Part shown: positions 1-45,532 of the stretch, in pieces | How positions within the stretch are numbered: the stretch's first letter is position 1 | Layout: each line of letters starts with the position of its first letter | DNA from: Candidatus Omnitrophota bacterium | Lineage (GTDB): Bacteria; Omnitrophota; Gorgyraeia; 1-14-0-20-64-10; JACQQZ01 | Direction of reading: 5' to 3' | NCBI GenBank assembly: GCA_016206635.1 | Contig: JACQRF010000059.1 | Span: 1 to 45,532 of the forward strand | DNA: 45,532 bases | Made by a program: the position numbers and the translations under genes | Notes under the pieces: model-generated | The model's input: the letters and a program-made list of their open reading frames with translations, nothing else | Told to the model about the DNA's origin: nothing | Databases searched by the model: none

Positions 1-142
1 CCACTACCCAATCGCGGCGTGGCCGGGTCGGCCGGGGCGTCTGAATGAGAGCGGTTATCACATGGTCCTTGGTGTTCCAGTTGACGAGGACCACCGACAC
101 GCGCGAGGCGGGATTAGCGGCGGCGTCGAAGGGGCCGGTCAT
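1..142 (-). CDS. Glycosyltransferase family 2 (GT-A), 5' fragment; the gene continues past the left edge
   Basis: Reading the minus strand from ATG 142..140 gives MTGPFDAAANPASRVSVVLVNWNTKDHVITALIQTPRP... The 'VSVVLVNWNT' strand is the classic opening of GT2 enzymes. It is absent from the ORF track because it is truncated. An alternative GTG start lies at 100. The ATG start overlaps the upstream stop (114) by 29 nt. Confidence 0.5.
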   Translation of the reverse strand, partial: MTGPFDAAANPASRVSVVLVNWNTKDHVITALIQTPRPTRPRRDWVV

Positions 143-866
143 ACCACCGCAGGATCCGGAGGCGGTACCAAATGGCCATCGTGTCCCAGAAGGTATGGAA
201 GATGTCGAGCAGGCGAATCCGGTGCTGGTACCGCGTGGATTTGAGCGCGACCGGGGCCTGGGCGATCGTGTAGCCATAATGGTGCGCGAGCGCCAGCAGC
301 TCCAAATCAAACGCATAGCGCTTGACCAGCATCTTCGGGAAGATTTTCGCCAGCACTTCCCGTCGAAAGAGCTTGAGGCCGGTTTGCGTGTCACGGATCG
401 GTAGGCCGAAGAGGATTTTGATGAGGAAGAAATAGACATTGGAAATGAGACTGCGGTGCCACGGGTAGTCCACGCGGGATTCCGGATGCCGTTTGGCGCC
501 GATCACGACATCGGCGCCCGTGCGTTCCATCACCTCGTAGAGGGTCTTCACCTGAGCCGGGTGCAGGTCGAGGTCGCAGTCGAGGAACGCCACGAGTTCG
601 CCGGAGGTGGCCCGGAACCCTTTTTTGAGCGCCCGGCCCTTGCCGAAATTTTCACGATTCCGAGCCACCACGATCCGTCCGTGCCATCTCGCCAGTTGTT
701 CCAACGTCTCAAGCGTCCCATCCAGCGAGCCATCGTCCACCACCACCACCTCATAGTCCCACCCGAATTGGTCAAGCGTGCGAAGGGTTTCCTGGGCGGA
801 TGGCGTGATGACCGCCACTTCATTGTACGCTGGCATCAAGATCGAAAACCTCGGGGAGGACCTCAC
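114..866 (-). CDS. GT2 glycosyltransferase, DPM1/Ppm1-like (polyprenyl-phosphate hexosyltransferase type)
   Basis: Motifs FSILMPAYNE, YEVVVVDDGSLDGT, FLDCDLDLHP (DxD) and RDTQTGLKLF. The start is placed at GTG 866..864, which forms a GTGA overlap with the upstream stop (865..863). The ORF-track extension to 1049 runs inside the upstream gene. Confidence 0.8.
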   Translation of the reverse strand: MRSSPRFSILMPAYNEVAVITPSAQETLRTLDQFGWDYEVVVVDDGSLDGTLETLEQLARWHGRIVVARNRENFGKGRALKKGFRATSGELVAFLDCDLDLHPAQVKTLYEVMERTGADVVIGAKRHPESRVDYPWHRSLISNVYFFLIKILFGLPIRDTQTGLKLFRREVLAKIFPKMLVKRYAFDLELLALAHHYGYTIAQAPVALKSTRYQHRIRLLDIFHTFWDTMAIWYRLRILRWYDRPLRRRR

Positions 867-3091
867 CGCGACTTCCTGGCCGAAGGCGCCATCAGCACGC
901 CGAGAAGGCCTAAGACGAGCACGCCGAACGCGCAGGTCCCTAGCCACTCCGCGACAGCCGCCCATTGCAGGTACCAGCAGATCGTGGCGGCCCCTAACAA
1001 GCCGGCGAACCCGTACCAGGCATTGAGCATCGGCGCTTGACGCCACCATCGCCAGATGAACTCAAGCGAGAGCGGCACCATCACAAAGAGCCAGGCGATG
1101 ACGCCGGTCACGACTCTCAGAAGGCGCCGGATCGGTTGGAGCCACCGGTGAGGCACCCATCGCATCAGCCATTGCTCCCACCAAGCCCCCCAGGTTTCAA
1201 CGAGCGCCGTGGTGGCTTTGGATGCCAACGTCTCGATGAGTTGCTCTCCGCGCCCGATCCACTGCGGGCACCGGGGGATGGCCGCCATGACCGGCGGCAG
1301 TAACCACCAGATCCAGAATCCCCGCGCGGTGCCGACCAAGGGCGCGCCGGCCAGCGCGGTCACCACGAACACCGCGGGGGCGACGCCCCACAACAGGCCG
1401 TGGGTGATCCGCTCGAGTCGTGACCGCCGCAGTGGTCCGGTGAGATACCACAGCAAGGCCCCCATCAACCCCGAGACAAGCCAGCGCCAGGGTGAGAGGC
1501 GCTGACCCCGGACGTGAGGAGGGCCGAACCCGCTCAGCAGGTACCAATGGGGCGCCCGGAGCGTCCCTCGATAATTGCGGATTTCCATAGTTTCCCACTG
1601 GGTGGACGTTTCCGCCGTGTGATTGATGATGGACAGCCGGTTGGGGGTCGTCGCGTGCGTGATCCCCGGCGGCATACCGAGAAAATGCTTATCCCCGCGA
1701 TGCCGCACGGTGTTCACAACGGTGCCGATGGCATGGTCGTTCACCGCGAGTGAGAAACGGCACGCCTCCCATGGAATGATGTTGATCTTGAGAAGAAGCG
1801 GATAGGGGGTTGAGATCGGTGGAAACTCGAACACGGCCTGGGACGCGCCCAGCCGGGTGACGATGTTCCCGCGGAATCTCGGGTGCTGTTTGATCTGCCA
1901 TCCGCTCAGGAACCGGGCTTCGTGCGGCCCGTGGAGAGACGTGTCGTACCGGAACGACGTGGGGATAAACCCCGGCGCGACCAGCGCGGCATACGCGGCG
2001 GCGGTCGCCAGGCCCGCGAGGACGAGCGGTCTGGCGCGAAACGTCGTGACACGCTGGGACAGGATCCGTTGCGCGAGGGCCTGGAGCGCTACGACACCGA
2101 TGAGCCCTGTCAGCGTTGCGCAGATCACCGGATGCAGCCACCACGCCGCATCACGGTCCCGGCGGACCCCGCGCCAGGCCGCCAGCGCCGGGCCGACGAG
2201 GGTCACGCTGTAGAGCGGCCAGGCCAGCTCCCGCAGTCGGTGTGCAGGCGACAAGCGGGACCGCCGGGCCGCATACCCTTGGCCTCGGAGCAGGTTGTTC
2301 TCGATCCGGTGCCGGTATTTGCGGAAGAATTCCCGCACGCTCCGCACATGACGATGCGCGATCCCGGCGTCCTTCACGTAGGCGAACCGCCCGCCGCGCT
2401 CCGCGATGCGGCGCAGGGGCGTCATGTCGTCGCGTTGTTGGACCATGTGCGTCTCGACCAGCACATCGAACGCCCGGACGTCTGGATCGGCCGCGCCCAG
2501 CGCGGCCTCCGCCCTCTGGCGATGAATACAGACCCCTTGAGCCAGACAGATCGCGGGGTAGTCGCGCGCGGGGAAGGCGAACACCTGGTACGACGGCGTG
2601 TCGGCCTCGACCGGGAACCGATCCGCCATGTGGCGCGGATTGCAGGCGTCCCCGTACACAAAGGCGTAGAACGGGCCGCCGCCGGTCAGCGCGAAATACC
2701 GGTTCAGCGCCCAATCGTCCGGCACCACGGTGATGTGGGTGAAGGTGACGGTGACGTCCAGTCGCTCGACGAACGGCGCGGTCATGCGCGACAACCAGTG
2801 CGGATCCGGCAGGCGGTTATCCGCCGCCATCGGGATGACGACGTCCCCCTGCGCCTGGCGGATGGCGACCGCCACCCCCGGCTCACAGAGGCGCCGGGGG
2901 TTGGGATGCACGCGCGCGCCGTATCGCGCCGCAATGGCGGCGGTGTTGTCCGTCGAACCGCCATCAGCGATCGAAATGTCAATGCGGTCTTGCGGGTAGG
3001 CCTGGCGTCGGATGGATTCCAGGCAGCCGGCCAGCTCATCGGCCGCATTGAGGGTCGGGATGCAGAAGGCGACGCGCGGTTGGTCGCTCAT
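863..3091 (-). CDS. Fusion protein: N-terminal GT2 domain plus a C-terminal uncharacterised membrane module (TM anchor, extracytoplasmic beta-rich domain, multi-TM region)
   Basis: Starts MSDQPRVAFCIPTLNAADEL...ISIADGGSTDNT...PMAADNRLPDP (GT2). From about aa 355 it is colinear with the stand-alone protein at 13306..14631: AGLATAAAYAALVAPGFIPTSFRYD, NRLSIINHT...MEIRNYRG, FIWRWWRQ. ATG 3091 forms an ATGA overlap with the upstream stop at 3088. Confidence 0.8.
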   Translation of the reverse strand: MSDQPRVAFCIPTLNAADELAGCLESIRRQAYPQDRIDISIADGGSTDNTAAIAARYGARVHPNPRRLCEPGVAVAIRQAQGDVVIPMAADNRLPDPHWLSRMTAPFVERLDVTVTFTHITVVPDDWALNRYFALTGGGPFYAFVYGDACNPRHMADRFPVEADTPSYQVFAFPARDYPAICLAQGVCIHRQRAEAALGAADPDVRAFDVLVETHMVQQRDDMTPLRRIAERGGRFAYVKDAGIAHRHVRSVREFFRKYRHRIENNLLRGQGYAARRSRLSPAHRLRELAWPLYSVTLVGPALAAWRGVRRDRDAAWWLHPVICATLTGLIGVVALQALAQRILSQRVTTFRARPLVLAGLATAAAYAALVAPGFIPTSFRYDTSLHGPHEARFLSGWQIKQHPRFRGNIVTRLGASQAVFEFPPISTPYPLLLKINIIPWEACRFSLAVNDHAIGTVVNTVRHRGDKHFLGMPPGITHATTPNRLSIINHTAETSTQWETMEIRNYRGTLRAPHWYLLSGFGPPHVRGQRLSPWRWLVSGLMGALLWYLTGPLRRSRLERITHGLLWGVAPAVFVVTALAGAPLVGTARGFWIWWLLPPVMAAIPRCPQWIGRGEQLIETLASKATTALVETWGAWWEQWLMRWVPHRWLQPIRRLLRVVTGVIAWLFVMVPLSLEFIWRWWRQAPMLNAWYGFAGLLGAATICWYLQWAAVAEWLGTCAFGVLVLGLLGVLMAPSARKSR

Positions 3092-4209
3092 CGGCGGCCG
3101 CCTTGCACGATGCCGGACGCCTTCAACTGCTGCTCGACGGCGCCGAACGCGTCCTGCAGGCGTCCCTGCGCGCGGACCCAACGGACGTACCGCTGCAGCC
3201 CCTCTTCCAGGGAGACCTGGGGCGCGAATCCCAGCTGGGCCAGTTGGGTGACGTCGGCGACCATGTGCCGCACCTCCCCCATTCGGAACTCGCCGTTCAG
3301 TTGCGGTTCGCGGCGGACGCCGAGGGCGTCGGCGATGGCCGCCGCCAGGGCGCGGATCGTCGTGGCGCGCCCGGTCCCCACGTTGAAGATCCGGCCATAG
3401 CTCTTCGGGTTGCCCACGACCAGCCGGTTGGCGCGGGCGACGTCCTCGACGAAAATGAAATCCCGGCTTTGCTGCCCGTCCTCGTAGAGCACCGGCGGCT
3501 GCCCATTCAAGAGGCGCGTCGCAAAAATAGAGCAGACGCCGGTGTACGGGTTCGTCGGCGATTGCCGGGGCCCAAAGGTGACGAAATACCGCAAGGCGGT
3601 AACCGGGATATCGTGATGCCGGCCGAAAACCAGGCACAAGCGCTCTTGATCGTATTTGGAAATACCGTAGGGGGTTTCCGGACAAGCCCGCGTGCCCTCA
3701 TCGGTCGGCAGCGGCGCCAGCGCGCCGTCACCGTGCGGGCATTGGAGCTCCCAGAGGCCGCGGGCCAGCTGATCCGGCGGCCGCAAGGCCGGCGTGATTG
3801 TCCCATGAGCGGCGCAGCGGTACTTCCCTTCCCCGTACACGGCGATGGACGACGCGACGATGATCTGGCGCAGCCGCGTGCCGGGCGTTTGCAAGATGGT
3901 TTCCAGCAGCCGCGCGGTCCCGGCGCTGTTGCGTTCCAGGTACCGGGCCAGATGCGGGGTGAAGCCGCCGGTGGCGGCGTCGTGAATGAGCACCTCGATG
4001 CCATCAAGCGCCGGGCCGATGATCTGGGGATCACCGGCGTCGCCCCGGATGAATTCAGCCGCCGCGGGCAGATAGGCGGGCACCCGCCCGCCCGGATGCG
4101 TCGGCTCTTCCAAGTAGTCCACGATGCGGACCCGGTGTCCTTCGGCAAGCAGCTGGTCAACGATCGTCGAACCGATGAACCCGGCGCCGCCGGTCACGAG
4201 AATCCTCAT
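3088..4209 (-). CDS. NAD-dependent sugar epimerase/dehydratase (extended SDR, GalE-like) with an insertion of about 40 aa before the YxxxK motif
   Basis: MRILVTGGAGFIGS Rossmann motif and YGISKYDQE (YxxxK). ATG 4209 forms an ATGA overlap with the upstream stop at 4206. The ORF-track N-terminal extension is discarded. Confidence 0.85.
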   Translation of the reverse strand: MRILVTGGAGFIGSTIVDQLLAEGHRVRIVDYLEEPTHPGGRVPAYLPAAAEFIRGDAGDPQIIGPALDGIEVLIHDAATGGFTPHLARYLERNSAGTARLLETILQTPGTRLRQIIVASSIAVYGEGKYRCAAHGTITPALRPPDQLARGLWELQCPHGDGALAPLPTDEGTRACPETPYGISKYDQERLCLVFGRHHDIPVTALRYFVTFGPRQSPTNPYTGVCSIFATRLLNGQPPVLYEDGQQSRDFIFVEDVARANRLVVGNPKSYGRIFNVGTGRATTIRALAAAIADALGVRREPQLNGEFRMGEVRHMVADVTQLAQLGFAPQVSLEEGLQRYVRWVRAQGRLQDAFGAVEQQLKASGIVQGGRR

Positions 4210-4907
4210 GACCGGCGCGGCGGATGCGGCACGGCGGCGAGCCGGGGCCCGGCCCGGCCGTCGGCGTGGTACGGCCGGTCGGTGAGGCCGGTCACGCACT
4301 CCAGTTCGGTGATCGCTCGGAGCACCCTGGCCGGGTTGCCGGCCGCGACGACGCCGTCCGGCAAGTCCCGGGTGACCACCGCGCCGGCGCCGACCAACGT
4401 GCGCCGGCCGATCGTCACATACGGGAGCACCGTCACGTTGATGCCGAGTTGCGCCCCGGCCTTGATGGTCGGACCGCGCATGCAGTCTCTCGAATACGGG
4501 CATCCGGGATGCGGATCATTGGCGATGGTGACGCCGGGGGCGAGGAACGCGCCGTCTTCGATCACCGTGAACTGGGCGATATAGCAATTGGTATGGATCC
4601 GGACATGGTCGCCGATCCGGCAGCCGTAATCCACGACCGAATGGCTCCAGATCGCGACGTCGTCGCCGAGACGATTCTGCTCGCGAATGATGACGCCGTG
4701 GCCGGTTTGCAATGCCTGGCCAATGGTGGTGCCGGCATAGATGACGGTACCCGACCGGAGGCGGGCGCCGCGGCCCAGCGTCAGCCGAAGGTCCTCGACG
4801 GCCCGGTCCGGCCGGTATCCCACGATGACCCCCCGGTCCATGCGGCAGTCGCGGCCCCGCACCACGGTGATGGCCGGGGCCCGCCGGACCCGCCGCGCGG
4901 CCGTCAT
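4206..4907 (-). CDS. Left-handed beta-helix (hexapeptide-repeat) sugar N-/O-acetyltransferase, WbpD/WlbB-like
   Basis: Imperfect hexapeptide repeats (GTVIYAGTTIG, GHGVIIRE, GDDVAIWSHSVV, GDHVRIHTNCYI, GAQLGINVTVLPYVTIG, GAGAVVTRDLP) and a GNPARVL tail. ATGA overlap at 4904/4907. Confidence 0.8.
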   Translation of the reverse strand: MTAARRVRRAPAITVVRGRDCRMDRGVIVGYRPDRAVEDLRLTLGRGARLRSGTVIYAGTTIGQALQTGHGVIIREQNRLGDDVAIWSHSVVDYGCRIGDHVRIHTNCYIAQFTVIEDGAFLAPGVTIANDPHPGCPYSRDCMRGPTIKAGAQLGINVTVLPYVTIGRRTLVGAGAVVTRDLPDGVVAAGNPARVLRAITELECVTGLTDRPYHADGRAGPRLAAVPHPPRRS

Positions 4908-5926
4908 CGGCTCCCGTTCCTCGCCGCGCGGATCCGGCGCTCCGTGGCTTCCAGCAAACGGATCACATCCACCGCGAACCGGCCGTCGGTCATCGGCCGG
5001 CGCCGGGTCCGCACACACTGCAGAAAATGCTCGGCCTGCGCCCGCAACGGCTCCCGCTGCTGGACGTACGGGATGGTCACCCGGCCCTGGCGAGGGATCA
5101 GTTGGAATTCCCCGTAGTCGCGGTACCGCGGTTCGGCGTCAATGCGGCCTTCGCAGAGGCGGATCGTATCGCTGGAGGCCATGCCATCCCAGATGGCCGT
5201 GCGCCGATCCCCCACAATGACGATCTCGCGCACCCGCCGCGGGTCACACCAACTGACATGGATATTCGCCAACGCCCCGCTGGGATATCGGAACCCGATG
5301 AACGCGACATCTTCCACGTTCCGCTGCAGGAACGCGCCGGCGCTGACGGTGATCGCCTTCGGATCCGGAAATCCCAGCAGATAGCCGAGGATCGAGATGT
5401 CGTGCGAGGCCAGGTCCCAGATCACGCTGACGTCGTGGCGGATCGGACCGCGGTTCAACCGGGTCAGATTCAGGTAATGGATCCGCCCCAGGGTTTTTCT
5501 GACGAGGTATTGCTTCAGCGCGTGGATGCCGGCATGGTAGAGGAAGACGTGCCCGACCATCAGGATCCGCTGCATCCGGTCGGCCAAGGCGGTCAACGCC
5601 GTCGCGCTGCGCAGGTCATCGGTCAATGGTTTTTCGCACAACACGTCTTTGCCGGCCTGCAAGGCCTCCCGGACCAGGGCGGCATGCGTAGAGGTCGGCG
5701 TGGCGATGACGATGGCGTGAATCGTGCGGTCGCGCAAGAGCTCGCGCGGATTCGCCGTCAACCGAATGCCCGGATGCGCGCGCCGGACTTGCTGCAGCTT
5801 AGCCGGGTCCGGGTCCGCGGCGGCCACCACGGTGGACTCCTCGAACGACGAGAAATTCCGGATATGGTTGGGTCCCCACCGGCCGCAGCCGAGCACGCCG
5901 ATGCGGAGGGCGCCTGCACCGCTCAT
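4904..5926 (-). CDS. Gfo/Idh/MocA-family NAD(P)-dependent sugar oxidoreductase (WbpB-like candidate)
   Basis: N-terminus LRIGVLGCGRWGPNHIRNF (Rossmann), then EKPLT and a C-terminal alpha/beta domain. ATGA overlap at 5923/5926. Confidence 0.8.
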   Translation of the reverse strand: MSGAGALRIGVLGCGRWGPNHIRNFSSFEESTVVAAADPDPAKLQQVRRAHPGIRLTANPRELLRDRTIHAIVIATPTSTHAALVREALQAGKDVLCEKPLTDDLRSATALTALADRMQRILMVGHVFLYHAGIHALKQYLVRKTLGRIHYLNLTRLNRGPIRHDVSVIWDLASHDISILGYLLGFPDPKAITVSAGAFLQRNVEDVAFIGFRYPSGALANIHVSWCDPRRVREIVIVGDRRTAIWDGMASSDTIRLCEGRIDAEPRYRDYGEFQLIPRQGRVTIPYVQQREPLRAQAEHFLQCVRTRRRPMTDGRFAVDVIRLLEATERRIRAARNGSR

Positions 5927-7137
5927 GGGTGTACAGTGTATCGCACGGACGCGACCGGGACAAGTTGCGCTGACGCGCGGAGATGGGTGATCAACGCATC
6001 CACGAGCCGGCGCTTGTCATGCGCCTCGGCCCACGCCCGAGCGCGTCCGGCCATCTGCGCGTACCGCTCGGGGTTCCGGCACAGCGCTACCAGGGCCTCG
6101 GCCATGGCCGCCGGCGTGTCGGCAACCACGCCTCCCCCGGCTTGCTGAAGCTCTTCGGCGGTGCCGGAGACTCGGTTGGCCACGACCGGCAGCCCGCAGG
6201 CGGCGTACTCCCAAATCTTCATCGAATCACAGTAGTGGCTCCACGCAGAGTCCTCGGCGTACCAGGCAACCCCGATCCAGCTGGACGCCGCCAGCGCCAG
6301 CGCGCGCGGCTGCGGCAGGAACCCGGTGGCGCGGACGGCGTCGTCGAGGCGCTTGGCCTGGATTTGCCGCGCCAACCGTTCGGCTTCCTCGGGGGTCAGA
6401 AACCCTCCGATAATCCGCAGGGTCAATTGAGGGATCGTTTGCCGCGCCAGGCGGAGACTTTCCAGCACCGGCTCCACGCCGACCCAGGGAGAAAGGGAGC
6501 CGGCCATCATCACGATTGATGCTGGCTGCCGCTCGCCGATTGGCTGGACGGTCATCTCGCCGGTGACGGGGGAGTTGGGAAACCGCAGAACGCGCCGGGC
6601 ATCGAGGCCTGGGATCGCCTGCAGGTACTCCATGATCCGCTGAGAGACCGCCGTGACAACGCGGGCGCGCCGCGCGACGAAGCGGAACAGGCGCAGGTAG
6701 AGCGCGTCCAGCCAGGGCTGCCCGAACCGCCGGGTTGAAAAATCGGCGATGTGGAATGCGAACGCTTGGACCACGCCGAGGCGCTGCAATCCCCACCCCG
6801 CGACGGCATTCAGCGGGTCGGCGCACAGGGCGACGGCCCGCGGAGACGGCGCGAACGCGCGCCGGACGGCCCAAACCGTCCACGCCGGTTCCAGCGTCCA
6901 GCGCAGCAGGGGCCATCGGCACCACGCTAGCCCCTGAAGGACCGGGCGCTCAGCGCCGCCATCGCGGTAACGGAGCGATGACGGGCCGCAGGCGTCCAAC
7001 GGATGCTCTACGATCCCCAACCGCCATCCCTGTCCGGCCAGCAGGTCCAGCACGCGATCGAGGCCGCCGGGTTTTGGCTGCGAGTCAATCAGGACGCGGT
7101 GGATCACGACGACCGCATCGTAGCGCCACGGCGTCAT
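5923..7137 (-). CDS. GT-B fold glycosyltransferase (GT4/GT1-like)
   Basis: The C-terminal half carries the retaining GT-B signature region ...MKIWEYAACGLPVVANRVSGTAEEL... ATG 7137 forms an ATGA overlap with the upstream stop at 7134. Confidence 0.75.
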   Translation of the reverse strand: MTPWRYDAVVVIHRVLIDSQPKPGGLDRVLDLLAGQGWRLGIVEHPLDACGPSSLRYRDGGAERPVLQGLAWCRWPLLRWTLEPAWTVWAVRRAFAPSPRAVALCADPLNAVAGWGLQRLGVVQAFAFHIADFSTRRFGQPWLDALYLRLFRFVARRARVVTAVSQRIMEYLQAIPGLDARRVLRFPNSPVTGEMTVQPIGERQPASIVMMAGSLSPWVGVEPVLESLRLARQTIPQLTLRIIGGFLTPEEAERLARQIQAKRLDDAVRATGFLPQPRALALAASSWIGVAWYAEDSAWSHYCDSMKIWEYAACGLPVVANRVSGTAEELQQAGGGVVADTPAAMAEALVALCRNPERYAQMAGRARAWAEAHDKRRLVDALITHLRASAQLVPVASVRYTVHP

Positions 7138-10100
7138 GGAGGGCCGGGGCGGCGAGGTCTCTGCCGGTGCGGCGCCAGCAGGAGGAGGACGCATCCCAAC
7201 AGGGTGACGGCGGAGAGACCCGCGGCGCGTCGGAAGCGGGTTTGAATCGTGTAGCGCAGGTCCAGGCGCTGCGGCGGCGCCAGCGTGGGTACCCACCAGG
7301 CATTCGAGAACCCGTCGGCTTCCCAGTGCGCCTCCATGGCGATGGATTGCGTGTCGAACCGCGTGGTCAGCTCCCAGGCCGGATGATAGGCGTCACGGAG
7401 GACCAGGAATGCCCCGGTGGGTTCCGCGCGGACCACCTCGGCACGATAGGAGGTCGCGGAGTCCTTCGAGGCCGCCAGCGGCATCGGCGGCGCCGGGGGC
7501 TTCGCCGTGCTCGCCACTTGGATGCACGCCGAGCGGGCGATCGGCGTGTCGATCGTGAGGATGCAATGGCCGGGGTCGAGCGTCAACGGCTGAGCCGTCG
7601 TCCATCCCCATGGGGTTTTGGTCATCACGAGCGCTTGTTGACCAAGACGCAGCTGGGGGGGAGACGGGTCAAGGCCGGCCATCGCGATGAGCTGGATGCC
7701 GTACTGGTCGCGGCGCGGGATGTACACGGCCACGCTCCGCACGGCCTGCCCGACCTGGACCGGGCTCACCAAGAATGTCCCGCTGAGATACCGGCCGTCC
7801 GACCCCAGGATTGGGCTGGCGGTCGCCGTGGACGGCGTGTACAGCTCGACCGGCGTCAGGCCGGGATTGACTATGAGGTCATCGACCACGACCGGCTGTG
7901 CTTTCGAGCCGACGGCGTGCAGGACGCGCATGGGCGACGGCGGCGCGCCGACATTCAGCGTGAGATCCCGTTCGATCCCCGGCGACAGCACGCGGAACGA
8001 CATCGCGCAGCGCACCGGGCCGGGCGCGTCATTCACCAGATACCAGTGCGGCCCGCCGCCGATGATCGCCCGCCACGGATCGGCCCCCGGTGACCCCAGC
8101 GGCAAACGCGCGGCGGTATCGGCCATAGTCACCATCGGAGCGGACTGGGGGTCCGGCTCCAGCGTGGTTTCCATAATGTCGGGAGAGAAGATCCAACGCA
8201 GCGCATGATCGGGCGCTTGCCACCAAGGGATCCAGTCCGCCATTCGGGCGGCCAGCTCATCCACCGGCACGACCATGATGGTCGTGGGGGGCGCGTTCCA
8301 GGCAGAGAACCCGACGGCGTTGACGGTATGCGTCCCGCGCGAGAGGTGGTAGACCCCGTAATTCCGCCACCCCTCGGCCGGTGGGAACCACGGCTCGGAC
8401 CCCTGGACCGCGACGATCCGATCGTCCACGAGCAGCTGCAGCGGCATGGCCGATCCGGCATCGAGGTAGCGCGCGGCCCCCACGAAGTAATCTTTCGAGA
8501 CCGGCACGAAGAATGTCTGCCGATGGTTCTGAACGATCGGCACACGGATGATGCCTTCGACCTGTTGCAGCAGCGTGTCGCCGGCCTGCGCGTTGAACCA
8601 CGTGATGCCGGTGATCGGGAGCTGGTCATAGCGGGCCGGGTCTATGGCCTGCGCTTTCAGGAAGACCGGCGCGGTGGAGAGCGCCCCCTGGGTCGCGAGC
8701 GGCAGCATCGCTTCCAGCGACCCGGTCAGCAACTCGGTGGTCGGAACCAACTCCACGTGAGGGGCCGGGTTCCCATCTACTTCGTAAAATGCCCAGTGGC
8801 CGAAAGTGCGGCTCAGGCGGACCCCTCGGCAGGCGCGCAGTCTCGCTTCGAGCTGCTCGGCGGCGTCCGACCGGCCCGCGAGGTCCCGAGTGCTGTCGCG
8901 GCGGACCAGCAGGTACCGGACGCCGAGGCGGTGCGCGATCTGCGCCACGGGGGTGGCATCGCCCCGGAGTAGCCCATCCGTCATGAGCTGTCGCAGCAGT
9001 TGGTCGCCGTGCTCCAGGTACCGGGTGTCCGCCATCGGCGAGGCGAACAGCACGGACCGATCGCTCAGATAATTCAAGAGATGGAGCGTGGAGGCGAATC
9101 CCCAGGTATAGCTGTCGGACGATTGCTCCGGCAGCGACAGGATGCGCCCCGGTTTCGCGTCGCGCGCCAGCCAGGCGGCCGCCTCGTACACATAGGCGGG
9201 CACCGAAATTTTCAGAGAGCTCAGCACGGTCGGGTCGTGACGCGGAAAGATTGCGCCGGTCAGCATCGGGAACCCGGCCATCACGACCGCGCCGGCGCAC
9301 CCGCCGATCAGCCATCGCCGGCGCGCGGGCCAGCGACGGCACAGTTCGCGGACCGTGACGCTCACGAGGCAGGCGTACAAAATGACCAGCGCGAGGCCGA
9401 ATTTATAGAACGGCGAGCGAAACGCCGCGAACCCAGGGATGTGATGGGCCAGCCACAGATACACCCCTCCGGTCGGCGGATGCGCCCCGCAGGCCAGGAC
9501 CGTCATGAAGGCGGCCATCACCGCGCACCACCGTGTGTGAAAATCCCGTGTCAGCAACACCGCTCCATAGGCGGCCACCGGCAGCGCCACGCCGACGCCG
9601 AGCAGCAGCGGGTTGCGGAAGTAGTGCATCGCATACGCCACGTACGGCTCGCTGCCGGCCCCCTCATACCAATCCCACAGGCCTTGCAGGCGCATCACGT
9701 TAAACAGGCTGGTGTGGCGGCTGATCCCTTCCAGCCAGTTATCCATCCCGACCGTTCCCAGATTGCTTAGTGCCGCCACGCCCGTATGCTGGACGCCGAA
9801 GCGGGTCGCCGTCTCGAGGAACAATGGCCACCACCAGAAGGCGGAGCAGGCCACGACGACCGGCAGGCCCCACCCCACGGTCGCGGCCACTCGCCCAACG
9901 CCTTGGCGTCCCGCCGTTCGCCACTGATGCACCACCGAACAGGCCGTATAGCTACCGACGACCAGGAGCACCATGCCGAGAATCGGCGGGGAGCCCCACT
10001 CCGAGGCGAAGACGGCGATCAGCCCCAGCCCGGCGGCCGCGCGCCGCGGGGCGACGAGACCATGGAACGCCAGAATGAGCACGGCCAGGACCAGGGGAAG

Positions 10101-10559
10101 GCCGACCCCGGCGGACAGCTCTCCGGCCTTGCCCCCCTCCCAGACGTTGAACATCACGGGGTTGTAGGTGTAGATCAGGGCGGCGATCACCCCGGCCGCC
10201 GGCATCATCGGTTCCCGGCGGGCCCGTTGGAGCGCCCACACGAGACCGTAGGCGGACGCCGCCAAGCCCATGAACCACAGCACGTACGTGATCCGCTGGA
10301 CATTGAGCAGCGACGCCCCAGATCGGGCCACCAGGGCCTGGATTCCATGATAGATGAGCGACGTGGCGTAAATGGCGGATGGGCTGCCGGCGCCGAGCCG
10401 GTGGTCCCATACGTTCAGCCGGTTGAGGAAGAATCCGCCAGGGTCCAGCGGGAACACGTGGTCCCCGCCGGTGACCAGCGTGCCGTCCACGAACCACAAT
10501 AACGGCGTGAGACCAATCAGAAAGATCCAGAAGCCGCCGCGCCGGATCAGCGCGCTCAC
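7134..10559 (-). CDS. Giant polytopic GT-C-like membrane glycosyltransferase, AftD/DUF3367-like (paralog 1, 1141 aa)
   Basis: N-terminal TM followed by an acidic loop, TGGDHVFPLDPGGFFLNRLNVWDHRLGAG. Many TM segments. Motifs MRLQGLWDWYEG..PY, GAHPP...LWLAHHIPGFAAFRSPFYKF and GVRYLLVRRD, then a long extracytoplasmic C-terminal region. GTG 10559 forms a GTGA overlap with the upstream stop at 10556. The ORF-track extension to 11024 lies inside the upstream GT2. Confidence 0.65.
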   Translation of the reverse strand: MSALIRRGGFWIFLIGLTPLLWFVDGTLVTGGDHVFPLDPGGFFLNRLNVWDHRLGAGSPSAIYATSLIYHGIQALVARSGASLLNVQRITYVLWFMGLAASAYGLVWALQRARREPMMPAAGVIAALIYTYNPVMFNVWEGGKAGELSAGVGLPLVLAVLILAFHGLVAPRRAAAGLGLIAVFASEWGSPPILGMVLLVVGSYTACSVVHQWRTAGRQGVGRVAATVGWGLPVVVACSAFWWWPLFLETATRFGVQHTGVAALSNLGTVGMDNWLEGISRHTSLFNVMRLQGLWDWYEGAGSEPYVAYAMHYFRNPLLLGVGVALPVAAYGAVLLTRDFHTRWCAVMAAFMTVLACGAHPPTGGVYLWLAHHIPGFAAFRSPFYKFGLALVILYACLVSVTVRELCRRWPARRRWLIGGCAGAVVMAGFPMLTGAIFPRHDPTVLSSLKISVPAYVYEAAAWLARDAKPGRILSLPEQSSDSYTWGFASTLHLLNYLSDRSVLFASPMADTRYLEHGDQLLRQLMTDGLLRGDATPVAQIAHRLGVRYLLVRRDSTRDLAGRSDAAEQLEARLRACRGVRLSRTFGHWAFYEVDGNPAPHVELVPTTELLTGSLEAMLPLATQGALSTAPVFLKAQAIDPARYDQLPITGITWFNAQAGDTLLQQVEGIIRVPIVQNHRQTFFVPVSKDYFVGAARYLDAGSAMPLQLLVDDRIVAVQGSEPWFPPAEGWRNYGVYHLSRGTHTVNAVGFSAWNAPPTTIMVVPVDELAARMADWIPWWQAPDHALRWIFSPDIMETTLEPDPQSAPMVTMADTAARLPLGSPGADPWRAIIGGGPHWYLVNDAPGPVRCAMSFRVLSPGIERDLTLNVGAPPSPMRVLHAVGSKAQPVVVDDLIVNPGLTPVELYTPSTATASPILGSDGRYLSGTFLVSPVQVGQAVRSVAVYIPRRDQYGIQLIAMAGLDPSPPQLRLGQQALVMTKTPWGWTTAQPLTLDPGHCILTIDTPIARSACIQVASTAKPPAPPMPLAASKDSATSYRAEVVRAEPTGAFLVLRDAYHPAWELTTRFDTQSIAMEAHWEADGFSNAWWVPTLAPPQRLDLRYTIQTRFRRAAGLSAVTLLGCVLLLLAPHRQRPRRPGPP

Positions 10560-11599
10560 GAACGCTTCTCCTCGGCCTTCACATACCAGAGCAGGCCGCC
10601 CCGCCAGGCCCGATCCCAGGTTGCGGGACGCAGGAACGGCTGGAGGATTTGCCGATCCGAGCGCCGGCGGATCTGCCGTTGCACGATGCGGCGTTTCCGC
10701 CACGTGGCCGCGAGGTGCCGGACATTCCACCACCAGGCGCGGCCAATCGCGCCGGCCCGCCCGAGTTTTCCGCACAACAGCGCGGCTGCCGCAAGCGCGG
10801 CGGTCAGCGTCCCATTGACGAGCAAGACGTAACAGAGCAGCGGCCCGCCCAGATTCTTGAGGTACATCGCGAACCGGTTTTTGTGGGAGTGGAATTGGAT
10901 GACACTGAACGGCAAGGTCCGAGTCGTCGTATGCCCCACTCGGTGCTCCATGCCGGCCCCGGGAACCAGCACGATACGGAACCCGGCCAACTGGATCCGC
11001 CACGCCAGATCGGTTTCCTCGCAATATGCGAAGAATGCATCGTCAAACCCCCCGACCCGCTCGAACACGTCGCGGCGAACCAGCAGGCAGGCCCCTTTGG
11101 GGCTGAAGATCTCCACGACGGCGCGCGGATCGGTCCCGACGTCGCGCCCCCTGTGCCCGTCATGCTGGAGGAACCCGGTCCAGGTGGGAAACTCGCCGAG
11201 AGAGTCCAGCTCGCCAGGCCGACCCATCCAAAAGATTTTCGGCTGGCACGAGCCGATCGTCGGGTCCGCTTCCAATGGGGCCACCAGCCGTTCCAAGAGG
11301 TCCGGCGGCACGGTCGTGTCATCGTTCAGAAAGAGGAGATAGCGTCCTCGGGCGATGCGAGCCCCTTGATTGGCGGCCGGCGCGAACCCGAGATTCTCTG
11401 TGTTGCGGATCAACCGGATATCCGGCCGGCAGCGGGCCGCCCATTCCGCGGTGCCGTCGTGGGAACCATTATCCACCAAGATCACCTCGAACGACGGCCC
11501 GCTCAACCGCGCCACAGTCTCCACACAAGTCTGGAGCATCCCGAGATCGTCGAGGTGCGCGATAATAATGGACACGTCCGGCGGCGGCTCAGTAACCAA
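10556..11599 (-). CDS. GT2 glycosyltransferase (WbbL/rhamnosyltransferase-like architecture) with a hydrophobic C-terminal extension
   Basis: VSIIIAHLDD, FEVILVDNGSHDGT, NLGFAPAANQG, LFLNDDT (DxD), CEETDLAWR. Paralog of 37713..38729. The start is uncertain: the track start at 11599 is TTG, and GTG at 11575 is an alternative. Confidence 0.8.
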   Translation of the reverse strand: MVTEPPPDVSIIIAHLDDLGMLQTCVETVARLSGPSFEVILVDNGSHDGTAEWAARCRPDIRLIRNTENLGFAPAANQGARIARGRYLLFLNDDTTVPPDLLERLVAPLEADPTIGSCQPKIFWMGRPGELDSLGEFPTWTGFLQHDGHRGRDVGTDPRAVVEIFSPKGACLLVRRDVFERVGGFDDAFFAYCEETDLAWRIQLAGFRIVLVPGAGMEHRVGHTTTRTLPFSVIQFHSHKNRFAMYLKNLGGPLLCYVLLVNGTLTAALAAAALLCGKLGRAGAIGRAWWWNVRHLAATWRKRRIVQRQIRRRSDRQILQPFLRPATWDRAWRGGLLWYVKAEEKRS

Positions 11600-13319
11600 T
11601 GGCTACCTGATAAAGGGTTGCGTCGTCGAACCGGCCGATGAGCTCCCAGCCGTTCTGCAACGTCAAGGTCGGTGGCGTTCTCGGTTCCCATGCGTGACGG
11701 TTCGGCACGTGATAGGTCACACCGAAGAGGGAGATGACAGCGGGAGCAGCGCTGATTGGCCGAGCGTACCATGCCGGGTGGACGATAATGTACCGTACCC
11801 CCGCGGCCGCAAGTTGGCGACGCACTGCCGGGCTGCCGGGGTCCGCCCAGGCGCGATCCGGAAGCGGCCCATCGTTCAATAGCGGCTTGCGGTGGAGGCG
11901 AGACCAAAACATGTACTCGGCATGTACATCGGTATCGATCCCGCGCCACGGATATTCCACGACGGTGCCCCCACCCGGTTCCTGGGCCAACCAGGCATAG
12001 ACGGGCGGGACCCGCGACACGTCCCGTACCTGCAGGCCCGGTAGGAACTCGATCAAGATCACCCCACCGAGCCCCCATGCGATCGCCCGATGGACCCACA
12101 CGCGTCGGATCGGCTCCAGCAATGCCCTGACACCAAACGCGGCGAGCACGGCCGCGGCGAGCATTACAACGAGCCCGAATCGCGCGTAGACCCTCAGCCA
12201 CGGCAGGAGGTGCTGCAGGAGGAACGACGGGAAATACACCTTGGCGGGCGCGACGACGGTATTGTTGATGATCTGAAATGATCCGAGCGGCACGAATGGC
12301 GGCGCCGAGCACAGCAAGGCGATGACGCTGGCCCCGGCCATCCATCGGATGACGCGCGCCTCCTGCGGCGTCCGGGCGCCGCGGAACAGTCCGACGACGG
12401 CCAGCGCGATGACGCCGTAGCCGAGAAACAGCGTTTGCTCCACCACATTGCTGCCGTACCAATGGGATCGAACGAATGGCGCCACGGCATCGCCCCACCA
12501 CGGATGATACGGCGACGGCGCCAAGTAATCCCACGGTTTCGCCGAGTACACGAAGAGGTCCTTCAGCCCCCACGTCAGCGTCAGCGGATGGACGCCGCCG
12601 GGCCTGAGTCCAGACCACAGGACGGCGAGGCCTGCCGCGCCGGTGACGCCGAGGAGGCCCAGCCACCCGCGCCGGCGCGCCGGGTCAGGCCACGCGAGCC
12701 CCGCGCCCAGCACGCCCAGCAGCAGGAACGTGAACAATCCATAATGTGGATTCCAGGAGCCCGCCCAGACCGCGAGACCCGCGCACGCCAGCCAGCGCCC
12801 GCGGCTCGGCCGCTCCACCCAACGCCACAGGCTCCACGGAATCAGCGGCAGCCATTGGATCGACGCCAAGCTCAATTGGGTCGTGTGGGCGAAATGATAA
12901 GGACAGAAGGCATACGCCACGCCGGCCACCACGCTGGCGGCCCGGTCGCCGGTGAGCGACCGGCACAGCAGATACATGCTCAAGCCGGCCATGGGGAAGC
13001 TTAGCCATAGGAGGAGATTGTAGGCGAAGACCTCGTGCATCGCGACGCTCAACGCCAGGAGACACACTTCCAGCATCGGCTCAAGCCCCCACATCCAGGC
13101 CGGAGCGATCAGACTCTGATGAGGGGCCACCCAAGCTTGTTGATGCATCCACACGTTGACGATCCCAAACATCGCGTCGCCCGGGCTGCCGTAATAGACC
13201 AGGACGCGGCCGAGATTCCACCCCAGCGGGGCGGTCATCCACCAGGCGAGGCCTGCGAAGAGCGCGATGAGGCCGAGCGGCCATTTCCAAGCGGCGGCTG
13301 CCGCGTTAGCGCGTGGCAT
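11589..13319 (-). CDS. Polytopic membrane protein, GT-C-like (YfhO/ArnT-superfamily-like) with a C-terminal extracytoplasmic domain
   Basis: At least 10 predicted hydrophobic segments. Motifs GSPGDAMFGIVNVWMHQQAW, AYAFCPYHFAHTTQLSLASIQWLPL and C-terminal GVRYIIVHPAWY. ATG 13319 overlaps the upstream stop (13306) by 14 nt. The function call is tentative. Confidence 0.55.
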   Translation of the reverse strand: MPRANAAAAAWKWPLGLIALFAGLAWWMTAPLGWNLGRVLVYYGSPGDAMFGIVNVWMHQQAWVAPHQSLIAPAWMWGLEPMLEVCLLALSVAMHEVFAYNLLLWLSFPMAGLSMYLLCRSLTGDRAASVVAGVAYAFCPYHFAHTTQLSLASIQWLPLIPWSLWRWVERPSRGRWLACAGLAVWAGSWNPHYGLFTFLLLGVLGAGLAWPDPARRRGWLGLLGVTGAAGLAVLWSGLRPGGVHPLTLTWGLKDLFVYSAKPWDYLAPSPYHPWWGDAVAPFVRSHWYGSNVVEQTLFLGYGVIALAVVGLFRGARTPQEARVIRWMAGASVIALLCSAPPFVPLGSFQIINNTVVAPAKVYFPSFLLQHLLPWLRVYARFGLVVMLAAAVLAAFGVRALLEPIRRVWVHRAIAWGLGGVILIEFLPGLQVRDVSRVPPVYAWLAQEPGGGTVVEYPWRGIDTDVHAEYMFWSRLHRKPLLNDGPLPDRAWADPGSPAVRRQLAAAGVRYIIVHPAWYARPISAAPAVISLFGVTYHVPNRHAWEPRTPPTLTLQNGWELIGRFDDATLYQVAIGY

Positions 13320-14631
13320 CGTGTTCGGTGGACATCTCGTCTCCATCGCGCAAGGCCCGCCACGCATACAGGGTGACACTGATCAGGATGGCTACCCATG
13401 CGGCGTCTTCGAATGGTGTCGCCCATGCTGTCCATCGCAGCCAGCGGCTCAGCCAGGAAGCGGCCAGCAACCACGCAAAGATCGTCAGATACCCGGACGC
13501 CGATTGGCGCCGCCACACCCACCGCAGGAACGCCAACAGCGCGATGGGGATCGCCCGGCTGATGATCCACCACGCGGCGCGCGCGATCGCCAGCGCCGCC
13601 CGCCGCGCCAGCCACCGCATCACGCCCCAGACGATCCCTGCGCCCTCGCGTACGCGACGCCAGCCGATCCTGCGCGAGTCGGCCATTGCTGTGCGAGCGC
13701 CTCGGAAACCCTTCGGGGCGCTGAGCTGCCGTCCCACCACCAGGGAGTCGTACCATTTCGGGAACGCGGTTCGGCACCGACGGATGAAGCTGAGGAGGCC
13801 CCGAATGACGAGCACGACCATTGCGAACGTCCCGACCAGGCCGCCCCATAGCGCGAGGGGAAGCCGCAGCGACCAACCCGACAGCAGGACGATGCGGTAT
13901 TCGGTCACCCACGACAGTCCGTGCAGCATCATCAGCGCGATGCCGGCGACCCACGCCACCCCGCCAGCCGCCGGCGCCGCCAGCGCCCAGCCCAGGAGGC
14001 GCGCCGCCGCGAGCGTCCCGGCCATCCACGCGCCGAGCAAGAGCCCCCAACGACAGAGCCAGGCGGCGACCGGCGCCGAGATCCGGCGCTCTGAGGGATC
14101 TTGGAATAGCAGATACCCCGCCCGCTCCACAATCGGCGCCCGGTAGTTGGTCAGCTTGATTTGCTCGTGCCGCACAGTCTTCGGCGTCCCGCTGTTCAGG
14201 AAGGTCACGACGTTATCGCCGGGCCGCGTGACGCCGGCGGGCACCTGGACGAGAAACTTCTCGGCGCGGCCGCCGTGGGCGCCGTGGACGGTGGTGAGCC
14301 GCTCACCGTTCCAGTGGATCTCCGCCGCTTGCCCGCCGGCGCCGAACGCCAGTTTCATCTTGGCCACGTACGACCCGCGGCGCGGCAGCGGGACGACGAC
14401 TTGCACTGGGCCGCCACGGTCCATCACGTCCACGACCGCCGGGTATTTGGGGTTGCGCACCAGAATCTCAGCCCCAGAGACCGACGATTCAGCCACGGCG
14501 CGCCGGGACAGATCGAGCTCCGAGACCCATGGGGTGAAACCGGAGGGGGCGTCCAATCCCACGGCGGCGTACGCGCCGATCGCCGCCGCCGCGGCCAACC
14601 CGGCCCACCACCGCCACGTCATCGCGCCCAT
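13306..14631 (-). CDS. Uncharacterised membrane protein: signal anchor, beta-rich extracytoplasmic domain and multi-TM/basic region; stand-alone paralog of the C-terminal module of 863..3091
   Basis: MGAMTWRWWAGLAAAAAIGAYAAVGLDAPSGFTPWVSELD..., IHWNGERLTTV, DNVVTFLNSG...IKLTNYRA, FLRWVWRRQ. All of these align with aa ~355-690 of the GT2 fusion protein. ATG 14631 lies 1 nt after the upstream stop (14633). An alternative ATG lies at 14622. Confidence 0.75.
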   Translation of the reverse strand: MGAMTWRWWAGLAAAAAIGAYAAVGLDAPSGFTPWVSELDLSRRAVAESSVSGAEILVRNPKYPAVVDVMDRGGPVQVVVPLPRRGSYVAKMKLAFGAGGQAAEIHWNGERLTTVHGAHGGRAEKFLVQVPAGVTRPGDNVVTFLNSGTPKTVRHEQIKLTNYRAPIVERAGYLLFQDPSERRISAPVAAWLCRWGLLLGAWMAGTLAAARLLGWALAAPAAGGVAWVAGIALMMLHGLSWVTEYRIVLLSGWSLRLPLALWGGLVGTFAMVVLVIRGLLSFIRRCRTAFPKWYDSLVVGRQLSAPKGFRGARTAMADSRRIGWRRVREGAGIVWGVMRWLARRAALAIARAAWWIISRAIPIALLAFLRWVWRRQSASGYLTIFAWLLAASWLSRWLRWTAWATPFEDAAWVAILISVTLYAWRALRDGDEMSTEHDATR

Positions 14632-14632
14632 G

Positions 14633-15829
14633 CTAGATGCTCCTCGGGCGCCGCAGGACAATCACGACTAGTCCAATCGTCACGACTGTAATGCCCAACC
14701 CTTGCCAAAACACGACCGGTTGATATCGCAATTCCACGGTGTGTTCACCGCGGCCCCGCACGAGGAGGCCCCGAATAATGCCGTCCGCCATGTAGAGCGT
14801 CGCCGGGCGCCCGTTCACGGTGGCCTTCCACCCGGGGAAATAAGTGGCGCTGACCACCACTGGCGTGACGCCGGCCTGCGTGGTCACGCGGAACCGCCAC
14901 CGGCTGGGTTCTTGGGCCACGATTTCGACGCGGGCCGGGGCGGGCGTGACGTCGGGGGTCGCGAATAGTTCGGCGAGCTGATCCCGGCTGTCCGACGAGA
15001 GGCGTTTCGCGGCAAAATAGTCGGTCGTGATCGAGTGCGTTACGAGCCCCGGTTGGGAATAGCGGTAGCCGCTGTACGCCAGTTCAATGACGCGGCCGCC
15101 GCCGGCTCGGTACGCGTCTAATAACGCCTCGACCTTCTCCCGATTCCACGCCCTCGGTCTGGCCAACAGGACCGCCTGAAATGGCTGGAGATCCTCCACG
15201 GTCAGCAAATCCAGCATATCCACTGGGCTTCGGAATATGGCCCACTGCGCCGGATCGAACACAGGATGGAAAAGCGCCAGGCGGGCCTCCGTACCATTCC
15301 AATCGTACTCTTGGTCTTTGCCGATGAGCAAGGCGGCTCGCGACGGGGTCCAAGCCCGAGGGAGCCACGACGTCAGCTCGTACAGCGTGAGGTCGCCGTC
15401 CCGCCGCACGACGCGGGTCTGCGGGCTGGCGAAGTCCCGCATCGAGGGGCGCGCGAGGAGGTAGCGCGCGTTGAGGATGCGGAAAATCTTGAGGCTCCGC
15501 GCCAGCTCTTCCGGGTCCTGGAGATTATGGAACGACGGGGAATGATGATACCGGGGGGCGAACCCGCTGTGCGTCGAAAACATCATGACGTCATAGCCGC
15601 TCCGGAACGCCGTGTACGGATAGATAGTCTCGGGGACGTCCCCGTTATACACGCGGAAGGTATCGGCGCCGTGCTGACGCGCCAAGCCGGCCAGCACGGC
15701 GTTCCACCCTGTCCCCGGCACGAACCGTTGGTACGGGTACCGCGCGAGATACACTTGCCGGGGGATGACCACGCACGCGGCGGCGGCGGCGAGCGTGGCG
15801 GCGCCCAGGGACGTGACCCACCGCCTCAT
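14633..15829 (-). CDS. YfhO-like protein, C-terminal (extracytoplasmic) half encoded as a separate gene
   Basis: MRRWVTSLGAATLAAAAACVV anchor, then a domain colinear with aa ~430-815 of the fused paralog 25055..27502: FRILNARYLLARPS, FHPVFDPAQWAIF, YFPGWKATVNGRPA, GRGEHTVELRYQPV and a terminal TM. ATG 15829 forms an ATGA overlap with the stop of the N-terminal-half gene (15826). Confidence 0.75.
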   Translation of the reverse strand: MRRWVTSLGAATLAAAAACVVIPRQVYLARYPYQRFVPGTGWNAVLAGLARQHGADTFRVYNGDVPETIYPYTAFRSGYDVMMFSTHSGFAPRYHHSPSFHNLQDPEELARSLKIFRILNARYLLARPSMRDFASPQTRVVRRDGDLTLYELTSWLPRAWTPSRAALLIGKDQEYDWNGTEARLALFHPVFDPAQWAIFRSPVDMLDLLTVEDLQPFQAVLLARPRAWNREKVEALLDAYRAGGGRVIELAYSGYRYSQPGLVTHSITTDYFAAKRLSSDSRDQLAELFATPDVTPAPARVEIVAQEPSRWRFRVTTQAGVTPVVVSATYFPGWKATVNGRPATLYMADGIIRGLLVRGRGEHTVELRYQPVVFWQGLGITVVTIGLVVIVLRRPRSI

Positions 15830-17010
15830 CCTGTCCACTCCGGTTGTTGAGCCCCTCCCTGCGCCTGGGTTACCCCCAGCGCCGCCAGGAGCGGGAATGT
15901 CAGGTATGCGATGCTTAGCACGCGGTCGGCATACGGCGTGTACCGGAAGTTCGGCATCACCCGGCACAACACCTCGAACAAATCCAGCGGCGCCCGCGGA
16001 CCCATCGCGATCCACCCGACCAGAACGGTCAGCGCGCCGAAGATCAGCGCCGGGCGCCGGAACGGGGACGGCCGCCGAGCCGACCACGCCAGCCAGAGGA
16101 CCGCCGCCGCATACGCGATGTTCACCCACCCTCCGAGCCACGAGGGTTGAGGGCCGAAGAACTGCGTGATCAGCCGGCCGATTTCCGGCCAAGTGGTGAA
16201 GCCGCCGTATTCCATGCCGACCCACTCGAGCACCTCAATGTCGAAGCGGGTCCGGGTCGTGTACGGGGCATACTGCAGGATTGGCAACAGCTTGATCGCC
16301 CCCACTCCCGCGGCGAACCCGAACACCCAGCAGACATGGCGGATCATCTGCCAGACCCGCAGGGGCCACGGCCGCTCGGCGGTGGCGGCGGCCAACGCGA
16401 TGATGATGGCCGAGGCGAGAAGGGTAAACTGCATCTCGTACGTTGTGCCGGCCAGGATCTGGCCGGCCAGGCAGATGGCTGACCCCAACAGCCACCGGCG
16501 GTCATCCCGCATGGCGCCCCGCCACAGGCAGGCCAGCCCCCATGGGGTCAGCGCCATTGCGTAGAACGTCTGGACGACGCCGTTGGCCAATTGTTGAGTC
16601 ACCCAAGGGTTGAACAAGTAGCCGGTGGGGACAAGGCACGCCGCCAGGCGGGAGGCCCCGACCCACCGCGCGAGGGTGTAGGCGCCGGCCGCCGCGGCCA
16701 ACAGATGGAGATAGGCCATCCAACGGATCGCGAGCGTATCGTGGGTGAACAGAAATGTCAGCCACATCGGTGGATAAAACTGTCCGGCCAGCGGATACTC
16801 CAGCAACGGTTCCCCGGCGCCGCTGAATGGGTTCCACAGCGGGAGGTCGTGCAGGGTGAATACCAGATGCTTGGCGACCAGGTAGGGATACCCGACAAAC
16901 GCCTGGGATTCTCCAAACAACGTATCGGGGGAGACCATCACCAGCGGGCTCAGCAAAACCGCCGTTACGGCAACGATGCTCCACAGGACCCACCGTTCTC
17001 GAATCGTCAT
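15826..17010 (-). CDS. YfhO-like GT-C membrane protein, N-terminal polytopic half
   Basis: Colinear with the N-terminal half of 25055..27502: LSPLVMV...FVGYPYLVAKHL..LHDLPLWNPF..GQFYPPMW..YLHLLAAAAGAYTLARWVG..WGLACLWRG. The start at ATG 17010 has a GAGG 8 nt upstream and fits the paralog alignment. ATG 17031 and GTG 17091 are alternatives. Confidence 0.75.
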   Translation of the reverse strand: MTIRERWVLWSIVAVTAVLLSPLVMVSPDTLFGESQAFVGYPYLVAKHLVFTLHDLPLWNPFSGAGEPLLEYPLAGQFYPPMWLTFLFTHDTLAIRWMAYLHLLAAAAGAYTLARWVGASRLAACLVPTGYLFNPWVTQQLANGVVQTFYAMALTPWGLACLWRGAMRDDRRWLLGSAICLAGQILAGTTYEMQFTLLASAIIIALAAATAERPWPLRVWQMIRHVCWVFGFAAGVGAIKLLPILQYAPYTTRTRFDIEVLEWVGMEYGGFTTWPEIGRLITQFFGPQPSWLGGWVNIAYAAAVLWLAWSARRPSPFRRPALIFGALTVLVGWIAMGPRAPLDLFEVLCRVMPNFRYTPYADRVLSIAYLTFPLLAALGVTQAQGGAQQPEWTG

Positions 17011-17039
17011 GCGCTGTGCCTCGCTAGACATAGCTTGTG

Positions 17040-17048
17040 ATTGTAACA
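17040..17048 (-). promoter_or_regulatory. Candidate extended -10 promoter element (TGTTACAAT) in the only sizeable intergenic gap
   Basis: The minus-strand gap reads ctgaacgtccccttccggccgTGTTACAATcacaagctATG... It is locally AT-rich in an otherwise GC-rich window. No convincing -35 element. The element lies 8 nt upstream of ATG 17031. Confidence 0.25.
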
Positions 17049-17069
17049 CGGCCGGAAGGGGACGTTCAG

Positions 17070-18674
17070 TCACGGTAGAGGGTATTCGCACGAGGCGTGG
17101 CGTCGTTCGTTCAGCGCCGGCAGCAGGTGGCTGAGATCCCGCCAGGGATACAGATCGCTCGGCTGGTACGGCCGGCTCGTGGCCACGTACATGTAGGTGG
17201 CGCTCGACATGACCGCCAGCGTCTTAAGCCGCGTCCATCGGTCGTCAAGCCAGAACTCCCATTTGACGGCGGTCGGCACGGCGCCGACGAAGCACTTGCG
17301 GTATCGGAGCGGCATCTGCCGGCGGCGCGGGAGAATCCCCAATTCCTGCAGCCACCGCCGCGTGGCGTTCGCGGGGAGGAAGCGGCCGACCACCAGCAGG
17401 AACGCGCGAAATGCGAACTGTGTCTCTGGCGAAAACCGGAGGTCGCGATGGACCGCGCATCCCCCTTCGATGATCCGCATCGGTCCTTCCTGGCGGTAGG
17501 ACGACGCCCCCGCGATCTGCGAGGTGAACCGCGCGCCGGCCTGCGTCCGCCCCGTGATGCCGCAGTCCGCGTGGGCCAGGACGCCGCGCCGAAACACCTT
17601 GGCGACGCCCCCTTTGCGGGTGGACACGACCGCATAGTCGTGGCCGTCGCCGGCCACCCAGAGCCCCGCGCGGGGGAAATACCGCTCAATGGCTTGCTCG
17701 CACGGCAGCGTCCCTGCCGACCGATCCACAGTCCAATCACAGGCGGCCTGAAGAAGATTGGCGCTGTAATGGGCGAATCCCCGGTCATCCTGCACGCCCT
17801 TCGGCATCCCGCGCGCCAGGCGTTCGAGGTGGCGCTCGCTCATCCGCGCCGCCTCCGGGACGTGCCGGGCCATGAGCTCCAGGCCGTGCGGGAGCACGTG
17901 GCACGTATTCCGGCTGCCGTATTCCCCGCCGTAACTGCCATCGGGGTGCATGAAGTGGGCGGCGAATCGGATCGCGTTCGTGACCGGTTCCCGCACGCGG
18001 TCCACGCCTTTTTGGCCGAGCTTGGCCAGAAAATCAATGGTGAAGCTCAGATAGCCCGGATCGCACCCTTCATACTCCGGGAACCACCCTTCAGGATCTT
18101 GCAGGGCCAATACCCGATCAAGCAGGCGGTTCGACTGGCGCTCGAACCACGGATCGCGCGTGAGGAGGACCACATTGCGGAGCGCCAGCGCCATCAGGGC
18201 GAGATGGTTTGACAACGTGCCGGATTCTCGAGATCCCGTGCGCGCGAGGTAGCGCCCCCGGCGTTTGAAAAAGTCGAGGGTGATCGCATCAACCGGCAGA
18301 TCGAGCAGCCGGTGCGCCTCCGTGCAGGCGTACAGGGAGAACGCGGCCGCCCCGGCCGCGCGCTCGTATGGAAAATAATCGTCGCACGACCCGTCGGCAT
18401 GCGACGCCTTCGCCGCGAACCGGATCCCGGCTCCCACCAATTCCCGCACCCGGGCTTGCTGGTGGTACGGGTTCTCCGGACGGTCCGTCCGATACGCGAT
18501 CGCCAGCGCCAAGACCGCTTCCTGAAACATCCCACTCGGAAACTCGCTGGTCCGGTAATGCCAATACCCGCGGTCAAAGCACCCGTAGGTCGGGCTGAAC
18601 GGATCCCGGTCGCACGATTCGATCAAGCGGGGGAGATCGGAGAGGCCGGCCCGCCAATACCCGTCCCCTGTCAT
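17070..18674 (-). CDS. Soluble hypothetical protein; possibly an (alpha/alpha)-toroid plus beta-sandwich enzyme (heparinase II/III-like lyase/epimerase fold)
   Basis: No TM segments. Repeats resemble prenyltransferase/toroid repeats (QDPEGWFPEYEGCDPGY, HPDGSYGGEYGSRN, ADGSCDDYFPYE), followed by a beta-rich C-terminus. ATG 18674 forms an ATGA overlap with the upstream stop at 18671. Coding status is solid; the fold and function are guesses. Confidence 0.4.
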   Translation of the reverse strand: MTGDGYWRAGLSDLPRLIESCDRDPFSPTYGCFDRGYWHYRTSEFPSGMFQEAVLALAIAYRTDRPENPYHQQARVRELVGAGIRFAAKASHADGSCDDYFPYERAAGAAAFSLYACTEAHRLLDLPVDAITLDFFKRRGRYLARTGSRESGTLSNHLALMALALRNVVLLTRDPWFERQSNRLLDRVLALQDPEGWFPEYEGCDPGYLSFTIDFLAKLGQKGVDRVREPVTNAIRFAAHFMHPDGSYGGEYGSRNTCHVLPHGLELMARHVPEAARMSERHLERLARGMPKGVQDDRGFAHYSANLLQAACDWTVDRSAGTLPCEQAIERYFPRAGLWVAGDGHDYAVVSTRKGGVAKVFRRGVLAHADCGITGRTQAGARFTSQIAGASSYRQEGPMRIIEGGCAVHRDLRFSPETQFAFRAFLLVVGRFLPANATRRWLQELGILPRRRQMPLRYRKCFVGAVPTAVKWEFWLDDRWTRLKTLAVMSSATYMYVATSRPYQPSDLYPWRDLSHLLPALNERRHASCEYPLP

Positions 18675-19549
18675 CGATGCCGCTGCGCCACGATGAGATC
18701 CGCGATGATCCCCACTGCGGCGATCAGCACGGCCAGCATGATGAGGATGATGTCTGATTCCTGCAGCGACCCCGTGAGCGTCAGGCTGTAGTACGACTTG
18801 ATCCCCCATGCCATGAACAGGACGGCGGCGAGCGGGCCCAGCACCCTGAGAGGGGCGAAATAGATCGTCATCCGGATGATCGTCCCTAGATACGCCGCCG
18901 TATCCCGGATCGGGTGGAACTTCGAGCGCCCGATGCGGGGGCGGTAGACGGCGGGAATGTACTTCACCGGATGGCCGTTCATCAAGAACGCCAGCGTGAG
19001 ACTCGTGACGCAGGAGAACCCATTGGGCAATACCCAAAGATACCGCAGCGCCAGATCCCGCTTGCACGCCTTGAGTCCCGTGTTCAAATCGGGAATCGCG
19101 GCGCGGGTCAGGTAGCAGGCCAATTGCCGCAAGACCCATTTGGCCGGGATGCGCAGCAGCCGGGCGGCGCCCATCTCGCGCGTCCGGGCGCCATTGACCT
19201 GATCGTAATCGGGGAAATAACGCAGCATCTCCGGGAGCACCGACGGGTCATAGGACCCATCGGCGTCAAGCATCACGACAATGGGGCCGCGGCTCGCCAC
19301 GATCCCGAGCTTCCGCGCGGCGCCCGAGCCCCCGCGGCATGGGCGCCGGACCACGCGCGCCCCTTCGGCTTCGGCGGCCAAGGCCGTGCCATCAGTCGAC
19401 CCGTCGTCCACCACCACGATCTCGTATGGATAGGGGGTGCGGTCCATTGCCGCGCGGACGTCCCGCACCACATGGGCGATGGCCAACGCCTCGTTGAACG
19501 CCGGCAGCACGACGCTCACCTGCGGCAGCCCCGCTGCGTCAGGAGACAT
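18671..19549 (-). CDS. GT2 polyprenyl-phosphate glycosyltransferase (DPM1/GtrB-like) with C-terminal TM helices
   Basis: VSVVLPAFNEALAI, YEIVVVDDGSTDGT, VMLDADGSYDP (DxD), DLNTGLKA and hydrophobic C-terminal segments. ATG 19549 overlaps the upstream stop (19539) by 11 nt. Confidence 0.8.
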   Translation of the reverse strand: MSPDAAGLPQVSVVLPAFNEALAIAHVVRDVRAAMDRTPYPYEIVVVDDGSTDGTALAAEAEGARVVRRPCRGGSGAARKLGIVASRGPIVVMLDADGSYDPSVLPEMLRYFPDYDQVNGARTREMGAARLLRIPAKWVLRQLACYLTRAAIPDLNTGLKACKRDLALRYLWVLPNGFSCVTSLTLAFLMNGHPVKYIPAVYRPRIGRSKFHPIRDTAAYLGTIIRMTIYFAPLRVLGPLAAVLFMAWGIKSYYSLTLTGSLQESDIILIMLAVLIAAVGIIADLIVAQRHR

Positions 19550-21431
19550 CGGTCCCTTCCAGATGCCGCTCGCACCACAGCTCAAACATCAGCAAGGCCC
19601 ACAGGAGCCGTCCATGATTGCGCCGCCGGGCCCAATGGTCTTGCAGCAGTTGCTGGACCCGCGCCGGGTCCCACCACCCTCGGCGCGTCAGCCGCGCCGG
19701 CGCGAGCTGTTCCTCGGCCAACGCCCGGAGCGGCCCGCAGAGCCAGGCGGCGACTGGGATCCCAAATCCCTTTTTGGGACGACGGGACAGTGCGGTCGGC
19801 GCCAGCCCGCGCAGCGCCCGGCGGATCAGCCATTTGGTCTGAAACCCCCGAAGCTTCTGCGACGCCGGCAGCCGCGCGGCGAATTCCACGAGCGCGGTAT
19901 CCAACAACGGCACGCGCAGCTCCAATCCGTGCGCCATGCTCATGCGATCCGCCTTGGCCAAGAGATCGTCCACCAGGTAGGTATGCAGGTCTAACCGCAT
20001 GGCGGCATCCGCCGGATCTCCGTGGTCCGCGATCGGCTCCCGGGGCCATGCATCCCCTTCCAGCACCGCCGTGCCATGCGCGGGCCGCCAGAGCCGCTCC
20101 CGCTCGCCGGCCTCCAGCAATCCCATCCATGCGTAGTGGCGGTCCGCCGTCGGCAAGGACGCCCCCTGCACGAAACGGCGCGCCACAAAGTCTGCGCTGA
20201 AATTACGGTGCGACACCGGCAACCGGCCGACCCATCGTGGAATCCAGCGTTCTCGGACAACCCCCGGCAACCGCTGGTAGCGCTCGGCCATCCGGTGGGC
20301 GGGATACGTCGGGTACCCGCCGAACAGCTCGTCCCCCCCGTCGCCGCCCAGCGCCACCGTCACCTGCGTCCGGGCTAAGCGGGCAAGGTGCCAGGTCGGT
20401 ACCAGCGACGGGTCCGCCAACGGCTCATCCATCGCGCCGACCACTGCGGTCAGCGCGCCGAGCGTGGCGGCGGGGGTGAGCCGCTCGACCACGTGCGGGA
20501 CCCCGAACGCGTTGGCCGCCAGCGCCGCCGAGGCCGTCTCATCAAAGCTGGGGTCCTCAAACCCGATCGTGAACGCCGGCAGCGGGCGGGCGGCATGGCG
20601 GGCCGCCAACGCCAGCACCCAGGTGGAATCCAACCCCCCGCTCAGCAGCACGCCGACGGGGACATCGCTGACGAGATGGGAGCGCACCGCATTGGCCGCA
20701 AGGTCGCGTAACTGTGTTTCGACGTCGGGCAGGGATAGGCGAGTTGCGACCGTCGGCTCGGGAAGCTCCCAGTACCGTGTCAACCGATGGCCCTCGGCGT
20801 CGGCCGTCAGGAGGTGCCCCGGCAGGAGTTTGGAGACGCGTTGAATGATGGAGCGCGGCGCCGGGATATAGCCTTGCTGGAGGTACGCGTCCAACGCGAC
20901 GAGATCCACCTCTCGGGTAATCTGGGGATGCCGCCACAACGCCTTGAGCTCTGAGGCGAACAACAAGCGCCGGCCGATCGCGGCATAGTACAGCGGCTTG
21001 ATGCCGATGCGGTCGCGGGCGAGGAGGAGGCGCCGGCGTCGGCCGTCCCAAATCGCGAGTCCGAACATGCCTTGCAAGCGCTCGACGAACCGGTCGCCGT
21101 GCGTCTCGTAGAGATGGACGACGACTTCCGTGTCCGAACGGGTGGCAAACCGGTGGCCTTGGTTCTCCAGTTCCTCCCGGAGGACGCGGTAATTGTAGAT
21201 TTCCCCGTTGAGGACCGCCCAGACCGTCTGGTCTTCGTTGGCCAACGGCTGGTGGCCGCCAGCCACGTCAATCACGCTGAGCCGGCGGACGCCCAGCGCC
21301 GCGGACGGATCGTGGTAGACGCCGGCGTCGTCCGGCCCCCGATGCCGCATCGCCTCCCGCATTTGCTCGACGGCCGGTAGGTCCTCAGGGGGGAGCCCAT
21401 CGAAATCAGCGACGCCGCAGATGCCGCACAT
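19539..21431 (-). CDS. Asparagine synthase (glutamine-hydrolysing) family amidotransferase, copy 1 (AsnB/WbpS-like)
   Basis: MCGICG N-terminal nucleophile Cys2, an Ntn glutaminase domain, and the LLSGGLDS PP-loop of the synthetase domain. Full-length ORF of 630 aa. Confidence 0.9.
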   Translation of the reverse strand: MCGICGVADFDGLPPEDLPAVEQMREAMRHRGPDDAGVYHDPSAALGVRRLSVIDVAGGHQPLANEDQTVWAVLNGEIYNYRVLREELENQGHRFATRSDTEVVVHLYETHGDRFVERLQGMFGLAIWDGRRRRLLLARDRIGIKPLYYAAIGRRLLFASELKALWRHPQITREVDLVALDAYLQQGYIPAPRSIIQRVSKLLPGHLLTADAEGHRLTRYWELPEPTVATRLSLPDVETQLRDLAANAVRSHLVSDVPVGVLLSGGLDSTWVLALAARHAARPLPAFTIGFEDPSFDETASAALAANAFGVPHVVERLTPAATLGALTAVVGAMDEPLADPSLVPTWHLARLARTQVTVALGGDGGDELFGGYPTYPAHRMAERYQRLPGVVRERWIPRWVGRLPVSHRNFSADFVARRFVQGASLPTADRHYAWMGLLEAGERERLWRPAHGTAVLEGDAWPREPIADHGDPADAAMRLDLHTYLVDDLLAKADRMSMAHGLELRVPLLDTALVEFAARLPASQKLRGFQTKWLIRRALRGLAPTALSRRPKKGFGIPVAAWLCGPLRALAEEQLAPARLTRRGWWDPARVQQLLQDHWARRRNHGRLLWALLMFELWCERHLEGTDVS

Positions 21432-21434
21432 GCG

Positions 21435-22394
21435 TCATTCCCTCGCCGGGGCGTCGCGGCGGATCAGGTACAACGGCCGGCGGGAGAGCTCCTGGTAAAT
21501 CCGGATCGTGAATTCCGCCAGCAGGCCCATCAACATGCACTGCACGCCGCAGACGAGGGTGATCGCCATGAGAAAGATCGCGGGGCTGATCCAGCTCCCG
21601 CCCCACAGGGCGACTCGAAGGGCGATCATCCCGGCCAGCCCGAGACCGGCCGCGGTCAGCAGGAGCCCGACGACCCCAAACACATAGCCGGGCCGGGAGC
21701 CGAACGAGACGAGGAATTTCAAGGTCATCAAATCCAACAGGACTTTGATCGTCCTTCCGAGGCCGTACTTCGAGGCGCCGTGGCCGCGGACCCGATCGCG
21801 CACCGGCACTTCCGTCACGCGCGCGCCGACCCAGGCGGCCAAGATCGGCAAGAAGCGGTGTTGTTCGCCCGAGAGATGAATCTGCGTCAGCACCTGCCGC
21901 CGGTACGCCTTCAACGTGCACCCGATGTCGTGCACCGGCACGCCGAAGAGCCGCCGGGTGATGGCATTGGCGGCCTGAGAGGGCAGGCGCCGGCTGAACC
22001 AAGCGCCCGCCCGCTTCACGCGCCAGCCGCTGACGACGTCGCAGCCCTCCTCCAAAGGCCGCAGAAGCTGGGGGATATCCGACGGGTCGTTCTGGCCGTC
22101 GGCATCCATGGTTACGACGATCTCCCCGCGGGCATGGTCGAATCCGGCGGCCAGCGCCGCCGTCTGGCCGAACCGGCGGGTAAACCGGAGCACGACAATC
22201 CGGTGGCGGGACTCGCCAGCCAGGCGGGAGATGACCGCATGGCTGGCGTCGGTGCTGACGTCATCCACGAAGATCACCTCAAACGGCCGCCCCACCCCCT
22301 CCATCGCGGCGATCAGCTCCCGGAAGAGGCGCTCCAAATTCCCCGCCTCATTGTGGACCGGCAGAACTACGGAGATCATCGCGGCGTCAGTCAT
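21435..22394 (-). CDS. Polyprenyl-phosphate glycosyltransferase, ArnC/GtrB/CsbB-like GT2
   Basis: Nearly colinear with ArnC/GtrB as I recall them: ISVVLPVHNEAGNL, FEVIFVDDVSTD, RRFGQTAALAAGF, VTMDADGQNDPSDIP, DIGCTLKAYRR, HRFLPILA, GASKYG, and two C-terminal TM helices ending LLAEFTIRIY. Confidence 0.88.
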   Translation of the reverse strand: MTDAAMISVVLPVHNEAGNLERLFRELIAAMEGVGRPFEVIFVDDVSTDASHAVISRLAGESRHRIVVLRFTRRFGQTAALAAGFDHARGEIVVTMDADGQNDPSDIPQLLRPLEEGCDVVSGWRVKRAGAWFSRRLPSQAANAITRRLFGVPVHDIGCTLKAYRRQVLTQIHLSGEQHRFLPILAAWVGARVTEVPVRDRVRGHGASKYGLGRTIKVLLDLMTLKFLVSFGSRPGYVFGVVGLLLTAAGLGLAGMIALRVALWGGSWISPAIFLMAITLVCGVQCMLMGLLAEFTIRIYQELSRRPLYLIRRDAPARE

Positions 22395-23385
22395 GACCGG
22401 CTCTCATCCGGGTCCGGTAATAGTCAATCGTGCGCCGCAACCCGTCCCGCAACGGGGTCGTGGCTTCCCACCCCGTGACCCGCCTGATCTTCGAGGTGTC
22501 CGGCACGCGCCGCGGAATATCCTCATAGCTGGCGCCGAACGCCCGGCGGTACGGCACCATCCGGATGCGCGGCGTGAATCCCCCGACCTCGGCCATCAGC
22601 GCGGCCAGCCGGCGGATCGAAATCTCCTCTCCGCTGCCGACGTTGAACGTCTGGTTTTCCGCCGCCCGCGTGAACGCTACCCGCACGATCCCGTCCACGA
22701 CGTCCGTCACATACGCGAAACTGCGCGTCTGCCGGCCGTCGCCATGGATCAGGACCGGTTGGCCGTGCAGCATCGCGTGCAGCATCAGTGGCGCCACCCG
22801 CCCCATGCCCAGATCGTCCAATCGGGGGCCATATACGTTGAAGAGCCGCACGGTCACGAACGACAGACCGCGCTGCTGGTGGTAAGCCAGGCAGTAATGC
22901 TCGGCCGCGGCCTTCGCGGTCGCGTAGCACCAGCGGTTGATCGCCGGCGGCCCCAACACCCGGTCGGCATCCTCCCGCCACGGGACGCGAGGGTTCCGGC
23001 CATACACCTCGGAGGTCGAAGCCAGAATCAACTTGGCGTGGGCGCGGGCCGCCAGCCGGATGACCAGTAACGCCCCGGCTAGGTCAATGTCCAGGGTGGC
23101 CAGCGGCTCTTCGACGTAACGTTTCGGATCGGCGATCGCCGCGAAATGGAATGCGATGTCGCATCCCCGTAGGGCTCGGGTCACGAGAGGGGTGTCCAGC
23201 ACCGATCCTCGGAGGAACCGGAACTTCGGATGGGCGAGCAGATGGCGAACCTTGGTCGGCGGGGCCATATCCAATGCCACGACGCGATGCCCATCAGCCA
23301 ACAGCCGCTCGCACAGATGCGAGCCGAGGAACCCGGCGCCGCCGGTCACAACGATCCTGGCGGGGGCTCCTCCTCGAGGCGTCAT
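22387..23385 (-). CDS. UDP-glucuronate decarboxylase-type SDR, closest in pattern to the ArnA C-terminal (dehydrogenase/decarboxylase) domain
   Basis: RIVVTGGAGFLGSHL, HPKFRFLRGSV, CDIAFHFAAIADPKRY, ASTSEVYG, NRWCYATAKAAAE (YxxxK), RLFNVYGPRLD, GDGRQTRSFAYVTDVVDG, SYEDIPRRVPD. Block-by-block resemblance to ArnA residues ~315-660. ATGA overlap at 23382/23385. Confidence 0.8.
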   Translation of the reverse strand: MTPRGGAPARIVVTGGAGFLGSHLCERLLADGHRVVALDMAPPTKVRHLLAHPKFRFLRGSVLDTPLVTRALRGCDIAFHFAAIADPKRYVEEPLATLDIDLAGALLVIRLAARAHAKLILASTSEVYGRNPRVPWREDADRVLGPPAINRWCYATAKAAAEHYCLAYHQQRGLSFVTVRLFNVYGPRLDDLGMGRVAPLMLHAMLHGQPVLIHGDGRQTRSFAYVTDVVDGIVRVAFTRAAENQTFNVGSGEEISIRRLAALMAEVGGFTPRIRMVPYRRAFGASYEDIPRRVPDTSKIRRVTGWEATTPLRDGLRRTIDYYRTRMRAGHD

Positions 23386-25055
23386 GACGCGCCCCTGGCG
23401 GACGGCTTGCGGACCAGGAACGGGCCGATGGCCAGCGCATCGAGCCCGGTCACCCAAAAGGTGCGTAGCGCGTCGCGCGGGGACATGACGAGCGGCTCGC
23501 CGCGATCGTTGAACGAGGTGTTCAGCACGGCGGGGATGCCGGTCCGCTGGGCGAACCGGCTGATCAAGCGATGGTACAGCGGATTGGTCCGGCTGGAGAC
23601 CGATTGCGGCCGCACGGTGCCGTCCACGTGGGTGGCCGCCGCCAGCTCGCCGGCCTTTGACGGCTTCACGCGATAGGCGACCAGCATGAACGGGCACGGG
23701 TCCCGATACTGTGCCAGGTACTCGCCGGCCGCTTCTTCCAACAGCGACGGGGCGAACGGCCGCCACAATTCGCGGTGTTTGACTTCGGCATTGACGCGAT
23801 CCTTCATCTCCGGTAGCCCGGGATGAGCCACAATGCTCCGATTACCCAGCGCCCGGGGACCCCACTCCATGCGTCCTTGGAACCATCCGAGAATTTGTCC
23901 GCGGGCGAGGCAACCGGCGGCCGTATCGGCGATGTCGTCGCACCGCTCGTACGAGACCTTGGATTCCTTCAGCACGGTTTCGATCTCGTCAGATGAATAT
24001 TCGGGGCCCCAGTAGGCGTGATCCATCACGAACGGCCCGGCGGCGCCGGCTTGCGCGGCCACCTCCAGGGCGGCCCCGAGGGCCGTCCCGGCGTCATGCG
24101 AGGCCGGCTGCACGTAGAGCCGCCGCACGGAGGGGAGCGCCTGGATCACCATATTCATGTCGCAGTTCAAGGCGACGCCGCCGGCCAAACAGACATCGGG
24201 CACCCCGGTGTTCCGCACCGTCGCCTCCACCAGGACGGTCCCGGCCCGCTCGACCAACCGTTGGACCGAGGCTGCCCAGTCGCGGTGCCGGTCGGTGAGC
24301 GGTTCACCAGGCCGGCGGGGCGCGCCGAACGTCCGCTGGAACCGGCGCTCAAAGCTCGGCGCCACGCGGTGGGTGTCGTGATTGAATGACACCCACCCCT
24401 GGAAATCATGGATCGGCCGGCCGTACGCCGCCAGCCCCATTGTTTTGCCTTCCTCGCTGTGGTGGACGAAGCCGAGGGCATCCGTGACATGGCTGTAGAC
24501 GACGCCGAGGGAATCGTGGAGCCGAATCTTCCGGAGCCGCCGCAGGCGAGTCCCCCGCCCCACCCCCAGCAAGCCGGAGTCGTCCTCGCCGTTGCCGTCC
24601 AGCGTGACGACGCTGGCTTCGGGGAACCCGGAGGCCCGCCATGCGCTGGCGGCATGGGCCACATGATGCGAGACAAACGCTGTGCGGCGCGGCCCGGCCT
24701 CCGGGTCAAGGCGCCGGAGCCCCCGCTGGAGTTTTTCCCATTGAATGAGATATTCGGCCGTCGCCCCCGCCGACTCGAGGATTTGGATGAAATGGCCGAC
24801 GCGGGCTTCCTCCCCGGCCATCTTTGCGAAATACGGGACGGGCCCATCGAACCCCACCGCCAGGCAGTCCACCTGCCGCAGCCGGATGCCGGCCGCCGAG
24901 AGGCAGTAGGCGATCGCCTTCAACGGCGGGATCCGCGGCGCGTGTTTGACCCGCAGGAATCGTTCCTCCTCGGCCGCGGCGACCAGCCGGCCATCGTTGA
25001 CGAGCGCGGCCGCGCTGTTCCACGACACCGGCGCCGTGATGCCCAACACGTACAT
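23382..25055 (-). CDS. Carbamoyltransferase, NodU/CmcH/TobZ family
   Basis: MYVLGI...SAAALVNDGRLVAAAEEERFLRVKHA, SHHVAHAASAW, GGVALNC, NTSFNDRGEPLV. ATG 25055 shares one nucleotide with the upstream stop (TGATG). Confidence 0.88.
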   Translation of the reverse strand: MYVLGITAPVSWNSAAALVNDGRLVAAAEEERFLRVKHAPRIPPLKAIAYCLSAAGIRLRQVDCLAVGFDGPVPYFAKMAGEEARVGHFIQILESAGATAEYLIQWEKLQRGLRRLDPEAGPRRTAFVSHHVAHAASAWRASGFPEASVVTLDGNGEDDSGLLGVGRGTRLRRLRKIRLHDSLGVVYSHVTDALGFVHHSEEGKTMGLAAYGRPIHDFQGWVSFNHDTHRVAPSFERRFQRTFGAPRRPGEPLTDRHRDWAASVQRLVERAGTVLVEATVRNTGVPDVCLAGGVALNCDMNMVIQALPSVRRLYVQPASHDAGTALGAALEVAAQAGAAGPFVMDHAYWGPEYSSDEIETVLKESKVSYERCDDIADTAAGCLARGQILGWFQGRMEWGPRALGNRSIVAHPGLPEMKDRVNAEVKHRELWRPFAPSLLEEAAGEYLAQYRDPCPFMLVAYRVKPSKAGELAAATHVDGTVRPQSVSSRTNPLYHRLISRFAQRTGIPAVLNTSFNDRGEPLVMSPRDALRTFWVTGLDALAIGPFLVRKPSARGAS

Positions 25056-27502
25056 CAGGCGGCCCTCCGCCGCCGGCGCCACCACACGGCGATCCCCAGC
25101 ACGGTGATCGCCGTGACGACGGCCCCGATCCGCAGCGTCACGGGGGCATACCACAACTCAACGGTGTGCCGGCCGGTCCCCTGCACGAGCACCCCGCGAA
25201 TCAGCCCGTTGGCCATGTCGAGCGGGACCGGGTGGTTGTCCACGCGCGCGTGCCAGCCGGGGAAATGCGTCTCGCTCACGACCACCGGCGTGACCGGCCG
25301 CTCAGTCTCCACGCGCAAACGCCAGTAGCCGGGCGTCGCGCGCTCGACCGCCACCGTGGCTGGGAGGGTCGCATCCGTTGCCCGCGGTGAGCGCAGCAAG
25401 GTATCCACCACCGCTGCGGAGTCAGGACTCAGCGATTTGGCCGGGAAGATTCGATCGAGCATCGAGTTGGCGGTCACGTAGGGGATAGTATACCGGAACC
25501 CGGCGACAAACAATGGAATGACCTGACCCCCACTCCCGCGGTATGCCGTCAGGAGCCGCTGGGCGTCCGCCACCTCGCGGACGCCGGGCCTCGTCAAGAA
25601 CACCGCGCGGAACGGGGCGAGTTCCTCCACCGTGAAGCCGTCCAGGCGGGCGGGCGACGTGCTGAACACCGCCCAGCGCGTCGGGTCGAACGCCCGATGA
25701 TACACCACCAGCTTGGCCTCCACGGCATTATAGTCCGGGGCATCATCGCTGCCGACCAGCAGCGCCGCCTCATCGGGGATCCAGACCCTTGGGAGGCATG
25801 TCGTCAACTCGTGCAATTCGGCATCCGGTCGCGCGTAGACCAGCCGCGTGTGGGCCGGGTGCCGGACCAGATGGTCCGAGGGCATCAGCAGGTACCGGAC
25901 ATTCATCAGGCGGAACAACGTGAACAGCCGCCCCATCTCCTCAAGATCGTCTCGGTCATGATAATGGACGATGAGGCCGTACCGAGGCAAATAGGCCGGG
26001 TCCAGCGGCATCACCAGCTCGATCCCCTGGAGGAACGTTGAGTACGGGGTGATCTGGGGGAGCCGCCCGCCATCATGGTAGACGCGGAACGGCTGGGCGG
26101 ATGGCCACCGCGCGACCACGCCCAAGCGAAGATTCCAGTCATCCGGGTGTTGGCCCTGCGCATCGTATCGCCTCAACGCCTCGCCGAGCGATCCGGCGTC
26201 GGCCGACGCCGCGGTCGGGGGCATCGGCCGCACGTGCCCGAAGTCATGGCGCCGCAGAACATGGTAGAACGGCGCGGCGGCGGCCCCGACGCAGAACGCG
26301 ATGCCGGCCACCGCCGCCCATCGAACGGCCACGAACCGTCGGGACCGCGCGTTCGCCAGGGCGCGGAACACCCACGCGGCCCCCAACGCAGCCAGCACCG
26401 GCAGCGCGAGCCGGAACACGAAGAGGACACGCCCCGTATAGTTGGAGTACCGGAACCCAGGGAGCAGGTAATAGAGCCCGGCGAACAGGTCTACCGGCAC
26501 AGCCGGCCCCATGGCTGCCCAACAGGCGATGAACGCCATCATCAGAAAAGTCAGCCGGGCCCGCCACCCCTCCGTGCGGAATGCAGTGACACAGGCGACG
26601 GCGGCGAAGCCCAGGTAGATCCCGTTCACCCAGAGCGACCAGGCCGGCGGCAGGTAGCCGAAAAATTGTCCGACCGCGCGCCCTAAGTCCGGCCAAGAAG
26701 GGTTCTGCCCTGTCCGCTCCAAGTCATCCACCGTCCACCCGGCTCTCGTTGATAACACGGTGGATTCCAGGACCGGTAATAATTTGATGGCGGCGAGCCC
26801 GGCCGCCACCACGACGACCGCCAGGCCATGCCGAAAGAGCTGCGCCAGGCGTGGCCTCCACCGTTTCACTGGCTCTATTAACGCCGCGCCGGCTAGGAGC
26901 AGGCCGTACGCCAGCGCCGTCCCGTGCATCAAGTACGTCGTGCCGGCCAACACCTGTGCCGCGAGACACGCCCCTGCGGCGACCAGGAATCCAGGGCGGT
27001 GTTCTGTCGTCCCACGCCAGAGACAGGCGATCCCCCACACCGCCCACGGCAGCGCATAGAGCTCAGGCACGCCGCCCCCCTGGATGAAATGCAGCATCCT
27101 GGCATTGAGCAGGAGGCCGACGGGGGCCAGAACGGCGGCCACCGGGGGACATCCGAGCCACCGAGCCAGCAGGTACCCGCCCCCGGCGGCTGCCACTAAA
27201 TGCAGGTACACAACCAGCCGCAATCCGGCATGCACGGTCGGCGCCAGCCAAACCAGCCAGGCCGGTGGATAGAAAAGACCGGCCTGGGGGCTGCCGATGA
27301 GCGAATCCCCGCCGCCGAGGTACGGATCCCACAACGGGAGGCGGTGGAACCCGAAGAGGATCTGTTTCATGACGGCGTACGGATGTCCGAAGAACACGGT
27401 GCCTTCTCCGAACCGCATGGTCATCGGCGCCAGCACGATCGGACTCAATACCACCGCGATCACCGCGATGACCGTCCACCCCATCAGGCGCGAGCGACTC
27501 AT
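25055..27502 (-). CDS. YfhO-like GT-C membrane protein, full-length fused form (815 aa)
   Basis: Polytopic N-terminal half (FFGHPYAVMKQIL..HRLPLWDPYLGGGD..GLFYPPAW..YLHLVAAAGGGYLLARWLG..WGIACLWRG). Extracytoplasmic C-terminal half (FRLMNVRYLLMPSD, HFPGWHARVDNHPV, GTGRHTVELWYAPV) and a final TM. ATGA overlap at 27499/27502. Confidence 0.75.
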   Translation of the reverse strand: MSRSRLMGWTVIAVIAVVLSPIVLAPMTMRFGEGTVFFGHPYAVMKQILFGFHRLPLWDPYLGGGDSLIGSPQAGLFYPPAWLVWLAPTVHAGLRLVVYLHLVAAAGGGYLLARWLGCPPVAAVLAPVGLLLNARMLHFIQGGGVPELYALPWAVWGIACLWRGTTEHRPGFLVAAGACLAAQVLAGTTYLMHGTALAYGLLLAGAALIEPVKRWRPRLAQLFRHGLAVVVVAAGLAAIKLLPVLESTVLSTRAGWTVDDLERTGQNPSWPDLGRAVGQFFGYLPPAWSLWVNGIYLGFAAVACVTAFRTEGWRARLTFLMMAFIACWAAMGPAVPVDLFAGLYYLLPGFRYSNYTGRVLFVFRLALPVLAALGAAWVFRALANARSRRFVAVRWAAVAGIAFCVGAAAAPFYHVLRRHDFGHVRPMPPTAASADAGSLGEALRRYDAQGQHPDDWNLRLGVVARWPSAQPFRVYHDGGRLPQITPYSTFLQGIELVMPLDPAYLPRYGLIVHYHDRDDLEEMGRLFTLFRLMNVRYLLMPSDHLVRHPAHTRLVYARPDAELHELTTCLPRVWIPDEAALLVGSDDAPDYNAVEAKLVVYHRAFDPTRWAVFSTSPARLDGFTVEELAPFRAVFLTRPGVREVADAQRLLTAYRGSGGQVIPLFVAGFRYTIPYVTANSMLDRIFPAKSLSPDSAAVVDTLLRSPRATDATLPATVAVERATPGYWRLRVETERPVTPVVVSETHFPGWHARVDNHPVPLDMANGLIRGVLVQGTGRHTVELWYAPVTLRIGAVVTAITVLGIAVWWRRRRRAA

Positions 27503-30129
27503 GGCTGTCTCCGGCGCGGCCAGATCAATGTCCCGGTCAGGGCGACGACGCCCACGATCGCTATCGTGGTCGCCAACGGCACCACAGCTTGAGGGTGGAA
27601 GCGAATCGCATATGCCCCGCGCGGCGCCTCCAACACCCACCCGTTGGCATAGCCATTCACCGTCACCGGGCGTCCCGCCGCATCCGACCCCAGGCGCCAT
27701 CCTGCGTGCGCCGATTCCGCCATCATGAGCACCACCGGCTCCATCGAGGACGGCGCGGCATCATACGCGACGGGTGACGCGCGCCGCTCGATCACCGGGA
27801 CGAAGCGCGGATCCCAGGGTTGCGCGCCCGGCTGACTGAAAATCAAGGTGACGTGCGTGCCGTTGGGGGCGTCCATGGCGATCTCGTGCGCCCCGGCGTT
27901 GAGCGTCATGGTCGTGGAGGCCCCGGGCGTCATCTGCCACGGCGACCCATCGAGGCGCCCGCGGATCATCGGCGATCGAGGGATGCTCGGTGTGTCCGTG
28001 TACAGCCGTCCCTGGCACGACCAATGGCCATCCCTCGGCACGTGGAGCCGGTATTCGACCCCAGGGGTCACCATCGCGATCACCCACAGCGGGAGTGTGC
28101 CGTCACGAAGCCGCTCCGCCGCCGGCGCCGGGAGCGGCCGCCCATCCGTCACCACCGCCCCGACCATCCCTCGCTGCCACAACCGGTCCACCGCGCCGGC
28201 CTCGATCTGCTGTTCAGCAAAGACGAGCGCCGGACGCTCCAGGAGGGCCGTATCCGCCAGCGGCAGCGCCAGCTCCACCGGGCCGTAGACGATCGCGACC
28301 CGGCGCGCCGCCGTCATGTGGGCCATCGGATCGAGGACTTCATACACATCCCACGCCCCGAACGTATTGACCAACGGCAGGTCCCGCTGCCGCCGCAGCA
28401 CCCCTCGGATGAACGCCGGGCTATCGTGCACCATGTTGCGGGGCTTGTAGTAATTGTACCGGACGTCGTTCTGCTGAACGAGATAGCGGACCTGCAGCAA
28501 GCCCAGGAGCCGCCCCAGCGACTCGGTGGCTTCGGTGTTGATCGCCTGGACCACCAGCTTGGCGAGCGGGCGGCTCTTGTTCTCCGCGGCCTGCGCTACC
28601 AAGGTGAACGCCGGATCGTACGGATAGACCACCGGCCGGGTCGTCAAATCGCCGAGCACGGAGCCAAACCCCGCATAGCCCCAGTCGGTCACCCAGGGGC
28701 TGTCGCCGGGGATCGTGAAAACCCGGCCCGGGGCCGATTGCTGCTCCAGCCATCCCGCCGCCTCATAGGCGTAGTCGGGAATCCGGATTCGGTCCGGCGG
28801 CAGAAATGTCCGTTCTGAAGCGTCGCTGAAGAGGCGCCCGGTCACCAACGGGTAGGCGTACAGGAGCTGGGCGCCGAGGAACGCGATGACGAGCGCGGTC
28901 CCGCTCTTGGTCCACCGCTCCGGGTGCCGGGCGGCCCAGACTGCGATGGCCTGTCCGACCAAGAAGGCGTACCCCAGGCAAATCCAAAGCCCAAACTTAT
29001 AATAGGGAGAACGCACAGCCCAGAACAACGGCAGGTGGTCAAACGCCCACCGATACAGGAGACGGAACGGCGGATGCACGCCCGTGGCGAGGACCACGCC
29101 GAGCACCGACAACCCGATAAACAGCGGGGCGTGCGAGCGCCGGCTGCGCACAGCGCCGTAGAGGGCCATGGTCGGCGTCAGCCAGCTGAGGGTGAGCCAT
29201 CCCGGGTGGCGCAGCAGCGCCGCCGCGTACGTGCGATACGGATCCACCATCCCATCCCGCCAGGTCCAGTCGGCCTGGAGCCGGAGGACGTTGGCCAAAC
29301 TGGTGTGCGCGCTGGTCCCCTCAAGCCAATGCCACGCCACCGCTCGATGGCCCGCCAGGGCCTGGGGATCCTGCATCGACGCAGAGACGGCCGCGGCTTG
29401 GGGAAGCCACCAGAAGCTGTGCACAACGGTCCACGCTAGGAGCGTCCCCGCGGCGAACGCCAGATTGCTGCTGATGGGTTGGCCCATCGCGCGCGATCGG
29501 GCGATTCCCACCAGCATGCAGAGGACCATCACCCCGGCGATCGCGATCGCCTCGGACGGGTTGTTGCCCATGGCCGAGATCGGCAGCGACACCAAGACGA
29601 TCCAGCACGCCGCCTGACGGCGCGAGCGCTGACCGGCCATTGCTTGGATCGCCCACAGCAGGACGAGGGGGAGGATGGCGTAGCTGGTCATCAGCGGCGG
29701 TTTCATGCCCAGCCAGAGATGTTCCTGCCAGACGTTGTACAGGTAGACGCCGGCCGCCGCCACGCCGGCGGCGATCCGTGCCGGACCGCGCACCAGGTGA
29801 ACGACCAATGCATACATGGCCAGCCCCGCCAGGGGGAACCAGATGGCGACCTGGAGCTTTTGCAGCACGGGGAGATCGGCGATCACGCGGGAGGCCACCG
29901 CCGTCACGCCATGGAACAGGATCAACGATCGATCGAAGAGCGCCGCGGCGCCGGCCGCCAGCTGATCGTTCCACAGGTACCGGAACTGCGCCCATTCGCT
30001 CCACGTCACCGGGAGCCGGATGTCCGACGTCTTCAGCAGCCAGTCGCCGCGGAACCAAGTCCACACCGGCACCCATCCCAACCCGAGGACGAGGGCGGCG
30101 CCCCGCCAGAACCGCGCGCGGTCAGACAT
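27499..30129 (-). CDS. AftD/DUF3367-like GT-C membrane glycosyltransferase (paralog 2, 876 aa)
   Basis: N-terminal TM plus KTSDIRLPVTWSEW..YLWNDQLAAG. Motifs VLRLQADWTWRDG..DPY, TGVHPPFRLLYRWAFDHLPLFWAVRSPYYKF and VRYLVQQND. ATG 30129 overlaps the upstream stop (30122) by 8 nt. Confidence 0.65.
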   Translation of the reverse strand: MSDRARFWRGAALVLGLGWVPVWTWFRGDWLLKTSDIRLPVTWSEWAQFRYLWNDQLAAGAAALFDRSLILFHGVTAVASRVIADLPVLQKLQVAIWFPLAGLAMYALVVHLVRGPARIAAGVAAAGVYLYNVWQEHLWLGMKPPLMTSYAILPLVLLWAIQAMAGQRSRRQAACWIVLVSLPISAMGNNPSEAIAIAGVMVLCMLVGIARSRAMGQPISSNLAFAAGTLLAWTVVHSFWWLPQAAAVSASMQDPQALAGHRAVAWHWLEGTSAHTSLANVLRLQADWTWRDGMVDPYRTYAAALLRHPGWLTLSWLTPTMALYGAVRSRRSHAPLFIGLSVLGVVLATGVHPPFRLLYRWAFDHLPLFWAVRSPYYKFGLWICLGYAFLVGQAIAVWAARHPERWTKSGTALVIAFLGAQLLYAYPLVTGRLFSDASERTFLPPDRIRIPDYAYEAAGWLEQQSAPGRVFTIPGDSPWVTDWGYAGFGSVLGDLTTRPVVYPYDPAFTLVAQAAENKSRPLAKLVVQAINTEATESLGRLLGLLQVRYLVQQNDVRYNYYKPRNMVHDSPAFIRGVLRRQRDLPLVNTFGAWDVYEVLDPMAHMTAARRVAIVYGPVELALPLADTALLERPALVFAEQQIEAGAVDRLWQRGMVGAVVTDGRPLPAPAAERLRDGTLPLWVIAMVTPGVEYRLHVPRDGHWSCQGRLYTDTPSIPRSPMIRGRLDGSPWQMTPGASTTMTLNAGAHEIAMDAPNGTHVTLIFSQPGAQPWDPRFVPVIERRASPVAYDAAPSSMEPVVLMMAESAHAGWRLGSDAAGRPVTVNGYANGWVLEAPRGAYAIRFHPQAVVPLATTIAIVGVVALTGTLIWPRRRQP

Positions 30130-31642
30130 GGAGGAGACAATAGCGATCGGCGCGGTGGATGACCTGGGCCTCGGCTAGTTGCAGCTCCGCGAGCGTGACG
30201 AACTTCTCATTGACCAACACGTAATTCACCCGGAACTGGGCGATAATATCCGAGAGCGGTTTGGTGAGGCGCGGCCACAAGCCGGGGTAACGGGTATTGT
30301 GCGCGTGCGAGTTGTCCGTGGACACGACGCGGGCGCGCGTGAAGTACATCACGGCATCGGCCAAGTAGGTCGGCATGGTCAGCAGCCGAATCTCGCCGGG
30401 GAGGCCGTTCAGGTGATCGAAGATCCGCCGGAGGGCCGGCGTCACGGACCGTTCGGTGTCGTTGAGGACCACCACGCGCTGCAGGGCGATGGCCGGCGCC
30501 AACCCGCCGAGCAGCAATACTGCGGGGAGTCCCCACGCGATGCCGGATGCGGCCGGGGACGTCCACGCGCTCAGGAAGACCGTGGCGCCGACCACGGCCG
30601 CCGGGGCATTGGCGTACTCCAGGTACCGTTCCCCCTCTCCCAAAAATCGAATCGGGGGGATTTGTCGAATAGCCACGCCGGCGACCCAGAGCGTTCCCGC
30701 CCAGACGGCGCACCACGCGATCAGCCATGACGGCAATCCCCCGCCCTCCCACACCCCTCGCCACATCAACCATCCGTAGGCCCCCAACACGCAGGGGAGC
30801 GCCGGATGGGCGGCGACGACCGCCATGGCCGGCAGCCGGCGAATCGCCTGGTAGAGACGAAAGACGGGATCCGGGTCCTTCTGATGAGGGGGTGGAAAGC
30901 CGCGGACTTGATGGGCGAATCGGTTTCGAATATTCGCGCGCCAACAGCGCAGCATCGCGAGGTGGCCCGAGAGAACTCGGCGGTACGCCCCCCCAGACAG
31001 CAGCAGGGCCACGCCGCCGCCGGCCGCCAGGTACGCCAGCGGCCACCAGGAACGGCTGAGGAGCGCCATCACCAGGACCAAGACCACGATCGCCTGAATC
31101 GCCAAGCGATGCGTCAGCAAGAGCACTCCCAGCATGGCCGCGGCGATCGCCATCCATCCCCACTGCCCCGTTCCCAGAAATCCTATGAGGGGAAACACGG
31201 AGAGGCTGAAGAGGAGTGACGACAGGGGGCGGGTGGTGAGACTGGCATTCTCCATAACCACCAGGGGACTGAGGCTGTAACATGCCTGGGCCGCGACGGC
31301 CACGGCCAGCCGGCCGGTCATCGCATACACTAGGCCGAACACCAGGCCGTGGTGGCACGCATCGGTCATGGCGGAGGCGCACCACTGGCTTCGTTCAGCC
31401 ACCGGTTTCGGCAACCATGCGAGGAGCACTCGCAACACCGGCGGATAATCCGATGGGGCGTCAATCAGATAATGCTCGGGCATCGTGTCAAACACCCGGC
31501 CCGTGCGGCGAATATGGTCGGCCGCGGCGAGGTGGCGCCACGTGTCCACGCCGAACCAGCGATTCCGCCACCGCGGCCATGTTTGGAGGATGGCGCTCAT
31601 TGCGACCCCTGCCAGACCGATCCCCCAACCGACAATCGTCAT
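30122..31642 (-). CDS. Polytopic membrane protein with a C-terminal soluble domain; GT-C-like or O-antigen-polymerase-like (ArnT-role candidate)
   Basis: MTIVGWGIGLAGVAM..., FGVDTWRHLAAADHIRRTG in the first loop, about 11 hydrophobic segments, and C-terminal FRVNYVLVNEKF. ATGA overlap at 31639/31642. Function is uncertain. Confidence 0.5.
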   Translation of the reverse strand: MTIVGWGIGLAGVAMSAILQTWPRWRNRWFGVDTWRHLAAADHIRRTGRVFDTMPEHYLIDAPSDYPPVLRVLLAWLPKPVAERSQWCASAMTDACHHGLVFGLVYAMTGRLAVAVAAQACYSLSPLVVMENASLTTRPLSSLLFSLSVFPLIGFLGTGQWGWMAIAAAMLGVLLLTHRLAIQAIVVLVLVMALLSRSWWPLAYLAAGGGVALLLSGGAYRRVLSGHLAMLRCWRANIRNRFAHQVRGFPPPHQKDPDPVFRLYQAIRRLPAMAVVAAHPALPCVLGAYGWLMWRGVWEGGGLPSWLIAWCAVWAGTLWVAGVAIRQIPPIRFLGEGERYLEYANAPAAVVGATVFLSAWTSPAASGIAWGLPAVLLLGGLAPAIALQRVVVLNDTERSVTPALRRIFDHLNGLPGEIRLLTMPTYLADAVMYFTRARVVSTDNSHAHNTRYPGLWPRLTKPLSDIIAQFRVNYVLVNEKFVTLAELQLAEAQVIHRADRYCLLHV

Positions 31643-32157
31643 GGCTGCGCCGCGGCCAGCGCGTCCACCAGCACAGTCGAATAGAGCGGATAGAGCCGAT
31701 TGTAGATCTCCACCGGGGTTCGGCATCCTCGTGCATCGACGAATTGTTCAGCGAGCACCGGCCCGCCGTCCACGACCTCGGTCATTCGATGCGCACCGAC
31801 GGAAGCCCGCGTCCCGCCGGCCGCTAAGAACCGTTCCACCGCGCGGGCCCCGGGATACCCGGACAGGCACGGGTGCAAGTTCACGCAACCGAGCCGTGGC
31901 AGCGCCAAGAGCAGCGGCCGGAAAATCTCCGGGCCGTGGCAGCAAACCAGCAGATCCGGCCGCAGCGCCCGAAGCCGTTCCAGGGAGTCCGGCGCGTTGA
32001 TCGACACCGGCCGTGCCGCCGGCAACCCCAGCCGCTCGGCCAGCCCGGCGACCAGCTCATCCGCCGGGATGACGAGCGGCACGGCATGGCCTTTCGCCAG
32101 CAGCGTCAGCAGGGCGATGCAGCCGGCTTGCCGGGCGCCATAGAACACGATCGTCAT
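31639..32157 (-). CDS. Minimal formyltransferase (Formyl_trans_N core only; sugar N-formyltransferase / ArnA N-domain-like)
   Basis: 172 aa. VNLHPCLSGYPGARAVERF...GAHRMTEVVDGGPVLAEQ aligns with the NxH...D catalytic pattern (compare NLHGSLLPKYRG...HRM...DAG in ArnA/Fmt). No C-terminal domain. ATGA overlap at 32154/32157. Confidence 0.7.
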   Translation of the reverse strand: MTIVFYGARQAGCIALLTLLAKGHAVPLVIPADELVAGLAERLGLPAARPVSINAPDSLERLRALRPDLLVCCHGPEIFRPLLLALPRLGCVNLHPCLSGYPGARAVERFLAAGGTRASVGAHRMTEVVDGGPVLAEQFVDARGCRTPVEIYNRLYPLYSTVLVDALAAAQP

Positions 32158-32843
32158 GCCGGCCTCCGGGCGATCACGAAGAGGTCACGAAACCCTCGCG
32201 GCACAGCATACTCCCGATGCAGCCATCGCTTCACCAGGTCCAGTTTGTAGAGATTCGTCCCGAAGAGGTATTTCGCCAGATAGAAGCACGGGATGCTGAG
32301 CACCGCCCGCCATCCACCTCGCGCTTCCAGAGACTCTACTTCGAATCCGGCGCGCTGCAGGAGATCGCGCACGTCATATTCCCGAAAATGTCGATGTCCG
32401 ACCGTCCAGTGGGCGACATCCCCCACCGCGTGGAGCCAATGCCGCCGCGGCACCAGAATCGCCACGCGGCCGCCGGGGCGCAGCACGCGACGGACCTCCT
32501 GCAAGGTCTGACGATCACTCCCGGGATCGAGGTGCTCCAACACATAGTTCATCAAGGCCAGGTGAAACTGCCCGTCACGGAACGGCAGGGTCTGGATATT
32601 CCCGACCACAAACCGGCCCCGCCTCTGCCGGGCCAGGCGCACCGCCTGCCACTCGCGGTCCACGCCGAAGGCCTTCGACGGCCCCTCTAACAACGATTCA
32701 AACGCCCCGGTCCAACAGCCCACATCCAGCAGCCGCCCGTCCGCCAGATAGGGCCGGCACACGTGATAGGCCAGCTCGTGATACAGGTCGGGCCGGCTGT
32801 CTTCAAACCGCGGCAAGTACCGTAGCGGCCGTTGCGTCCTCAT
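32154..32843 (-). CDS. Class I SAM-dependent methyltransferase
   Basis: Motif I LLDVGCWTGAFE, then LALMNYVLEHL and LRPGGRVAILVP. ATGA overlap at 32840/32843. Confidence 0.8.
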   Translation of the reverse strand: MRTQRPLRYLPRFEDSRPDLYHELAYHVCRPYLADGRLLDVGCWTGAFESLLEGPSKAFGVDREWQAVRLARQRRGRFVVGNIQTLPFRDGQFHLALMNYVLEHLDPGSDRQTLQEVRRVLRPGGRVAILVPRRHWLHAVGDVAHWTVGHRHFREYDVRDLLQRAGFEVESLEARGGWRAVLSIPCFYLAKYLFGTNLYKLDLVKRWLHREYAVPRGFRDLFVIARRPA

Positions 32844-35800
32844 CGAGATCTCCGGTGGGGGAGCCGGACAAGACCCACGAGGAGTGTCACCACGGCAACG
32901 GCCGCGACGCCGGATGAAATCCGCAACCCTCGCTCAAACAAGTCTTGAAGGGCAAACCGGAACGTGACCAGCGTGGCGCCGACGCGATCCAGGTAATAGC
33001 CGTTAGCAAACCCATTCACCAGAAAATGCGGCAGCCGCCGAAGACGGCCGGTCGCCGGGTCGCGGGCCCTCGCCTCCCACGCCGGATGGTACGATTCGTT
33101 GAACACCAACAGGCAAGGCCCTTGGCTGACGACCGACGCCTCGACGTCGGTCGGGGCGCGCCGCGTGAACGTGACGGTGGCCGGCGCCGGCGCGCGCGCC
33201 GCGCCGGGTTGCGAACAGTGCAGGAAGTAGCGCGTCCCCACTGCGGCATGCTGGATGCGCACGGTATGGGGACCCGCTGCCGGCGCGGTGATTGATCCGA
33301 CGAATCCCGCGCGCGGCGAATCGTACCGCAGGGGAATCGGCTGGCCGTCCAGGGAGACGGCCAGTGGTTCTGGGAGATCCGTAGGCCACGGCGCCGGATG
33401 GAGTTGGAACCGGTACGCGCCGGCCCGCGGGAGATCGATGACGGCCGCCAACGTCAACGTGCCCACCCGCACGTCGTCGCCTAACGCGTAGGTGACATTC
33501 TCGCCGCCGCGGAGCACCGCGGCATGCGGGGTCGCAAAACTGAGGACATTGCGGCCCGGCGCCAATGTCACCGATCGCAGCAAGACCACGCTCGGCTGAT
33601 CCGGATGGATGCGCTCGGCCCGCAGGCGCGTCCCGTTGAGGAACAGTTCGACGTCCCGTTCGATGCGATACGTGGCAATCGGCACCTGAATGTTCGTGGT
33701 CAGGGAACGGCCCGTCAGGTTATCCAGGTGCGCGCGCGGCTGGCCGCTCACGGCGTATGTTTGCCAACGCCATCGGGTCCTGTCCGGCCACGTCTCGAGA
33801 GGCCCCAACGCCGGCCACTCCGCAACCCGGCAGACCGTTGGCGGCAGCCGGCCCTCCGTCAGATCTTCGGTGAAGGAGTCCGGCGTCACGAACACGGTCA
33901 GGCCGGTTGTCTCGGCCTGTAATGCGGTTGCGGCGGCCGCCTCGAGCGAGGCGCCGTTATACACGACGACCTGGTGGATCGGCAACGAGACGGCGGTGGC
34001 GCGCGACGCCTCGGCGGGGAAGACCAGCGCCCCGGCCCCATCGAGGTGCTCCGTCAGCGCCATCGGCAGCATGCCGCTGCGGACCCCGGGTTCTTCGGAG
34101 ATATCGCTGCGCCCTTTCACTTGAAGGGGGACCAGCGTCGGGTGCGCCCCAACAATCTCCACGAGCCGATCGGCGGCGTAGACGAGGGGACGGCTGTTGG
34201 AGACGGCGTAGACGGTCCGGGGGCCGACGGTTTCCACCGGGGTAATCCCGGTTTGATCGCGCAGCCGCTGTCGGATAAACGCGGGGTCGTCATCCCGGGT
34301 CTCAAAGTAATCGTGGGCGATGTCGTCTTCCTGCAGGAGGTACTGCACGCCGAGCAACCGCAGGAGCGTGACGGCCTCCGGCGTCACCCGATCATACAGC
34401 GCGGCGTAAAACTCTTCGGCCAATCGGTTGCCGTAATCAGCGGCGAACCATGAAAACGAGCTGAACAAAAATGACGCATCGGTAAAGTAATAGAGGATCG
34501 GGACCGGCCCGGAAAATCCCCAGCGATAGACGCTCGCCCCGTTGACGCGGTACGGCAGGCAGAGGAACCTGGCATTGGGGGCCGTCCGGTTAATCCACGC
34601 CGCCGCCTGCATCACCGGTTCCGGGATGATCGCGTGAGACGGCGTCACCTCTCGTCGTTCGGACGGTTTGGGAAACATGCGCCCCAAGACCAGGGGATGC
34701 GCGTAGACGGTATGCGCGACGATCAATACCGCCGCGACGGCGAACGCCGCCGCGGTGCCGGCCCTCCGGTCGCCGATCCGCGCCCGCCACCACGGCTGGA
34801 CCCACCGGCTGATCGTGCCGGCGCCCAATCCGCCGAGGATCGCGTACCCGATGCTGGTCAGCAACGTGAATTTGAACCACGGGCTCCGGACAATCCAAAA
34901 CAACGGGAGGTGCTGCGCGCACCAGAGATACAGCGGGCGAAACGGCGGGTGGGTCCCCGTAGACAGCACCAGCCCGATGACCATGGTGAAAGCGCTATAA
35001 CCCACCAGCCATCCGCGCGTGGTCAAGCAGCCGATCAGGGCCAGCGCCGCCGGGAACCAGCTCAATGCGATGAAGGCGGGATGGGATCGGTACCACTCGG
35101 CGTACGTGACGTATGGTTCCTTCCACCCTTGGAACCACGTCCAATCCCCCTGCATCCGGAGCACATTCTGGAGACTGGTATTGGTGCTGATCCCCTCCAG
35201 CCATCCCGCCGTCCATCCTTTAATGTCGGCGATCGCCGTGTCGGCGATCCGCATGTTGGCCGCCACCGCCTGCGGCAACATCCAGAACGCATTGCACCCG
35301 AACCCGATCGCCCCGGCGATCCCAAAGAACGCGAGGCAGCGGATGGGCGAGCCCTCCGGCGTCCCGCGGTGCGCCACGAGATAGCAGCCAATCAAGATGA
35401 GCAGTCCTAGCACAAAAACGTATGACTGAGCGAAATTGACGCCGATGCCGGCCCCGGCGCCGGCGAGCAGCCCCAGCGCCACGGCGTAGAACCCCCAGGC
35501 CCGCGCGGCACGGAGCCCTCGGACGATTAACAGGATGACCCATGGAAACACCGCGTAGGCGATCAGCGCCGATTGCCCGCCGGGCCATTGCGAGGCCAGC
35601 GCCAGGTTGAACATGTACAGGTGGGTCGCTACGAGGCGAGCGGCCCAGCTCTTCGACACGTACACCATCAAGGTATACATGGAGAGTCCCGGCAGCAGGA
35701 ACCACGCCACGAACTCGATCCGCTGCGCCCAGAAGAGCGATCCCGTCATCCAGTTCGTGATCGCCGGGATCAGATACGGCACCAAGGTCGGCAGACTGAT

Positions 35801-35995
35801 GCTCCACTCCGCGCCGGTCCCCCATTGGCTCTTCCAGGTGGTGGCGATGGCCAGCCATCGCGCCATGCCGATCGGCATCTCGAGGTCCGTGGTATGGATG
35901 AAATGCCCCGGCAGAAACCAGAGCAGCGGGACAGCGCCCCACGCCCCGATCAGGGCCACTACCCAACAATGCCCTCGCCATCGGCCATCCTTCAT
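32840..35995 (-). CDS. AftD/DUF3367-like GT-C membrane glycosyltransferase (paralog 3, 1051 aa)
   Basis: MKDGRWRGHCWVVALIGAWGAVPLLWF, HTTDLEMPIGMARW..TWKSQWGTG, VLRMQGDWTWFQGWKEPY, TGTHPPFRPLYLWCAQHLPLFWIVRSPWFKF, GVQYLLQEDD, a long C-terminal domain and a terminal TM. ATGA overlap at 35992/35995. The ORF-track extension to 36448 is discarded. Confidence 0.65.
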   Translation of the reverse strand: MKDGRWRGHCWVVALIGAWGAVPLLWFLPGHFIHTTDLEMPIGMARWLAIATTWKSQWGTGAEWSISLPTLVPYLIPAITNWMTGSLFWAQRIEFVAWFLLPGLSMYTLMVYVSKSWAARLVATHLYMFNLALASQWPGGQSALIAYAVFPWVILLIVRGLRAARAWGFYAVALGLLAGAGAGIGVNFAQSYVFVLGLLILIGCYLVAHRGTPEGSPIRCLAFFGIAGAIGFGCNAFWMLPQAVAANMRIADTAIADIKGWTAGWLEGISTNTSLQNVLRMQGDWTWFQGWKEPYVTYAEWYRSHPAFIALSWFPAALALIGCLTTRGWLVGYSAFTMVIGLVLSTGTHPPFRPLYLWCAQHLPLFWIVRSPWFKFTLLTSIGYAILGGLGAGTISRWVQPWWRARIGDRRAGTAAAFAVAAVLIVAHTVYAHPLVLGRMFPKPSERREVTPSHAIIPEPVMQAAAWINRTAPNARFLCLPYRVNGASVYRWGFSGPVPILYYFTDASFLFSSFSWFAADYGNRLAEEFYAALYDRVTPEAVTLLRLLGVQYLLQEDDIAHDYFETRDDDPAFIRQRLRDQTGITPVETVGPRTVYAVSNSRPLVYAADRLVEIVGAHPTLVPLQVKGRSDISEEPGVRSGMLPMALTEHLDGAGALVFPAEASRATAVSLPIHQVVVYNGASLEAAAATALQAETTGLTVFVTPDSFTEDLTEGRLPPTVCRVAEWPALGPLETWPDRTRWRWQTYAVSGQPRAHLDNLTGRSLTTNIQVPIATYRIERDVELFLNGTRLRAERIHPDQPSVVLLRSVTLAPGRNVLSFATPHAAVLRGGENVTYALGDDVRVGTLTLAAVIDLPRAGAYRFQLHPAPWPTDLPEPLAVSLDGQPIPLRYDSPRAGFVGSITAPAAGPHTVRIQHAAVGTRYFLHCSQPGAARAPAPATVTFTRRAPTDVEASVVSQGPCLLVFNESYHPAWEARARDPATGRLRRLPHFLVNGFANGYYLDRVGATLVTFRFALQDLFERGLRISSGVAAVAVVTLLVGLVRLPHRRSR

Positions 35996-37719
35996 GCCGG
36001 TCTCCGGTCGTCGGACAACCGGGGGACCAGCAAGCCCTTTAGAAAATAGATCCCGTACGTGACGTGGGTCGCCACGGTGCCCAGCACGATCAGCGCCGAC
36101 ATGCGGAGATTGCCGGCCCGCAATCCATACGTGAGGGCAATTGCGCCGTAGACCACGAGGCCCGCCGCGTACGCCGCGGCCGTCGCCGGCCACAGGCGCA
36201 CGACCGGACCGGCCGACACCACCGCGATCGTAAACATAGTCGGGAGGCAATAGCTCAGGCGAAATCCAAGCGCCCGGAACCGGCGGACGAAGTACCCCCG
36301 GTGCTCGGCATACCGCAGGATTTGCCGCAGGTGCGGACCAAAGAGCGGGCGGCGGTGATGGAAGACCAGCACGTCCGGATCGTAGACAATCCGCTTGGCC
36401 AGCTGCCGGGTGAGCTTCATACAGACGATCGTGTCCTCGCCCGGCCAAAACGACGTGTCGAACCCACCGACTTGCAACAGATCGCGCTTGCGAACGATCA
36501 AATTGGATGTCGGCAGCTCCTCAACGTCGCGGGCCGGCTCCGGGATATAGCGGTATTGCTTCGTCCCGGTCACCAAGATAGAGTTGTAGACCGCTCCGCT
36601 GCACACCTGCCGCAACGTATCGTTGGCCGGCGTGATCGCCGGCCCCCCGACCCCGGCCACGCGCTCATCCGAGAAATATGGGATGGCCCGCGCCAGCCAC
36701 CCGCGCGCGGGCGCCGCATCGTCATCCAGGAACGCGATCAGCGTCCCATTCGCCCGGCGGACCCCCAAATCCCGTTTCACGCCTGGCGGCACCGGCCCGG
36801 TCGGGACCACGCTCACGCGAGCCCCCGCAACCGGGCATGGGGCATCGGGCAAGACGATGATCTCGTAGGCCGGGTACGCCAACCGGCCACAGGATTCAAG
36901 GCATTCAGTCAACCGCGCGGACGGGGCCACGCATGGGATGACGATGCTGACCATCGGCGTCTCGGTCACCGGCCGCTGGTTCCGGTCATAATACCGCTGC
37001 ACGCGGGCCCGGTACCACACGCTCAAAGTATCCAAGGCAATCCGGACGATGTTGAACGGTTGCCACGGGAGGTACAACAGCGCCCGCCGCAGACGCAGCG
37101 GCGCCGTCGTGACGCAGGCGCCGGTCCGCAGCGCGATGACCAAAAGTTCCAGGTCGAACACGAACGGCTTGAACAACGCTCGCTGCAGGAGTTGTCGGAG
37201 GCGCGCCGTCCGATACAGCTTGACGGCCGGCTGGGGATCGTCAACCCACACGCCGAACAGCCGGGCCGTGCCCCACCGATAGACCGCCAGCAGCCCCCGC
37301 CGCAACGCGGGGTACTCGTGATCGGCTGCCGGATGAAACTTGGAGGCGATCACGATCTCACCGTTGGCCCGCTGCGCCCAGATCGCCTGGATTTGGCCGG
37401 GTTGGTACGCGAGGTTGGGGTCGGCCACCAACGTCCATTCGCCCCGGCACGCCTCCACGGCTTCTTCCAGGAAAAATGCGACGCCGCGGAGCGGGTTGAA
37501 CGGCACGCGGATTGTTGGCACCCCAGCCGGCACGCGGCCGGCCAGCGGCGGCGCGGCGTGATTCGCGGCCGGCGCGTCGACGACCACGACCTCGTACCGC
37601 ACCCCCAGGCGCTGGAGATCCTGCAGGGCCGCGTACGCCCCGGGCACCTCATCGGTGGCCCGCAAACACCACGGGACGACCAACGAGAGTTCTGGGCGCT
37701 CGGAGGGGACAGTCACCAT
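35992..37719 (-). CDS. Tandem GT2 protein: degenerate DPM1-like N-terminal domain, canonical GT2 domain, and C-terminal TM helices
   Basis: Domain 1 (aa 1-250) is a paralog of 114..866 but with altered motifs: SLVVPWCLRATDE, VVVVDAPAANHA, TLVADPNLAYQP, DDPQPAVKLY. Domain 2 has VSIVIPCVAPS, IAFLDDDAAP (DxD) and GEDTIVCMK. Start at ATG 37719, or at GTG 37716 which would give a GTGA overlap with the stop at 37713. Confidence 0.8.
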   Translation of the reverse strand: MVTVPSERPELSLVVPWCLRATDEVPGAYAALQDLQRLGVRYEVVVVDAPAANHAAPPLAGRVPAGVPTIRVPFNPLRGVAFFLEEAVEACRGEWTLVADPNLAYQPGQIQAIWAQRANGEIVIASKFHPAADHEYPALRRGLLAVYRWGTARLFGVWVDDPQPAVKLYRTARLRQLLQRALFKPFVFDLELLVIALRTGACVTTAPLRLRRALLYLPWQPFNIVRIALDTLSVWYRARVQRYYDRNQRPVTETPMVSIVIPCVAPSARLTECLESCGRLAYPAYEIIVLPDAPCPVAGARVSVVPTGPVPPGVKRDLGVRRANGTLIAFLDDDAAPARGWLARAIPYFSDERVAGVGGPAITPANDTLRQVCSGAVYNSILVTGTKQYRYIPEPARDVEELPTSNLIVRKRDLLQVGGFDTSFWPGEDTIVCMKLTRQLAKRIVYDPDVLVFHHRRPLFGPHLRQILRYAEHRGYFVRRFRALGFRLSYCLPTMFTIAVVSAGPVVRLWPATAAAYAAGLVVYGAIALTYGLRAGNLRMSALIVLGTVATHVTYGIYFLKGLLVPRLSDDRRPA

Positions 37720-38729
37720 CGCCTCAGATAGACGCGCAAGAACTGCCACCCCCATCCTATCGGCAGCGGGCGCCCATGCTGATGAAACAGGGCGCGGTCC
37801 GGAATTTTTCGCAGCACCTGCTGCACATGCCGCCGTTTCAAGGCGAGCGCCCCCCAGTGCGCGATGGTATGGCCGATGGCGGCGAGCACCGCGATCGTGT
37901 TGCGCAAGCGCCCGCGAATCACGTACAACAGGCCGATCCCCACGCAGCAGACGAGATGCACCGGGAGAATCAGCCAGAGCCGCAGCGTCCCCAAGTTCGT
38001 GACCATCGCGCTGAGGCGGTTGCGAAACGCGTAGGCATCGATGACCGCCGATGGCAATCGGCGGGCGGTGCCGCCGCCTTCGTGCCAGACGATGGCCTCC
38101 GGCGCGAACCCGACGCGGAATCCGGCCAGCCAGATCCGCCAAAACAGGTCGCTCTCCTCAAAATACGACCCGAACGCGGCATCGAATCCCCCGACGTGCT
38201 GAAACACCGCGCGGCGGATGATGAAACAAACGCCCTTGGGGCTGAACAGTTCTTCCAAGTGATCGTACTGCCCTCGGTCCTCTTCCCCAAATCCCAGGTG
38301 GTACAGGAATCCGGTCCACGTCAGGTAATCGCCGACGGCATCGTATCGGGCGTGGGGGGCGTCTCGGGACGCCAACTGCAAGATTTTTGCGGAACAGGCG
38401 GCCTGCGCCGGAGACCGGGCCAGGCCGGCGAGCAATGCCTGAAGGCATCGCGGATCAATGACGACATCATTATTGAGGATCCAGAACGCTTCACCCGACG
38501 CCGCCTGCACGCCACGGTTGACGCCGCCGGCGAACCCATGGTTGACCGCCGACCGAATCACGCGGACGCGGGGAGAATCCGCCGCCAGCCACTCGGCCGT
38601 GCCGTCCGTGGACCCGTTGTCAACGACCAGGACCTCATCCGGGGCCACGGTTTGCCGCGCCAGCGATGCCAGACACTGCGCCAGTTGCGCGCGGCCGTTC
38701 CAGCTTGGAATGATGACGGAGACCGTCAT
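37713..38729 (-). CDS. GT2 glycosyltransferase (WbbL-like), paralog of 10556..11599
   Basis: MTVSVIIPSWNGRAQL, LVVDNGSTDGT, NHGFAGGVNRG, ILNNDVV, FEESDLFWR and a hydrophobic C-terminal extension. ATGA overlap at 38726/38729. Confidence 0.85.
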   Translation of the reverse strand: MTVSVIIPSWNGRAQLAQCLASLARQTVAPDEVLVVDNGSTDGTAEWLAADSPRVRVIRSAVNHGFAGGVNRGVQAASGEAFWILNNDVVIDPRCLQALLAGLARSPAQAACSAKILQLASRDAPHARYDAVGDYLTWTGFLYHLGFGEEDRGQYDHLEELFSPKGVCFIIRRAVFQHVGGFDAAFGSYFEESDLFWRIWLAGFRVGFAPEAIVWHEGGGTARRLPSAVIDAYAFRNRLSAMVTNLGTLRLWLILPVHLVCCVGIGLLYVIRGRLRNTIAVLAAIGHTIAHWGALALKRRHVQQVLRKIPDRALFHQHGRPLPIGWGWQFLRVYLRRW

Positions 38730-39838
38730 TGATCGCGCGGTCCCATCGCGCGGGCCATGACGGTCAGCGCGAGATCGGCAGCCCTGTCGAGCTCATCGCC
38801 CGACAGGGCCTGCCGGGCGCGCCGGGATAATTGCTCCCACAACGGCTGGTCCGTCAAGAGCCGCTGCAGCGCGTTGGCCAGCGCCCGCGGCGTCGGCGTC
38901 GCGCAGATCCACCCGGTCACGTTGTGGCGCGTCGAGTCAATCAGCCCCGGCACCGGATAGACCGCCGACGGTGTCCCCCAAACCCCGGCCTCGCTGACGA
39001 CGAGCCCCCATCCCTCCCGGACCGAGGGGACCGCCAGCACATGCGCCCGCTGCATCAGCCGGTGTTTTTCTTCTTCCGGCACGGCGCCGAAAAACGTCAC
39101 GCGGCCGGTCAGCCCCAACCGGCCGCTCAGCCGTTCCAGCGCCCGCCGGTAGTCGGCGTCACCGTTGCCCACGATCCACAGCTGCGCGCGCGACAGATCC
39201 GACAGGCCGGCCATGGCCCGGAGCACATGGTCAACGCGCTTGGCCCGCTTCAGCCGCCCGACGAACAGCACGGTCGGCGCCGTCTCGCGAGGCGCCGGCG
39301 GCAGCGGGGGGGTCGGCGCCGGGCCCATCGGCATGACCGCCACGCGCTCGGCGGAAAATCCGAGGCGCAGCAAATCACGCTTAGCGCTTTCCGAGATCGT
39401 GATGACGTGCCGGCGCCGATACGGCCACAACGCCAGTGGCTCCAGCAGGTACCCCACGATGGCCACTGGCAGCGGGCACTCGTAGAACCACACCTCGTGG
39501 GCTAGCTGATTGAAATGCAGAATGACCGGCTCCCGGGCATACCACGATGAGAAAAATGGGATGGTATTGATCTCGTCCACGATCACGTCATAGTGGCCCT
39601 GCCACTGGCGCCGGTACCGCGCGAATGCATGCCAGTAGACTGACCACCGGCCCCCAGCCCGCAGGTACCGGATACCGCCCACCGCTTCCTCGGCAGGCGC
39701 CCCGGGAAATCGGCTGGCGTACCACGTCACCTGATGCCCGCGGGCGAGCCACCGGGCGGCCAACGCCTCAGTCAGGACTTCGGCGCCGCCCGCCAGCGGG
39801 TTTTTGGGATCGCGCCAGCTTAAGAGGAGGATGCGCAC
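38726..39838 (-). CDS. GT-B fold glycosyltransferase, GT4 family
   Basis: (V/M)RILLLSWRDPKNPLAGGAEV..., VLFVGRL, and the EGWGLVVSEAGVWGTPSAV (E-x7-E region) signature. The start codon is GTG at 39838 and overlaps the upstream stop (39820) by 19 nt. Confidence 0.85.
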   Translation of the reverse strand: MRILLLSWRDPKNPLAGGAEVLTEALAARWLARGHQVTWYASRFPGAPAEEAVGGIRYLRAGGRWSVYWHAFARYRRQWQGHYDVIVDEINTIPFFSSWYAREPVILHFNQLAHEVWFYECPLPVAIVGYLLEPLALWPYRRRHVITISESAKRDLLRLGFSAERVAVMPMGPAPTPPLPPAPRETAPTVLFVGRLKRAKRVDHVLRAMAGLSDLSRAQLWIVGNGDADYRRALERLSGRLGLTGRVTFFGAVPEEEKHRLMQRAHVLAVPSVREGWGLVVSEAGVWGTPSAVYPVPGLIDSTRHNVTGWICATPTPRALANALQRLLTDQPLWEQLSRRARQALSGDELDRAADLALTVMARAMGPRDQ

Positions 39839-40878
39839 GAGAGGAAATCGGGGCGTCGGGCCCTCAGCTCAAGGCCATCGCCCCATCGGAGGCTGTCGAG
39901 CATCAAGTCCGACAGGATGCTGACGGCCCGGAATCCCGGGTTCATCAGCGCCCGGGCCCAGGATTGAGGGCATACGGCGACGATGCTGGAGAGCCCGGTT
40001 CCCACGGAGGCGTTGCGGATGCGAATGTCAGCGAACCCGGCGTCGGCAACCATCCGGCGCAAGGTCCCGGCGGTGAAATGGATCAGGTGTTGGGGGGCTT
40101 GAATGGCCGCCCAGCGGCTGCCGAAAATTCGCCGATATAGCGCGGCGGCATTCGGCACGCCGATGATCAATTCCCCGCCGGGCGCCAGCAGTTGATAGGC
40201 CTTGGCCAGCGCCGCTCTCGGTTCGGAGAGGTGCTCCAGCACGTGCCACAGGCGCACCACGTCCAGATCGCGCCACGGCACGTCGCCTCGGGTGAAATTC
40301 CCCTCAAAGACTTCCAGGCCGTTGGCGCGGGCGCGGGCAGCCCCCACGGGATGGAACTCCACGCCATAAATGGTCCAGCCGGCCTCCCGGAGATAGACGC
40401 CGAATGCGCCGTCGCCGCAGCCGATGTCCAGCAACCGACCGGGGTCCCGGGTCGGCAAACCGCGAAACCGTTGCCGGGCCGGGATCGTGATGACGCGCAG
40501 CGCCCCCCGTAGCCACCAGGATTTGGCGCGCAGCAACGACGGGGACGAGGCGACGATCGCCCACCGCCGAAGCTGATTGGTCATCCGGGACAAAGCCCCT
40601 TGCCCTCGGGCGACGGTCTCCACGAAGCGGTACGCGTAATACTCATCCGACGGATACAGATCAACCAGCGCCTCTTCCGTCGGTTGCGGGGTCAGCCAGA
40701 TAATCCGGCACCGTCGGCACTGGACCAACTGCCCGGCCCCCTCCAGCGGTGGATCCCACCGCACCCGCAGGAACGGCGCGGCGTCAGTACCGCCGCATCC
40801 CGGGCAGGGCGTCAAACGCCAACGGCCGTCGGGGCGATCTGTGGTGTCGCGCGTCGCGTCAGAAATGTCTGTATCCAT
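39820..40878 (-). CDS. Class I SAM-dependent methyltransferase with an N-terminal Cys4 zinc-ribbon
   Basis: CPGCGG...CRRC ribbon, motif I LLDIGCGDGAFGVYL, LWHVLEHL and LAPGGELIIGVPN. The start is ambiguous: ATG 40878 gives a 67-nt overlap with the upstream gene, whereas TTG 40815 gives a TTGA overlap. Confidence 0.75.
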   Translation of the reverse strand: MDTDISDATRDTTDRPDGRWRLTPCPGCGGTDAAPFLRVRWDPPLEGAGQLVQCRRCRIIWLTPQPTEEALVDLYPSDEYYAYRFVETVARGQGALSRMTNQLRRWAIVASSPSLLRAKSWWLRGALRVITIPARQRFRGLPTRDPGRLLDIGCGDGAFGVYLREAGWTIYGVEFHPVGAARARANGLEVFEGNFTRGDVPWRDLDVVRLWHVLEHLSEPRAALAKAYQLLAPGGELIIGVPNAAALYRRIFGSRWAAIQAPQHLIHFTAGTLRRMVADAGFADIRIRNASVGTGLSSIVAVCPQSWARALMNPGFRAVSILSDLMLDSLRWGDGLELRARRPDFLSCASSS

Positions 40879-42626
40879 AACTCCAAGACCAACAGTTTCC
40901 ACAGCAGCATGTGCCGCTCCCATTCCAACGGTTGCCACCGTTGCGGCGTGAACAGCCAGCGGCGCGCGGCCGGACCCAGCGCCGTCAATGCACGGCTCCG
41001 CGGCGTATCCACGATCTCCCGGATCCGCTCGGCATGGGCTATCAGAAACTCTCCAACGGGGAACAGCCATCCCTGTTTTTTCCGCGCGGCGATCGCCGGC
41101 GGCAGATAGGCGGCCGCCAGCGCCCGCAAGATCCATTTTTCCCGCGCCTGGCGATGCCGGAACCAACGCCCCGGTAGTTTATAGGCCCGGGGGCAGCTAT
41201 AGGCGAACTCGACGACCCGGTGATCCAAATACGGGACCCGGGCCTCAACCCCGGCCGCCATCGTCGCCTTGTCCACTTTCCTCAGCAGATGGTTCGGCAG
41301 CTGCCGGGTCACTTCCCAATGCGCCACCGCGCGGAATGGGTCGCGGCGCGGCCGCTCCACGGCCTGTTGCCACATCGGCCGCAACACCGGACGAAACCGG
41401 ATCCCTTGGCGCGTGGCCCCGTAGTAATATCCGCGCCACCACCACGGTTCCGGCAGCGAAGCAAACGGCTGTTGTGAGAGGCCGAACCACGGATAGCCGC
41501 CAAAGATTTCATCGGCCCCTTCCCCAACCAGCAACACCTTGATGCCATGCGCTCGGGCCTGCGCCGCCATCAAGCGGGTCGTCAACAACCCGGCGTCCGC
41601 CGAGGAGAGGTCGTCAAACGAGGTGATCGCACCCAGGAGCTGGTCCCACGCCAGCGTGGGATCCACGTTCAGCTCTTGATGCGCGGTCCCGAGATGGCGG
41701 GCTACCTGGGCGGCCCACGGCCGCTCGTCCCAACGGTGCGGAAACCCGACGGTGAACGTCCGCACCTGCCCCCCTTGACGGGCGGCCAGCGCCGCCACGA
41801 CGCTGGAATCGAGTCCGCCGGAGAGGAGGATCCCCACCGGCACGTCGGCGACCAGATGGCTGCGGACCGCTTCGGTCAGCGTGGCATCCAGCGCCGCCAC
41901 GGCATCGCGAAACGGCAGCCGGGCCACCGCCGGATCTTCCCGCAGCTCCCAATACCGGGTCAGCCGGGACAGCCCGCGCTGGACCACCATCACATGGCCC
42001 GGCGGCAGTTTCGCAACGCCGGCCAGCATCGTCTTGCCGTGATCCCAGACGCACTGATACGCCACGTACATGCGCAGGGCATCGTCATCGATCTGCGGGA
42101 CTCCCCAGTCGGATGGCAAGGCCAGGAACGCCTTGGCCTCCGAGGCGAAGGCGAGGCCCTGTGGGCCGTCCAGATAATAGAGCGGCTTGATGCCGATCCG
42201 GTCTCGGGCCAAGAGGAGCGTCTCTCGGCGCGCATCCCACAGGGCGAAGGCGAACATGCCGCGCAAATGCGCCACGCACGACTCGCCCCACTGCTCGTAT
42301 GCGTGGACGATCACCTCCGTATCGCTGTGCGATCGGAAGCGGTATCCCGCCGCCGCGAGCGTCTGGGTGAGTTCTTGGAAATTGTATATCTCACCGTTGA
42401 ACACCAACTGGACCGTACCGTCGTCGTTGGCCATCGGTTGATGGCCCGACGGGCTGAGGTCAATGATGCTTAATCGGCGGTGCGCCAGCGCGACCCCATG
42501 GGCGGCCGAGTCGAACAGGCCGGCGTCATCGGGCCCACGGTGCGCGATCGCGTCCGCCATAGCGGCGGCGATCGGGCCGACCGGGGGGCCTGGGCGCTTG
42601 CGCAAAATCCCGGCGATCCCGCACAT
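40812..42626 (-). CDS. Asparagine synthase (glutamine-hydrolysing) family amidotransferase, copy 2
   Basis: MCGIAG N-terminal Cys nucleophile and the LLSGGLDSSVV PP-loop. 604 aa. Starts 4 nt after the upstream stop. Confidence 0.9.
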   Translation of the reverse strand: MCGIAGILRKRPGPPVGPIAAAMADAIAHRGPDDAGLFDSAAHGVALAHRRLSIIDLSPSGHQPMANDDGTVQLVFNGEIYNFQELTQTLAAAGYRFRSHSDTEVIVHAYEQWGESCVAHLRGMFAFALWDARRETLLLARDRIGIKPLYYLDGPQGLAFASEAKAFLALPSDWGVPQIDDDALRMYVAYQCVWDHGKTMLAGVAKLPPGHVMVVQRGLSRLTRYWELREDPAVARLPFRDAVAALDATLTEAVRSHLVADVPVGILLSGGLDSSVVAALAARQGGQVRTFTVGFPHRWDERPWAAQVARHLGTAHQELNVDPTLAWDQLLGAITSFDDLSSADAGLLTTRLMAAQARAHGIKVLLVGEGADEIFGGYPWFGLSQQPFASLPEPWWWRGYYYGATRQGIRFRPVLRPMWQQAVERPRRDPFRAVAHWEVTRQLPNHLLRKVDKATMAAGVEARVPYLDHRVVEFAYSCPRAYKLPGRWFRHRQAREKWILRALAAAYLPPAIAARKKQGWLFPVGEFLIAHAERIREIVDTPRSRALTALGPAARRWLFTPQRWQPLEWERHMLLWKLLVLELWIQTFLTRRATPQIAPTAVGV

Positions 42627-42630
42627 GGAA

Positions 42631-43779
42631 TTAGCGCGACCCCCGGTAGAACTGGACGAGCGCCTCCACGACTTGCTCCACGGCGCCGGCGCCCATGGTC
42701 GGATAGAGCGGCAGCGAGATCACGTCGCGCGCCAGCGCCTCCCCGACCGGGCACATCCCCTCCCGGAATCCAAATTGCGCGAAGGCCGGCTGCAGGTGAA
42801 CAGGCCGGCTGTAATGCACTAAGGCCCCGACCCCCTGCTGCTGTAGGAACTTCAGCAACGCATCCCGGCGCGGGACGCGCAACGCATAGATGTGGTACAC
42901 GTGCCGCGCCCCGTCCGCTTCCGTCGGCGGCGCGATCTCAGGCGCCACCGGCAGTAGTCGCTCCCGGATCAGACGCGTATACTGCTGGGCCCATGCCCGC
43001 CGGGCCTCGGTCCAGGCCGCCAGATGCCGGAACTTCACGCGCAGGATGGCGGCTTGGAGCTCATCGAGCCGGCCGGTCCGCCCCACCAGGCGGTGATCGT
43101 CGCGCACGAGGCTGCCGTGCACCCGCAGCATCCGGACACGCTCGGCGAGGGCCACCTCATCGGTAATCACCATGCCGCCGTCGCCGCACGCCCCCAGATT
43201 TTTCGTTGGGAAGAAGCTGAACGCCCCGGCCGTCCCGAACGTGCCCACGCGCTGGCCGCGCCAGGTCGCCTCGATCGCCTGGGCGCAGTCTTCGATCATC
43301 ACCAACTGGCGCCGCTGCGCCAACGCCGTCAGCGCGTCCATTGCGCAGGGGTGGCCGTAGAGGTGCACCGGGATGATCCCGCGCGTCTTCGACGTGGTCG
43401 CGCCGGCCGCCTGCGCGGGATCCATCAGGTAGGTCGCCGGATCAATATCCACGATCACCGGCCGAGCCCCGACGCTGGCGATCGCCTCGATCGTCGCCAC
43501 GAACGTCATGGCCGGTGCCAGCACCTCGTCCCCAGGGCCGATGCCGGAGGCCCGGAGGGCGAATTCCAACGCATCGGTGCCGGAGCCGACCGTCACAACA
43601 TGCCGGCGCCCGCACCGGTCGGCCGCTTCCCGCTCCAGGGCCTCAACGTGAGGCCCCAAGGTATACGCCCCACTGGCCAGCACCTGGAGGACTACCGGGT
43701 TCACCTCGTCTTTGATCGCGCGATATTCCGCCGCCAGATCAATGTACGGAACCCGGGTCGAAACGGCTGGGGCGCTCAT
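42631..43779 (-). CDS. DegT/DnrJ/EryC1/StrS-family PLP-dependent sugar aminotransferase (ArnB/WbpE-like)
   Basis: VPYIDLAAEYRAIKDEV, GSGTDALEFALRASGIGPGDEV, AMTFVATIEAI, and FSFFPTKNLGACGDGG (PLP-lysine region). ATG 43779 forms an ATGA overlap with the upstream stop at 43776. Confidence 0.9.
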   Translation of the reverse strand: MSAPAVSTRVPYIDLAAEYRAIKDEVNPVVLQVLASGAYTLGPHVEALEREAADRCGRRHVVTVGSGTDALEFALRASGIGPGDEVLAPAMTFVATIEAIASVGARPVIVDIDPATYLMDPAQAAGATTSKTRGIIPVHLYGHPCAMDALTALAQRRQLVMIEDCAQAIEATWRGQRVGTFGTAGAFSFFPTKNLGACGDGGMVITDEVALAERVRMLRVHGSLVRDDHRLVGRTGRLDELQAAILRVKFRHLAAWTEARRAWAQQYTRLIRERLLPVAPEIAPPTEADGARHVYHIYALRVPRRDALLKFLQQQGVGALVHYSRPVHLQPAFAQFGFREGMCPVGEALARDVISLPLYPTMGAGAVEQVVEALVQFYRGSR

Positions 43780-45137
43780 CGGGTGTTCGGCGCCTCCTGC
43801 GCGCGGGTCGCCGTCAGCCAGCGGTGAGGACCCCAGCACAATGCCAGGCCATAGGTGGCGATCACGCCTGCGATGGCCACCTCCACGAGCGCGATCTGCC
43901 ACGGGGAGGCGTGCCACGCGCGAAGGCTGGCAATGTGGAGGCCGGCGCAGGCTAAAAACACGGCCACATGCCGGAGGGCGCCGGCCGCCAGCACATACGT
44001 GAGGATGATGTTGGTGATCGCCAACCCTACCATGGCCGCGGCCAGCCACGGGACCAATTGGGCCGAGAGGATATGCGGGGCCCCAGTGATCAGCCGCGTA
44101 ACGAGCGCCGGCCACCCGATGCACACGACCGCCGCCGCCCCGCTCAACATCGCCGTGACGCCCACCATCTGCCGCAAGAGTGGGCGCGTATCGTCCCCCT
44201 TGGCCGTCGCGTGGGCGACTTTCGGAAAGAGCACGATCGCCACGGCCGACGGCAGGAACAGGATAATCCGGGAAATCATGGCCGCCACGGCATAGTCCCC
44301 CGCATCGGCGGGCGTGAGGTAATGCTTGGCCAACGCGACGTCGCTATTGGTGAGCGAGGTGTAGGCCGTCACCGCCACGGCAATCGTCGCGGTCGTCCAC
44401 GATAACCGCCATGGCGGGCGGATGGCCACCACGAGATCGCTGAACCATTCTTCCAGCGCCGCCTGAAATTCAATCGGTTCCCGACCTTCCTCGGTGGCGG
44501 CCGAGACGGCCGGATGCCGGCGGCGCTGGACCATCCGTAACTGAAGCGCGGCCAGCCCGGATGTCACGGCCGCGGACACCGCCAGCCCCAGGACAGCGCC
44601 GCCCACCCCCCACCCCAGCCAGACCAAGCCGATCCCGACGACCAGCCGCGACACCCCGCCGGTCATGAGATTCGCGCCCAACTGCGCGAACTCCTGCAAC
44701 CCTTGGAGGCCGCCGACCAGCGCCGGCGTGACCAGCAGCAACGCGACGACCAGGCCCCACCACAGGATCATAACCGAGTCAGGGATTTGAAGGAACGCCG
44801 CGATAGCCCGATGGCTCGCCGCCACGACCCCAAAGAACGCCACGCCCAACACGCCGACTTTCGCGATGGTGCCTTGCAGCGCCGGCCAGATCTTCGGCGT
44901 GGCATCGTGGGCGTGGGCCTGCGCCACATGGCGGGAGATTGAGGCTTGAATAGTCATGGCCGGCACCGACACGATCATTGATAATGCCAGCAAGGCGTTC
45001 AAGATCGCGTAATCTTCCGGGCGCAAAATCCGCACCATCACCAAATGATAGGCGAAATTGCAGACGTTCACGATGCCTGAGGCGAAAAACACAAACGCGC
45101 TCGAGCGGAGCCAGGGGGCCACTGCGGCGGTGGGCAT
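43776..45137 (-). CDS. MOP-superfamily polysaccharide biosynthesis protein (Wzx-like lipid-linked oligosaccharide flippase)
   Basis: About 12-14 hydrophobic segments. N-terminus SSAFVFFASGIVNVCNFAYHLVMVRILRPEDYA, and a mid-protein YAVAAMISRIILFLPSAVAIVLFPK pattern typical of Polysacc_synt proteins. ATG 45137 lies 11 nt after the upstream stop. Confidence 0.75.
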   Translation of the reverse strand: MPTAAVAPWLRSSAFVFFASGIVNVCNFAYHLVMVRILRPEDYAILNALLALSMIVSVPAMTIQASISRHVAQAHAHDATPKIWPALQGTIAKVGVLGVAFFGVVAASHRAIAAFLQIPDSVMILWWGLVVALLLVTPALVGGLQGLQEFAQLGANLMTGGVSRLVVGIGLVWLGWGVGGAVLGLAVSAAVTSGLAALQLRMVQRRRHPAVSAATEEGREPIEFQAALEEWFSDLVVAIRPPWRLSWTTATIAVAVTAYTSLTNSDVALAKHYLTPADAGDYAVAAMISRIILFLPSAVAIVLFPKVAHATAKGDDTRPLLRQMVGVTAMLSGAAAVVCIGWPALVTRLITGAPHILSAQLVPWLAAAMVGLAITNIILTYVLAAGALRHVAVFLACAGLHIASLRAWHASPWQIALVEVAIAGVIATYGLALCWGPHRWLTATRAQEAPNTR

Positions 45138-45148
45138 TGCCGATCGCC

Positions 45149-45532
45149 TCAGGACGACATGGCGCCGCGGAACCACGCGATCGTCCGGCGCAACCCTTCG
45201 TCTAAACCCACCGTCGGGGCCCACCCCAGCAGCGTCCGCGCCTTCTGGATGTCGGGCCGTCGGGTTTTGGGGTCGTCCTGCGGCAACGGCTTAAAAACCA
45301 GCCGGCTCTTCGAGCCGGTCGCCCGAATGATCTGCTGGGCCATCTCGAGAATCGTGTGCTCGTCCGGATTGCCGATGTTGACCGGCTCCGCCACGTCGGA
45401 GCGCATCAACCGTTCCAACCCATCCAGGAGATCGTCCACGTAGCAGAAGCTCCGCGTTTGTGACCCGTCCCCGTACACCGTCAGGTCTTCCCCTCGCAAG
45501 GCCTGGCCGATGAACGTCGGAATGGCCCGCCC
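45149..45532 (-). CDS. UDP-glucuronate decarboxylase (UDP-xylose synthase, UXS-like SDR), 3' part; the gene starts beyond the right edge
   Basis: In-frame to the window edge: [39 protein letters not shown]...[15 protein letters not shown]...[29 protein letters not shown]. These are hallmark UXS C-terminal blocks. Confidence 0.8.

Follow-up and report, generated by a model that had tools for sequence, protein, structure and literature searches.

The window, a 45,532-nucleotide stretch of DNA from a Candidatus Omnitrophota bacterium, encodes two genuine, very diverged copies of one rare and unnamed membrane protein family. The two copies are ancient paralogues within a small family of inner-membrane proteins. 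The best explanation for the family, to which we assign a probability of about 0.45, is a glycan-binding membrane adaptor belonging to the periplasmic glycan-assembly machinery of this operon type. Such an adaptor would use its beta-sandwich to bind the growing polysaccharide, or a lipid-linked precursor, at the outer face of the membrane, and its helical domain would dock onto a neighbouring GT-C enzyme or, for one of the copies, onto a membrane GT2. Docking would hold the acceptor near the enzyme's active site.

Two diverged copies of one family

Both copies are encoded on the minus strand. Copy A (866-2038, stop codon 863-865) forms the last 391 residues (amino acids 352-742) of a fused ORF at 863-3091, the 742-residue product of which comprises a GT2 portion followed by copy A. 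Copy B (13309-14631, stop codon 13306-13308; GC3 0.84) is a stand-alone protein of 441 residues, annotated as hypothetical protein HY600_02105 and identical to P0001 from a Candidatus Omnitrophica MAG. Each protein of the family has an N-terminal anchor helix, a sandwich domain of ~150 residues and about five more membrane helices. For copy A, these parts are: a TM1 anchor helix (1958-2035), identified as a hydropathy segment at residues 353-378 that aligns with TM1 of copy B; an extracytoplasmic beta-rich domain (1499-1957, residues ~379-531); and a membrane domain of about five helices by hydropathy (866-1498), inside which lie a WRWWRQ motif (1037-1060) and an AEWLG motif (938-952). For copy B, they are: a TM1 anchor helix (14551-14616, residues 6-27), seen in both the AF2 model and hydropathy; a predicted CBM6/CBM35-like beta-sandwich (14104-14544, residues 30-176); and a membrane domain defined by AF2 helices (13309-14079, residues 185-441). 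The latter runs in the order TM2-4, an Arg-rich amphipathic stretch, then TM5-6, with TEYR (13894-13905) between TM3 and TM4 and FLRWVWRRQ (13504-13530) at the end of the Arg-rich stretch. The sequence strings on which the first-pass annotation based its pairing all occur on the minus strand where it had placed them. It had, however, taken FIWRWWRQ and FLRWVWRRQ as the end of the module, and two more hydrophobic helices follow.

Compared as a pair, the copies resemble each other significantly only in the ~150-residue outward-facing domain. BLASTP aligns just the first ~175 residues (22% identity, 31 bits, E 4e-5 for the pair), and when all window proteins are compared with one another by BLAST, the two do not reach E 0.01. 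Shuffle tests of the extracytoplasmic domain give z 6.6 (p~1e-4) for A against B, and z 10.7 (p~6e-7) for B against P0002, the stand-alone orthologue of A (50-52% identity). The membrane part alone does not reach significance in the same tests (p 0.03 and 0.5), and HMMER subtracts 41.5 bits as composition bias when a profile of A and P0002 is compared with B. A concern over Trp/Arg/Ala bias is thus justified for pairwise comparison of the membrane half: the colinearity initially proposed is upheld by pairwise alignment in the outer domain, and in the membrane half the alignment is no better than composition.

The family profile extends the relationship over the whole module. Built from 18 members, with A, P0002 and B left out, it matches both copies at full length, scoring 260 bits against B (profile positions 3-390) and 113.6 bits against A (positions 8-380). 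Taken alone, the outer domain of A scores 73.4 bits with 0.0 bias, the membrane part of A 16.3 bits (E 2e-7 for one target) and the membrane domain of B 82 bits. All 30 other window proteins, many of them Trp/Arg/Ala-rich membrane proteins, score below 4 bits. Because the 18 members were recruited with a profile containing A and B (each at E<1e-3 against 1.84e9 sequences), this test is not fully independent. The earlier claim that the module is present twice is nonetheless confirmed by it. A purely compositional resemblance, arising from Trp/Arg/Ala-rich membrane segments in a 67% GC genome without any common module, would account for the membrane shuffles, the bias correction and the sub-threshold window BLAST, but it is refuted by the family-profile scores of A and B set against those of the 30 same-genome proteins, as well as by the bias-free significance of the outer domain, and its probability is close to nil.

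An exhaustive search of 1.84 billion representatives yielded 24 family matches. All named sources are groundwater Omnitrophota MAGs, and the family has so far been seen only in groundwater Omnitrophota. Most members are stand-alone proteins of 385-440 residues that span the full profile, with pairwise identities of just 15-30%; copy A groups with P0002 and P0007 in a divergent subfamily. Searches of the module against Pfam, NCBIfam and PDB sequences returned zero matches, in keeping with its description at first reading as unrecognised.

Predicted fold and membrane topology

The AF2 model of copy B has a mean pLDDT of 80, rising above 90 in the sandwich at residues 30-176 (range 86-98), where 12 strands are predicted. 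CBM35 and CBM6 structures dominate the top 50 Foldseek matches of this domain (E 8e-8 to 2e-5, probability 1.0), with TM-scores of 0.56-0.67 normalised to the CBM; BcsB appears at rank 31 (E 1.2e-5). Sub-threshold Pfam matches in single members are all to jelly-roll sugar-binding domains: BetaGal_ABD2, a PL4 CBM-like domain and BcsB. At the level of fold, then, the initial description of the outward-facing domain as carbohydrate-binding-like is well founded. Within the domain, N108 and N162 are invariant and D40, Y88, K93, K125, N140 and E156 near-invariant. Both copies retain every one of these residues (D, Y, K, N, K, N, E and N in A), and the outer domain of A, judged from the model of B, is probably a homologous CBM6/35-like sandwich. 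A CBM-type fold is no proof of sugar binding, and the conserved Asn pair, Asp, Glu and Lys may have a structural role or bind a metal.

The membrane domain is less well defined. That of copy B finds no match among PDB structures (best E 3.8), and its model, of low pTM (0.41), gives at most a tentative helix packing. The family most likely has six helices with both termini inside, which would place the sandwich in the periplasm. Fusions provide a constraint on this arrangement: one member carries a cytoplasmic methyltransferase at its C-terminus and copy A a cytoplasmic GT2 at its N-terminus, so that both ends must be inside. The 68-residue stretch before TM5 averages 9.7 K+R against 2.1 D+E, and an R-W-x-W-R-x-Q-x-x-x-G-Y motif lies on this Arg-rich stretch at the predicted inner face. 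Two other motifs are predicted to lie at the outer face: an SPYR-type motif between TM3 and TM4, present in most members and missing from copy A and P0002, and AE-x-x-G between TM5 and TM6. The family alignment contains no conserved charged residue inside a helix.

Operon context and candidate roles

Without exception, the family gene is found in one type of giant operon, where most junctions are overlaps of 4 nt, a sign of translational coupling. These operons are rich in GT-C enzymes (AftD-like, YfhO-like and PMT_2-like) and membrane GT2s, and also in methyltransferases, carbamoyltransferases and AsnB-type amidotransferases. In the window, copy B is preceded after a 1-nt gap by a YfhO-like GT-C glycosyltransferase gene (14633-17073, minus strand). 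Two ORFs with a 4-nt overlap, 15826-17073 and 14633-15829, make up this split gene; the halves are 41-44% identical to an intact paralogue at 25055-27502, and the Pfam YfhO C-terminus match of 21.4 bits lies under the curated cut-off of 28.5. Directly downstream of B is a multi-pass membrane protein of 549 residues (11589-13238, minus strand), with about 7-9 hydrophobic segments and a soluble C-terminus, which has zero matches in Pfam and NCBIfam and is conserved in L001 (60% identity to the end of a 579-residue gene product). Copy A is followed, with a 4-nt overlap, by a GT2 gene (114-866, minus strand; Pfam GT2, E 3e-34), and a gene of the same type follows the module in L001 (83% identity) and L008 (84%).

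The association with GT-C enzymes is consistent with an adaptor. Of 13 scorable copies of the module, 11 have a GT-C enzyme as fusion partner or direct neighbour, B being counted through its YfhO-like upstream gene and not through the 549-residue downstream neighbour; this tally is statistically weak, since about a quarter of operon genes are GT-C and ~44% of random genes would adjoin one. An AftD-like or YfhO-like GT-C lies immediately upstream of copy B in the window, the second copy in L002, and the modules of L003, L006, L008 and L011, and in L004 and L005 it is the next gene downstream that encodes a GT-C. A GT2 immediately adjoins the module of copy A in the window, L001, L006, L008 and L012. 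Against the adaptor, the two module copies of the window face six or more GT-C and seven or more GT2 genes, so there is no one-to-one pairing. Moreover, an adaptor does not obviously call for five conserved helices with motifs on both faces, which would fit a transport or catalytic role better.

One such transport role, which we regard as unlikely, would make the family the third component of GT2/flippase/GT-C systems, moving polyprenyl-phosphate-linked sugars outward, with the outer sandwich and the SPYR and AE motifs accepting the sugar head group for transfer to a GT-C enzyme. Among the products of the operon is a polyprenyl-phosphate glycosyltransferase of ArnC type (21435-22394; E 4e-56 against ArnC structures), alongside an enzyme resembling ArnT/PMT_2 and five or more further GT-C enzymes, and family members occur as fusions or coupled genes with both pathway ends, GT2 and GT-C. 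The operon contains no GtrA, SMR/EamA or MATE-type flippase, just a Wzx-like gene (43776-45137), and the tight gene map excludes a small unannotated one; none of the GtrA, SMR and MATE types occurs in the L001-L008 gene tables either. The flippases of such systems differ (GtrA, SMR, MATE) and are seldom proven (PMC11127046). Against a flippase, the family resembles no known flippase in sequence or fold, lacks a conserved intrahelical charge, and includes copy A, which has no SPYR motif. Known flippases do not have a lectin-type domain, and the real flippases may sit elsewhere in these incomplete genomes.

It is improbable that the family is itself an outer-face enzyme, such as a small polymerase, ligase, phosphotransferase or decorating transferase, with D40, the Tyr/Arg of SPYR and the Glu of AE as active site and the sandwich holding the substrate. 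Consistent with catalysis, invariant and near-invariant polar residues persist despite the low pairwise identity, and the protein has about six to seven helices in all. In GT-C enzymes the catalytic acid is located shortly (~10 residues) after TM1, and the family has a near-invariant Asp ~10 residues past TM1. In the model, however, D40 belongs to the first sandwich strand and not to a juxtamembrane loop. Pfam and NCBIfam hold no enzyme family match, a PDB search with the membrane-only model gave no match, not even to GT-C, Wzy or WaaL structures, and copy A and P0002 lack SPYR and yet are 50% identical to each other.

A chain-length or termination regulator is a more doubtful proposal. Here the sandwich would read a terminal modification, in the manner of the Wzt CBM, and halt or release the chain; the operon's decorating enzymes could supply terminal methyl, carbamoyl or amide groups. 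In O-antigen export, CBMs are known to recognise modifications at the chain end (PMC11127046). The abundance of these enzymes in the operons would agree with such a role, as would the fusion of P0012 to a SAM methyltransferase at its C-terminal side and the members in L003 and L004 that, among several, adjoin a methyltransferase or carbamoyltransferase. Known Wzz/PCP proteins, though, differ from the family in having two helices and a periplasmic domain that is alpha-helical, and the Wzt CBM is cytoplasmic and sits on an ABC transporter, of which none was found in the window.

The first-pass annotation had likened the fused protein to synthases that polymerise and translocate. On this reading the GT2 of the 742-residue protein would polymerise and the module provide the route of translocation, in the manner of BcsA or hyaluronan synthase. 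The appeal of this reading is that one ORF joins a GT2, membrane helices and an outward domain of sugar-binding type, the domain having BcsB among its fold matches. The GT2 portion (2039-3091, minus strand; residues 1-351) has a cytoplasmic GT-A domain (Pfam Glycos_transf_2 at residues 10-123, E 3e-17) and then a clear hydrophobic helix at residues 315-345, with a weaker one before it. Its best PDB sequence match is PcManGT (6yv7), a membrane-anchored GT2 that reportedly has a minimal cellulose-synthase-like fold, but solved synthases are matched only over the generic N-terminal ~95 residues. In the closest relative, L001 (50% identical), the GT2 (351 residues, 79% identical to the GT2 portion) and the module (406 residues) are separate genes with a 4-nt overlap, and the junction differs from that of the window by a 2-nt indel. 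The fusion is therefore shallow and specific to the window's lineage. Furthermore, 20 of the 24 family matches lack any GT2 fusion, and the remaining fusion types are to GT-C enzymes (PMT/PMT_2 in P0009 and P0021) or the methyltransferase. Copy B has no GT2, its immediate neighbours being the YfhO-like GT-C and the multi-pass protein, and the helices of the module come after the sandwich, not around the GT2 active site. The split gene pair largely refutes the synthase, which we consider very improbable; the GT2-module fusion is a recent gene merger that records a partnership, not a dedicated synthase architecture. The annotation's other suggestion, a device for acceptor recognition or chain length, appears to fit this evidence better.

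Comparison with known systems

For the outer domain of B, the prediction of the same beta-sandwich jelly-roll as in CBM6/CBM35 (PDB 2w1w, 2w47, 5fui, 1uxz) is of high confidence, but the domain has no Pfam CBM_6/CBM35 match and only 11-17% identity in structural alignments. CBMs of this type are appended to secreted glycoside hydrolases, whereas the sandwich of the family lies between TM helices of an inner-membrane protein. GtrA, ArnE/F-SMR and MATE flippases are likewise small membrane proteins found between or fused to polyprenyl-phosphate GT2 and GT-C enzymes (PMC11127046); the family differs from them in sequence, fold and helix count, and in its large outer lectin-type domain.

An adaptor role could resemble that of the jelly-roll domains of BcsB or the built-in CBMs of mycobacterial AftD and EmbC, C-terminal in the latter. 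BcsB, the periplasmic partner of the cellulose synthase BcsA, is itself membrane-anchored, has a GT2 as its partner and touches the nascent glycan with jelly-roll carbohydrate-binding domains, and it is found among both the fold matches and the sub-threshold sequence matches of the family, although the latter are not significant (E 0.1 to 1.3). BcsB pairs a CBD with a flavodoxin-like domain in each of two repeats and has just one helix, at its C-terminus, as opposed to one sandwich and six helices in the family, and most family members are not GT2-associated. AftD has a GT-C core with three CBMs in the periplasm, which bind long arabinan acceptors; beyond these comes a distinct C-terminal membrane domain consisting of the TM12 helix and a four-helix bundle, TM13-16 (bioRxiv 10.1101/2019.12.22.885152). 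Unlike AftD, a family member constitutes a polypeptide in its own right, with an anchor at its N-terminus, and has no known acyl carrier protein link; in profile-profile comparison with AftD-like operon proteins, the sandwich gives a weak match (probability 36%) and the helices none. The order of a CBM followed by about five helices is nevertheless analogous to that of AftD, and the family gene usually adjoins AftD-like GT-C genes.

Paralogy and size of the module family

The module occurs twice in the window: as copy A (866-2038), the last 391 aa of a 742-aa GT2 protein, and as copy B (13309-14631), a stand-alone 441-aa protein. The first-pass annotation described the two copies as colinear, and all the strings that it quoted are present where expected. 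Pairwise comparison recovers part of this relationship. BLASTP aligns A with B over the first ~175 residues only (22% identity, 31 bits). In a Smith-Waterman shuffle test, significance is confined to the outer domain (z 6.6 for A against B; z 10.7 for P0002, the orthologue of A, against B), with p 0.03 and 0.5 for the membrane half. HMMER ascribes 41.5 bits of the match between an A profile and B to composition.

The question of composition is addressed by a family profile of 18 members, from which A, P0002 and B were left out, with the caveat that the 18 had been recruited using A and B. Over full length, this profile scores B at 260 bits and A at 113.6 bits. The outer domain of A alone scores 73 bits with no composition bias, and its membrane part alone scores 16 bits (E 2e-7 for one target). 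Every other protein of the window scores below 4 bits, among them many membrane proteins with matching composition. Taken together, these profile scores establish, at the level of sequence comparison, that A and B are true paralogues along their whole length. The concern that the similarity is purely compositional therefore holds for the membrane half in pairwise alignment and is excluded for the whole module. Neither the domain profile nor the family profile run on six-frame ORFs finds further copies in the window.

A word-indexed search returned one relative for A (P0002, 406 aa, 50% identity) and only the query itself for B; the same search with a 21-sequence profile likewise returned self only. 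The family surfaced only in an exhaustive HMMER search, in which a three-sequence alignment was compared with 1.84 billion cluster representatives, probably because composition-rich helices swamp the candidate list of the word-indexed method. This gave 24 proteins at E<=1e-3, most of them 385-440 aa long and spanning the whole profile. The number is a lower bound, since a second family member at another locus (L002, 12064-13347; 427 aa, 225 bits, directly after an AftD-like gene) is missing from it. Scans with subfamily alignments were similarly sparse: one had no match in GTDB genomes, another had none in JGI metagenomes, and the remainder yielded three genome loci and one metagenome locus.

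Identity between subgroups is 15-30%, indicating deep divergence. A and P0002 form their own branch, and B groups with P0005, P0008, P0015 and P0018. Two copies per genome are seen repeatedly, both at L002 and in a MAG that carries P0004 and P0014. All named sources are groundwater Omnitrophota MAGs, and the family loci span 34% to 69% in GC content. With the module as query, nothing significant came from Pfam, NCBIfam or PDB sequences; by the tests applied, the whole protein belongs to none of the known families considered below, and literature searches on Omnitrophota glycosyltransferases turned up no account of it. The initial impression of an unrecognised module is thus borne out: these proteins form a new and very rare family. 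A and B both belong to it, each giving a full-length profile match and retaining the conserved outer-domain series D, Y, K, N, K, N, E, N. The family is further marked by an R-W-x-W-R motif ahead of TM5.

Predicted fold and membrane topology

An AlphaFold2 model of B, built with the 21-sequence alignment, has a mean pLDDT of 80. It opens with an N-terminal helix (6-27), which leads into a 12-strand beta-sandwich (36-176; pLDDT 86-98, for the most part over 90). Three helices follow (188-213, 225-242 and 251-289), and then an Arg-rich region of poor order, a long helix that ends at an RWxWRxQ motif, and two last helices (378-397 and 401-440). Against the PDB, Foldseek places CBM35 and CBM6 structures on top (E 8e-8 to 1e-5, probability 1.0, TM 0.56-0.67), with BcsB at rank 31. 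The CBM6/CBM35 fold is a beta-sandwich jelly-roll of ~120-140 residues, and the predicted outer domain of B shares it. None of the 21 members matches Pfam CBM_6 or CBM35 at E<=5, so the domain has the fold of these families without sequence membership of either. Sub-threshold Pfam matches among the 21 members (BetaGal_ABD2 in three, PL4 CBM-like in two, BcsB in one) point in the same direction as the Foldseek result. The model therefore supports the earlier proposal of a carbohydrate-binding-like outer domain, and A, from its sequence, probably adopts the same sandwich.

The membrane part of B was also modelled apart, to keep the CBM from dominating the fold matches. This model (pLDDT 78) has no PDB match (best E 3.8), and its pTM of 0.41 makes the helix packing unreliable.

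In B numbering, N108 and N162 are invariant, and conservation reaches at least 90% at D40, Y88, K93, K125, N140, E156 and W371; all nine are kept in both A and B. CBM6/CBM35 modules have a structural calcium site and a sugar cleft containing an Asn and aromatic residues, and the conservation of N108, N162, D40 and E156 would be compatible with such sites. Most members carry an S-P-Y-R-type motif between TM3 and TM4, which reads TEYR in B and is absent from A and P0002. The 68-aa stretch preceding TM5 averages 9.7 K+R against 2.1 D+E. Both protein ends are likely to be cytoplasmic, because a cytoplasmic GT2 is fused N-terminally in the window and a SAM-methyltransferase C-terminally in another member (P0012). 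The resulting topology would comprise six helices: the sandwich would face outward together with the SPYR motif and an AE motif, and the RWxWR motif would lie on the inner side of the membrane.

Operon content, partners and gene fusions

The window has 45.5 kb and 67% GC and comes from a MAG that bears the label Candidatus Omnitrophica bacterium. It is filled entirely by ~32 consecutive minus-strand genes (114-45499). Neighbouring genes mostly overlap by 4 nt (ATGA/GTGA type), so that the window reads as a single translationally coupled operon, unusually long at ~45 kb.

Pfam annotation identifies a very large glycan-assembly cluster. It encodes: at least seven GT2s, one of them a polyprenyl-phosphate glycosyltransferase of ArnC type (E 4e-56 against ArnC structures); two GT1/GT4 enzymes; three AftD-like, two YfhO-like and one PMT_2/ArnT-like GT-C enzymes; methyltransferases, a formyltransferase and a DegT aminotransferase; several sugar dehydratases/epimerases; and a Wzx-like flippase. 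Two AsnB-type amidotransferases (19539-21431 and 40812-42626, minus strand) and a carbamoyltransferase (23382-25055, minus) form a trio that recurs in related loci, where methyltransferases and radical SAM enzymes accompany it. This recurrence, with the methyltransferases, suggests a heavily decorated glycan product: amidated, carbamoylated and methylated.

AftD is known mainly from Actinobacteria. Here, the three AftD-like paralogues (7134-10559, 27499-30129 and 32840-35995, minus) share ~28-32% mutual identity, and homologues occur in every related locus; one of the three passes the Pfam GT-C_AftD threshold, barely (27.6 bits, cut-off 26). An Arn-like set (21435-22394, 30122-31642, 31639-32157 and 42631-43779, minus) comprises the ArnC-type GT2, the PMT_2/ArnT-like GT-C, a formyltransferase domain protein, the DegT aminotransferase and dehydratases, and the window holds neither an ArnE/F-type flippase nor a recognisable deformylase to go with it.

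A soluble 534-aa protein (17070-18674, minus), for which neither a membrane helix is predicted nor a Pfam or NCBIfam family matches, is kept at 31% identity in L007, a 34%-GC locus (8949-9881). The gene directly downstream of B (11589-13238, minus) encodes a multi-pass membrane protein of 549 aa that has a soluble domain at its C-terminus and no family match. This protein is kept in the locus closest to the window, L001 (1-472), with 60% identity, and may represent a GT-C-type enzyme that has escaped recognition. A 575-aa protein (35992-37719, minus) has a GT2 domain in its C-terminal half and an N-terminal half 30% identical to the GT2 at 114-866, and looks like a tandem double-GT2 protein.

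Gene order was compared in 15 occurrences of the module, and all the loci are variants of one operon type. A GT-C gene lies directly upstream of B (YfhO-like) and of the module in L003, L006, L008, L011 and the second copy of L002 (AftD-like); it lies directly downstream in L004 and L005, and is fused to the module in L007 and the first copy of L002. GT2 genes adjoin or are fused to the module at A, L001, L006, L008 and L012. As GT-C genes make up about a quarter of these operons, adjacency to them is only suggestive of partnership. Independent fusions weigh more. In P0009 (1162 aa) and P0021 (1140 aa), the module is N-terminal to a PMT/PMT_2-type GT-C, and in P0012 (700 aa) it is followed by the methyltransferase. 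P0021 (L007 5246-8668) additionally carries a C-terminal 3-keto-disaccharide-hydrolase-like (concanavalin-type) domain, so that one GT-C enzyme is flanked by two different lectin-type domains.

The GT2 fusion in the window (ORF 863-3091, minus; GT2 domain N-terminal) can be compared with L001, which is syntenic, with flanking genes 62-83% identical. In L001, two genes with a 4-nt overlap encode the GT2 (351 aa, 79% identical) and the module (P0002). DNA alignment places a 2-nt indel just before the GT2 end, through which the GT2 tail enters the frame of the module in the window. This indel may be an error in the MAG. The sequence around it is locally diverged, and no stop lies nearby in the alternative frame of the window; the fused ORF is accordingly treated as real in the assembled sequence. 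The reverse event is seen directly upstream of B, where a YfhO-like GT-C is split into two ORFs (15826-17073 and 14633-15829, minus, 4-nt overlap) that match residues 89-460 and 542-898 of an intact paralogue (25055-27502). The enzyme is undivided in L004, as one 935-aa protein, and the split reflects either a natural fission that left the halves translationally coupled or a frameshift in the MAG. Genes evidently often merge and split at the coupled junctions of this operon, and the GT2-module fusion is a sign of partnership, not of a dedicated synthase design.

Proposed function and comparison with known systems

Sequence, model and gene context together favour, as a proposal, a glycan-binding membrane adaptor; this is the best-supported reading, with a probability of about 0.45. 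The polymer under construction, or a lipid-linked intermediate, would be retained at the membrane surface by the outer CBM-type domain, and the helical domain would attach the protein to its partner, either a GT-C or a membrane GT2.

The main rival, a flippase or donor-delivery role, is unlikely but has several points in its favour. The operon contains polyprenyl-phosphate GT2s and many GT-C enzymes without a GtrA, SMR or MATE flippase, its map leaves no gap for a small unannotated gene, and the family has conserved motifs at both membrane faces. Flippases for polyprenyl-phosphate sugars (GtrA, SMR/ArnEF, MATE/Wzx) have 4 or 12-14 helices. The module has no Pfam, NCBIfam or fold match to GtrA, EamA/SMR or MOP/MATE proteins, shows no similarity to any transporter and carries no conserved intramembrane charge. 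A flippase-like function may lie outside these families. Flippase identity varies and is seldom proven in three-component systems (PMC11127046). A more doubtful variant is a new kind of lipid-linked-sugar handler, in which the helices would bring polyprenyl-phosphate sugars outward and the lectin domain would present the head group to a GT-C. If true, this would supply the flippase component otherwise missing from the 32-gene operon type.

A catalytic role is quite unlikely. GT-C enzymes usually have 8-13 or more helices, and their first outer loop bears a catalytic acidic motif, whereas the module has about six helices and its conserved D40 lies in the first sandwich strand. No Pfam or NCBIfam GT-C model matches the module, the membrane-only model has no PDB counterpart, and hhalign gives a probability below 1% against the YfhO-like and PMT_2-like neighbours and nothing against the 549-aa and 534-aa neighbours. 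Less probable still is a role in chain length or termination. In Wzz/PCP proteins, two helices flank a large alpha-helical coiled-coil periplasmic domain, whereas the outer domain of B is an all-beta sandwich followed by about five helices, and no Pfam Wzz match is found. The least probable reading, in which the GT2-module protein is a polymerising synthase as first suggested, is undercut by the separate genes in L001 and the other fusions of the module. Processive GT2 synthases (BcsA, HAS, PgaC) hold the GT2 between channel-forming helices in an obligatory single polypeptide, and the 742-aa protein matches only the generic Pfam models Glycos_transf_2 and Glyco_tranf_2_3, with NCBIfam PgaC_IcaA far under threshold (E 0.002).

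What is understood of periplasmic glycan assembly by GT-C enzymes comes largely from mycobacteria, from Gram-positive teichoic acids and from the modification of O-antigens. The enzymes of those systems recognise the acceptor themselves (the AftD/Emb CBMs), and the flippase step often has no assigned protein. In the present family, the CBM-type domain is borne by a separate, conserved membrane protein, which swaps partners among GT2, GT-C and methyltransferase genes via fusion and fission. In concept the module is a CBM attached to membrane glycan machinery; the architecture and the partner-swapping are unusual. If it is an adaptor, the acceptor-holding function can be modular; if it provides the missing flippase or donor-delivery step, it would represent a new class. 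A very large, tightly coupled, GT-C-rich operon type is also flagged in Omnitrophota, for which, to our knowledge, experimental cell-envelope data are almost absent. The organisms here are uncultivated.

Two known systems come closest to the adaptor reading. BcsB comprises two CBD-flavodoxin repeats and one C-terminal helix, and its partner is BcsA. The architecture of the B model differs, sequence matches to BcsB are limited to Pfam E 0.1 in one of 21 members and E 1.2-1.3 for its PDB sequences, and the window contains no BcsA-type synthase. The module was also considered as a free-standing C-terminal part of AftD. In profile comparison, the sandwich matched weakly (probability 36%) and the helices did not match, so AftD is retained as an architectural analogy only. 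The built-in CBMs of AftD are the part that binds long arabinan acceptors, and they precede a distinct membrane domain at the C-terminus (bioRxiv 10.1101/2019.12.22.885152). By analogy, a membrane adaptor that holds the glycan would parallel both the built-in CBMs of AftD and the jelly-roll domains of BcsB.

Follow-up and report, generated by a model that had tools for sequence, protein, structure and literature searches.

An Omnitrophota operon encodes six AftD/YfhO-related membrane GT-C proteins together with three probable lipid-linked sugar donor enzymes

Operon organization

The window analyzed here (the whole stretch of 45,532 nucleotides, from a MAG of an uncultured Candidatus Omnitrophota bacterium) carries a ~45-kb sugar-polymer operon, lying on one strand throughout, that combines six membrane GT-C proteins related to AftD and YfhO with three enzymes for lipid-linked sugar donors. 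This operon is an unusually dense and uncharacterized variant of a known mode of extracytoplasmic envelope-glycan construction; the three-component logic of lipid-linked monosaccharide glycosylation has already been described (PMC11127046). All ORFs named in a preliminary description of this DNA were found on the minus strand with unchanged coordinates, as were the motifs it quoted (GGDHVFPLDP, KTSDIRLP, HTTDLEMP, LQGLWDW.., GxHPP..RSPxYKF and VRYLL-type hexamers). The operon ORFs have a GC3 of ~0.8, and stop/start overlaps of 4–8 nt occur at many junctions, such as 10559/10556, 27502/27499, 30129/30122, 31642/31639 and 35995/35992. The whole window probably forms a single translationally coupled envelope-glycan operon mixing two assembly modes. 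Its 31 genes were scanned with Pfam and NCBIfam, and contig boundaries fall at both operon sides. Seven GT-C proteins had been proposed in it; this holds for six (A, B, C, Y1, the split Y2 and P1) and not for P2.

7134..10559, minus strand: A, giant AftD-like GT-C, 1141 aa (PF11847; paralogy with B and C)
27499..30129, minus strand: B, AftD-like GT-C, 876 aa (AF2 model and Foldseek; D36)
32840..35995, minus strand: C, giant AftD-like GT-C, 1051 aa (BLASTP to B and A; member of the A4 alignment)
25055..27502, minus strand: Y1, divergent YfhO-family GT-C, 815 aa (precomputed PF09586, colinearity, hhalign)
15826..17010, minus strand: Y2N, GT-C membrane half of the split YfhO-like protein Y2 (41% identity with Y1 residues 3–374)
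14633..15829, minus strand: Y2C, half with a TM helix, a periplasmic domain and a C-terminal TM (43% identical to Y1 residues 456–812)
11589..13319, minus strand: P1, short member of the AftD/YfhO GT-C superfamily, 576 aa (hhalign; D48)
30122..31642, minus strand: P2, conserved polytopic membrane protein, 506 aa (sub-threshold PMT_2; neighbourhood)

The AftD-like proteins

The paralogy of the three very large proteins, already proposed, is far beyond chance by sequence comparison (BLASTP E 2e-59 for A and B, 6e-45 for A and C, 1e-73 for B and C), each pair sharing ~30% identity across ~650 aa. Profile and model comparisons support their assignment as AftD/DUF3367-family GT-C proteins, in agreement with the preliminary description, and mycobacterial AftD is among their nearest characterized relatives. 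A matches Pfam PF11847 (GT-C_AftD) above the cutoff (27.8–28 bits against 26, residues 37–589), and its layout comprises an N-terminal TM domain of ~11 helices, a periplasmic domain, a beta-rich C-terminal region and a C-terminal TM anchor, the TM helices being called from hydropathy here and for P2, the GT2s and others. PF11847 is also matched by 24 of the 34 sampled members of the AftD-like family (best E 4.6e-27), a family with over 10,000 cluster representatives. When the profile of the family alignment (A4, 34 sequences with C included) was searched against PDB sequences, it matched Mycobacterium abscessus AftD with an E of 2.9e-27 over three colinear stretches: around K39/D41 in loop 1, at the ISYLVVRND block in the periplasmic part, and across the beta domain and TM at the C-terminus. 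The AF2 model of B, of moderate confidence (pLDDT 68.8, pTM 0.64, with the loop-1 segment below 50), has AftD as its top Foldseek match in the PDB (6w98/6wby, E 1e-13, TMq 0.59–0.61), followed by other GT-C proteins, including the OST-containing translocon complex 9n9j (the fourth fold match) and the C-mannosyltransferase DPY19.

D41 and K39 of AftD are essential by mutagenesis (bioRxiv 10.1101/2019.12.22.885152). The loop-1 Asp on which the preliminary description had drawn is indeed invariant in the AftD-like family (33/33; D36 in B) and in the P1 family (28/28; D48 in P1), whereas the Y1/Y2 subclade has a Gly in this column and a Glu one residue earlier. Furthermore, the Arg and the Lys of RSPxYKF are kept in all 34 AftD-like sequences. 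A hexamer said to be common to all seven proteins is present in each, but the pattern as written fits A, C, Y1, P1 and P2 only, and none other of the 31 proteins (0.12 matches expected from shuffled sequences, maximum 2 in 500 shuffles); B (VRYLVQ) and Y2 (ARYLLA) each miss it by one residue. It lies inside profile-profile-aligned regions for six of the seven proteins and aligns with ISYLVV of AftD.

YfhO-like proteins and P1

Two YfhO-like paralogs had been put forward, and sequence evidence supports both. Y1 carries PF09586 as its precomputed Pfam assignment, as do almost all of its distant homologs, and YfhO proteins are colinear with it over the membrane and C-terminal domains; in a direct hmmscan it reaches 24.8 bits for YfhO (cutoff 28.5). 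Among relatives of the Gram-positive YfhO, Y1 is a divergent one. The halves of Y2 are 41–43% identical to Y1 (BLASTP E 2e-68 and 6e-81), and Y2C weakly matches the C-terminus of the YfhO profile (21.4 bits). They are encoded by two ORFs, the TGA stop at 15826–15828 overlapping the ATG at 15829 (ATGA), with the split point inside a loop between TM helices, and the split protein may be inactive.

The families themselves are related, since hhalign gives a probability of 99.9% for the Y1 family against the AftD-like one. The P1 family (28 sequences) aligns with the YfhO-like family (probability 99.9%, E 1.6e-31) and with the AftD-like family (99.3%, E 1.7e-20), and its members match YfhO, PTPS_related, PMT_2 and DUF6541. 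These profile comparisons support P1 as a shorter member of the AftD/YfhO superfamily.

Putative donor synthases and an Arn-like gene set

Three GT2s had been described as polyprenyl-phosphate sugar synthase-like, and their nearest families (ArnC, GtrB/PgfS, AglJ and PpgS) bear this out, two of them having a C-terminal TM hairpin; the remaining GT2s of the operon are, unlike these, not closest to such synthases.

21435..22394, minus strand: g15, ArnC/GtrB-type polyprenyl-phosphate sugar synthase-like GT2 (NCBIfam ArnC E 4.5e-62 over full length, PgfS E 2.4e-42; C-terminal TM hairpin of two helices, residues 241–281)
18671..19549, minus strand: g13, AglJ/dolichyl-phosphate-hexose-transferase-like GT2 (NCBIfam AglJ E 2e-29 over full length, DPhHxTase E 2.6e-23; two C-terminal TM helices by hydropathy)
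114..866, minus strand: g01, short PgfS/ArnC/PpgS-like GT2, 250 aa, without TM hairpin (NCBIfam PgfS E 2.6e-19, ArnC E 3.9e-17, PpgS E 7.9e-14, covering almost the whole profile)
22387..23358, minus strand: g16, SDR near UDP-4-keto-pentose/UDP-xylose synthase and the ArnA C-terminal domain (NCBIfam PRK11908 E 1.5e-52, ArnA C-terminal domain E 7.7e-46)
42631..43800, minus strand: g29, DegT-family aminotransferase with ArnB on top (Pfam DegT E 8e-115; NCBIfam ArnB E 1.2e-70, PseC E 1.6e-68)
31639..32157, minus strand: g21, formyltransferase domain with the ArnA N-terminal domain on top (Pfam Formyl_trans_N; NCBIfam ArnA E 5.7e-13)

Together, the Arn-like genes would provide a route to a lipid-linked amino-pentose, which the preliminary description overlooked. 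All of their matches fall well short of the equivalog cutoffs, and the sugar may therefore be a different one. A search of the window gave no ArnD-type deformylase and no small flippase of the GtrA family or ArnE/F type and, as stated previously, no decaprenyl-phospho-arabinose pathway genes are seen in it.

The same genes bear on a reading in which the system glycosylates proteins (S-layer, adhesins, pili), as do PgfS/PgfM1/PgfM2 of Streptococcus mutans or PMT-type O-mannosylation. PgfS is among the best matches of g01 and g15, the sole NCBIfam match of Y1, a weak one, is PgfM2 (E 0.006), and g13 resembles AglJ, an archaeal S-layer glycosylation enzyme. However, the Pgf and AglJ scores, too, lie far below equivalog cutoffs, the window encodes no candidate target protein, and the assortment of nucleotide-sugar genes, polymer-type GT genes and a Wzx flippase is typical of polysaccharide loci. 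One related locus with a P1 homolog, in addition to GtrA and short GT2s, even contains the LPS-type genes Bac_transf and Wzy_C/GT9. Protein glycosylation is consequently regarded as quite improbable.

A conserved membrane protein linked to the SDR

P2 is a possible candidate for an ArnT-like transferase or a donor flippase. In most of at least 40 related loci its homologs adjoin a g16-type SDR, often with ArnC-like (58–61% identity) and g01-like (65–66% identity) genes, and it is solely from this conserved neighbourhood that a role as transferase or flippase of the Arn-like lipid-linked pentose would be assigned. Its single family-search match is PMT_2, at 20.9 bits (cutoff 26.1) over TM helices 3–6, which recurred in none of 19 P2 homologs, and the profile of its family (20 sequences) gave hhalign probabilities of 3–4% against the YfhO-like and P1 families, the two compared. 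Because of this sub-threshold, unrepeated match and these low probabilities, the firm count of GT-C proteins is six rather than seven. A PDB sequence search with P2 returned no match, and its AF2 single-sequence model has a pLDDT of 41.8.

P2 may instead be no glycosyltransferase, serving the Arn-like lipid-linked sugar as its flippase or in some other membrane role, for example as an acyl- or carbamoyl-handling protein. In line with this are the want of significant similarity to the GT-C families and solved structures compared, even with the 20-sequence profile, the absence of a small GtrA or ArnE/F flippase from the window, and the tight linkage to the SDR gene and often to ArnC-like genes. 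Against it stand, none being decisive, the weak PMT_2 match, the invariant Asp after TM1 (D33) and YPP motif, and a GT-C-like outline of ~11 TM helices followed by a C-terminal soluble domain. We consider this alternative a serious one, if somewhat doubtful. The family also has an invariant GEGERY, and the Tyr of the P2 hexamer is not conserved among homologs.

Two probable modes of glycan assembly

The operon further encodes sugar-modifying, cytoplasmic and transport functions.

863..3148, minus strand: g02, GT2 whose C-terminus continues into a fused membrane/periplasmic region (Pfam GT2; TM by hydropathy)
5923..7137, minus strand: g06, cytoplasmic GT4 (Pfam Glycos_transf_1 and related GT4 families)
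10556..11599, minus strand: g08, cytoplasmic GT2, paralog of g25 (38% identical; Pfam, NCBIfam)
13306..14661, minus strand: U1, membrane-anchored protein recurrent in related loci (homologs)
23382..25154, minus strand: g17, NodU-type carbamoyltransferase (Pfam Carbam_trans_N and Carbam_trans_C)
35992..37692, minus strand: g24, double GT-A protein (Pfam GT2, residues 396–660 of a long ORF; N-terminal domain 30% identical to g01, E 2e-25)
37713..39838, minus strand: g25 (GT2) and g26 (GT4), cytoplasmic glycosyltransferases (Pfam)
43776..45148, minus strand: g30, Wzx/MOP-type flippase (Pfam Polysacc_synt 32.6 bits, cutoff 28.2; at least nine TM helices)

Since at least six cytoplasmic GT-A/GT-B enzymes, a Wzx-type flippase and the Arn-like set are present, all of them overlooked in the preliminary description, the earlier view of a glycan built mostly outside the membrane is not established. 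The observations concern sequence homology, fold, residue conservation, the order of domains and the neighbouring genes; donor identities, acceptor, step order and enzymatic activity are what we infer. The likely scheme is an operon working in two modes, with a cytoplasmic oligosaccharide on one hand and periplasmic GT-C transfer of lipid-linked single sugars on the other. The glycosyltransferases g02, g06, g08, g24, g25 and g26 would build a lipid-linked oligosaccharide in the cytoplasm from modified nucleotide sugars, for which the gene set implies amino, acetamido, amidated, methylated, carbamoylated and formylated forms, and the Wzx-type flippase would carry either this oligosaccharide or the lipid-linked donors to the other side of the membrane. 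The GtrB/ArnC/DPM1-like g01, g13 and g15, perhaps together with the g24 N-terminal domain, would charge polyprenyl phosphate with single sugars, one of them probably a 4-amino- or 4-formamido-4-deoxy-pentose made via the decarboxylase-type SDR g16, g29, g21 and g15. A, B, C, Y1, the split Y2 and P1 would then pass these sugars to the glycan in the periplasm, each presumably using its acidic loop-1 residue at the membrane/periplasm interface.

No priming phosphoglycosyltransferase, Wzy, WaaL or chain-length regulator was recognized among the 31 genes with Pfam and NCBIfam, and some GT-C-like proteins could stand in for the first three. Accompanied as it is by a Wzx-type flippase, this gap would fit a reading in which at least one of A, B, C, P1 and P2 serves a Wzx-dependent pathway as its polymerase or ligase, moving polyprenyl-diphosphate-linked repeat units en bloc in the manner of oligosaccharyltransferases, Wzy or WaaL. 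The GT-C superfamily does include en-bloc oligosaccharyltransferases, an oligosaccharyltransferase chain (8i9p, E 0.0013) is the sole PDB sequence match of the P1 profile, and 9n9j among the fold matches of B points the same way. Nevertheless, AftD and YfhO, the closest characterized relatives, use polyprenyl-monophosphate monosaccharide donors, the three or four co-encoded Pol-P-sugar synthase-like GT2s need consumers, and Wzy or WaaL may lie beyond the contig, as it ends at both operon sides. Such a polymerase or ligase is therefore deemed unlikely, and the two-mode scheme is preferred.

Multi-GT-C loci of a similar kind recur in Nitrospinaceae MAGs and metagenomes. Two to four GT-Cs lie with ArnC-like or g01-like GT2s, a carbamoyltransferase and methyltransferases in L001–L005, and copies of g17 in related loci are 52–83% identical to it. 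U1, which has no Pfam or NCBIfam match, has homologs in L002, L005 (two copies), L007 and L013.

Operon layout and membrane proteins

The window, a complete 45,532-bp contig from an NCBI MAG (locus tags HY600_021xx), has a G+C content of 67%, and its minus strand carries all credible genes, with a GC3 of about 0.8. Because a single strand is used and many adjacent genes overlap at their stop and start codons by 4-8 nt (10559/10556, 27502/27499, 30129/30122, 31642/31639, 32843/32840 and 35995/35992), it is reasonably read as one translationally coupled operon of about 31 genes. The open reading frames and motifs quoted in the preliminary description are all present in it, among them seven candidate GT-C membrane proteins, one of them split:

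7134-10559, minus strand, A, giant AftD-like protein of 1141 aa
27499-30129, minus strand, B, giant AftD-like protein of 876 aa
32840-35995, minus strand, C, giant AftD-like protein of 1051 aa
25055-27502, minus strand, Y1, YfhO-like protein
15826-17010, minus strand, Y2N, N-terminal part of the split YfhO-like paralog Y2
14633-15829, minus strand, Y2C, C-terminal part of Y2
11589-13319, minus strand, P1, polytopic membrane protein of 576 aa
30122-31642, minus strand, P2, polytopic membrane protein of 506 aa

Since genes of the same operon are cut at both contig ends (1-113 and 45149-45532), the cluster exceeds the window; one of the truncated genes is the N-terminus of another GT2 (VSVVLVNWNTKD) and the other the C-terminus of an SDR that resembles dTDP-glucose dehydratase or UDP-xylose synthase. 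Relatives in the species-representative genome set were limited to two Nitrospinaceae MAGs, against a contig labelled Candidatus Omnitrophica with 67% G+C, and the taxonomic assignment of the contig may deserve a check.

Three giant proteins related to AftD

The giants A, B and C had been regarded as paralogs, which BLASTP bears out at roughly 30% identity across the first 650 residues (E 2e-59, 6e-45 and 1e-73) and an additional weaker match in the C-terminal region of the pairs. Their placement among the AftD-family GT-C enzymes holds as well, with A above the Pfam cutoff and both the family profile and a model of B pointing to AftD. Against PF11847 GT-C_AftD (formerly DUF3367), A scores 27.8-28.0 bits over residues 37-589 (cutoff 26); in the Pfam scan B and C individually gave no PF11847 match, and 24 of 34 sampled family members matched it, with a best E of 4.6e-27. 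When a five-sequence profile was run exhaustively with HMMER over representatives of public data clustered at 50% identity, it recovered 10,488 AftD-like representatives at E<=1e-3 and 2,040 at E<=1e-30.

Among PDB sequences, AftD was reached only with a 34-sequence profile, single-sequence phmmer searches of A, B and C having returned nothing significant and a 6-sequence profile no match. With the larger profile, AftD of M. abscessus (6WBX/6W98, deposited under the name 'DUF3367 domain-containing protein') matched at E 2.9e-27 in three colinear stretches: the TM domain from the loop-1 motif, where 'gDldlP' faces 'TKLDLAINP' of AftD (the K39/D41 region); the periplasmic domain, where 'nvrYlllrnD' is aligned with 'GISYLVVRND'; and the C-terminal beta domain with the TM anchor. 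The AlphaFold2 model of B, of moderate confidence (pLDDT 68.8, pTM 0.64), has about 11 TM helices at its N-terminus, then an alpha/beta periplasmic domain and a beta-sandwich region, and closes with a TM helix at the C-terminus. Its top fold matches in the PDB are the AftD entries 6w98, 6wby and 6wbx (E 1e-13 to 4e-11, TMq 0.56-0.61), followed by the OST-containing translocon complex 9n9j and then by the C-mannosyltransferase DPY19. As modelled, B would adopt a GT-C fold with the AftD-like order of domains (TM, periplasmic alpha/beta, beta domains, C-terminal TM). An NCBIfam scan of the seven candidates gave no matches apart from a negligible PgfM2 tail match of Y1.

The acidic residue of the first loop is conserved in the family of the giants, being Asp in 33 of 33 aligned AftD-like sequences; it lies within two residues of AftD K39/D41 in the HMM alignment, in a segment with a pLDDT below 50 in the B model. 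In AftD, residues K39, D41, E251, K361 and D474 are essential (bioRxiv 10.1101/2019.12.22.885152). The Arg and the Lys of the RSPxYKF motif are each found in 34/34 family members. The Glu of 'WLEG' was considered as the counterpart of AftD E251 and rejected, because it occurs in just 12 of the 34 family members.

YfhO-like proteins and P1

Y1 is 41-43% identical to the adjacent open reading frames Y2N and Y2C, which are jointly colinear with it, and the proposed paralogy of Y1 and Y2 stands. The break in Y2 (15826-15829) consists of a TGA stop overlapping an ATG (ATGA), with all homologous residues kept on both sides, and falls in a short non-hydrophobic segment that separates the final TM of the N-terminal half from the opening TM of the C-terminal half. 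The split could be a natural fission or a frameshift, both being equally compatible with an ATGA overlap in a loop region, and Y2N and Y2C could together form a natural two-subunit GT-C rather than a pseudogene.

Y1 and Y2C score 24.8 and 21.4 bits against PF09586 YfhO, below the cutoff of 28.5 and at the C-terminal end of the profile only. PF09586 is also the precomputed annotation of Y1 and of nearly all of its 57 database relatives, and the membrane domain of Y1 is colinear with the N-terminal domains of PF09586 proteins (27-30% identity over ~365-420 aa). Profile-profile comparison by hhalign relates the YfhO-like family to the AftD-like family (probability 99.9%, E 7.9e-34, 671 columns), and the P1 family both to the YfhO-like (99.9%, E 1.6e-31, 508 columns) and to the AftD-like family (99.3%, E 1.7e-20). 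These alignments argue for a single AftD/YfhO superfamily that includes Y1/Y2, P1 and the giants.

A VRYLL-type hexamer had been attributed to all seven candidates. Its exact regular expression matches A, C, Y1, P1 and P2 and none of the 26 other proteins (0.12 matches expected from shuffling), B and Y2 each being one residue off. As the VRYLL strand is aligned in all three profile-profile comparisons, the common hexamer is a homologous feature of the periplasmic GT-C domain. The loop-1 Asp is less uniform: in P1 it is D48, invariant in 28/28 sequences, and in the YfhO family its column holds Asp in 21/28. Y1 and Y2 do not carry it; Y1 (residues 32-34) and its close relatives have a Gly at this column, preceded by a Glu, so that the loop reads FGEG or FGES (FGES in Y2N).

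Putative donor synthases and an Arn-like gene set

Three GT2s had been described as polyprenyl-phosphate sugar synthase-like, in agreement with their NCBIfam matches, all of which fall below the equivalog cutoffs. An Arn-like set that had been overlooked is dispersed over the operon and shares one of these GT2s, g15:

21435-22394, minus strand, g15, GT2 matching ArnC over its full length (E 4.5e-62) and PgfS (E 2.4e-42), with a C-terminal TM hairpin
18671-19549, minus strand, g13, GT2 matching AglJ and dolichyl-phosphate hexose transferase, with a C-terminal TM hairpin
114-866, minus strand, g01, GT2 matching PgfS, ArnC and PpgS
22387-23358, minus strand, g16, SDR matching UDP-4-keto-pentose/UDP-xylose synthase (E 1.5e-52) and the ArnA C-terminal domain (E 7.7e-46)
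42631-43800, minus strand, g29, aminotransferase matching ArnB (E 1.2e-70)
31639-32157, minus strand, g21, formyltransferase matching the ArnA N-terminal domain (E 5.7e-13)

Both g15 and g13 end in two TM helices, as do GtrB and ArnC, and the other GT2s (g08, g25 and the C-terminal domain of g24) match MftF, EpsD and PgaC-type enzymes in NCBIfam instead. The protein g24 (35992-37692) is a double GT-A whose N-terminal domain, missed by Pfam, is 30% identical to g01 (E 2e-25) and may represent a fourth donor-synthase domain. In the related locus L002, a homolog of g24 bears an extra fusion to a GT4, giving a 943-aa protein.

As the Arn-like scores are all under the equivalog cutoffs of NCBIfam, which makes these proteins homologs and not equivalogs, we can only infer that the lipid-linked donor sugar would be a 4-amino- or 4-formamido-pentose or a relative. 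Neither ArnD nor ArnE/F was detected in the window, where the Pfam scan found no polysaccharide-deacetylase or SMR-type protein, and searches with P2 against the sequences of solved structures showed no likeness to ArnT. A dedicated small flippase of the GtrA (PF04138) or SMR/ArnEF type is absent among the window genes, which encode a Wzx/MOP flippase instead, and since the genes abut there is no room for one.

The P2 family

P2 had been counted as a seventh GT-C, a proposal for which searches of families, profiles and structures gave no significant match, and the firm set is therefore six. P2 scores 20.9 bits against PMT_2 (cutoff 26.1), and in the Pfam scan this match is that of one of 20 family members, repeated in none of the 19 others. 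A first metagenome scan with the single protein returned no relatives; at least 40 were later gathered, and 20 sequences were aligned. With this 20-sequence profile, hhalign gave probabilities of about 2.6-4% against the P1 and YfhO-like families. A link to the YfhO-like family at 47%, obtained with a 4-sequence profile, was discarded as noise because it fell to 2.6% with the better profile. Against PDB sequences, single-sequence phmmer found nothing significant and the profile nothing relevant (best E 0.15, an unrelated NDUFB9 chain), and the single-sequence AF2 model is unusable (pLDDT 41.8). The family, for which there is no Pfam model and no detectable structural relative, is well conserved and has among its invariants D33 after TM1, a YPP motif, R138, H178, Q183 and a GEGERY motif.

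The neighbourhood of P2 is striking as well. In most P2 loci it directly adjoins a g16-type SDR (52-64% identical), often near ArnC-like (58-61%) and g01-like (65-66%) GT2 genes and also near genes for an AsnB-type amidotransferase, a DegT aminotransferase, a formyltransferase or AftD-like proteins. P2 and the SDR form a conserved gene pair in more than 12 metagenomic loci (L003, L004, L009-L019 and L027). This linkage points to a role in which P2 would serve the Arn-like donor as transferase or flippase. A main rival explanation is that P2 is not a transferase; in its favour are the searches of GT-C families and solved structures, which gave no significant match, and the linkage to the g16 SDR and to ArnC-like genes.

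Tailoring genes and proteins of other families

The sugars of the product would be heavily decorated, to judge from genes for a UDP-GlcNAc 3-dehydrogenase-like oxidoreductase, a NeuD-type acetyltransferase, two AsnB-type amidotransferases, two methyltransferases and one NodU-type carbamoyltransferase. The last of these and two further proteins are located as follows:

23382-25154, minus strand, NodU-type carbamoyltransferase, the best-conserved gene of this type of cluster
13306-14661, minus strand, U1, 451 aa, with an anchor at the N-terminus, then a periplasmic region of beta type and, at the C-terminus, TM helices rich in Trp and Arg
17070-18701, U2, a soluble protein of ~540 aa

The conservation of the carbamoyltransferase, together with its duplication in L005, suggests that the product is characterised by O-carbamoylated sugars. 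It is 83% identical to its homolog in L001:3465-5123, and the two copies of L005 lie at 13606-17030. U1 has no Pfam or NCBIfam match, and U2 none at any threshold tried. Homologs of U1 stand beside GT-C genes in L002:12579-13769, L005:5756-6967 and 21968-22417, L007:6350-7597 and L013:3732-4970.

Related loci

Similar gene sets recur in other genomes and metagenomes. L002 has the order Wzx, GT4, g24-like, AftD-like, P2 homolog, second AftD-like, U1 homolog and carbamoyltransferase. L003 and L004, contigs of Nitrospinaceae MAGs, each have 2-3 AftD-like genes with P2, the g16 SDR, carbamoyltransferase, methyltransferases and DegT, and L005 packs into 22 kb two genes each of the YfhO-like, AftD-like and carbamoyltransferase kinds, together with an ArnC-like gene (61%), AsnB, a g01-like GT2 and U1 homologs. 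In L006, a P1 homolog is accompanied by GtrA, short GT2s, an MptA_B-like protein, PMT_2, a Bac_transf priming enzyme and a Wzy_C+GT9 protein, a setting that is LPS/O-antigen-like.

Discussion

The combination of a polyprenyl-phosphate sugar synthase, a flippase and a GT-C is a well-established principle, known from Gtr, CsbB/YfhO, Pgf, Arn, GT136 and mycobacterial arabinan, and the locus reveals no new one: its proteins add divergent new members to families already known. The locus is unusual in its density, with six GT-Cs from a single superfamily next to three or four donor synthases in one operon. It is also unusual in having AftD relatives outside Actinobacteria with no arabinose route beside them, in its repeated linkage to carbamoyl- and methyltransferases, and in the P2 family.

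In teichoic-acid glycosylation by YfhO/CsbB and GtlA/GtlB, and in PgfS/PgfM1/PgfM2 of Streptococcus mutans, a GtrB-type GT2 makes the Und-P-sugar used by a YfhO-family GT-C outside the membrane (reviews PMC8035078 and PMC5836110). The window has YfhO relatives in Y1 and Y2 and PgfS-like proteins in g15 and g01; in contrast to these systems, it lacks a GtcA/GtrA flippase and a teichoic-acid context, Y2 is split, Y1 stays below the Pfam cutoff and its subclade has a Gly with an adjacent Glu at the loop-1 Asp column. The three-component Gtr (GtrA/GtrB/Gtr*) and GT136 systems, in which a periplasmic glycan, complete or still growing, is acted upon jointly by a synthase of lipid-linked monosaccharide donors, a flippase and a GT-C (PMC11127046), share their logic with the window. 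Each has one GT-C and one synthase, against six and three or four here, and the GT-Cs of the window belong to the AftD/YfhO clade rather than to Gtr* or GT136; a PRPP-dependent synthase is absent from the window. With the Arn pathway the window shares best family matches (g16 to ArnA-C, g29 to ArnB, g21 to ArnA-N and g15 to ArnC) and the genetic linkage of a polytopic membrane protein, P2, to Arn-like genes, whereas the ArnA domains are on separate genes, ArnD and ArnE/F were not found and P2 has no detectable similarity to the sequences of solved structures.

Mycobacterial arabinan synthesis (EmbA/B/C and AftA-D) offers the precedent of several GT-Cs that build or branch one polymer extracytoplasmically from a polyprenyl-phosphate sugar, as is proposed here. 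It differs in donor chemistry; the enzymes of the window form one recently duplicated clade plus YfhO-like relatives, and their genes all lie in a single operon with cytoplasmic GTs and a Wzx flippase. On the grounds of homology, fold, conserved residues, architecture and gene linkage, we infer a route in which a lipid-linked glycan would be put together by cytoplasmic GTs out of heavily modified sugars, and polyprenyl-phosphate monosaccharides would be produced by three or four GT2s. After flipping, the six GT-Cs would add these monosaccharides on the periplasmic side, the enzymes presumably differing in linkage or acceptor specificity. The gene content, roughly balanced between cytoplasmic and periplasmic modes, does not bear out the earlier idea of a glycan made mostly outside the membrane; at least six cytoplasmic GT-A/GT-B enzymes are recognised by Pfam in addition to the Wzx/MOP flippase. 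Two further main rivals concern what the GT-Cs do. Some of these proteins could be the missing polymerase or ligase, a role to be weighed against their kinship with AftD and YfhO, which use polyprenyl-monophosphate monosaccharide donors; or the target of glycosylation could be a protein, which would suit the likeness of g15 and g01 to PgfS, and the polysaccharide reading draws on the cytoplasmic GTs and the Wzx flippase of the same operon.

It is possible, if on the doubtful side, that multi-GT-C operons represent a widespread pathway of uncultured Gram-negative lineages in which several AftD/YfhO-type enzymes working in the periplasm would build a large, branched portion of an envelope polymer out of polyprenyl-phosphate sugars, an amino-pentose among them, with the P2 family as a novel class of transferases or flippases reserved for the Arn-like donor; this judgement covers all of these parts jointly. 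If true, it would provide a non-actinobacterial counterpart of mycobacterial arabinan assembly. To our knowledge, AftD has been studied experimentally in Corynebacteriales only and YfhO mainly in Firmicutes. Here a single operon from an uncultured bacterium labelled Omnitrophica unites both clades with three donor synthases. It offers a compact gene set for the division of labour among several GT-Cs on one polymer and ties the conserved membrane protein P2 to an Arn-like sugar route.

The locus also warns against transferring the AftD annotation by homology. AftD (6W98) and A, B and C share an N-terminal TM GT-C domain with the loop-1 Asp, a periplasmic GT-C soluble domain including the VRYLL or 'ISYLVV' strand, and a beta-rich C-terminal region with a C-terminal TM anchor, at an identity of just 12-13% in the fold alignment. 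The window proteins are shorter (876-1141 aa against ~1400 aa) and have no recognised CBM domains and, unlike AftD, they are three paralogs of one operon in a host labelled as belonging to a Gram-negative candidate phylum, with no decaprenyl-phospho-arabinose pathway in the window. On this last point the preliminary description was correct: no UbiA-type DPPR synthase and no DprE1/E2-like gene is present among the 31 genes scanned on the 45.5-kb contig. Since no arabinose-donor pathway lies beside them here, the label 'arabinofuranosyltransferase' is probably wrong for most AftD-like relatives. A search of open-access papers for DUF3367, PF11847 and 'AftD-like' found no study of non-actinobacterial members. 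The relatives are mostly unnamed or automatically named 'arabinofuranan 3-O-arabinosyltransferase' or 'alpha-(1->3)-arabinofuranosyltransferase family protein', one of them in the Patescibacteria group, and this substrate-specific name is spreading well past the organisms known to make arabinan. Some members of the family are as long as 1,700-2,600 aa.

What the first reader, a model, noticed from the sequence alone, without database searches (positions are those of the whole stretch)
21435..23385. Dispersed Arn-like (aminopentose / 4-formamido-arabinose) pathway without ArnD, ArnE/F or a recognisable ArnT
Gene 22387-23385 matches the ArnA decarboxylase domain block by block: STSEVYG, NRWxYxxxK, FNxxGPRLD, and (Y/S)Y(Q/E)D(V/I)..R.P. 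It is immediately followed by an ArnC/GtrB-type polyprenyl-phosphate transferase (21435-22394). The remaining Arn chemistry is encoded as separate genes elsewhere in the operon: a DegT aminotransferase (42631-43779) and a stand-alone 172-aa formyltransferase core (31639-32157). In the established Arn pathway these steps turn UDP-GlcA into undecaprenyl-P-Ara4FN, which is deformylated (ArnD), flipped (ArnE/F) and transferred by the GT-C enzyme ArnT to lipid A. No deformylase and no SMR-like flippase are visible here. The likely acceptor enzymes are instead the unusual GT-C proteins of this operon. This suggests an N-formyl or amino pentose is built into a polymer rather than onto lipid A. A second UDP-GlcA decarboxylase (UXS-like, 45149-45532) points to a pentose-rich glycan.
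Basis: partly seen in the sequence, partly recalled or inferred. Interest (0 to 1): 0.75.

Follow-up and report, generated by a model that had tools for sequence, protein, structure and literature searches.

The report
Arn-like aminopentose module, new GT-C partner
Two adjacent genes in a giant sugar-polymer operon of an uncultured Omnitrophota bacterium look like the first steps of the pathway that puts aminoarabinose on lipid A, but here they appear to feed a previously undescribed membrane glycosyltransferase family that decorates some other surface glycan.

Summary
Gene 22387-23385 is a full-length UDP-glucuronate decarboxylase-type SDR carrying all four quoted motifs. Gene 21435-22394 is a polyprenyl-phosphate GT2 whose closest solved relative is ArnC. 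The two genes overlap by 8 nt.

- A neighbour-joining tree and gene context put the SDR with the Arn-associated decarboxylases, not with canonical UXS. A canonical UXS sits truncated at 45149-45532.
- The SDR's closest orthologs usually sit next to a GNAT N-acetyltransferase, WecD-like in 8 of the 11 loci that have one. In two loci an ArnB-like aminotransferase is also adjacent, which supports keto-pentose, then amino-pentose, then N-acyl-pentose chemistry.
- The window's own DegT does not fit. It resembles C-3 aminotransferases (DesV, QdtB, WbpE) and has its own likely partners, a 3-dehydrogenase and a QdtC-like acetyltransferase.
- The 172-aa formyltransferase keeps its catalytic residues but belongs to a generic short family.
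- ArnD, ArnE/F and a sequence-recognisable ArnT are absent from the window.
- The claim of no ArnT fails at fold level. Gene 30122-31642 has no significant Pfam match. Its AlphaFold model is a GT-C fold with ArnT as top structural match, and its family is a conserved neighbour of this SDR subclade.

Verdict: a new variant of the three-component lipid-linked glycosylation scheme. The sugar identity is unproven.

The parts
22387..23385 (-). Extended SDR, a UDP-glucuronate decarboxylase of an ArnA-DH-like subclade (332 aa)
   Evidence: It matches Pfam Epimerase at 5.5e-58. In NCBIfam, PRK11908 scores 179 bits (cutoff 294) and ArnA 158 bits (cutoff 777). The catalytic residues T124, S125, E126, Y154, K158 and R292/R293 are invariant among 20 homologs. 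In the neighbour-joining tree its subclade has 92% bootstrap support. That subclade joins the ArnA/U4kpxs and split-arn-operon decarboxylases at 74%, apart from UXS.
21435..22394 (-). Polyprenyl-phosphate glycosyltransferase, GT2, ArnC-like (319 aa, C-terminal TM hairpin)
   Evidence: The best solved relatives are ArnC structures (4.6e-56), ahead of GtrB (3e-35) and DPMS (2e-22). It is 34% identical to E. coli ArnC and 38-43% to ArnCs of environmental arn operons. D45, D97-A-D99, Q101, R125, R135, S139 and R203 are conserved. The NCBIfam ArnC score is 210 bits, below the cutoff of 529.
30122..31642 (-). 506-aa polytopic membrane protein with a predicted GT-C (GT-C_A) fold; proposed transferase for the lipid-linked sugar
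   Evidence: The AF2 model has pLDDT 92.9 and pTM 0.92. The top Foldseek matches are ArnT 5f15 and 5ezm (E 4e-7, TM 0.56/0.53), followed by STT3, AglB, PglB, DPY19 and AftA. An Asp just after TM1 is invariant. The family is adjacent to the SDR's orthologs in L005, L011, L015, L016 and L098, and one gene away in L001 and L002. Only a sub-threshold PMT_2 match was found, and there is no profile similarity to ArnT.
31639..32157 (-). Short (172-aa) formyltransferase, N-domain only; its stop overlaps the GT-C start as ATGA
   Evidence: It matches Pfam Formyl_trans_N at 1e-13. N93, H95 and D130 are invariant in 22 family members. The order MTase, FT, GT-C is conserved in L096 (FT 70% identical); L102 (FT 77%) has MTase, FT and then an unexamined partial ORF. 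The junction was read.
42631..43779 (-). DegT-family aminotransferase; the only one in the window, and more like C-3 aminotransferases than ArnB
   Evidence: PDB matches: 7b0d 1e-93, DesV 1e-91, QdtB 2e-84, WbpE 7e-72, ArnB 5e-55 to 4e-51. It is 34% identical to E. coli ArnB and 31-32% to the ArnB-like DegTs of L098 and L099.
45149..45532 (-). C-terminal part of a canonical UDP-xylose synthase, cut by the contig end
   Evidence: It is 64% identical to Azospirillum UXS, 58% to human UXS1 and only 35% to the SDR at 22387-23385.
43776..45224 (-). MOP/Wzx-type flippase; the only flippase candidate in the window
   Evidence: Pfam Polysacc_synt at 7.5e-8, with about 12 predicted TM segments.
19539..21431 (-). 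AsnB-type glutamine amidotransferase, a conserved neighbour of the SDR subclade
   Evidence: Pfam Asn_synthase at 2e-104. It is 51-60% identical to a gene placed just after the SDR and GNAT in L001, L002, L008 and L097.
23382..25154 (-). NodU-like carbamoyltransferase, translationally coupled to the SDR
   Evidence: Pfam Carbam_trans_N and Carbam_trans_C. It is 81% identical in L096 and 58% in L097.
4904..5926 (-). GFO/IDH/MocA oxidoreductase, sugar-nucleotide 3-dehydrogenase-like; a likely partner of the DegT (rival pathway)
   Evidence: The NCBIfam model for UDP-GlcNAc 3-dehydrogenase scores 150 bits, below its cutoff of 450. PDB matches include 7bvj, 3q2k and 3q2i; I identify 7bvj as GnnA and 3q2k and 3q2i as WlbA from memory, not from the tool output.
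4206..4898 (-). Left-handed beta-helix N-acetyltransferase, QdtC/WlbB-like (rival pathway)
   Evidence: The best PDB match is QdtC at 8e-36, followed by other 3-amino-sugar N-acetyltransferases and WlbB at 7e-17.

Best explanation
The two genes are the nucleotide-sugar step and the lipid-loading step of an Arn-type three-component module embedded in a very large surface-glycan operon.

Proposed steps:
1. The SDR oxidatively decarboxylates UDP-glucuronate to a UDP-4-keto-pentose. The enzyme class is shown by homology; release of the keto product is inferred.
2. The keto sugar is transaminated and N-acylated. This is inferred from orthologs, which sit beside GNAT N-acetyltransferases (WecD-like in 8 of the 11 loci) and, in two loci, ArnB-like aminotransferases. 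In this window the acyl donor enzyme would be the short formyltransferase at 31639-32157. The aminotransferase is either the atypical DegT at 42631-43779 or lies off the contig.
3. The ArnC-like GT2 loads the sugar onto polyprenyl phosphate. The enzyme class is shown; the donor sugar is inferred.
4. The lipid-linked sugar is flipped, perhaps by the MOP-type flippase.
5. The new ArnT-fold GT-C at 30122-31642 transfers it to a cell-envelope glycan rather than lipid A. The fold and the gene linkage are shown; the activity and the acceptor are inferred.

No deformylase is encoded in the window, so the N-acyl group would stay on the sugar.
For: SDR class and grouping:
- The catalytic set is intact.
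- It clusters with Arn-associated decarboxylases and not with UXS: 74% and 64% bootstrap at the two relevant nodes, and 92% for its own subclade.
- A canonical UXS in the same operon argues that the two decarboxylases have different products.
- 38 more distant homologs (42-50% identical) sit in ArnC / formyltransferase / SDR / ArnD / ArnT operons.

Context of the 15 subclade loci:
- A GNAT lies next to the SDR in 11 of them. The L001 and L002 GNATs match the NCBIfam WecD model at 79 and 58 bits, below its cutoff of 219; six more are called WecD-like by similarity to the L001 GNAT.
- ArnB-like DegTs (43% and 41% identical to E. coli ArnB) are adjacent in L098 and L099.
- L098 carries GT-C, SDR, GNAT and an ArnB-like DegT contiguously, and is syntenic with the window.

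GT2: ArnC is the closest solved relative and the catalytic residues are conserved. ArnC-like orthologs (46-47% identical) recur about 10 kb from the SDR in L008 and L097.

GT-C: a high-confidence GT-C model with ArnT as top match. It is a conserved neighbour of the SDR.

Formyltransferase: its stop overlaps the GT-C start, an arrangement conserved in L096 and probably in L102. The catalytic N, H and D are invariant.

E. coli ArnC accepts only the N-formylated donor (bioRxiv 10.1101/2025.01.29.634835). A MOP/MATE flippase can serve a three-component system (PMC11127046).
Against: - No ArnB-like aminotransferase and no GNAT are in the window.
- The only DegT resembles C-3 aminotransferases and has its own plausible partners.
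- DegT, formyltransferase and ArnC-like GT2 are not conserved neighbours of the SDR in most relatives.
- The short formyltransferase family also occurs in NeuB-type clusters.
- By raw similarity the SDR scores higher with human UXS1 than with ArnA.
- Whether a decarboxylase releases the 4-keto sugar or xylose cannot be read from sequence (PMC10338323).
- The tree is neighbour-joining with 50 bootstraps and only moderate support.
- The GT-C shows no profile similarity to ArnT. Its donor and acceptor are unknown.
- The contig ends inside the operon, so the gene inventory is incomplete.
Confidence: 0.45

Rival explanations
1. The SDR is simply a second, divergent UDP-xylose (or other neutral pentose) synthase. 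Its product is used by cytoplasmic Leloir glycosyltransferases, or is loaded as polyprenyl-P-xylose. No amino or formamido pentose is made.
For: The highest pairwise scores are to human UXS1 (2e-55, against 2e-44 for ArnA). Product outcome is not predictable from active-site residues, and ArnA-type enzymes can also make xylose. No ArnB-like aminotransferase is in the window. Several subclade loci (L004 and L014 to L016) show no GNAT or ArnB-like DegT within reach.
Against: A canonical UXS is already in the operon. The tree separates the SDR from UXS. Eleven of 15 orthologous loci have an N-acetyltransferase next to the SDR, and two have an ArnB-like aminotransferase. Neither makes sense for a neutral pentose.
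Confidence: 0.2
2. The adjacency of the SDR and the ArnC-like GT2 is incidental. The GT2 loads a different sugar onto polyprenyl phosphate, for example the 3-amino or 3-acetamido sugar made by the GFO dehydrogenase, DegT and an acyltransferase. The SDR product goes elsewhere.
For: In the Binatia loci L006, L018 and L023 a DegT (38-42% identical to the window's), a GT2 (45-48% identical over its catalytic domain) and a GFO oxidoreductase (30-32%) lie side by side. In most relatives the position next to the SDR is held by a GNAT, not by this GT2. The window has at least one more polyprenyl-P-type GT2, at 18671-19585, and several GT-C-like proteins.
Against: The SDR and GT2 overlap by 8 nt, so they are translationally coupled. 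Over its full length the GT2 is as close to the true ArnCs of arn operons (up to 43%, 211 bits) as to the Binatia GT2. ArnC is by far its closest characterised relative.
Confidence: 0.17
3. The SDR decarboxylates a modified uronic acid, such as UDP-GlcNAcA or a 2,3-diacetamido uronate, in the manner of UDP-XylNAc synthase. It would then yield an acetamido-pentose, with the GFO / DegT / LbH pathway acting upstream.
For: The window encodes a WbpB / WbpE / WbpD-like trio and two AsnB-type amidotransferases, which are typical of uronic-acid chemistry. That UDP-GlcNAcA decarboxylases are UXS homologs is my own knowledge and was not tested here.
Against: No UDP-GlcNAc 6-dehydrogenase is seen in the window. 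The orthologs' neighbours (ArnB-like DegT, WecD-like GNAT) point to amination at C-4 after decarboxylation. Streptomyces homologs sit next to plain nucleotide-sugar dehydrogenases.
Confidence: 0.08
4. These genes are part of a canonical lipid A Ara4N (polymyxin-resistance type) pathway, with arnB, arnD, arnT and arnEF encoded elsewhere in the genome.
For: Homologs of the SDR at 42-50% identity lie in complete split arn operons.
Against: The window's genes sit in a polysaccharide operon of more than 45 kb. The closest orthologs (52-65% identical) are never in arn operons. Instead they sit with a different GT-C family, GNATs, AsnB and carbamoyltransferases.
Confidence: 0.05

Closest known systems
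Arn (PmrHFIJKLM) pathway for lipid A 4-amino-4-deoxy-L-arabinose
   Same: It also has a UDP-GlcA decarboxylase of the same clade, an ArnC-like polyprenyl-phosphate GT2 with the same catalytic residues, a formyltransferase-fold enzyme, and a final transferase with the ArnT-like GT-C fold. Orthologous loci add an ArnB-like aminotransferase.
   Different: The decarboxylase and formyltransferase are separate proteins, and the formyltransferase lacks the C-terminal domain. No ArnD, ArnE/F or ArnB ortholog is in the window. The GT-C has no sequence or profile similarity to ArnT. Relatives use a GNAT, which implies N-acetyl rather than N-formyl. The genes sit in a polysaccharide operon, so the acceptor is probably a glycan and not lipid A, and the N-acyl group is probably retained.
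Three-component periplasmic glycosylation systems (GtrA/B/C; GT136 pentofuranose system, PMC11127046)
   Same: The logic matches: a polyprenyl-P-sugar synthase, a flippase (which may be MOP/MATE type) and a GT-C that modifies a glycan outside the cytoplasm.
   Different: The donor here would be a decarboxylase-derived pentose, probably N-acylated and aminated, rather than glucose or a PRPP-derived pentofuranose. The GT-C is a different family that Pfam does not recognise. Whether it belongs to an existing CAZy family was not testable.
Stand-alone UDP-4-keto-pentose/UDP-xylose synthase (NCBIfam PRK11908, Ralstonia type) and secondary-metabolite decarboxylases (CalS9, AtmS9, EvdS6)
   Same: These are also stand-alone UDP-GlcA decarboxylases that release the 4-keto-pentose for a PLP aminotransferase.
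   Different: The window's SDR is only 27-30% identical to PRK11908-type proteins and falls below the model cutoff (179 bits against 294). It forms its own subclade.
UDP-xylose synthase (UXS)
   Same: Same fold and catalytic residues, with 35-38% identity.
   Different: It lies in a separate clade in the tree, has different gene neighbours, and coexists with a canonical UXS in the same operon.

Membership tests
ArnA dehydrogenase/decarboxylase (UDP-GlcA C-4 oxidative decarboxylase) | Extended SDR with a GxxGxxG motif, a T/Y/K triad, the S-E of STSE and the C-terminal catalytic Arg (ArnA R619) | tested here: met
   GGAGFLG, T124, S125, E126, Y154, K158 and R292/R293 are present and invariant among 20 homologs.
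ArnA dehydrogenase/decarboxylase (UDP-GlcA C-4 oxidative decarboxylase) | Score above the curated NCBIfam equivalog cutoff (ArnA NF005998 or PRK11908) | tested here: not met
   158 bits against 777, and 179 bits against 294.
ArnA dehydrogenase/decarboxylase (UDP-GlcA C-4 oxidative decarboxylase) | Phylogenetic grouping with Arn-associated decarboxylases rather than UXS or 4,6-dehydratases | tested here: met
   Neighbour-joining tree of 115 sequences. The clade holding the query subclade, ArnA/U4kpxs and 38 arn-operon SDRs has 74% support, and the node excluding UXS has 64%. RfbB and GalE fall outside. Support is moderate.
ArnA dehydrogenase/decarboxylase (UDP-GlcA C-4 oxidative decarboxylase) | Gene linkage to a 4-aminotransferase and an N-acyltransferase | tested here: inconclusive
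   Met in orthologs: a GNAT is adjacent in 11 of 15 loci and an ArnB-like DegT in L098 and L099. Not met in the window itself.
ArnA dehydrogenase/decarboxylase (UDP-GlcA C-4 oxidative decarboxylase) | Release of UDP-4-keto-pentose and NADH instead of reduction to UDP-xylose | not testable with these tools
   The literature states that the outcome cannot be deduced from structure or sequence (PMC10338323).
ArnC (undecaprenyl-phosphate Ara4FN transferase) | GT-A domain with DXD, the acceptor-phosphate arginines (R128, R137), S141 and R205, plus a C-terminal TM hairpin | tested here: met
   All are conserved: D97-A-D99, R125, R135, S139 and R203. TM segments are predicted at residues 235-297.
ArnC (undecaprenyl-phosphate Ara4FN transferase) | Score above the NCBIfam equivalog cutoff | tested here: not met
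   210 bits against 529. ArnC is nevertheless the best solved relative.
ArnC (undecaprenyl-phosphate Ara4FN transferase) | Specificity for UDP-L-Ara4FN | not testable with these tools
   No sugar-specificity residues are defined in the ArnC structure paper.
ArnB (UDP-Ara4O aminotransferase) | Orthology to ArnB, meaning closest to ArnB among sugar aminotransferases and above the curated cutoff | tested here: not met
   238 bits against a cutoff of 631. C-3 aminotransferases score 245-317 bits, against 174-190 for ArnB structures. It is 31-32% identical to the ArnB-like DegTs next to the SDR's orthologs.
ArnA formyltransferase domain | Catalytic Asn-His-Asp and the N-terminal formyltransferase fold | tested here: met
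   N93, H95 and D130 are invariant. It matches Pfam Formyl_trans_N.
ArnA formyltransferase domain | C-terminal subdomain (Formyl_trans_C) and equivalog-level similarity | tested here: not met
   The protein is 172 aa with no C-terminal domain and an altered SLLP motif. The ArnA model scores 48 bits against 777. It is as similar to Fmt as to ArnA.
ArnT (GT83 lipid A Ara4N transferase) | Sequence membership (Pfam PMT, PMT_2 or ArnT_C; profile similarity to ArnT) | tested here: not met
   PMT_2 scores 20.8 bits, below the cutoff of 26.1, and only in the window's protein. None of 27 other family members matches any Pfam model. hhalign against an ArnT alignment gives a probability of 1.9%. BLAST gives nothing.
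ArnT (GT83 lipid A Ara4N transferase) | GT-C_A fold with an acidic residue after TM1 and a periplasmic C-terminal domain | tested here: met
   AF2 pLDDT is 92.9. ArnT 5f15 and 5ezm are the top Foldseek matches (E 4e-7, TM about 0.55). Asp33 is invariant, and there is an alpha/beta domain at residues 400-506.
ArnD / ArnE / ArnF | Presence of a polysaccharide-deacetylase-fold deformylase and an SMR/EamA-type flippase pair | tested here: not met
   No matches by Pfam on all called genes, nor by six-frame TBLASTN with E. coli, Binatia and Variovorax queries (all E > 0.1). The contig is incomplete.

The most novel reading that the evidence does not exclude
A widespread family of roughly 500-residue GT-C glycosyltransferases, absent from Pfam, may be the dedicated transferase of a second, non-lipid-A Arn-like system. 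The family has more than 1,000 clusters at 50% identity and occurs in Omnitrophota, Chloroflexota and other uncultured lineages. In this system a permanently N-formylated or N-acetylated 4-amino-4-deoxypentose would be carried on polyprenyl phosphate and built into a cell-envelope polymer. As far as I know, such a sugar has not been reported in a finished bacterial glycan.
Probability: 0.35. Interest if true: 0.72.

Novelty: new variant of a known kind. Interest (0 to 1): 0.56.

Why it matters
If correct, the aminoarabinose chemistry known from polymyxin resistance is a special case of a broader, older toolkit. Uncultured phyla would be using that toolkit to decorate surface polymers.

It would also assign a first tentative function, donor type and gene partners to a large GT-C family that has no annotation. 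The compact four-gene module in the relative L098 (GT-C, decarboxylase, GNAT, ArnB-like aminotransferase) could be reconstituted in vitro or in E. coli.

In addition, the result shows that ArnA/ArnC-like annotations in metagenomes should not be read as lipid A modification or polymyxin resistance.

Tried and rejected
- Sequence search of the 506-aa membrane protein against PDB chains found nothing. Profile-profile comparison with an ArnT alignment also found nothing. Only the predicted fold linked it to GT-C enzymes.
- I looked for residues that separate keto-releasing decarboxylases from xylose-forming ones. The literature says none are known.
- I looked for Ara4FN-specificity residues in ArnC. 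None are defined.
- I considered the window's DegT as the ArnB equivalent and rejected it as the default, because it is most similar to C-3 aminotransferases and dissimilar to the orthologs' ArnB-like DegTs.
- I considered the w37713-type GT2, which is the conserved GT2 next to the SDR in relatives, as the polyprenyl-P synthase. Its best family matches are MftF, EpsD and PgaC-type GT2s, not Pren-P GTs.
- The closest cluster, L096, turned out to carry a non-orthologous SDR' (4,6-dehydratase-like), a DegT' and a GT2-GNAT module, so it could not confirm the window's pathway.
- UDP-apiose/xylose synthase could not be placed in the tree because no sequence was retrievable. It appears only as a weaker PDB match (6h0p, 3e-37).
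- No maximum-likelihood tree software was available, so only a neighbour-joining tree was built.


Full report
**Source and layout.** The window is a complete 45,532-bp contig of a 'Candidatus Omnitrophica bacterium' MAG. It is about 67% G+C and carries essentially one long minus-strand operon. Pfam and NCBIfam scans show a very large glycan-biosynthesis cluster. It contains:
- a truncated UXS and a MOP/Wzx flippase;
- a DegT, two AsnB-type amidotransferases and methyltransferases;
- GT4 and GT2 enzymes;
- three giant paralogous membrane proteins and YfhO-like proteins;
- a carbamoyltransferase;
- a GFO/IDH/MocA oxidoreductase and a hexapeptide acetyltransferase.

**Observation check.** Both genes of the finding are real.
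- The SDR starts at 23385. GC3 jumps there, and its ATG overlaps the stop of the upstream carbamoyltransferase as ATGA.
- The SDR stop overlaps the GT2 start by 8 nt.
- The four quoted motifs are all present, within a full-length match to the decarboxylase group of extended SDRs: Pfam Epimerase 5.5e-58, human UXS1 2e-55, ArnA 2e-44.
- STSEVYG and the arginine motif are common to UXS and ArnA. Of the references checked, only E. coli ArnA shares the exact RWxYxxxK and GPRLD forms that UXS lacks. A Streptomyces SDR also has RWxYxxxK, and Variovorax U4kpxs lacks GPRLD.
- The fragment at 45149-45532 is a canonical UXS: 64% identical to Azospirillum UXS, 58% to human UXS1, and only 35% to the SDR under study.

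**What the SDR is.** The catalytic residues (T124, S125, E126, Y154, K158, R292/R293) are invariant in 20 homologs. It scores below the curated cutoffs for ArnA (158 against 777 bits) and for the stand-alone 4-keto-pentose/xylose synthase (179 against 294), so it is not an equivalog of either.

I built a neighbour-joining tree of 115 sequences. It included:
- E. coli ArnA-DH;
- two PRK11908-annotated proteins, one of them inside a Variovorax arn operon;
- human and two bacterial UXS;
- RfbB and GalE as outgroups;
- the SDRs from 80 genomic loci.

The query falls in a 13-member subclade with 92% bootstrap support. That subclade joins ArnA/U4kpxs and 38 SDRs from split arn operons at 74%. Canonical UXS is excluded at 64%.

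The arn-operon context of the 42-50% identical homologs is unambiguous. They show the order ArnC, formyltransferase, SDR, ArnD, with ArnT upstream or downstream, in Binatia, NC10, Polyangiaceae and other lineages. Streptomyces homologs (42-44%) sit beside nucleotide-sugar dehydrogenases. This fits UDP-GlcA as the substrate. The literature states that the product (4-keto-pentose or xylose) cannot be deduced from the active site (PMC10338323).

**Context of the SDR's own subclade (52-65% identity).** Fifteen loci were examined.
- A GNAT N-acetyltransferase lies next to the SDR in 11. The L001 and L002 GNATs match the NCBIfam model for WecD, the dTDP-4-amino-4,6-dideoxygalactose acyltransferase, at 79 and 58 bits against a cutoff of 219. 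Six more resemble the L001 GNAT.
- In L098 and L099 an aminotransferase is also adjacent. It is 43% and 41% identical to E. coli ArnB.
- This is the pattern expected for keto-pentose, then 4-amino-pentose, then N-acyl-pentose. It is hard to reconcile with a neutral xylose product.
- An AsnB-type amidotransferase (51-60% identical to 19539-21431) and carbamoyltransferases are further conserved neighbours.

**The GT2.** Its best solved relatives are three ArnC structures (about 5e-56), well ahead of GtrB (3e-35) and DPMS (2e-22). It is 34% identical to E. coli ArnC and up to 43% to ArnCs of environmental arn operons. It keeps every catalytic or acceptor-binding residue named for ArnC, namely the DXD motif, Q104, R128, R137, S141 and R205, and it has the C-terminal TM hairpin. 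It is below the ArnC equivalog cutoff (210 against 529 bits). Orthologs at 46-47% identity recur about 10 kb from the SDR in two related clusters. Donor specificity cannot be inferred.

**The dispersed partners.**
- The DegT does not behave as an ArnB. C-3 aminotransferases (7b0d, DesV, QdtB, WbpE) score 1e-93 to 7e-72, while ArnB structures score 5e-55 to 4e-51. It is only 31-32% identical to the ArnB-like enzymes next to the SDR's orthologs.
- The window also encodes a sugar-nucleotide 3-dehydrogenase-like GFO oxidoreductase and a QdtC/WlbB-like N-acetyltransferase. Together with the DegT these form a self-sufficient route to a 3-acetamido sugar.
- The 172-aa formyltransferase has only the N-terminal domain and is as similar to Fmt as to ArnA. 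Its Asn-His-Asp triad is invariant across a family of about 27 short (159-187 aa) proteins.
- Its two closest relatives lie in the same setting: MTase, FT, GT-C in L096, and MTase, FT and a partial downstream ORF in L102. More distant members lie in NeuB-type nonulosonic-acid clusters. It is therefore a generic sugar N-formyltransferase.
- No GNAT is present in the window.

**Missing and found Arn components.** ArnD, ArnE/F, SMR proteins and ArnT are undetectable in the window by BLASTP, six-frame TBLASTN and Pfam.

The gene directly downstream of the formyltransferase (30122-31642; its ATG overlaps the FT stop) encodes a 506-aa polytopic protein with only a sub-threshold PMT_2 match.
- Its family is adjacent to the SDR's orthologs in L005, L011, L015, L016 and L098, and one gene away in L001 and L002.
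- At least 12 of 30 word-search homologs have the same longest-contig length as an SDR homolog, so they probably share a contig.
- AlphaFold2 on a 31-sequence alignment gave pLDDT 92.9 and pTM 0.92.
- Foldseek's best matches are the two ArnT structures (E 4e-7, TM about 0.55), followed by STT3, AglB, PglB, DPY19 and AftA.
- An Asp immediately after TM1 is invariant. This is where GT-C enzymes place their catalytic acid.
- At sequence-profile level there is no similarity to ArnT (hhalign probability 1.9%).
- A profile search of 1.84 billion representatives finds 1,591 members at E ≤ 1e-3 and 346 at E ≤ 1e-30.
- None of 27 diverse members matches any Pfam model.

**Model.** The best reading is an Arn-like three-component module. 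The SDR makes a UDP-4-keto-pentose. Amination and N-acylation follow, with formyl in this window and acetyl in relatives. The ArnC-like GT2 loads the sugar onto polyprenyl phosphate. A flippase moves it across the membrane; a MOP-type flippase is encoded, and such flippases serve the GT136 system (PMC11127046). The new GT-C then transfers it to a glycan.

The weak link is the aminotransferase, which is either the atypical DegT or is encoded beyond the contig ends; the operon is cut at 45532 inside the UXS gene. I put this model at about 0.45. The rivals are:
- a neutral-pentose synthase (0.20);
- a GT2 that loads another sugar (0.17);
- decarboxylation of a modified uronate (0.08);
- a canonical lipid A pathway with the remaining genes elsewhere (0.05).

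**Comparison and novelty.** It works like the Arn pathway and like Gtr/GT136 three-component systems. However, membership tests fail for ArnA, ArnC, ArnB and ArnT at the curated-model level, and ArnD and ArnE/F are absent. It is best filed as a new variant of a known kind. The genuinely new element is the uncharacterised GT-C family and its conserved linkage to an ArnA-DH-like decarboxylase, with a GNAT in 11 of 15 loci and an ArnB-like aminotransferase in two.

Noticed in passing
window 14633-17091 (minus): Two overlapping ORFs in different frames (15826-17091 and 14633-16225) match the N-terminal and C-terminal halves of the YfhO-like paralog at 25055-27700, at 41-44% identity. This looks like a frameshifted or split gene, or an assembly error.
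   Followed up: partly
window 7134-~10550, 27499-30129, 32840-36448 (minus): Three giant paralogous membrane proteins, 29-32% identical to one another, each with an N-terminal multi-TM block and a single C-terminal TM. None matches Pfam apart from a marginal AftD GT-C match. Homologs recur in every related Omnitrophota or Chloroflexota cluster.
   Followed up: partly
window 4206-5926 and 42631-43779 (minus): A GFO/IDH/MocA 3-dehydrogenase-like gene, a QdtC-like hexapeptide N-acetyltransferase and the DesV/QdtB/WbpE-like DegT together make a plausible pathway to a 3-acetamido sugar. They lie 37 kb apart in the same operon.
   Followed up: partly
window 10556-11599 (minus): This is a real GT2 gene with uniform GC3 of about 77%. 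It shows that the 1,296-aa ORF at 7134-11024 must start near 10550. It is a paralog (38% identical) of the GT2 at 37713-38729.
   Followed up: partly
L006, L018, L023 (Binatia arn operons), about 13.5-18.5 kb in each locus: After ArnT these operons carry a second module: a PMT_2 GT-C, a DegT, an ArnC-like GT2 and a GFO oxidoreductase. No separate ArnB ortholog is in range. This may be a second lipid-linked amino-sugar modification, or a non-orthologous ArnB.
   Followed up: no
L096 15755-17527 (minus): In the cluster closest to the window, an ArnC-like GT2 catalytic domain is fused to a WecD-like GNAT. It sits downstream of a 4,6-dehydratase-like SDR and a PseC/ArnB-like DegT.
   Followed up: partly
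L100, L101: Members of the short formyltransferase family (46-51% identical) lie in clusters with two NeuB genes, a CMP-sugar synthetase and aminotransferases. One is in a CPR bacterium (Wildermuthbacteria). This suggests N-formylated nonulosonic acids.
   Followed up: no
window 17070-19139 (minus): A 689-aa ORF with no Pfam or NCBIfam match and no predicted TM segment. GC3 indicates that the real start is about 160 codons in. Its 5' part overlaps the AglJ/DPM-like GT2 at 18671-19585.
   Followed up: no
window 19539-21431 and 40812-42626 (minus): Two AsnB-type glutamine amidotransferases, 39% identical to each other. The first is conserved at 51-60% identity just after the SDR and GNAT in relatives. 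Its substrate is unknown; it might amidate a uronic acid.
   Followed up: no
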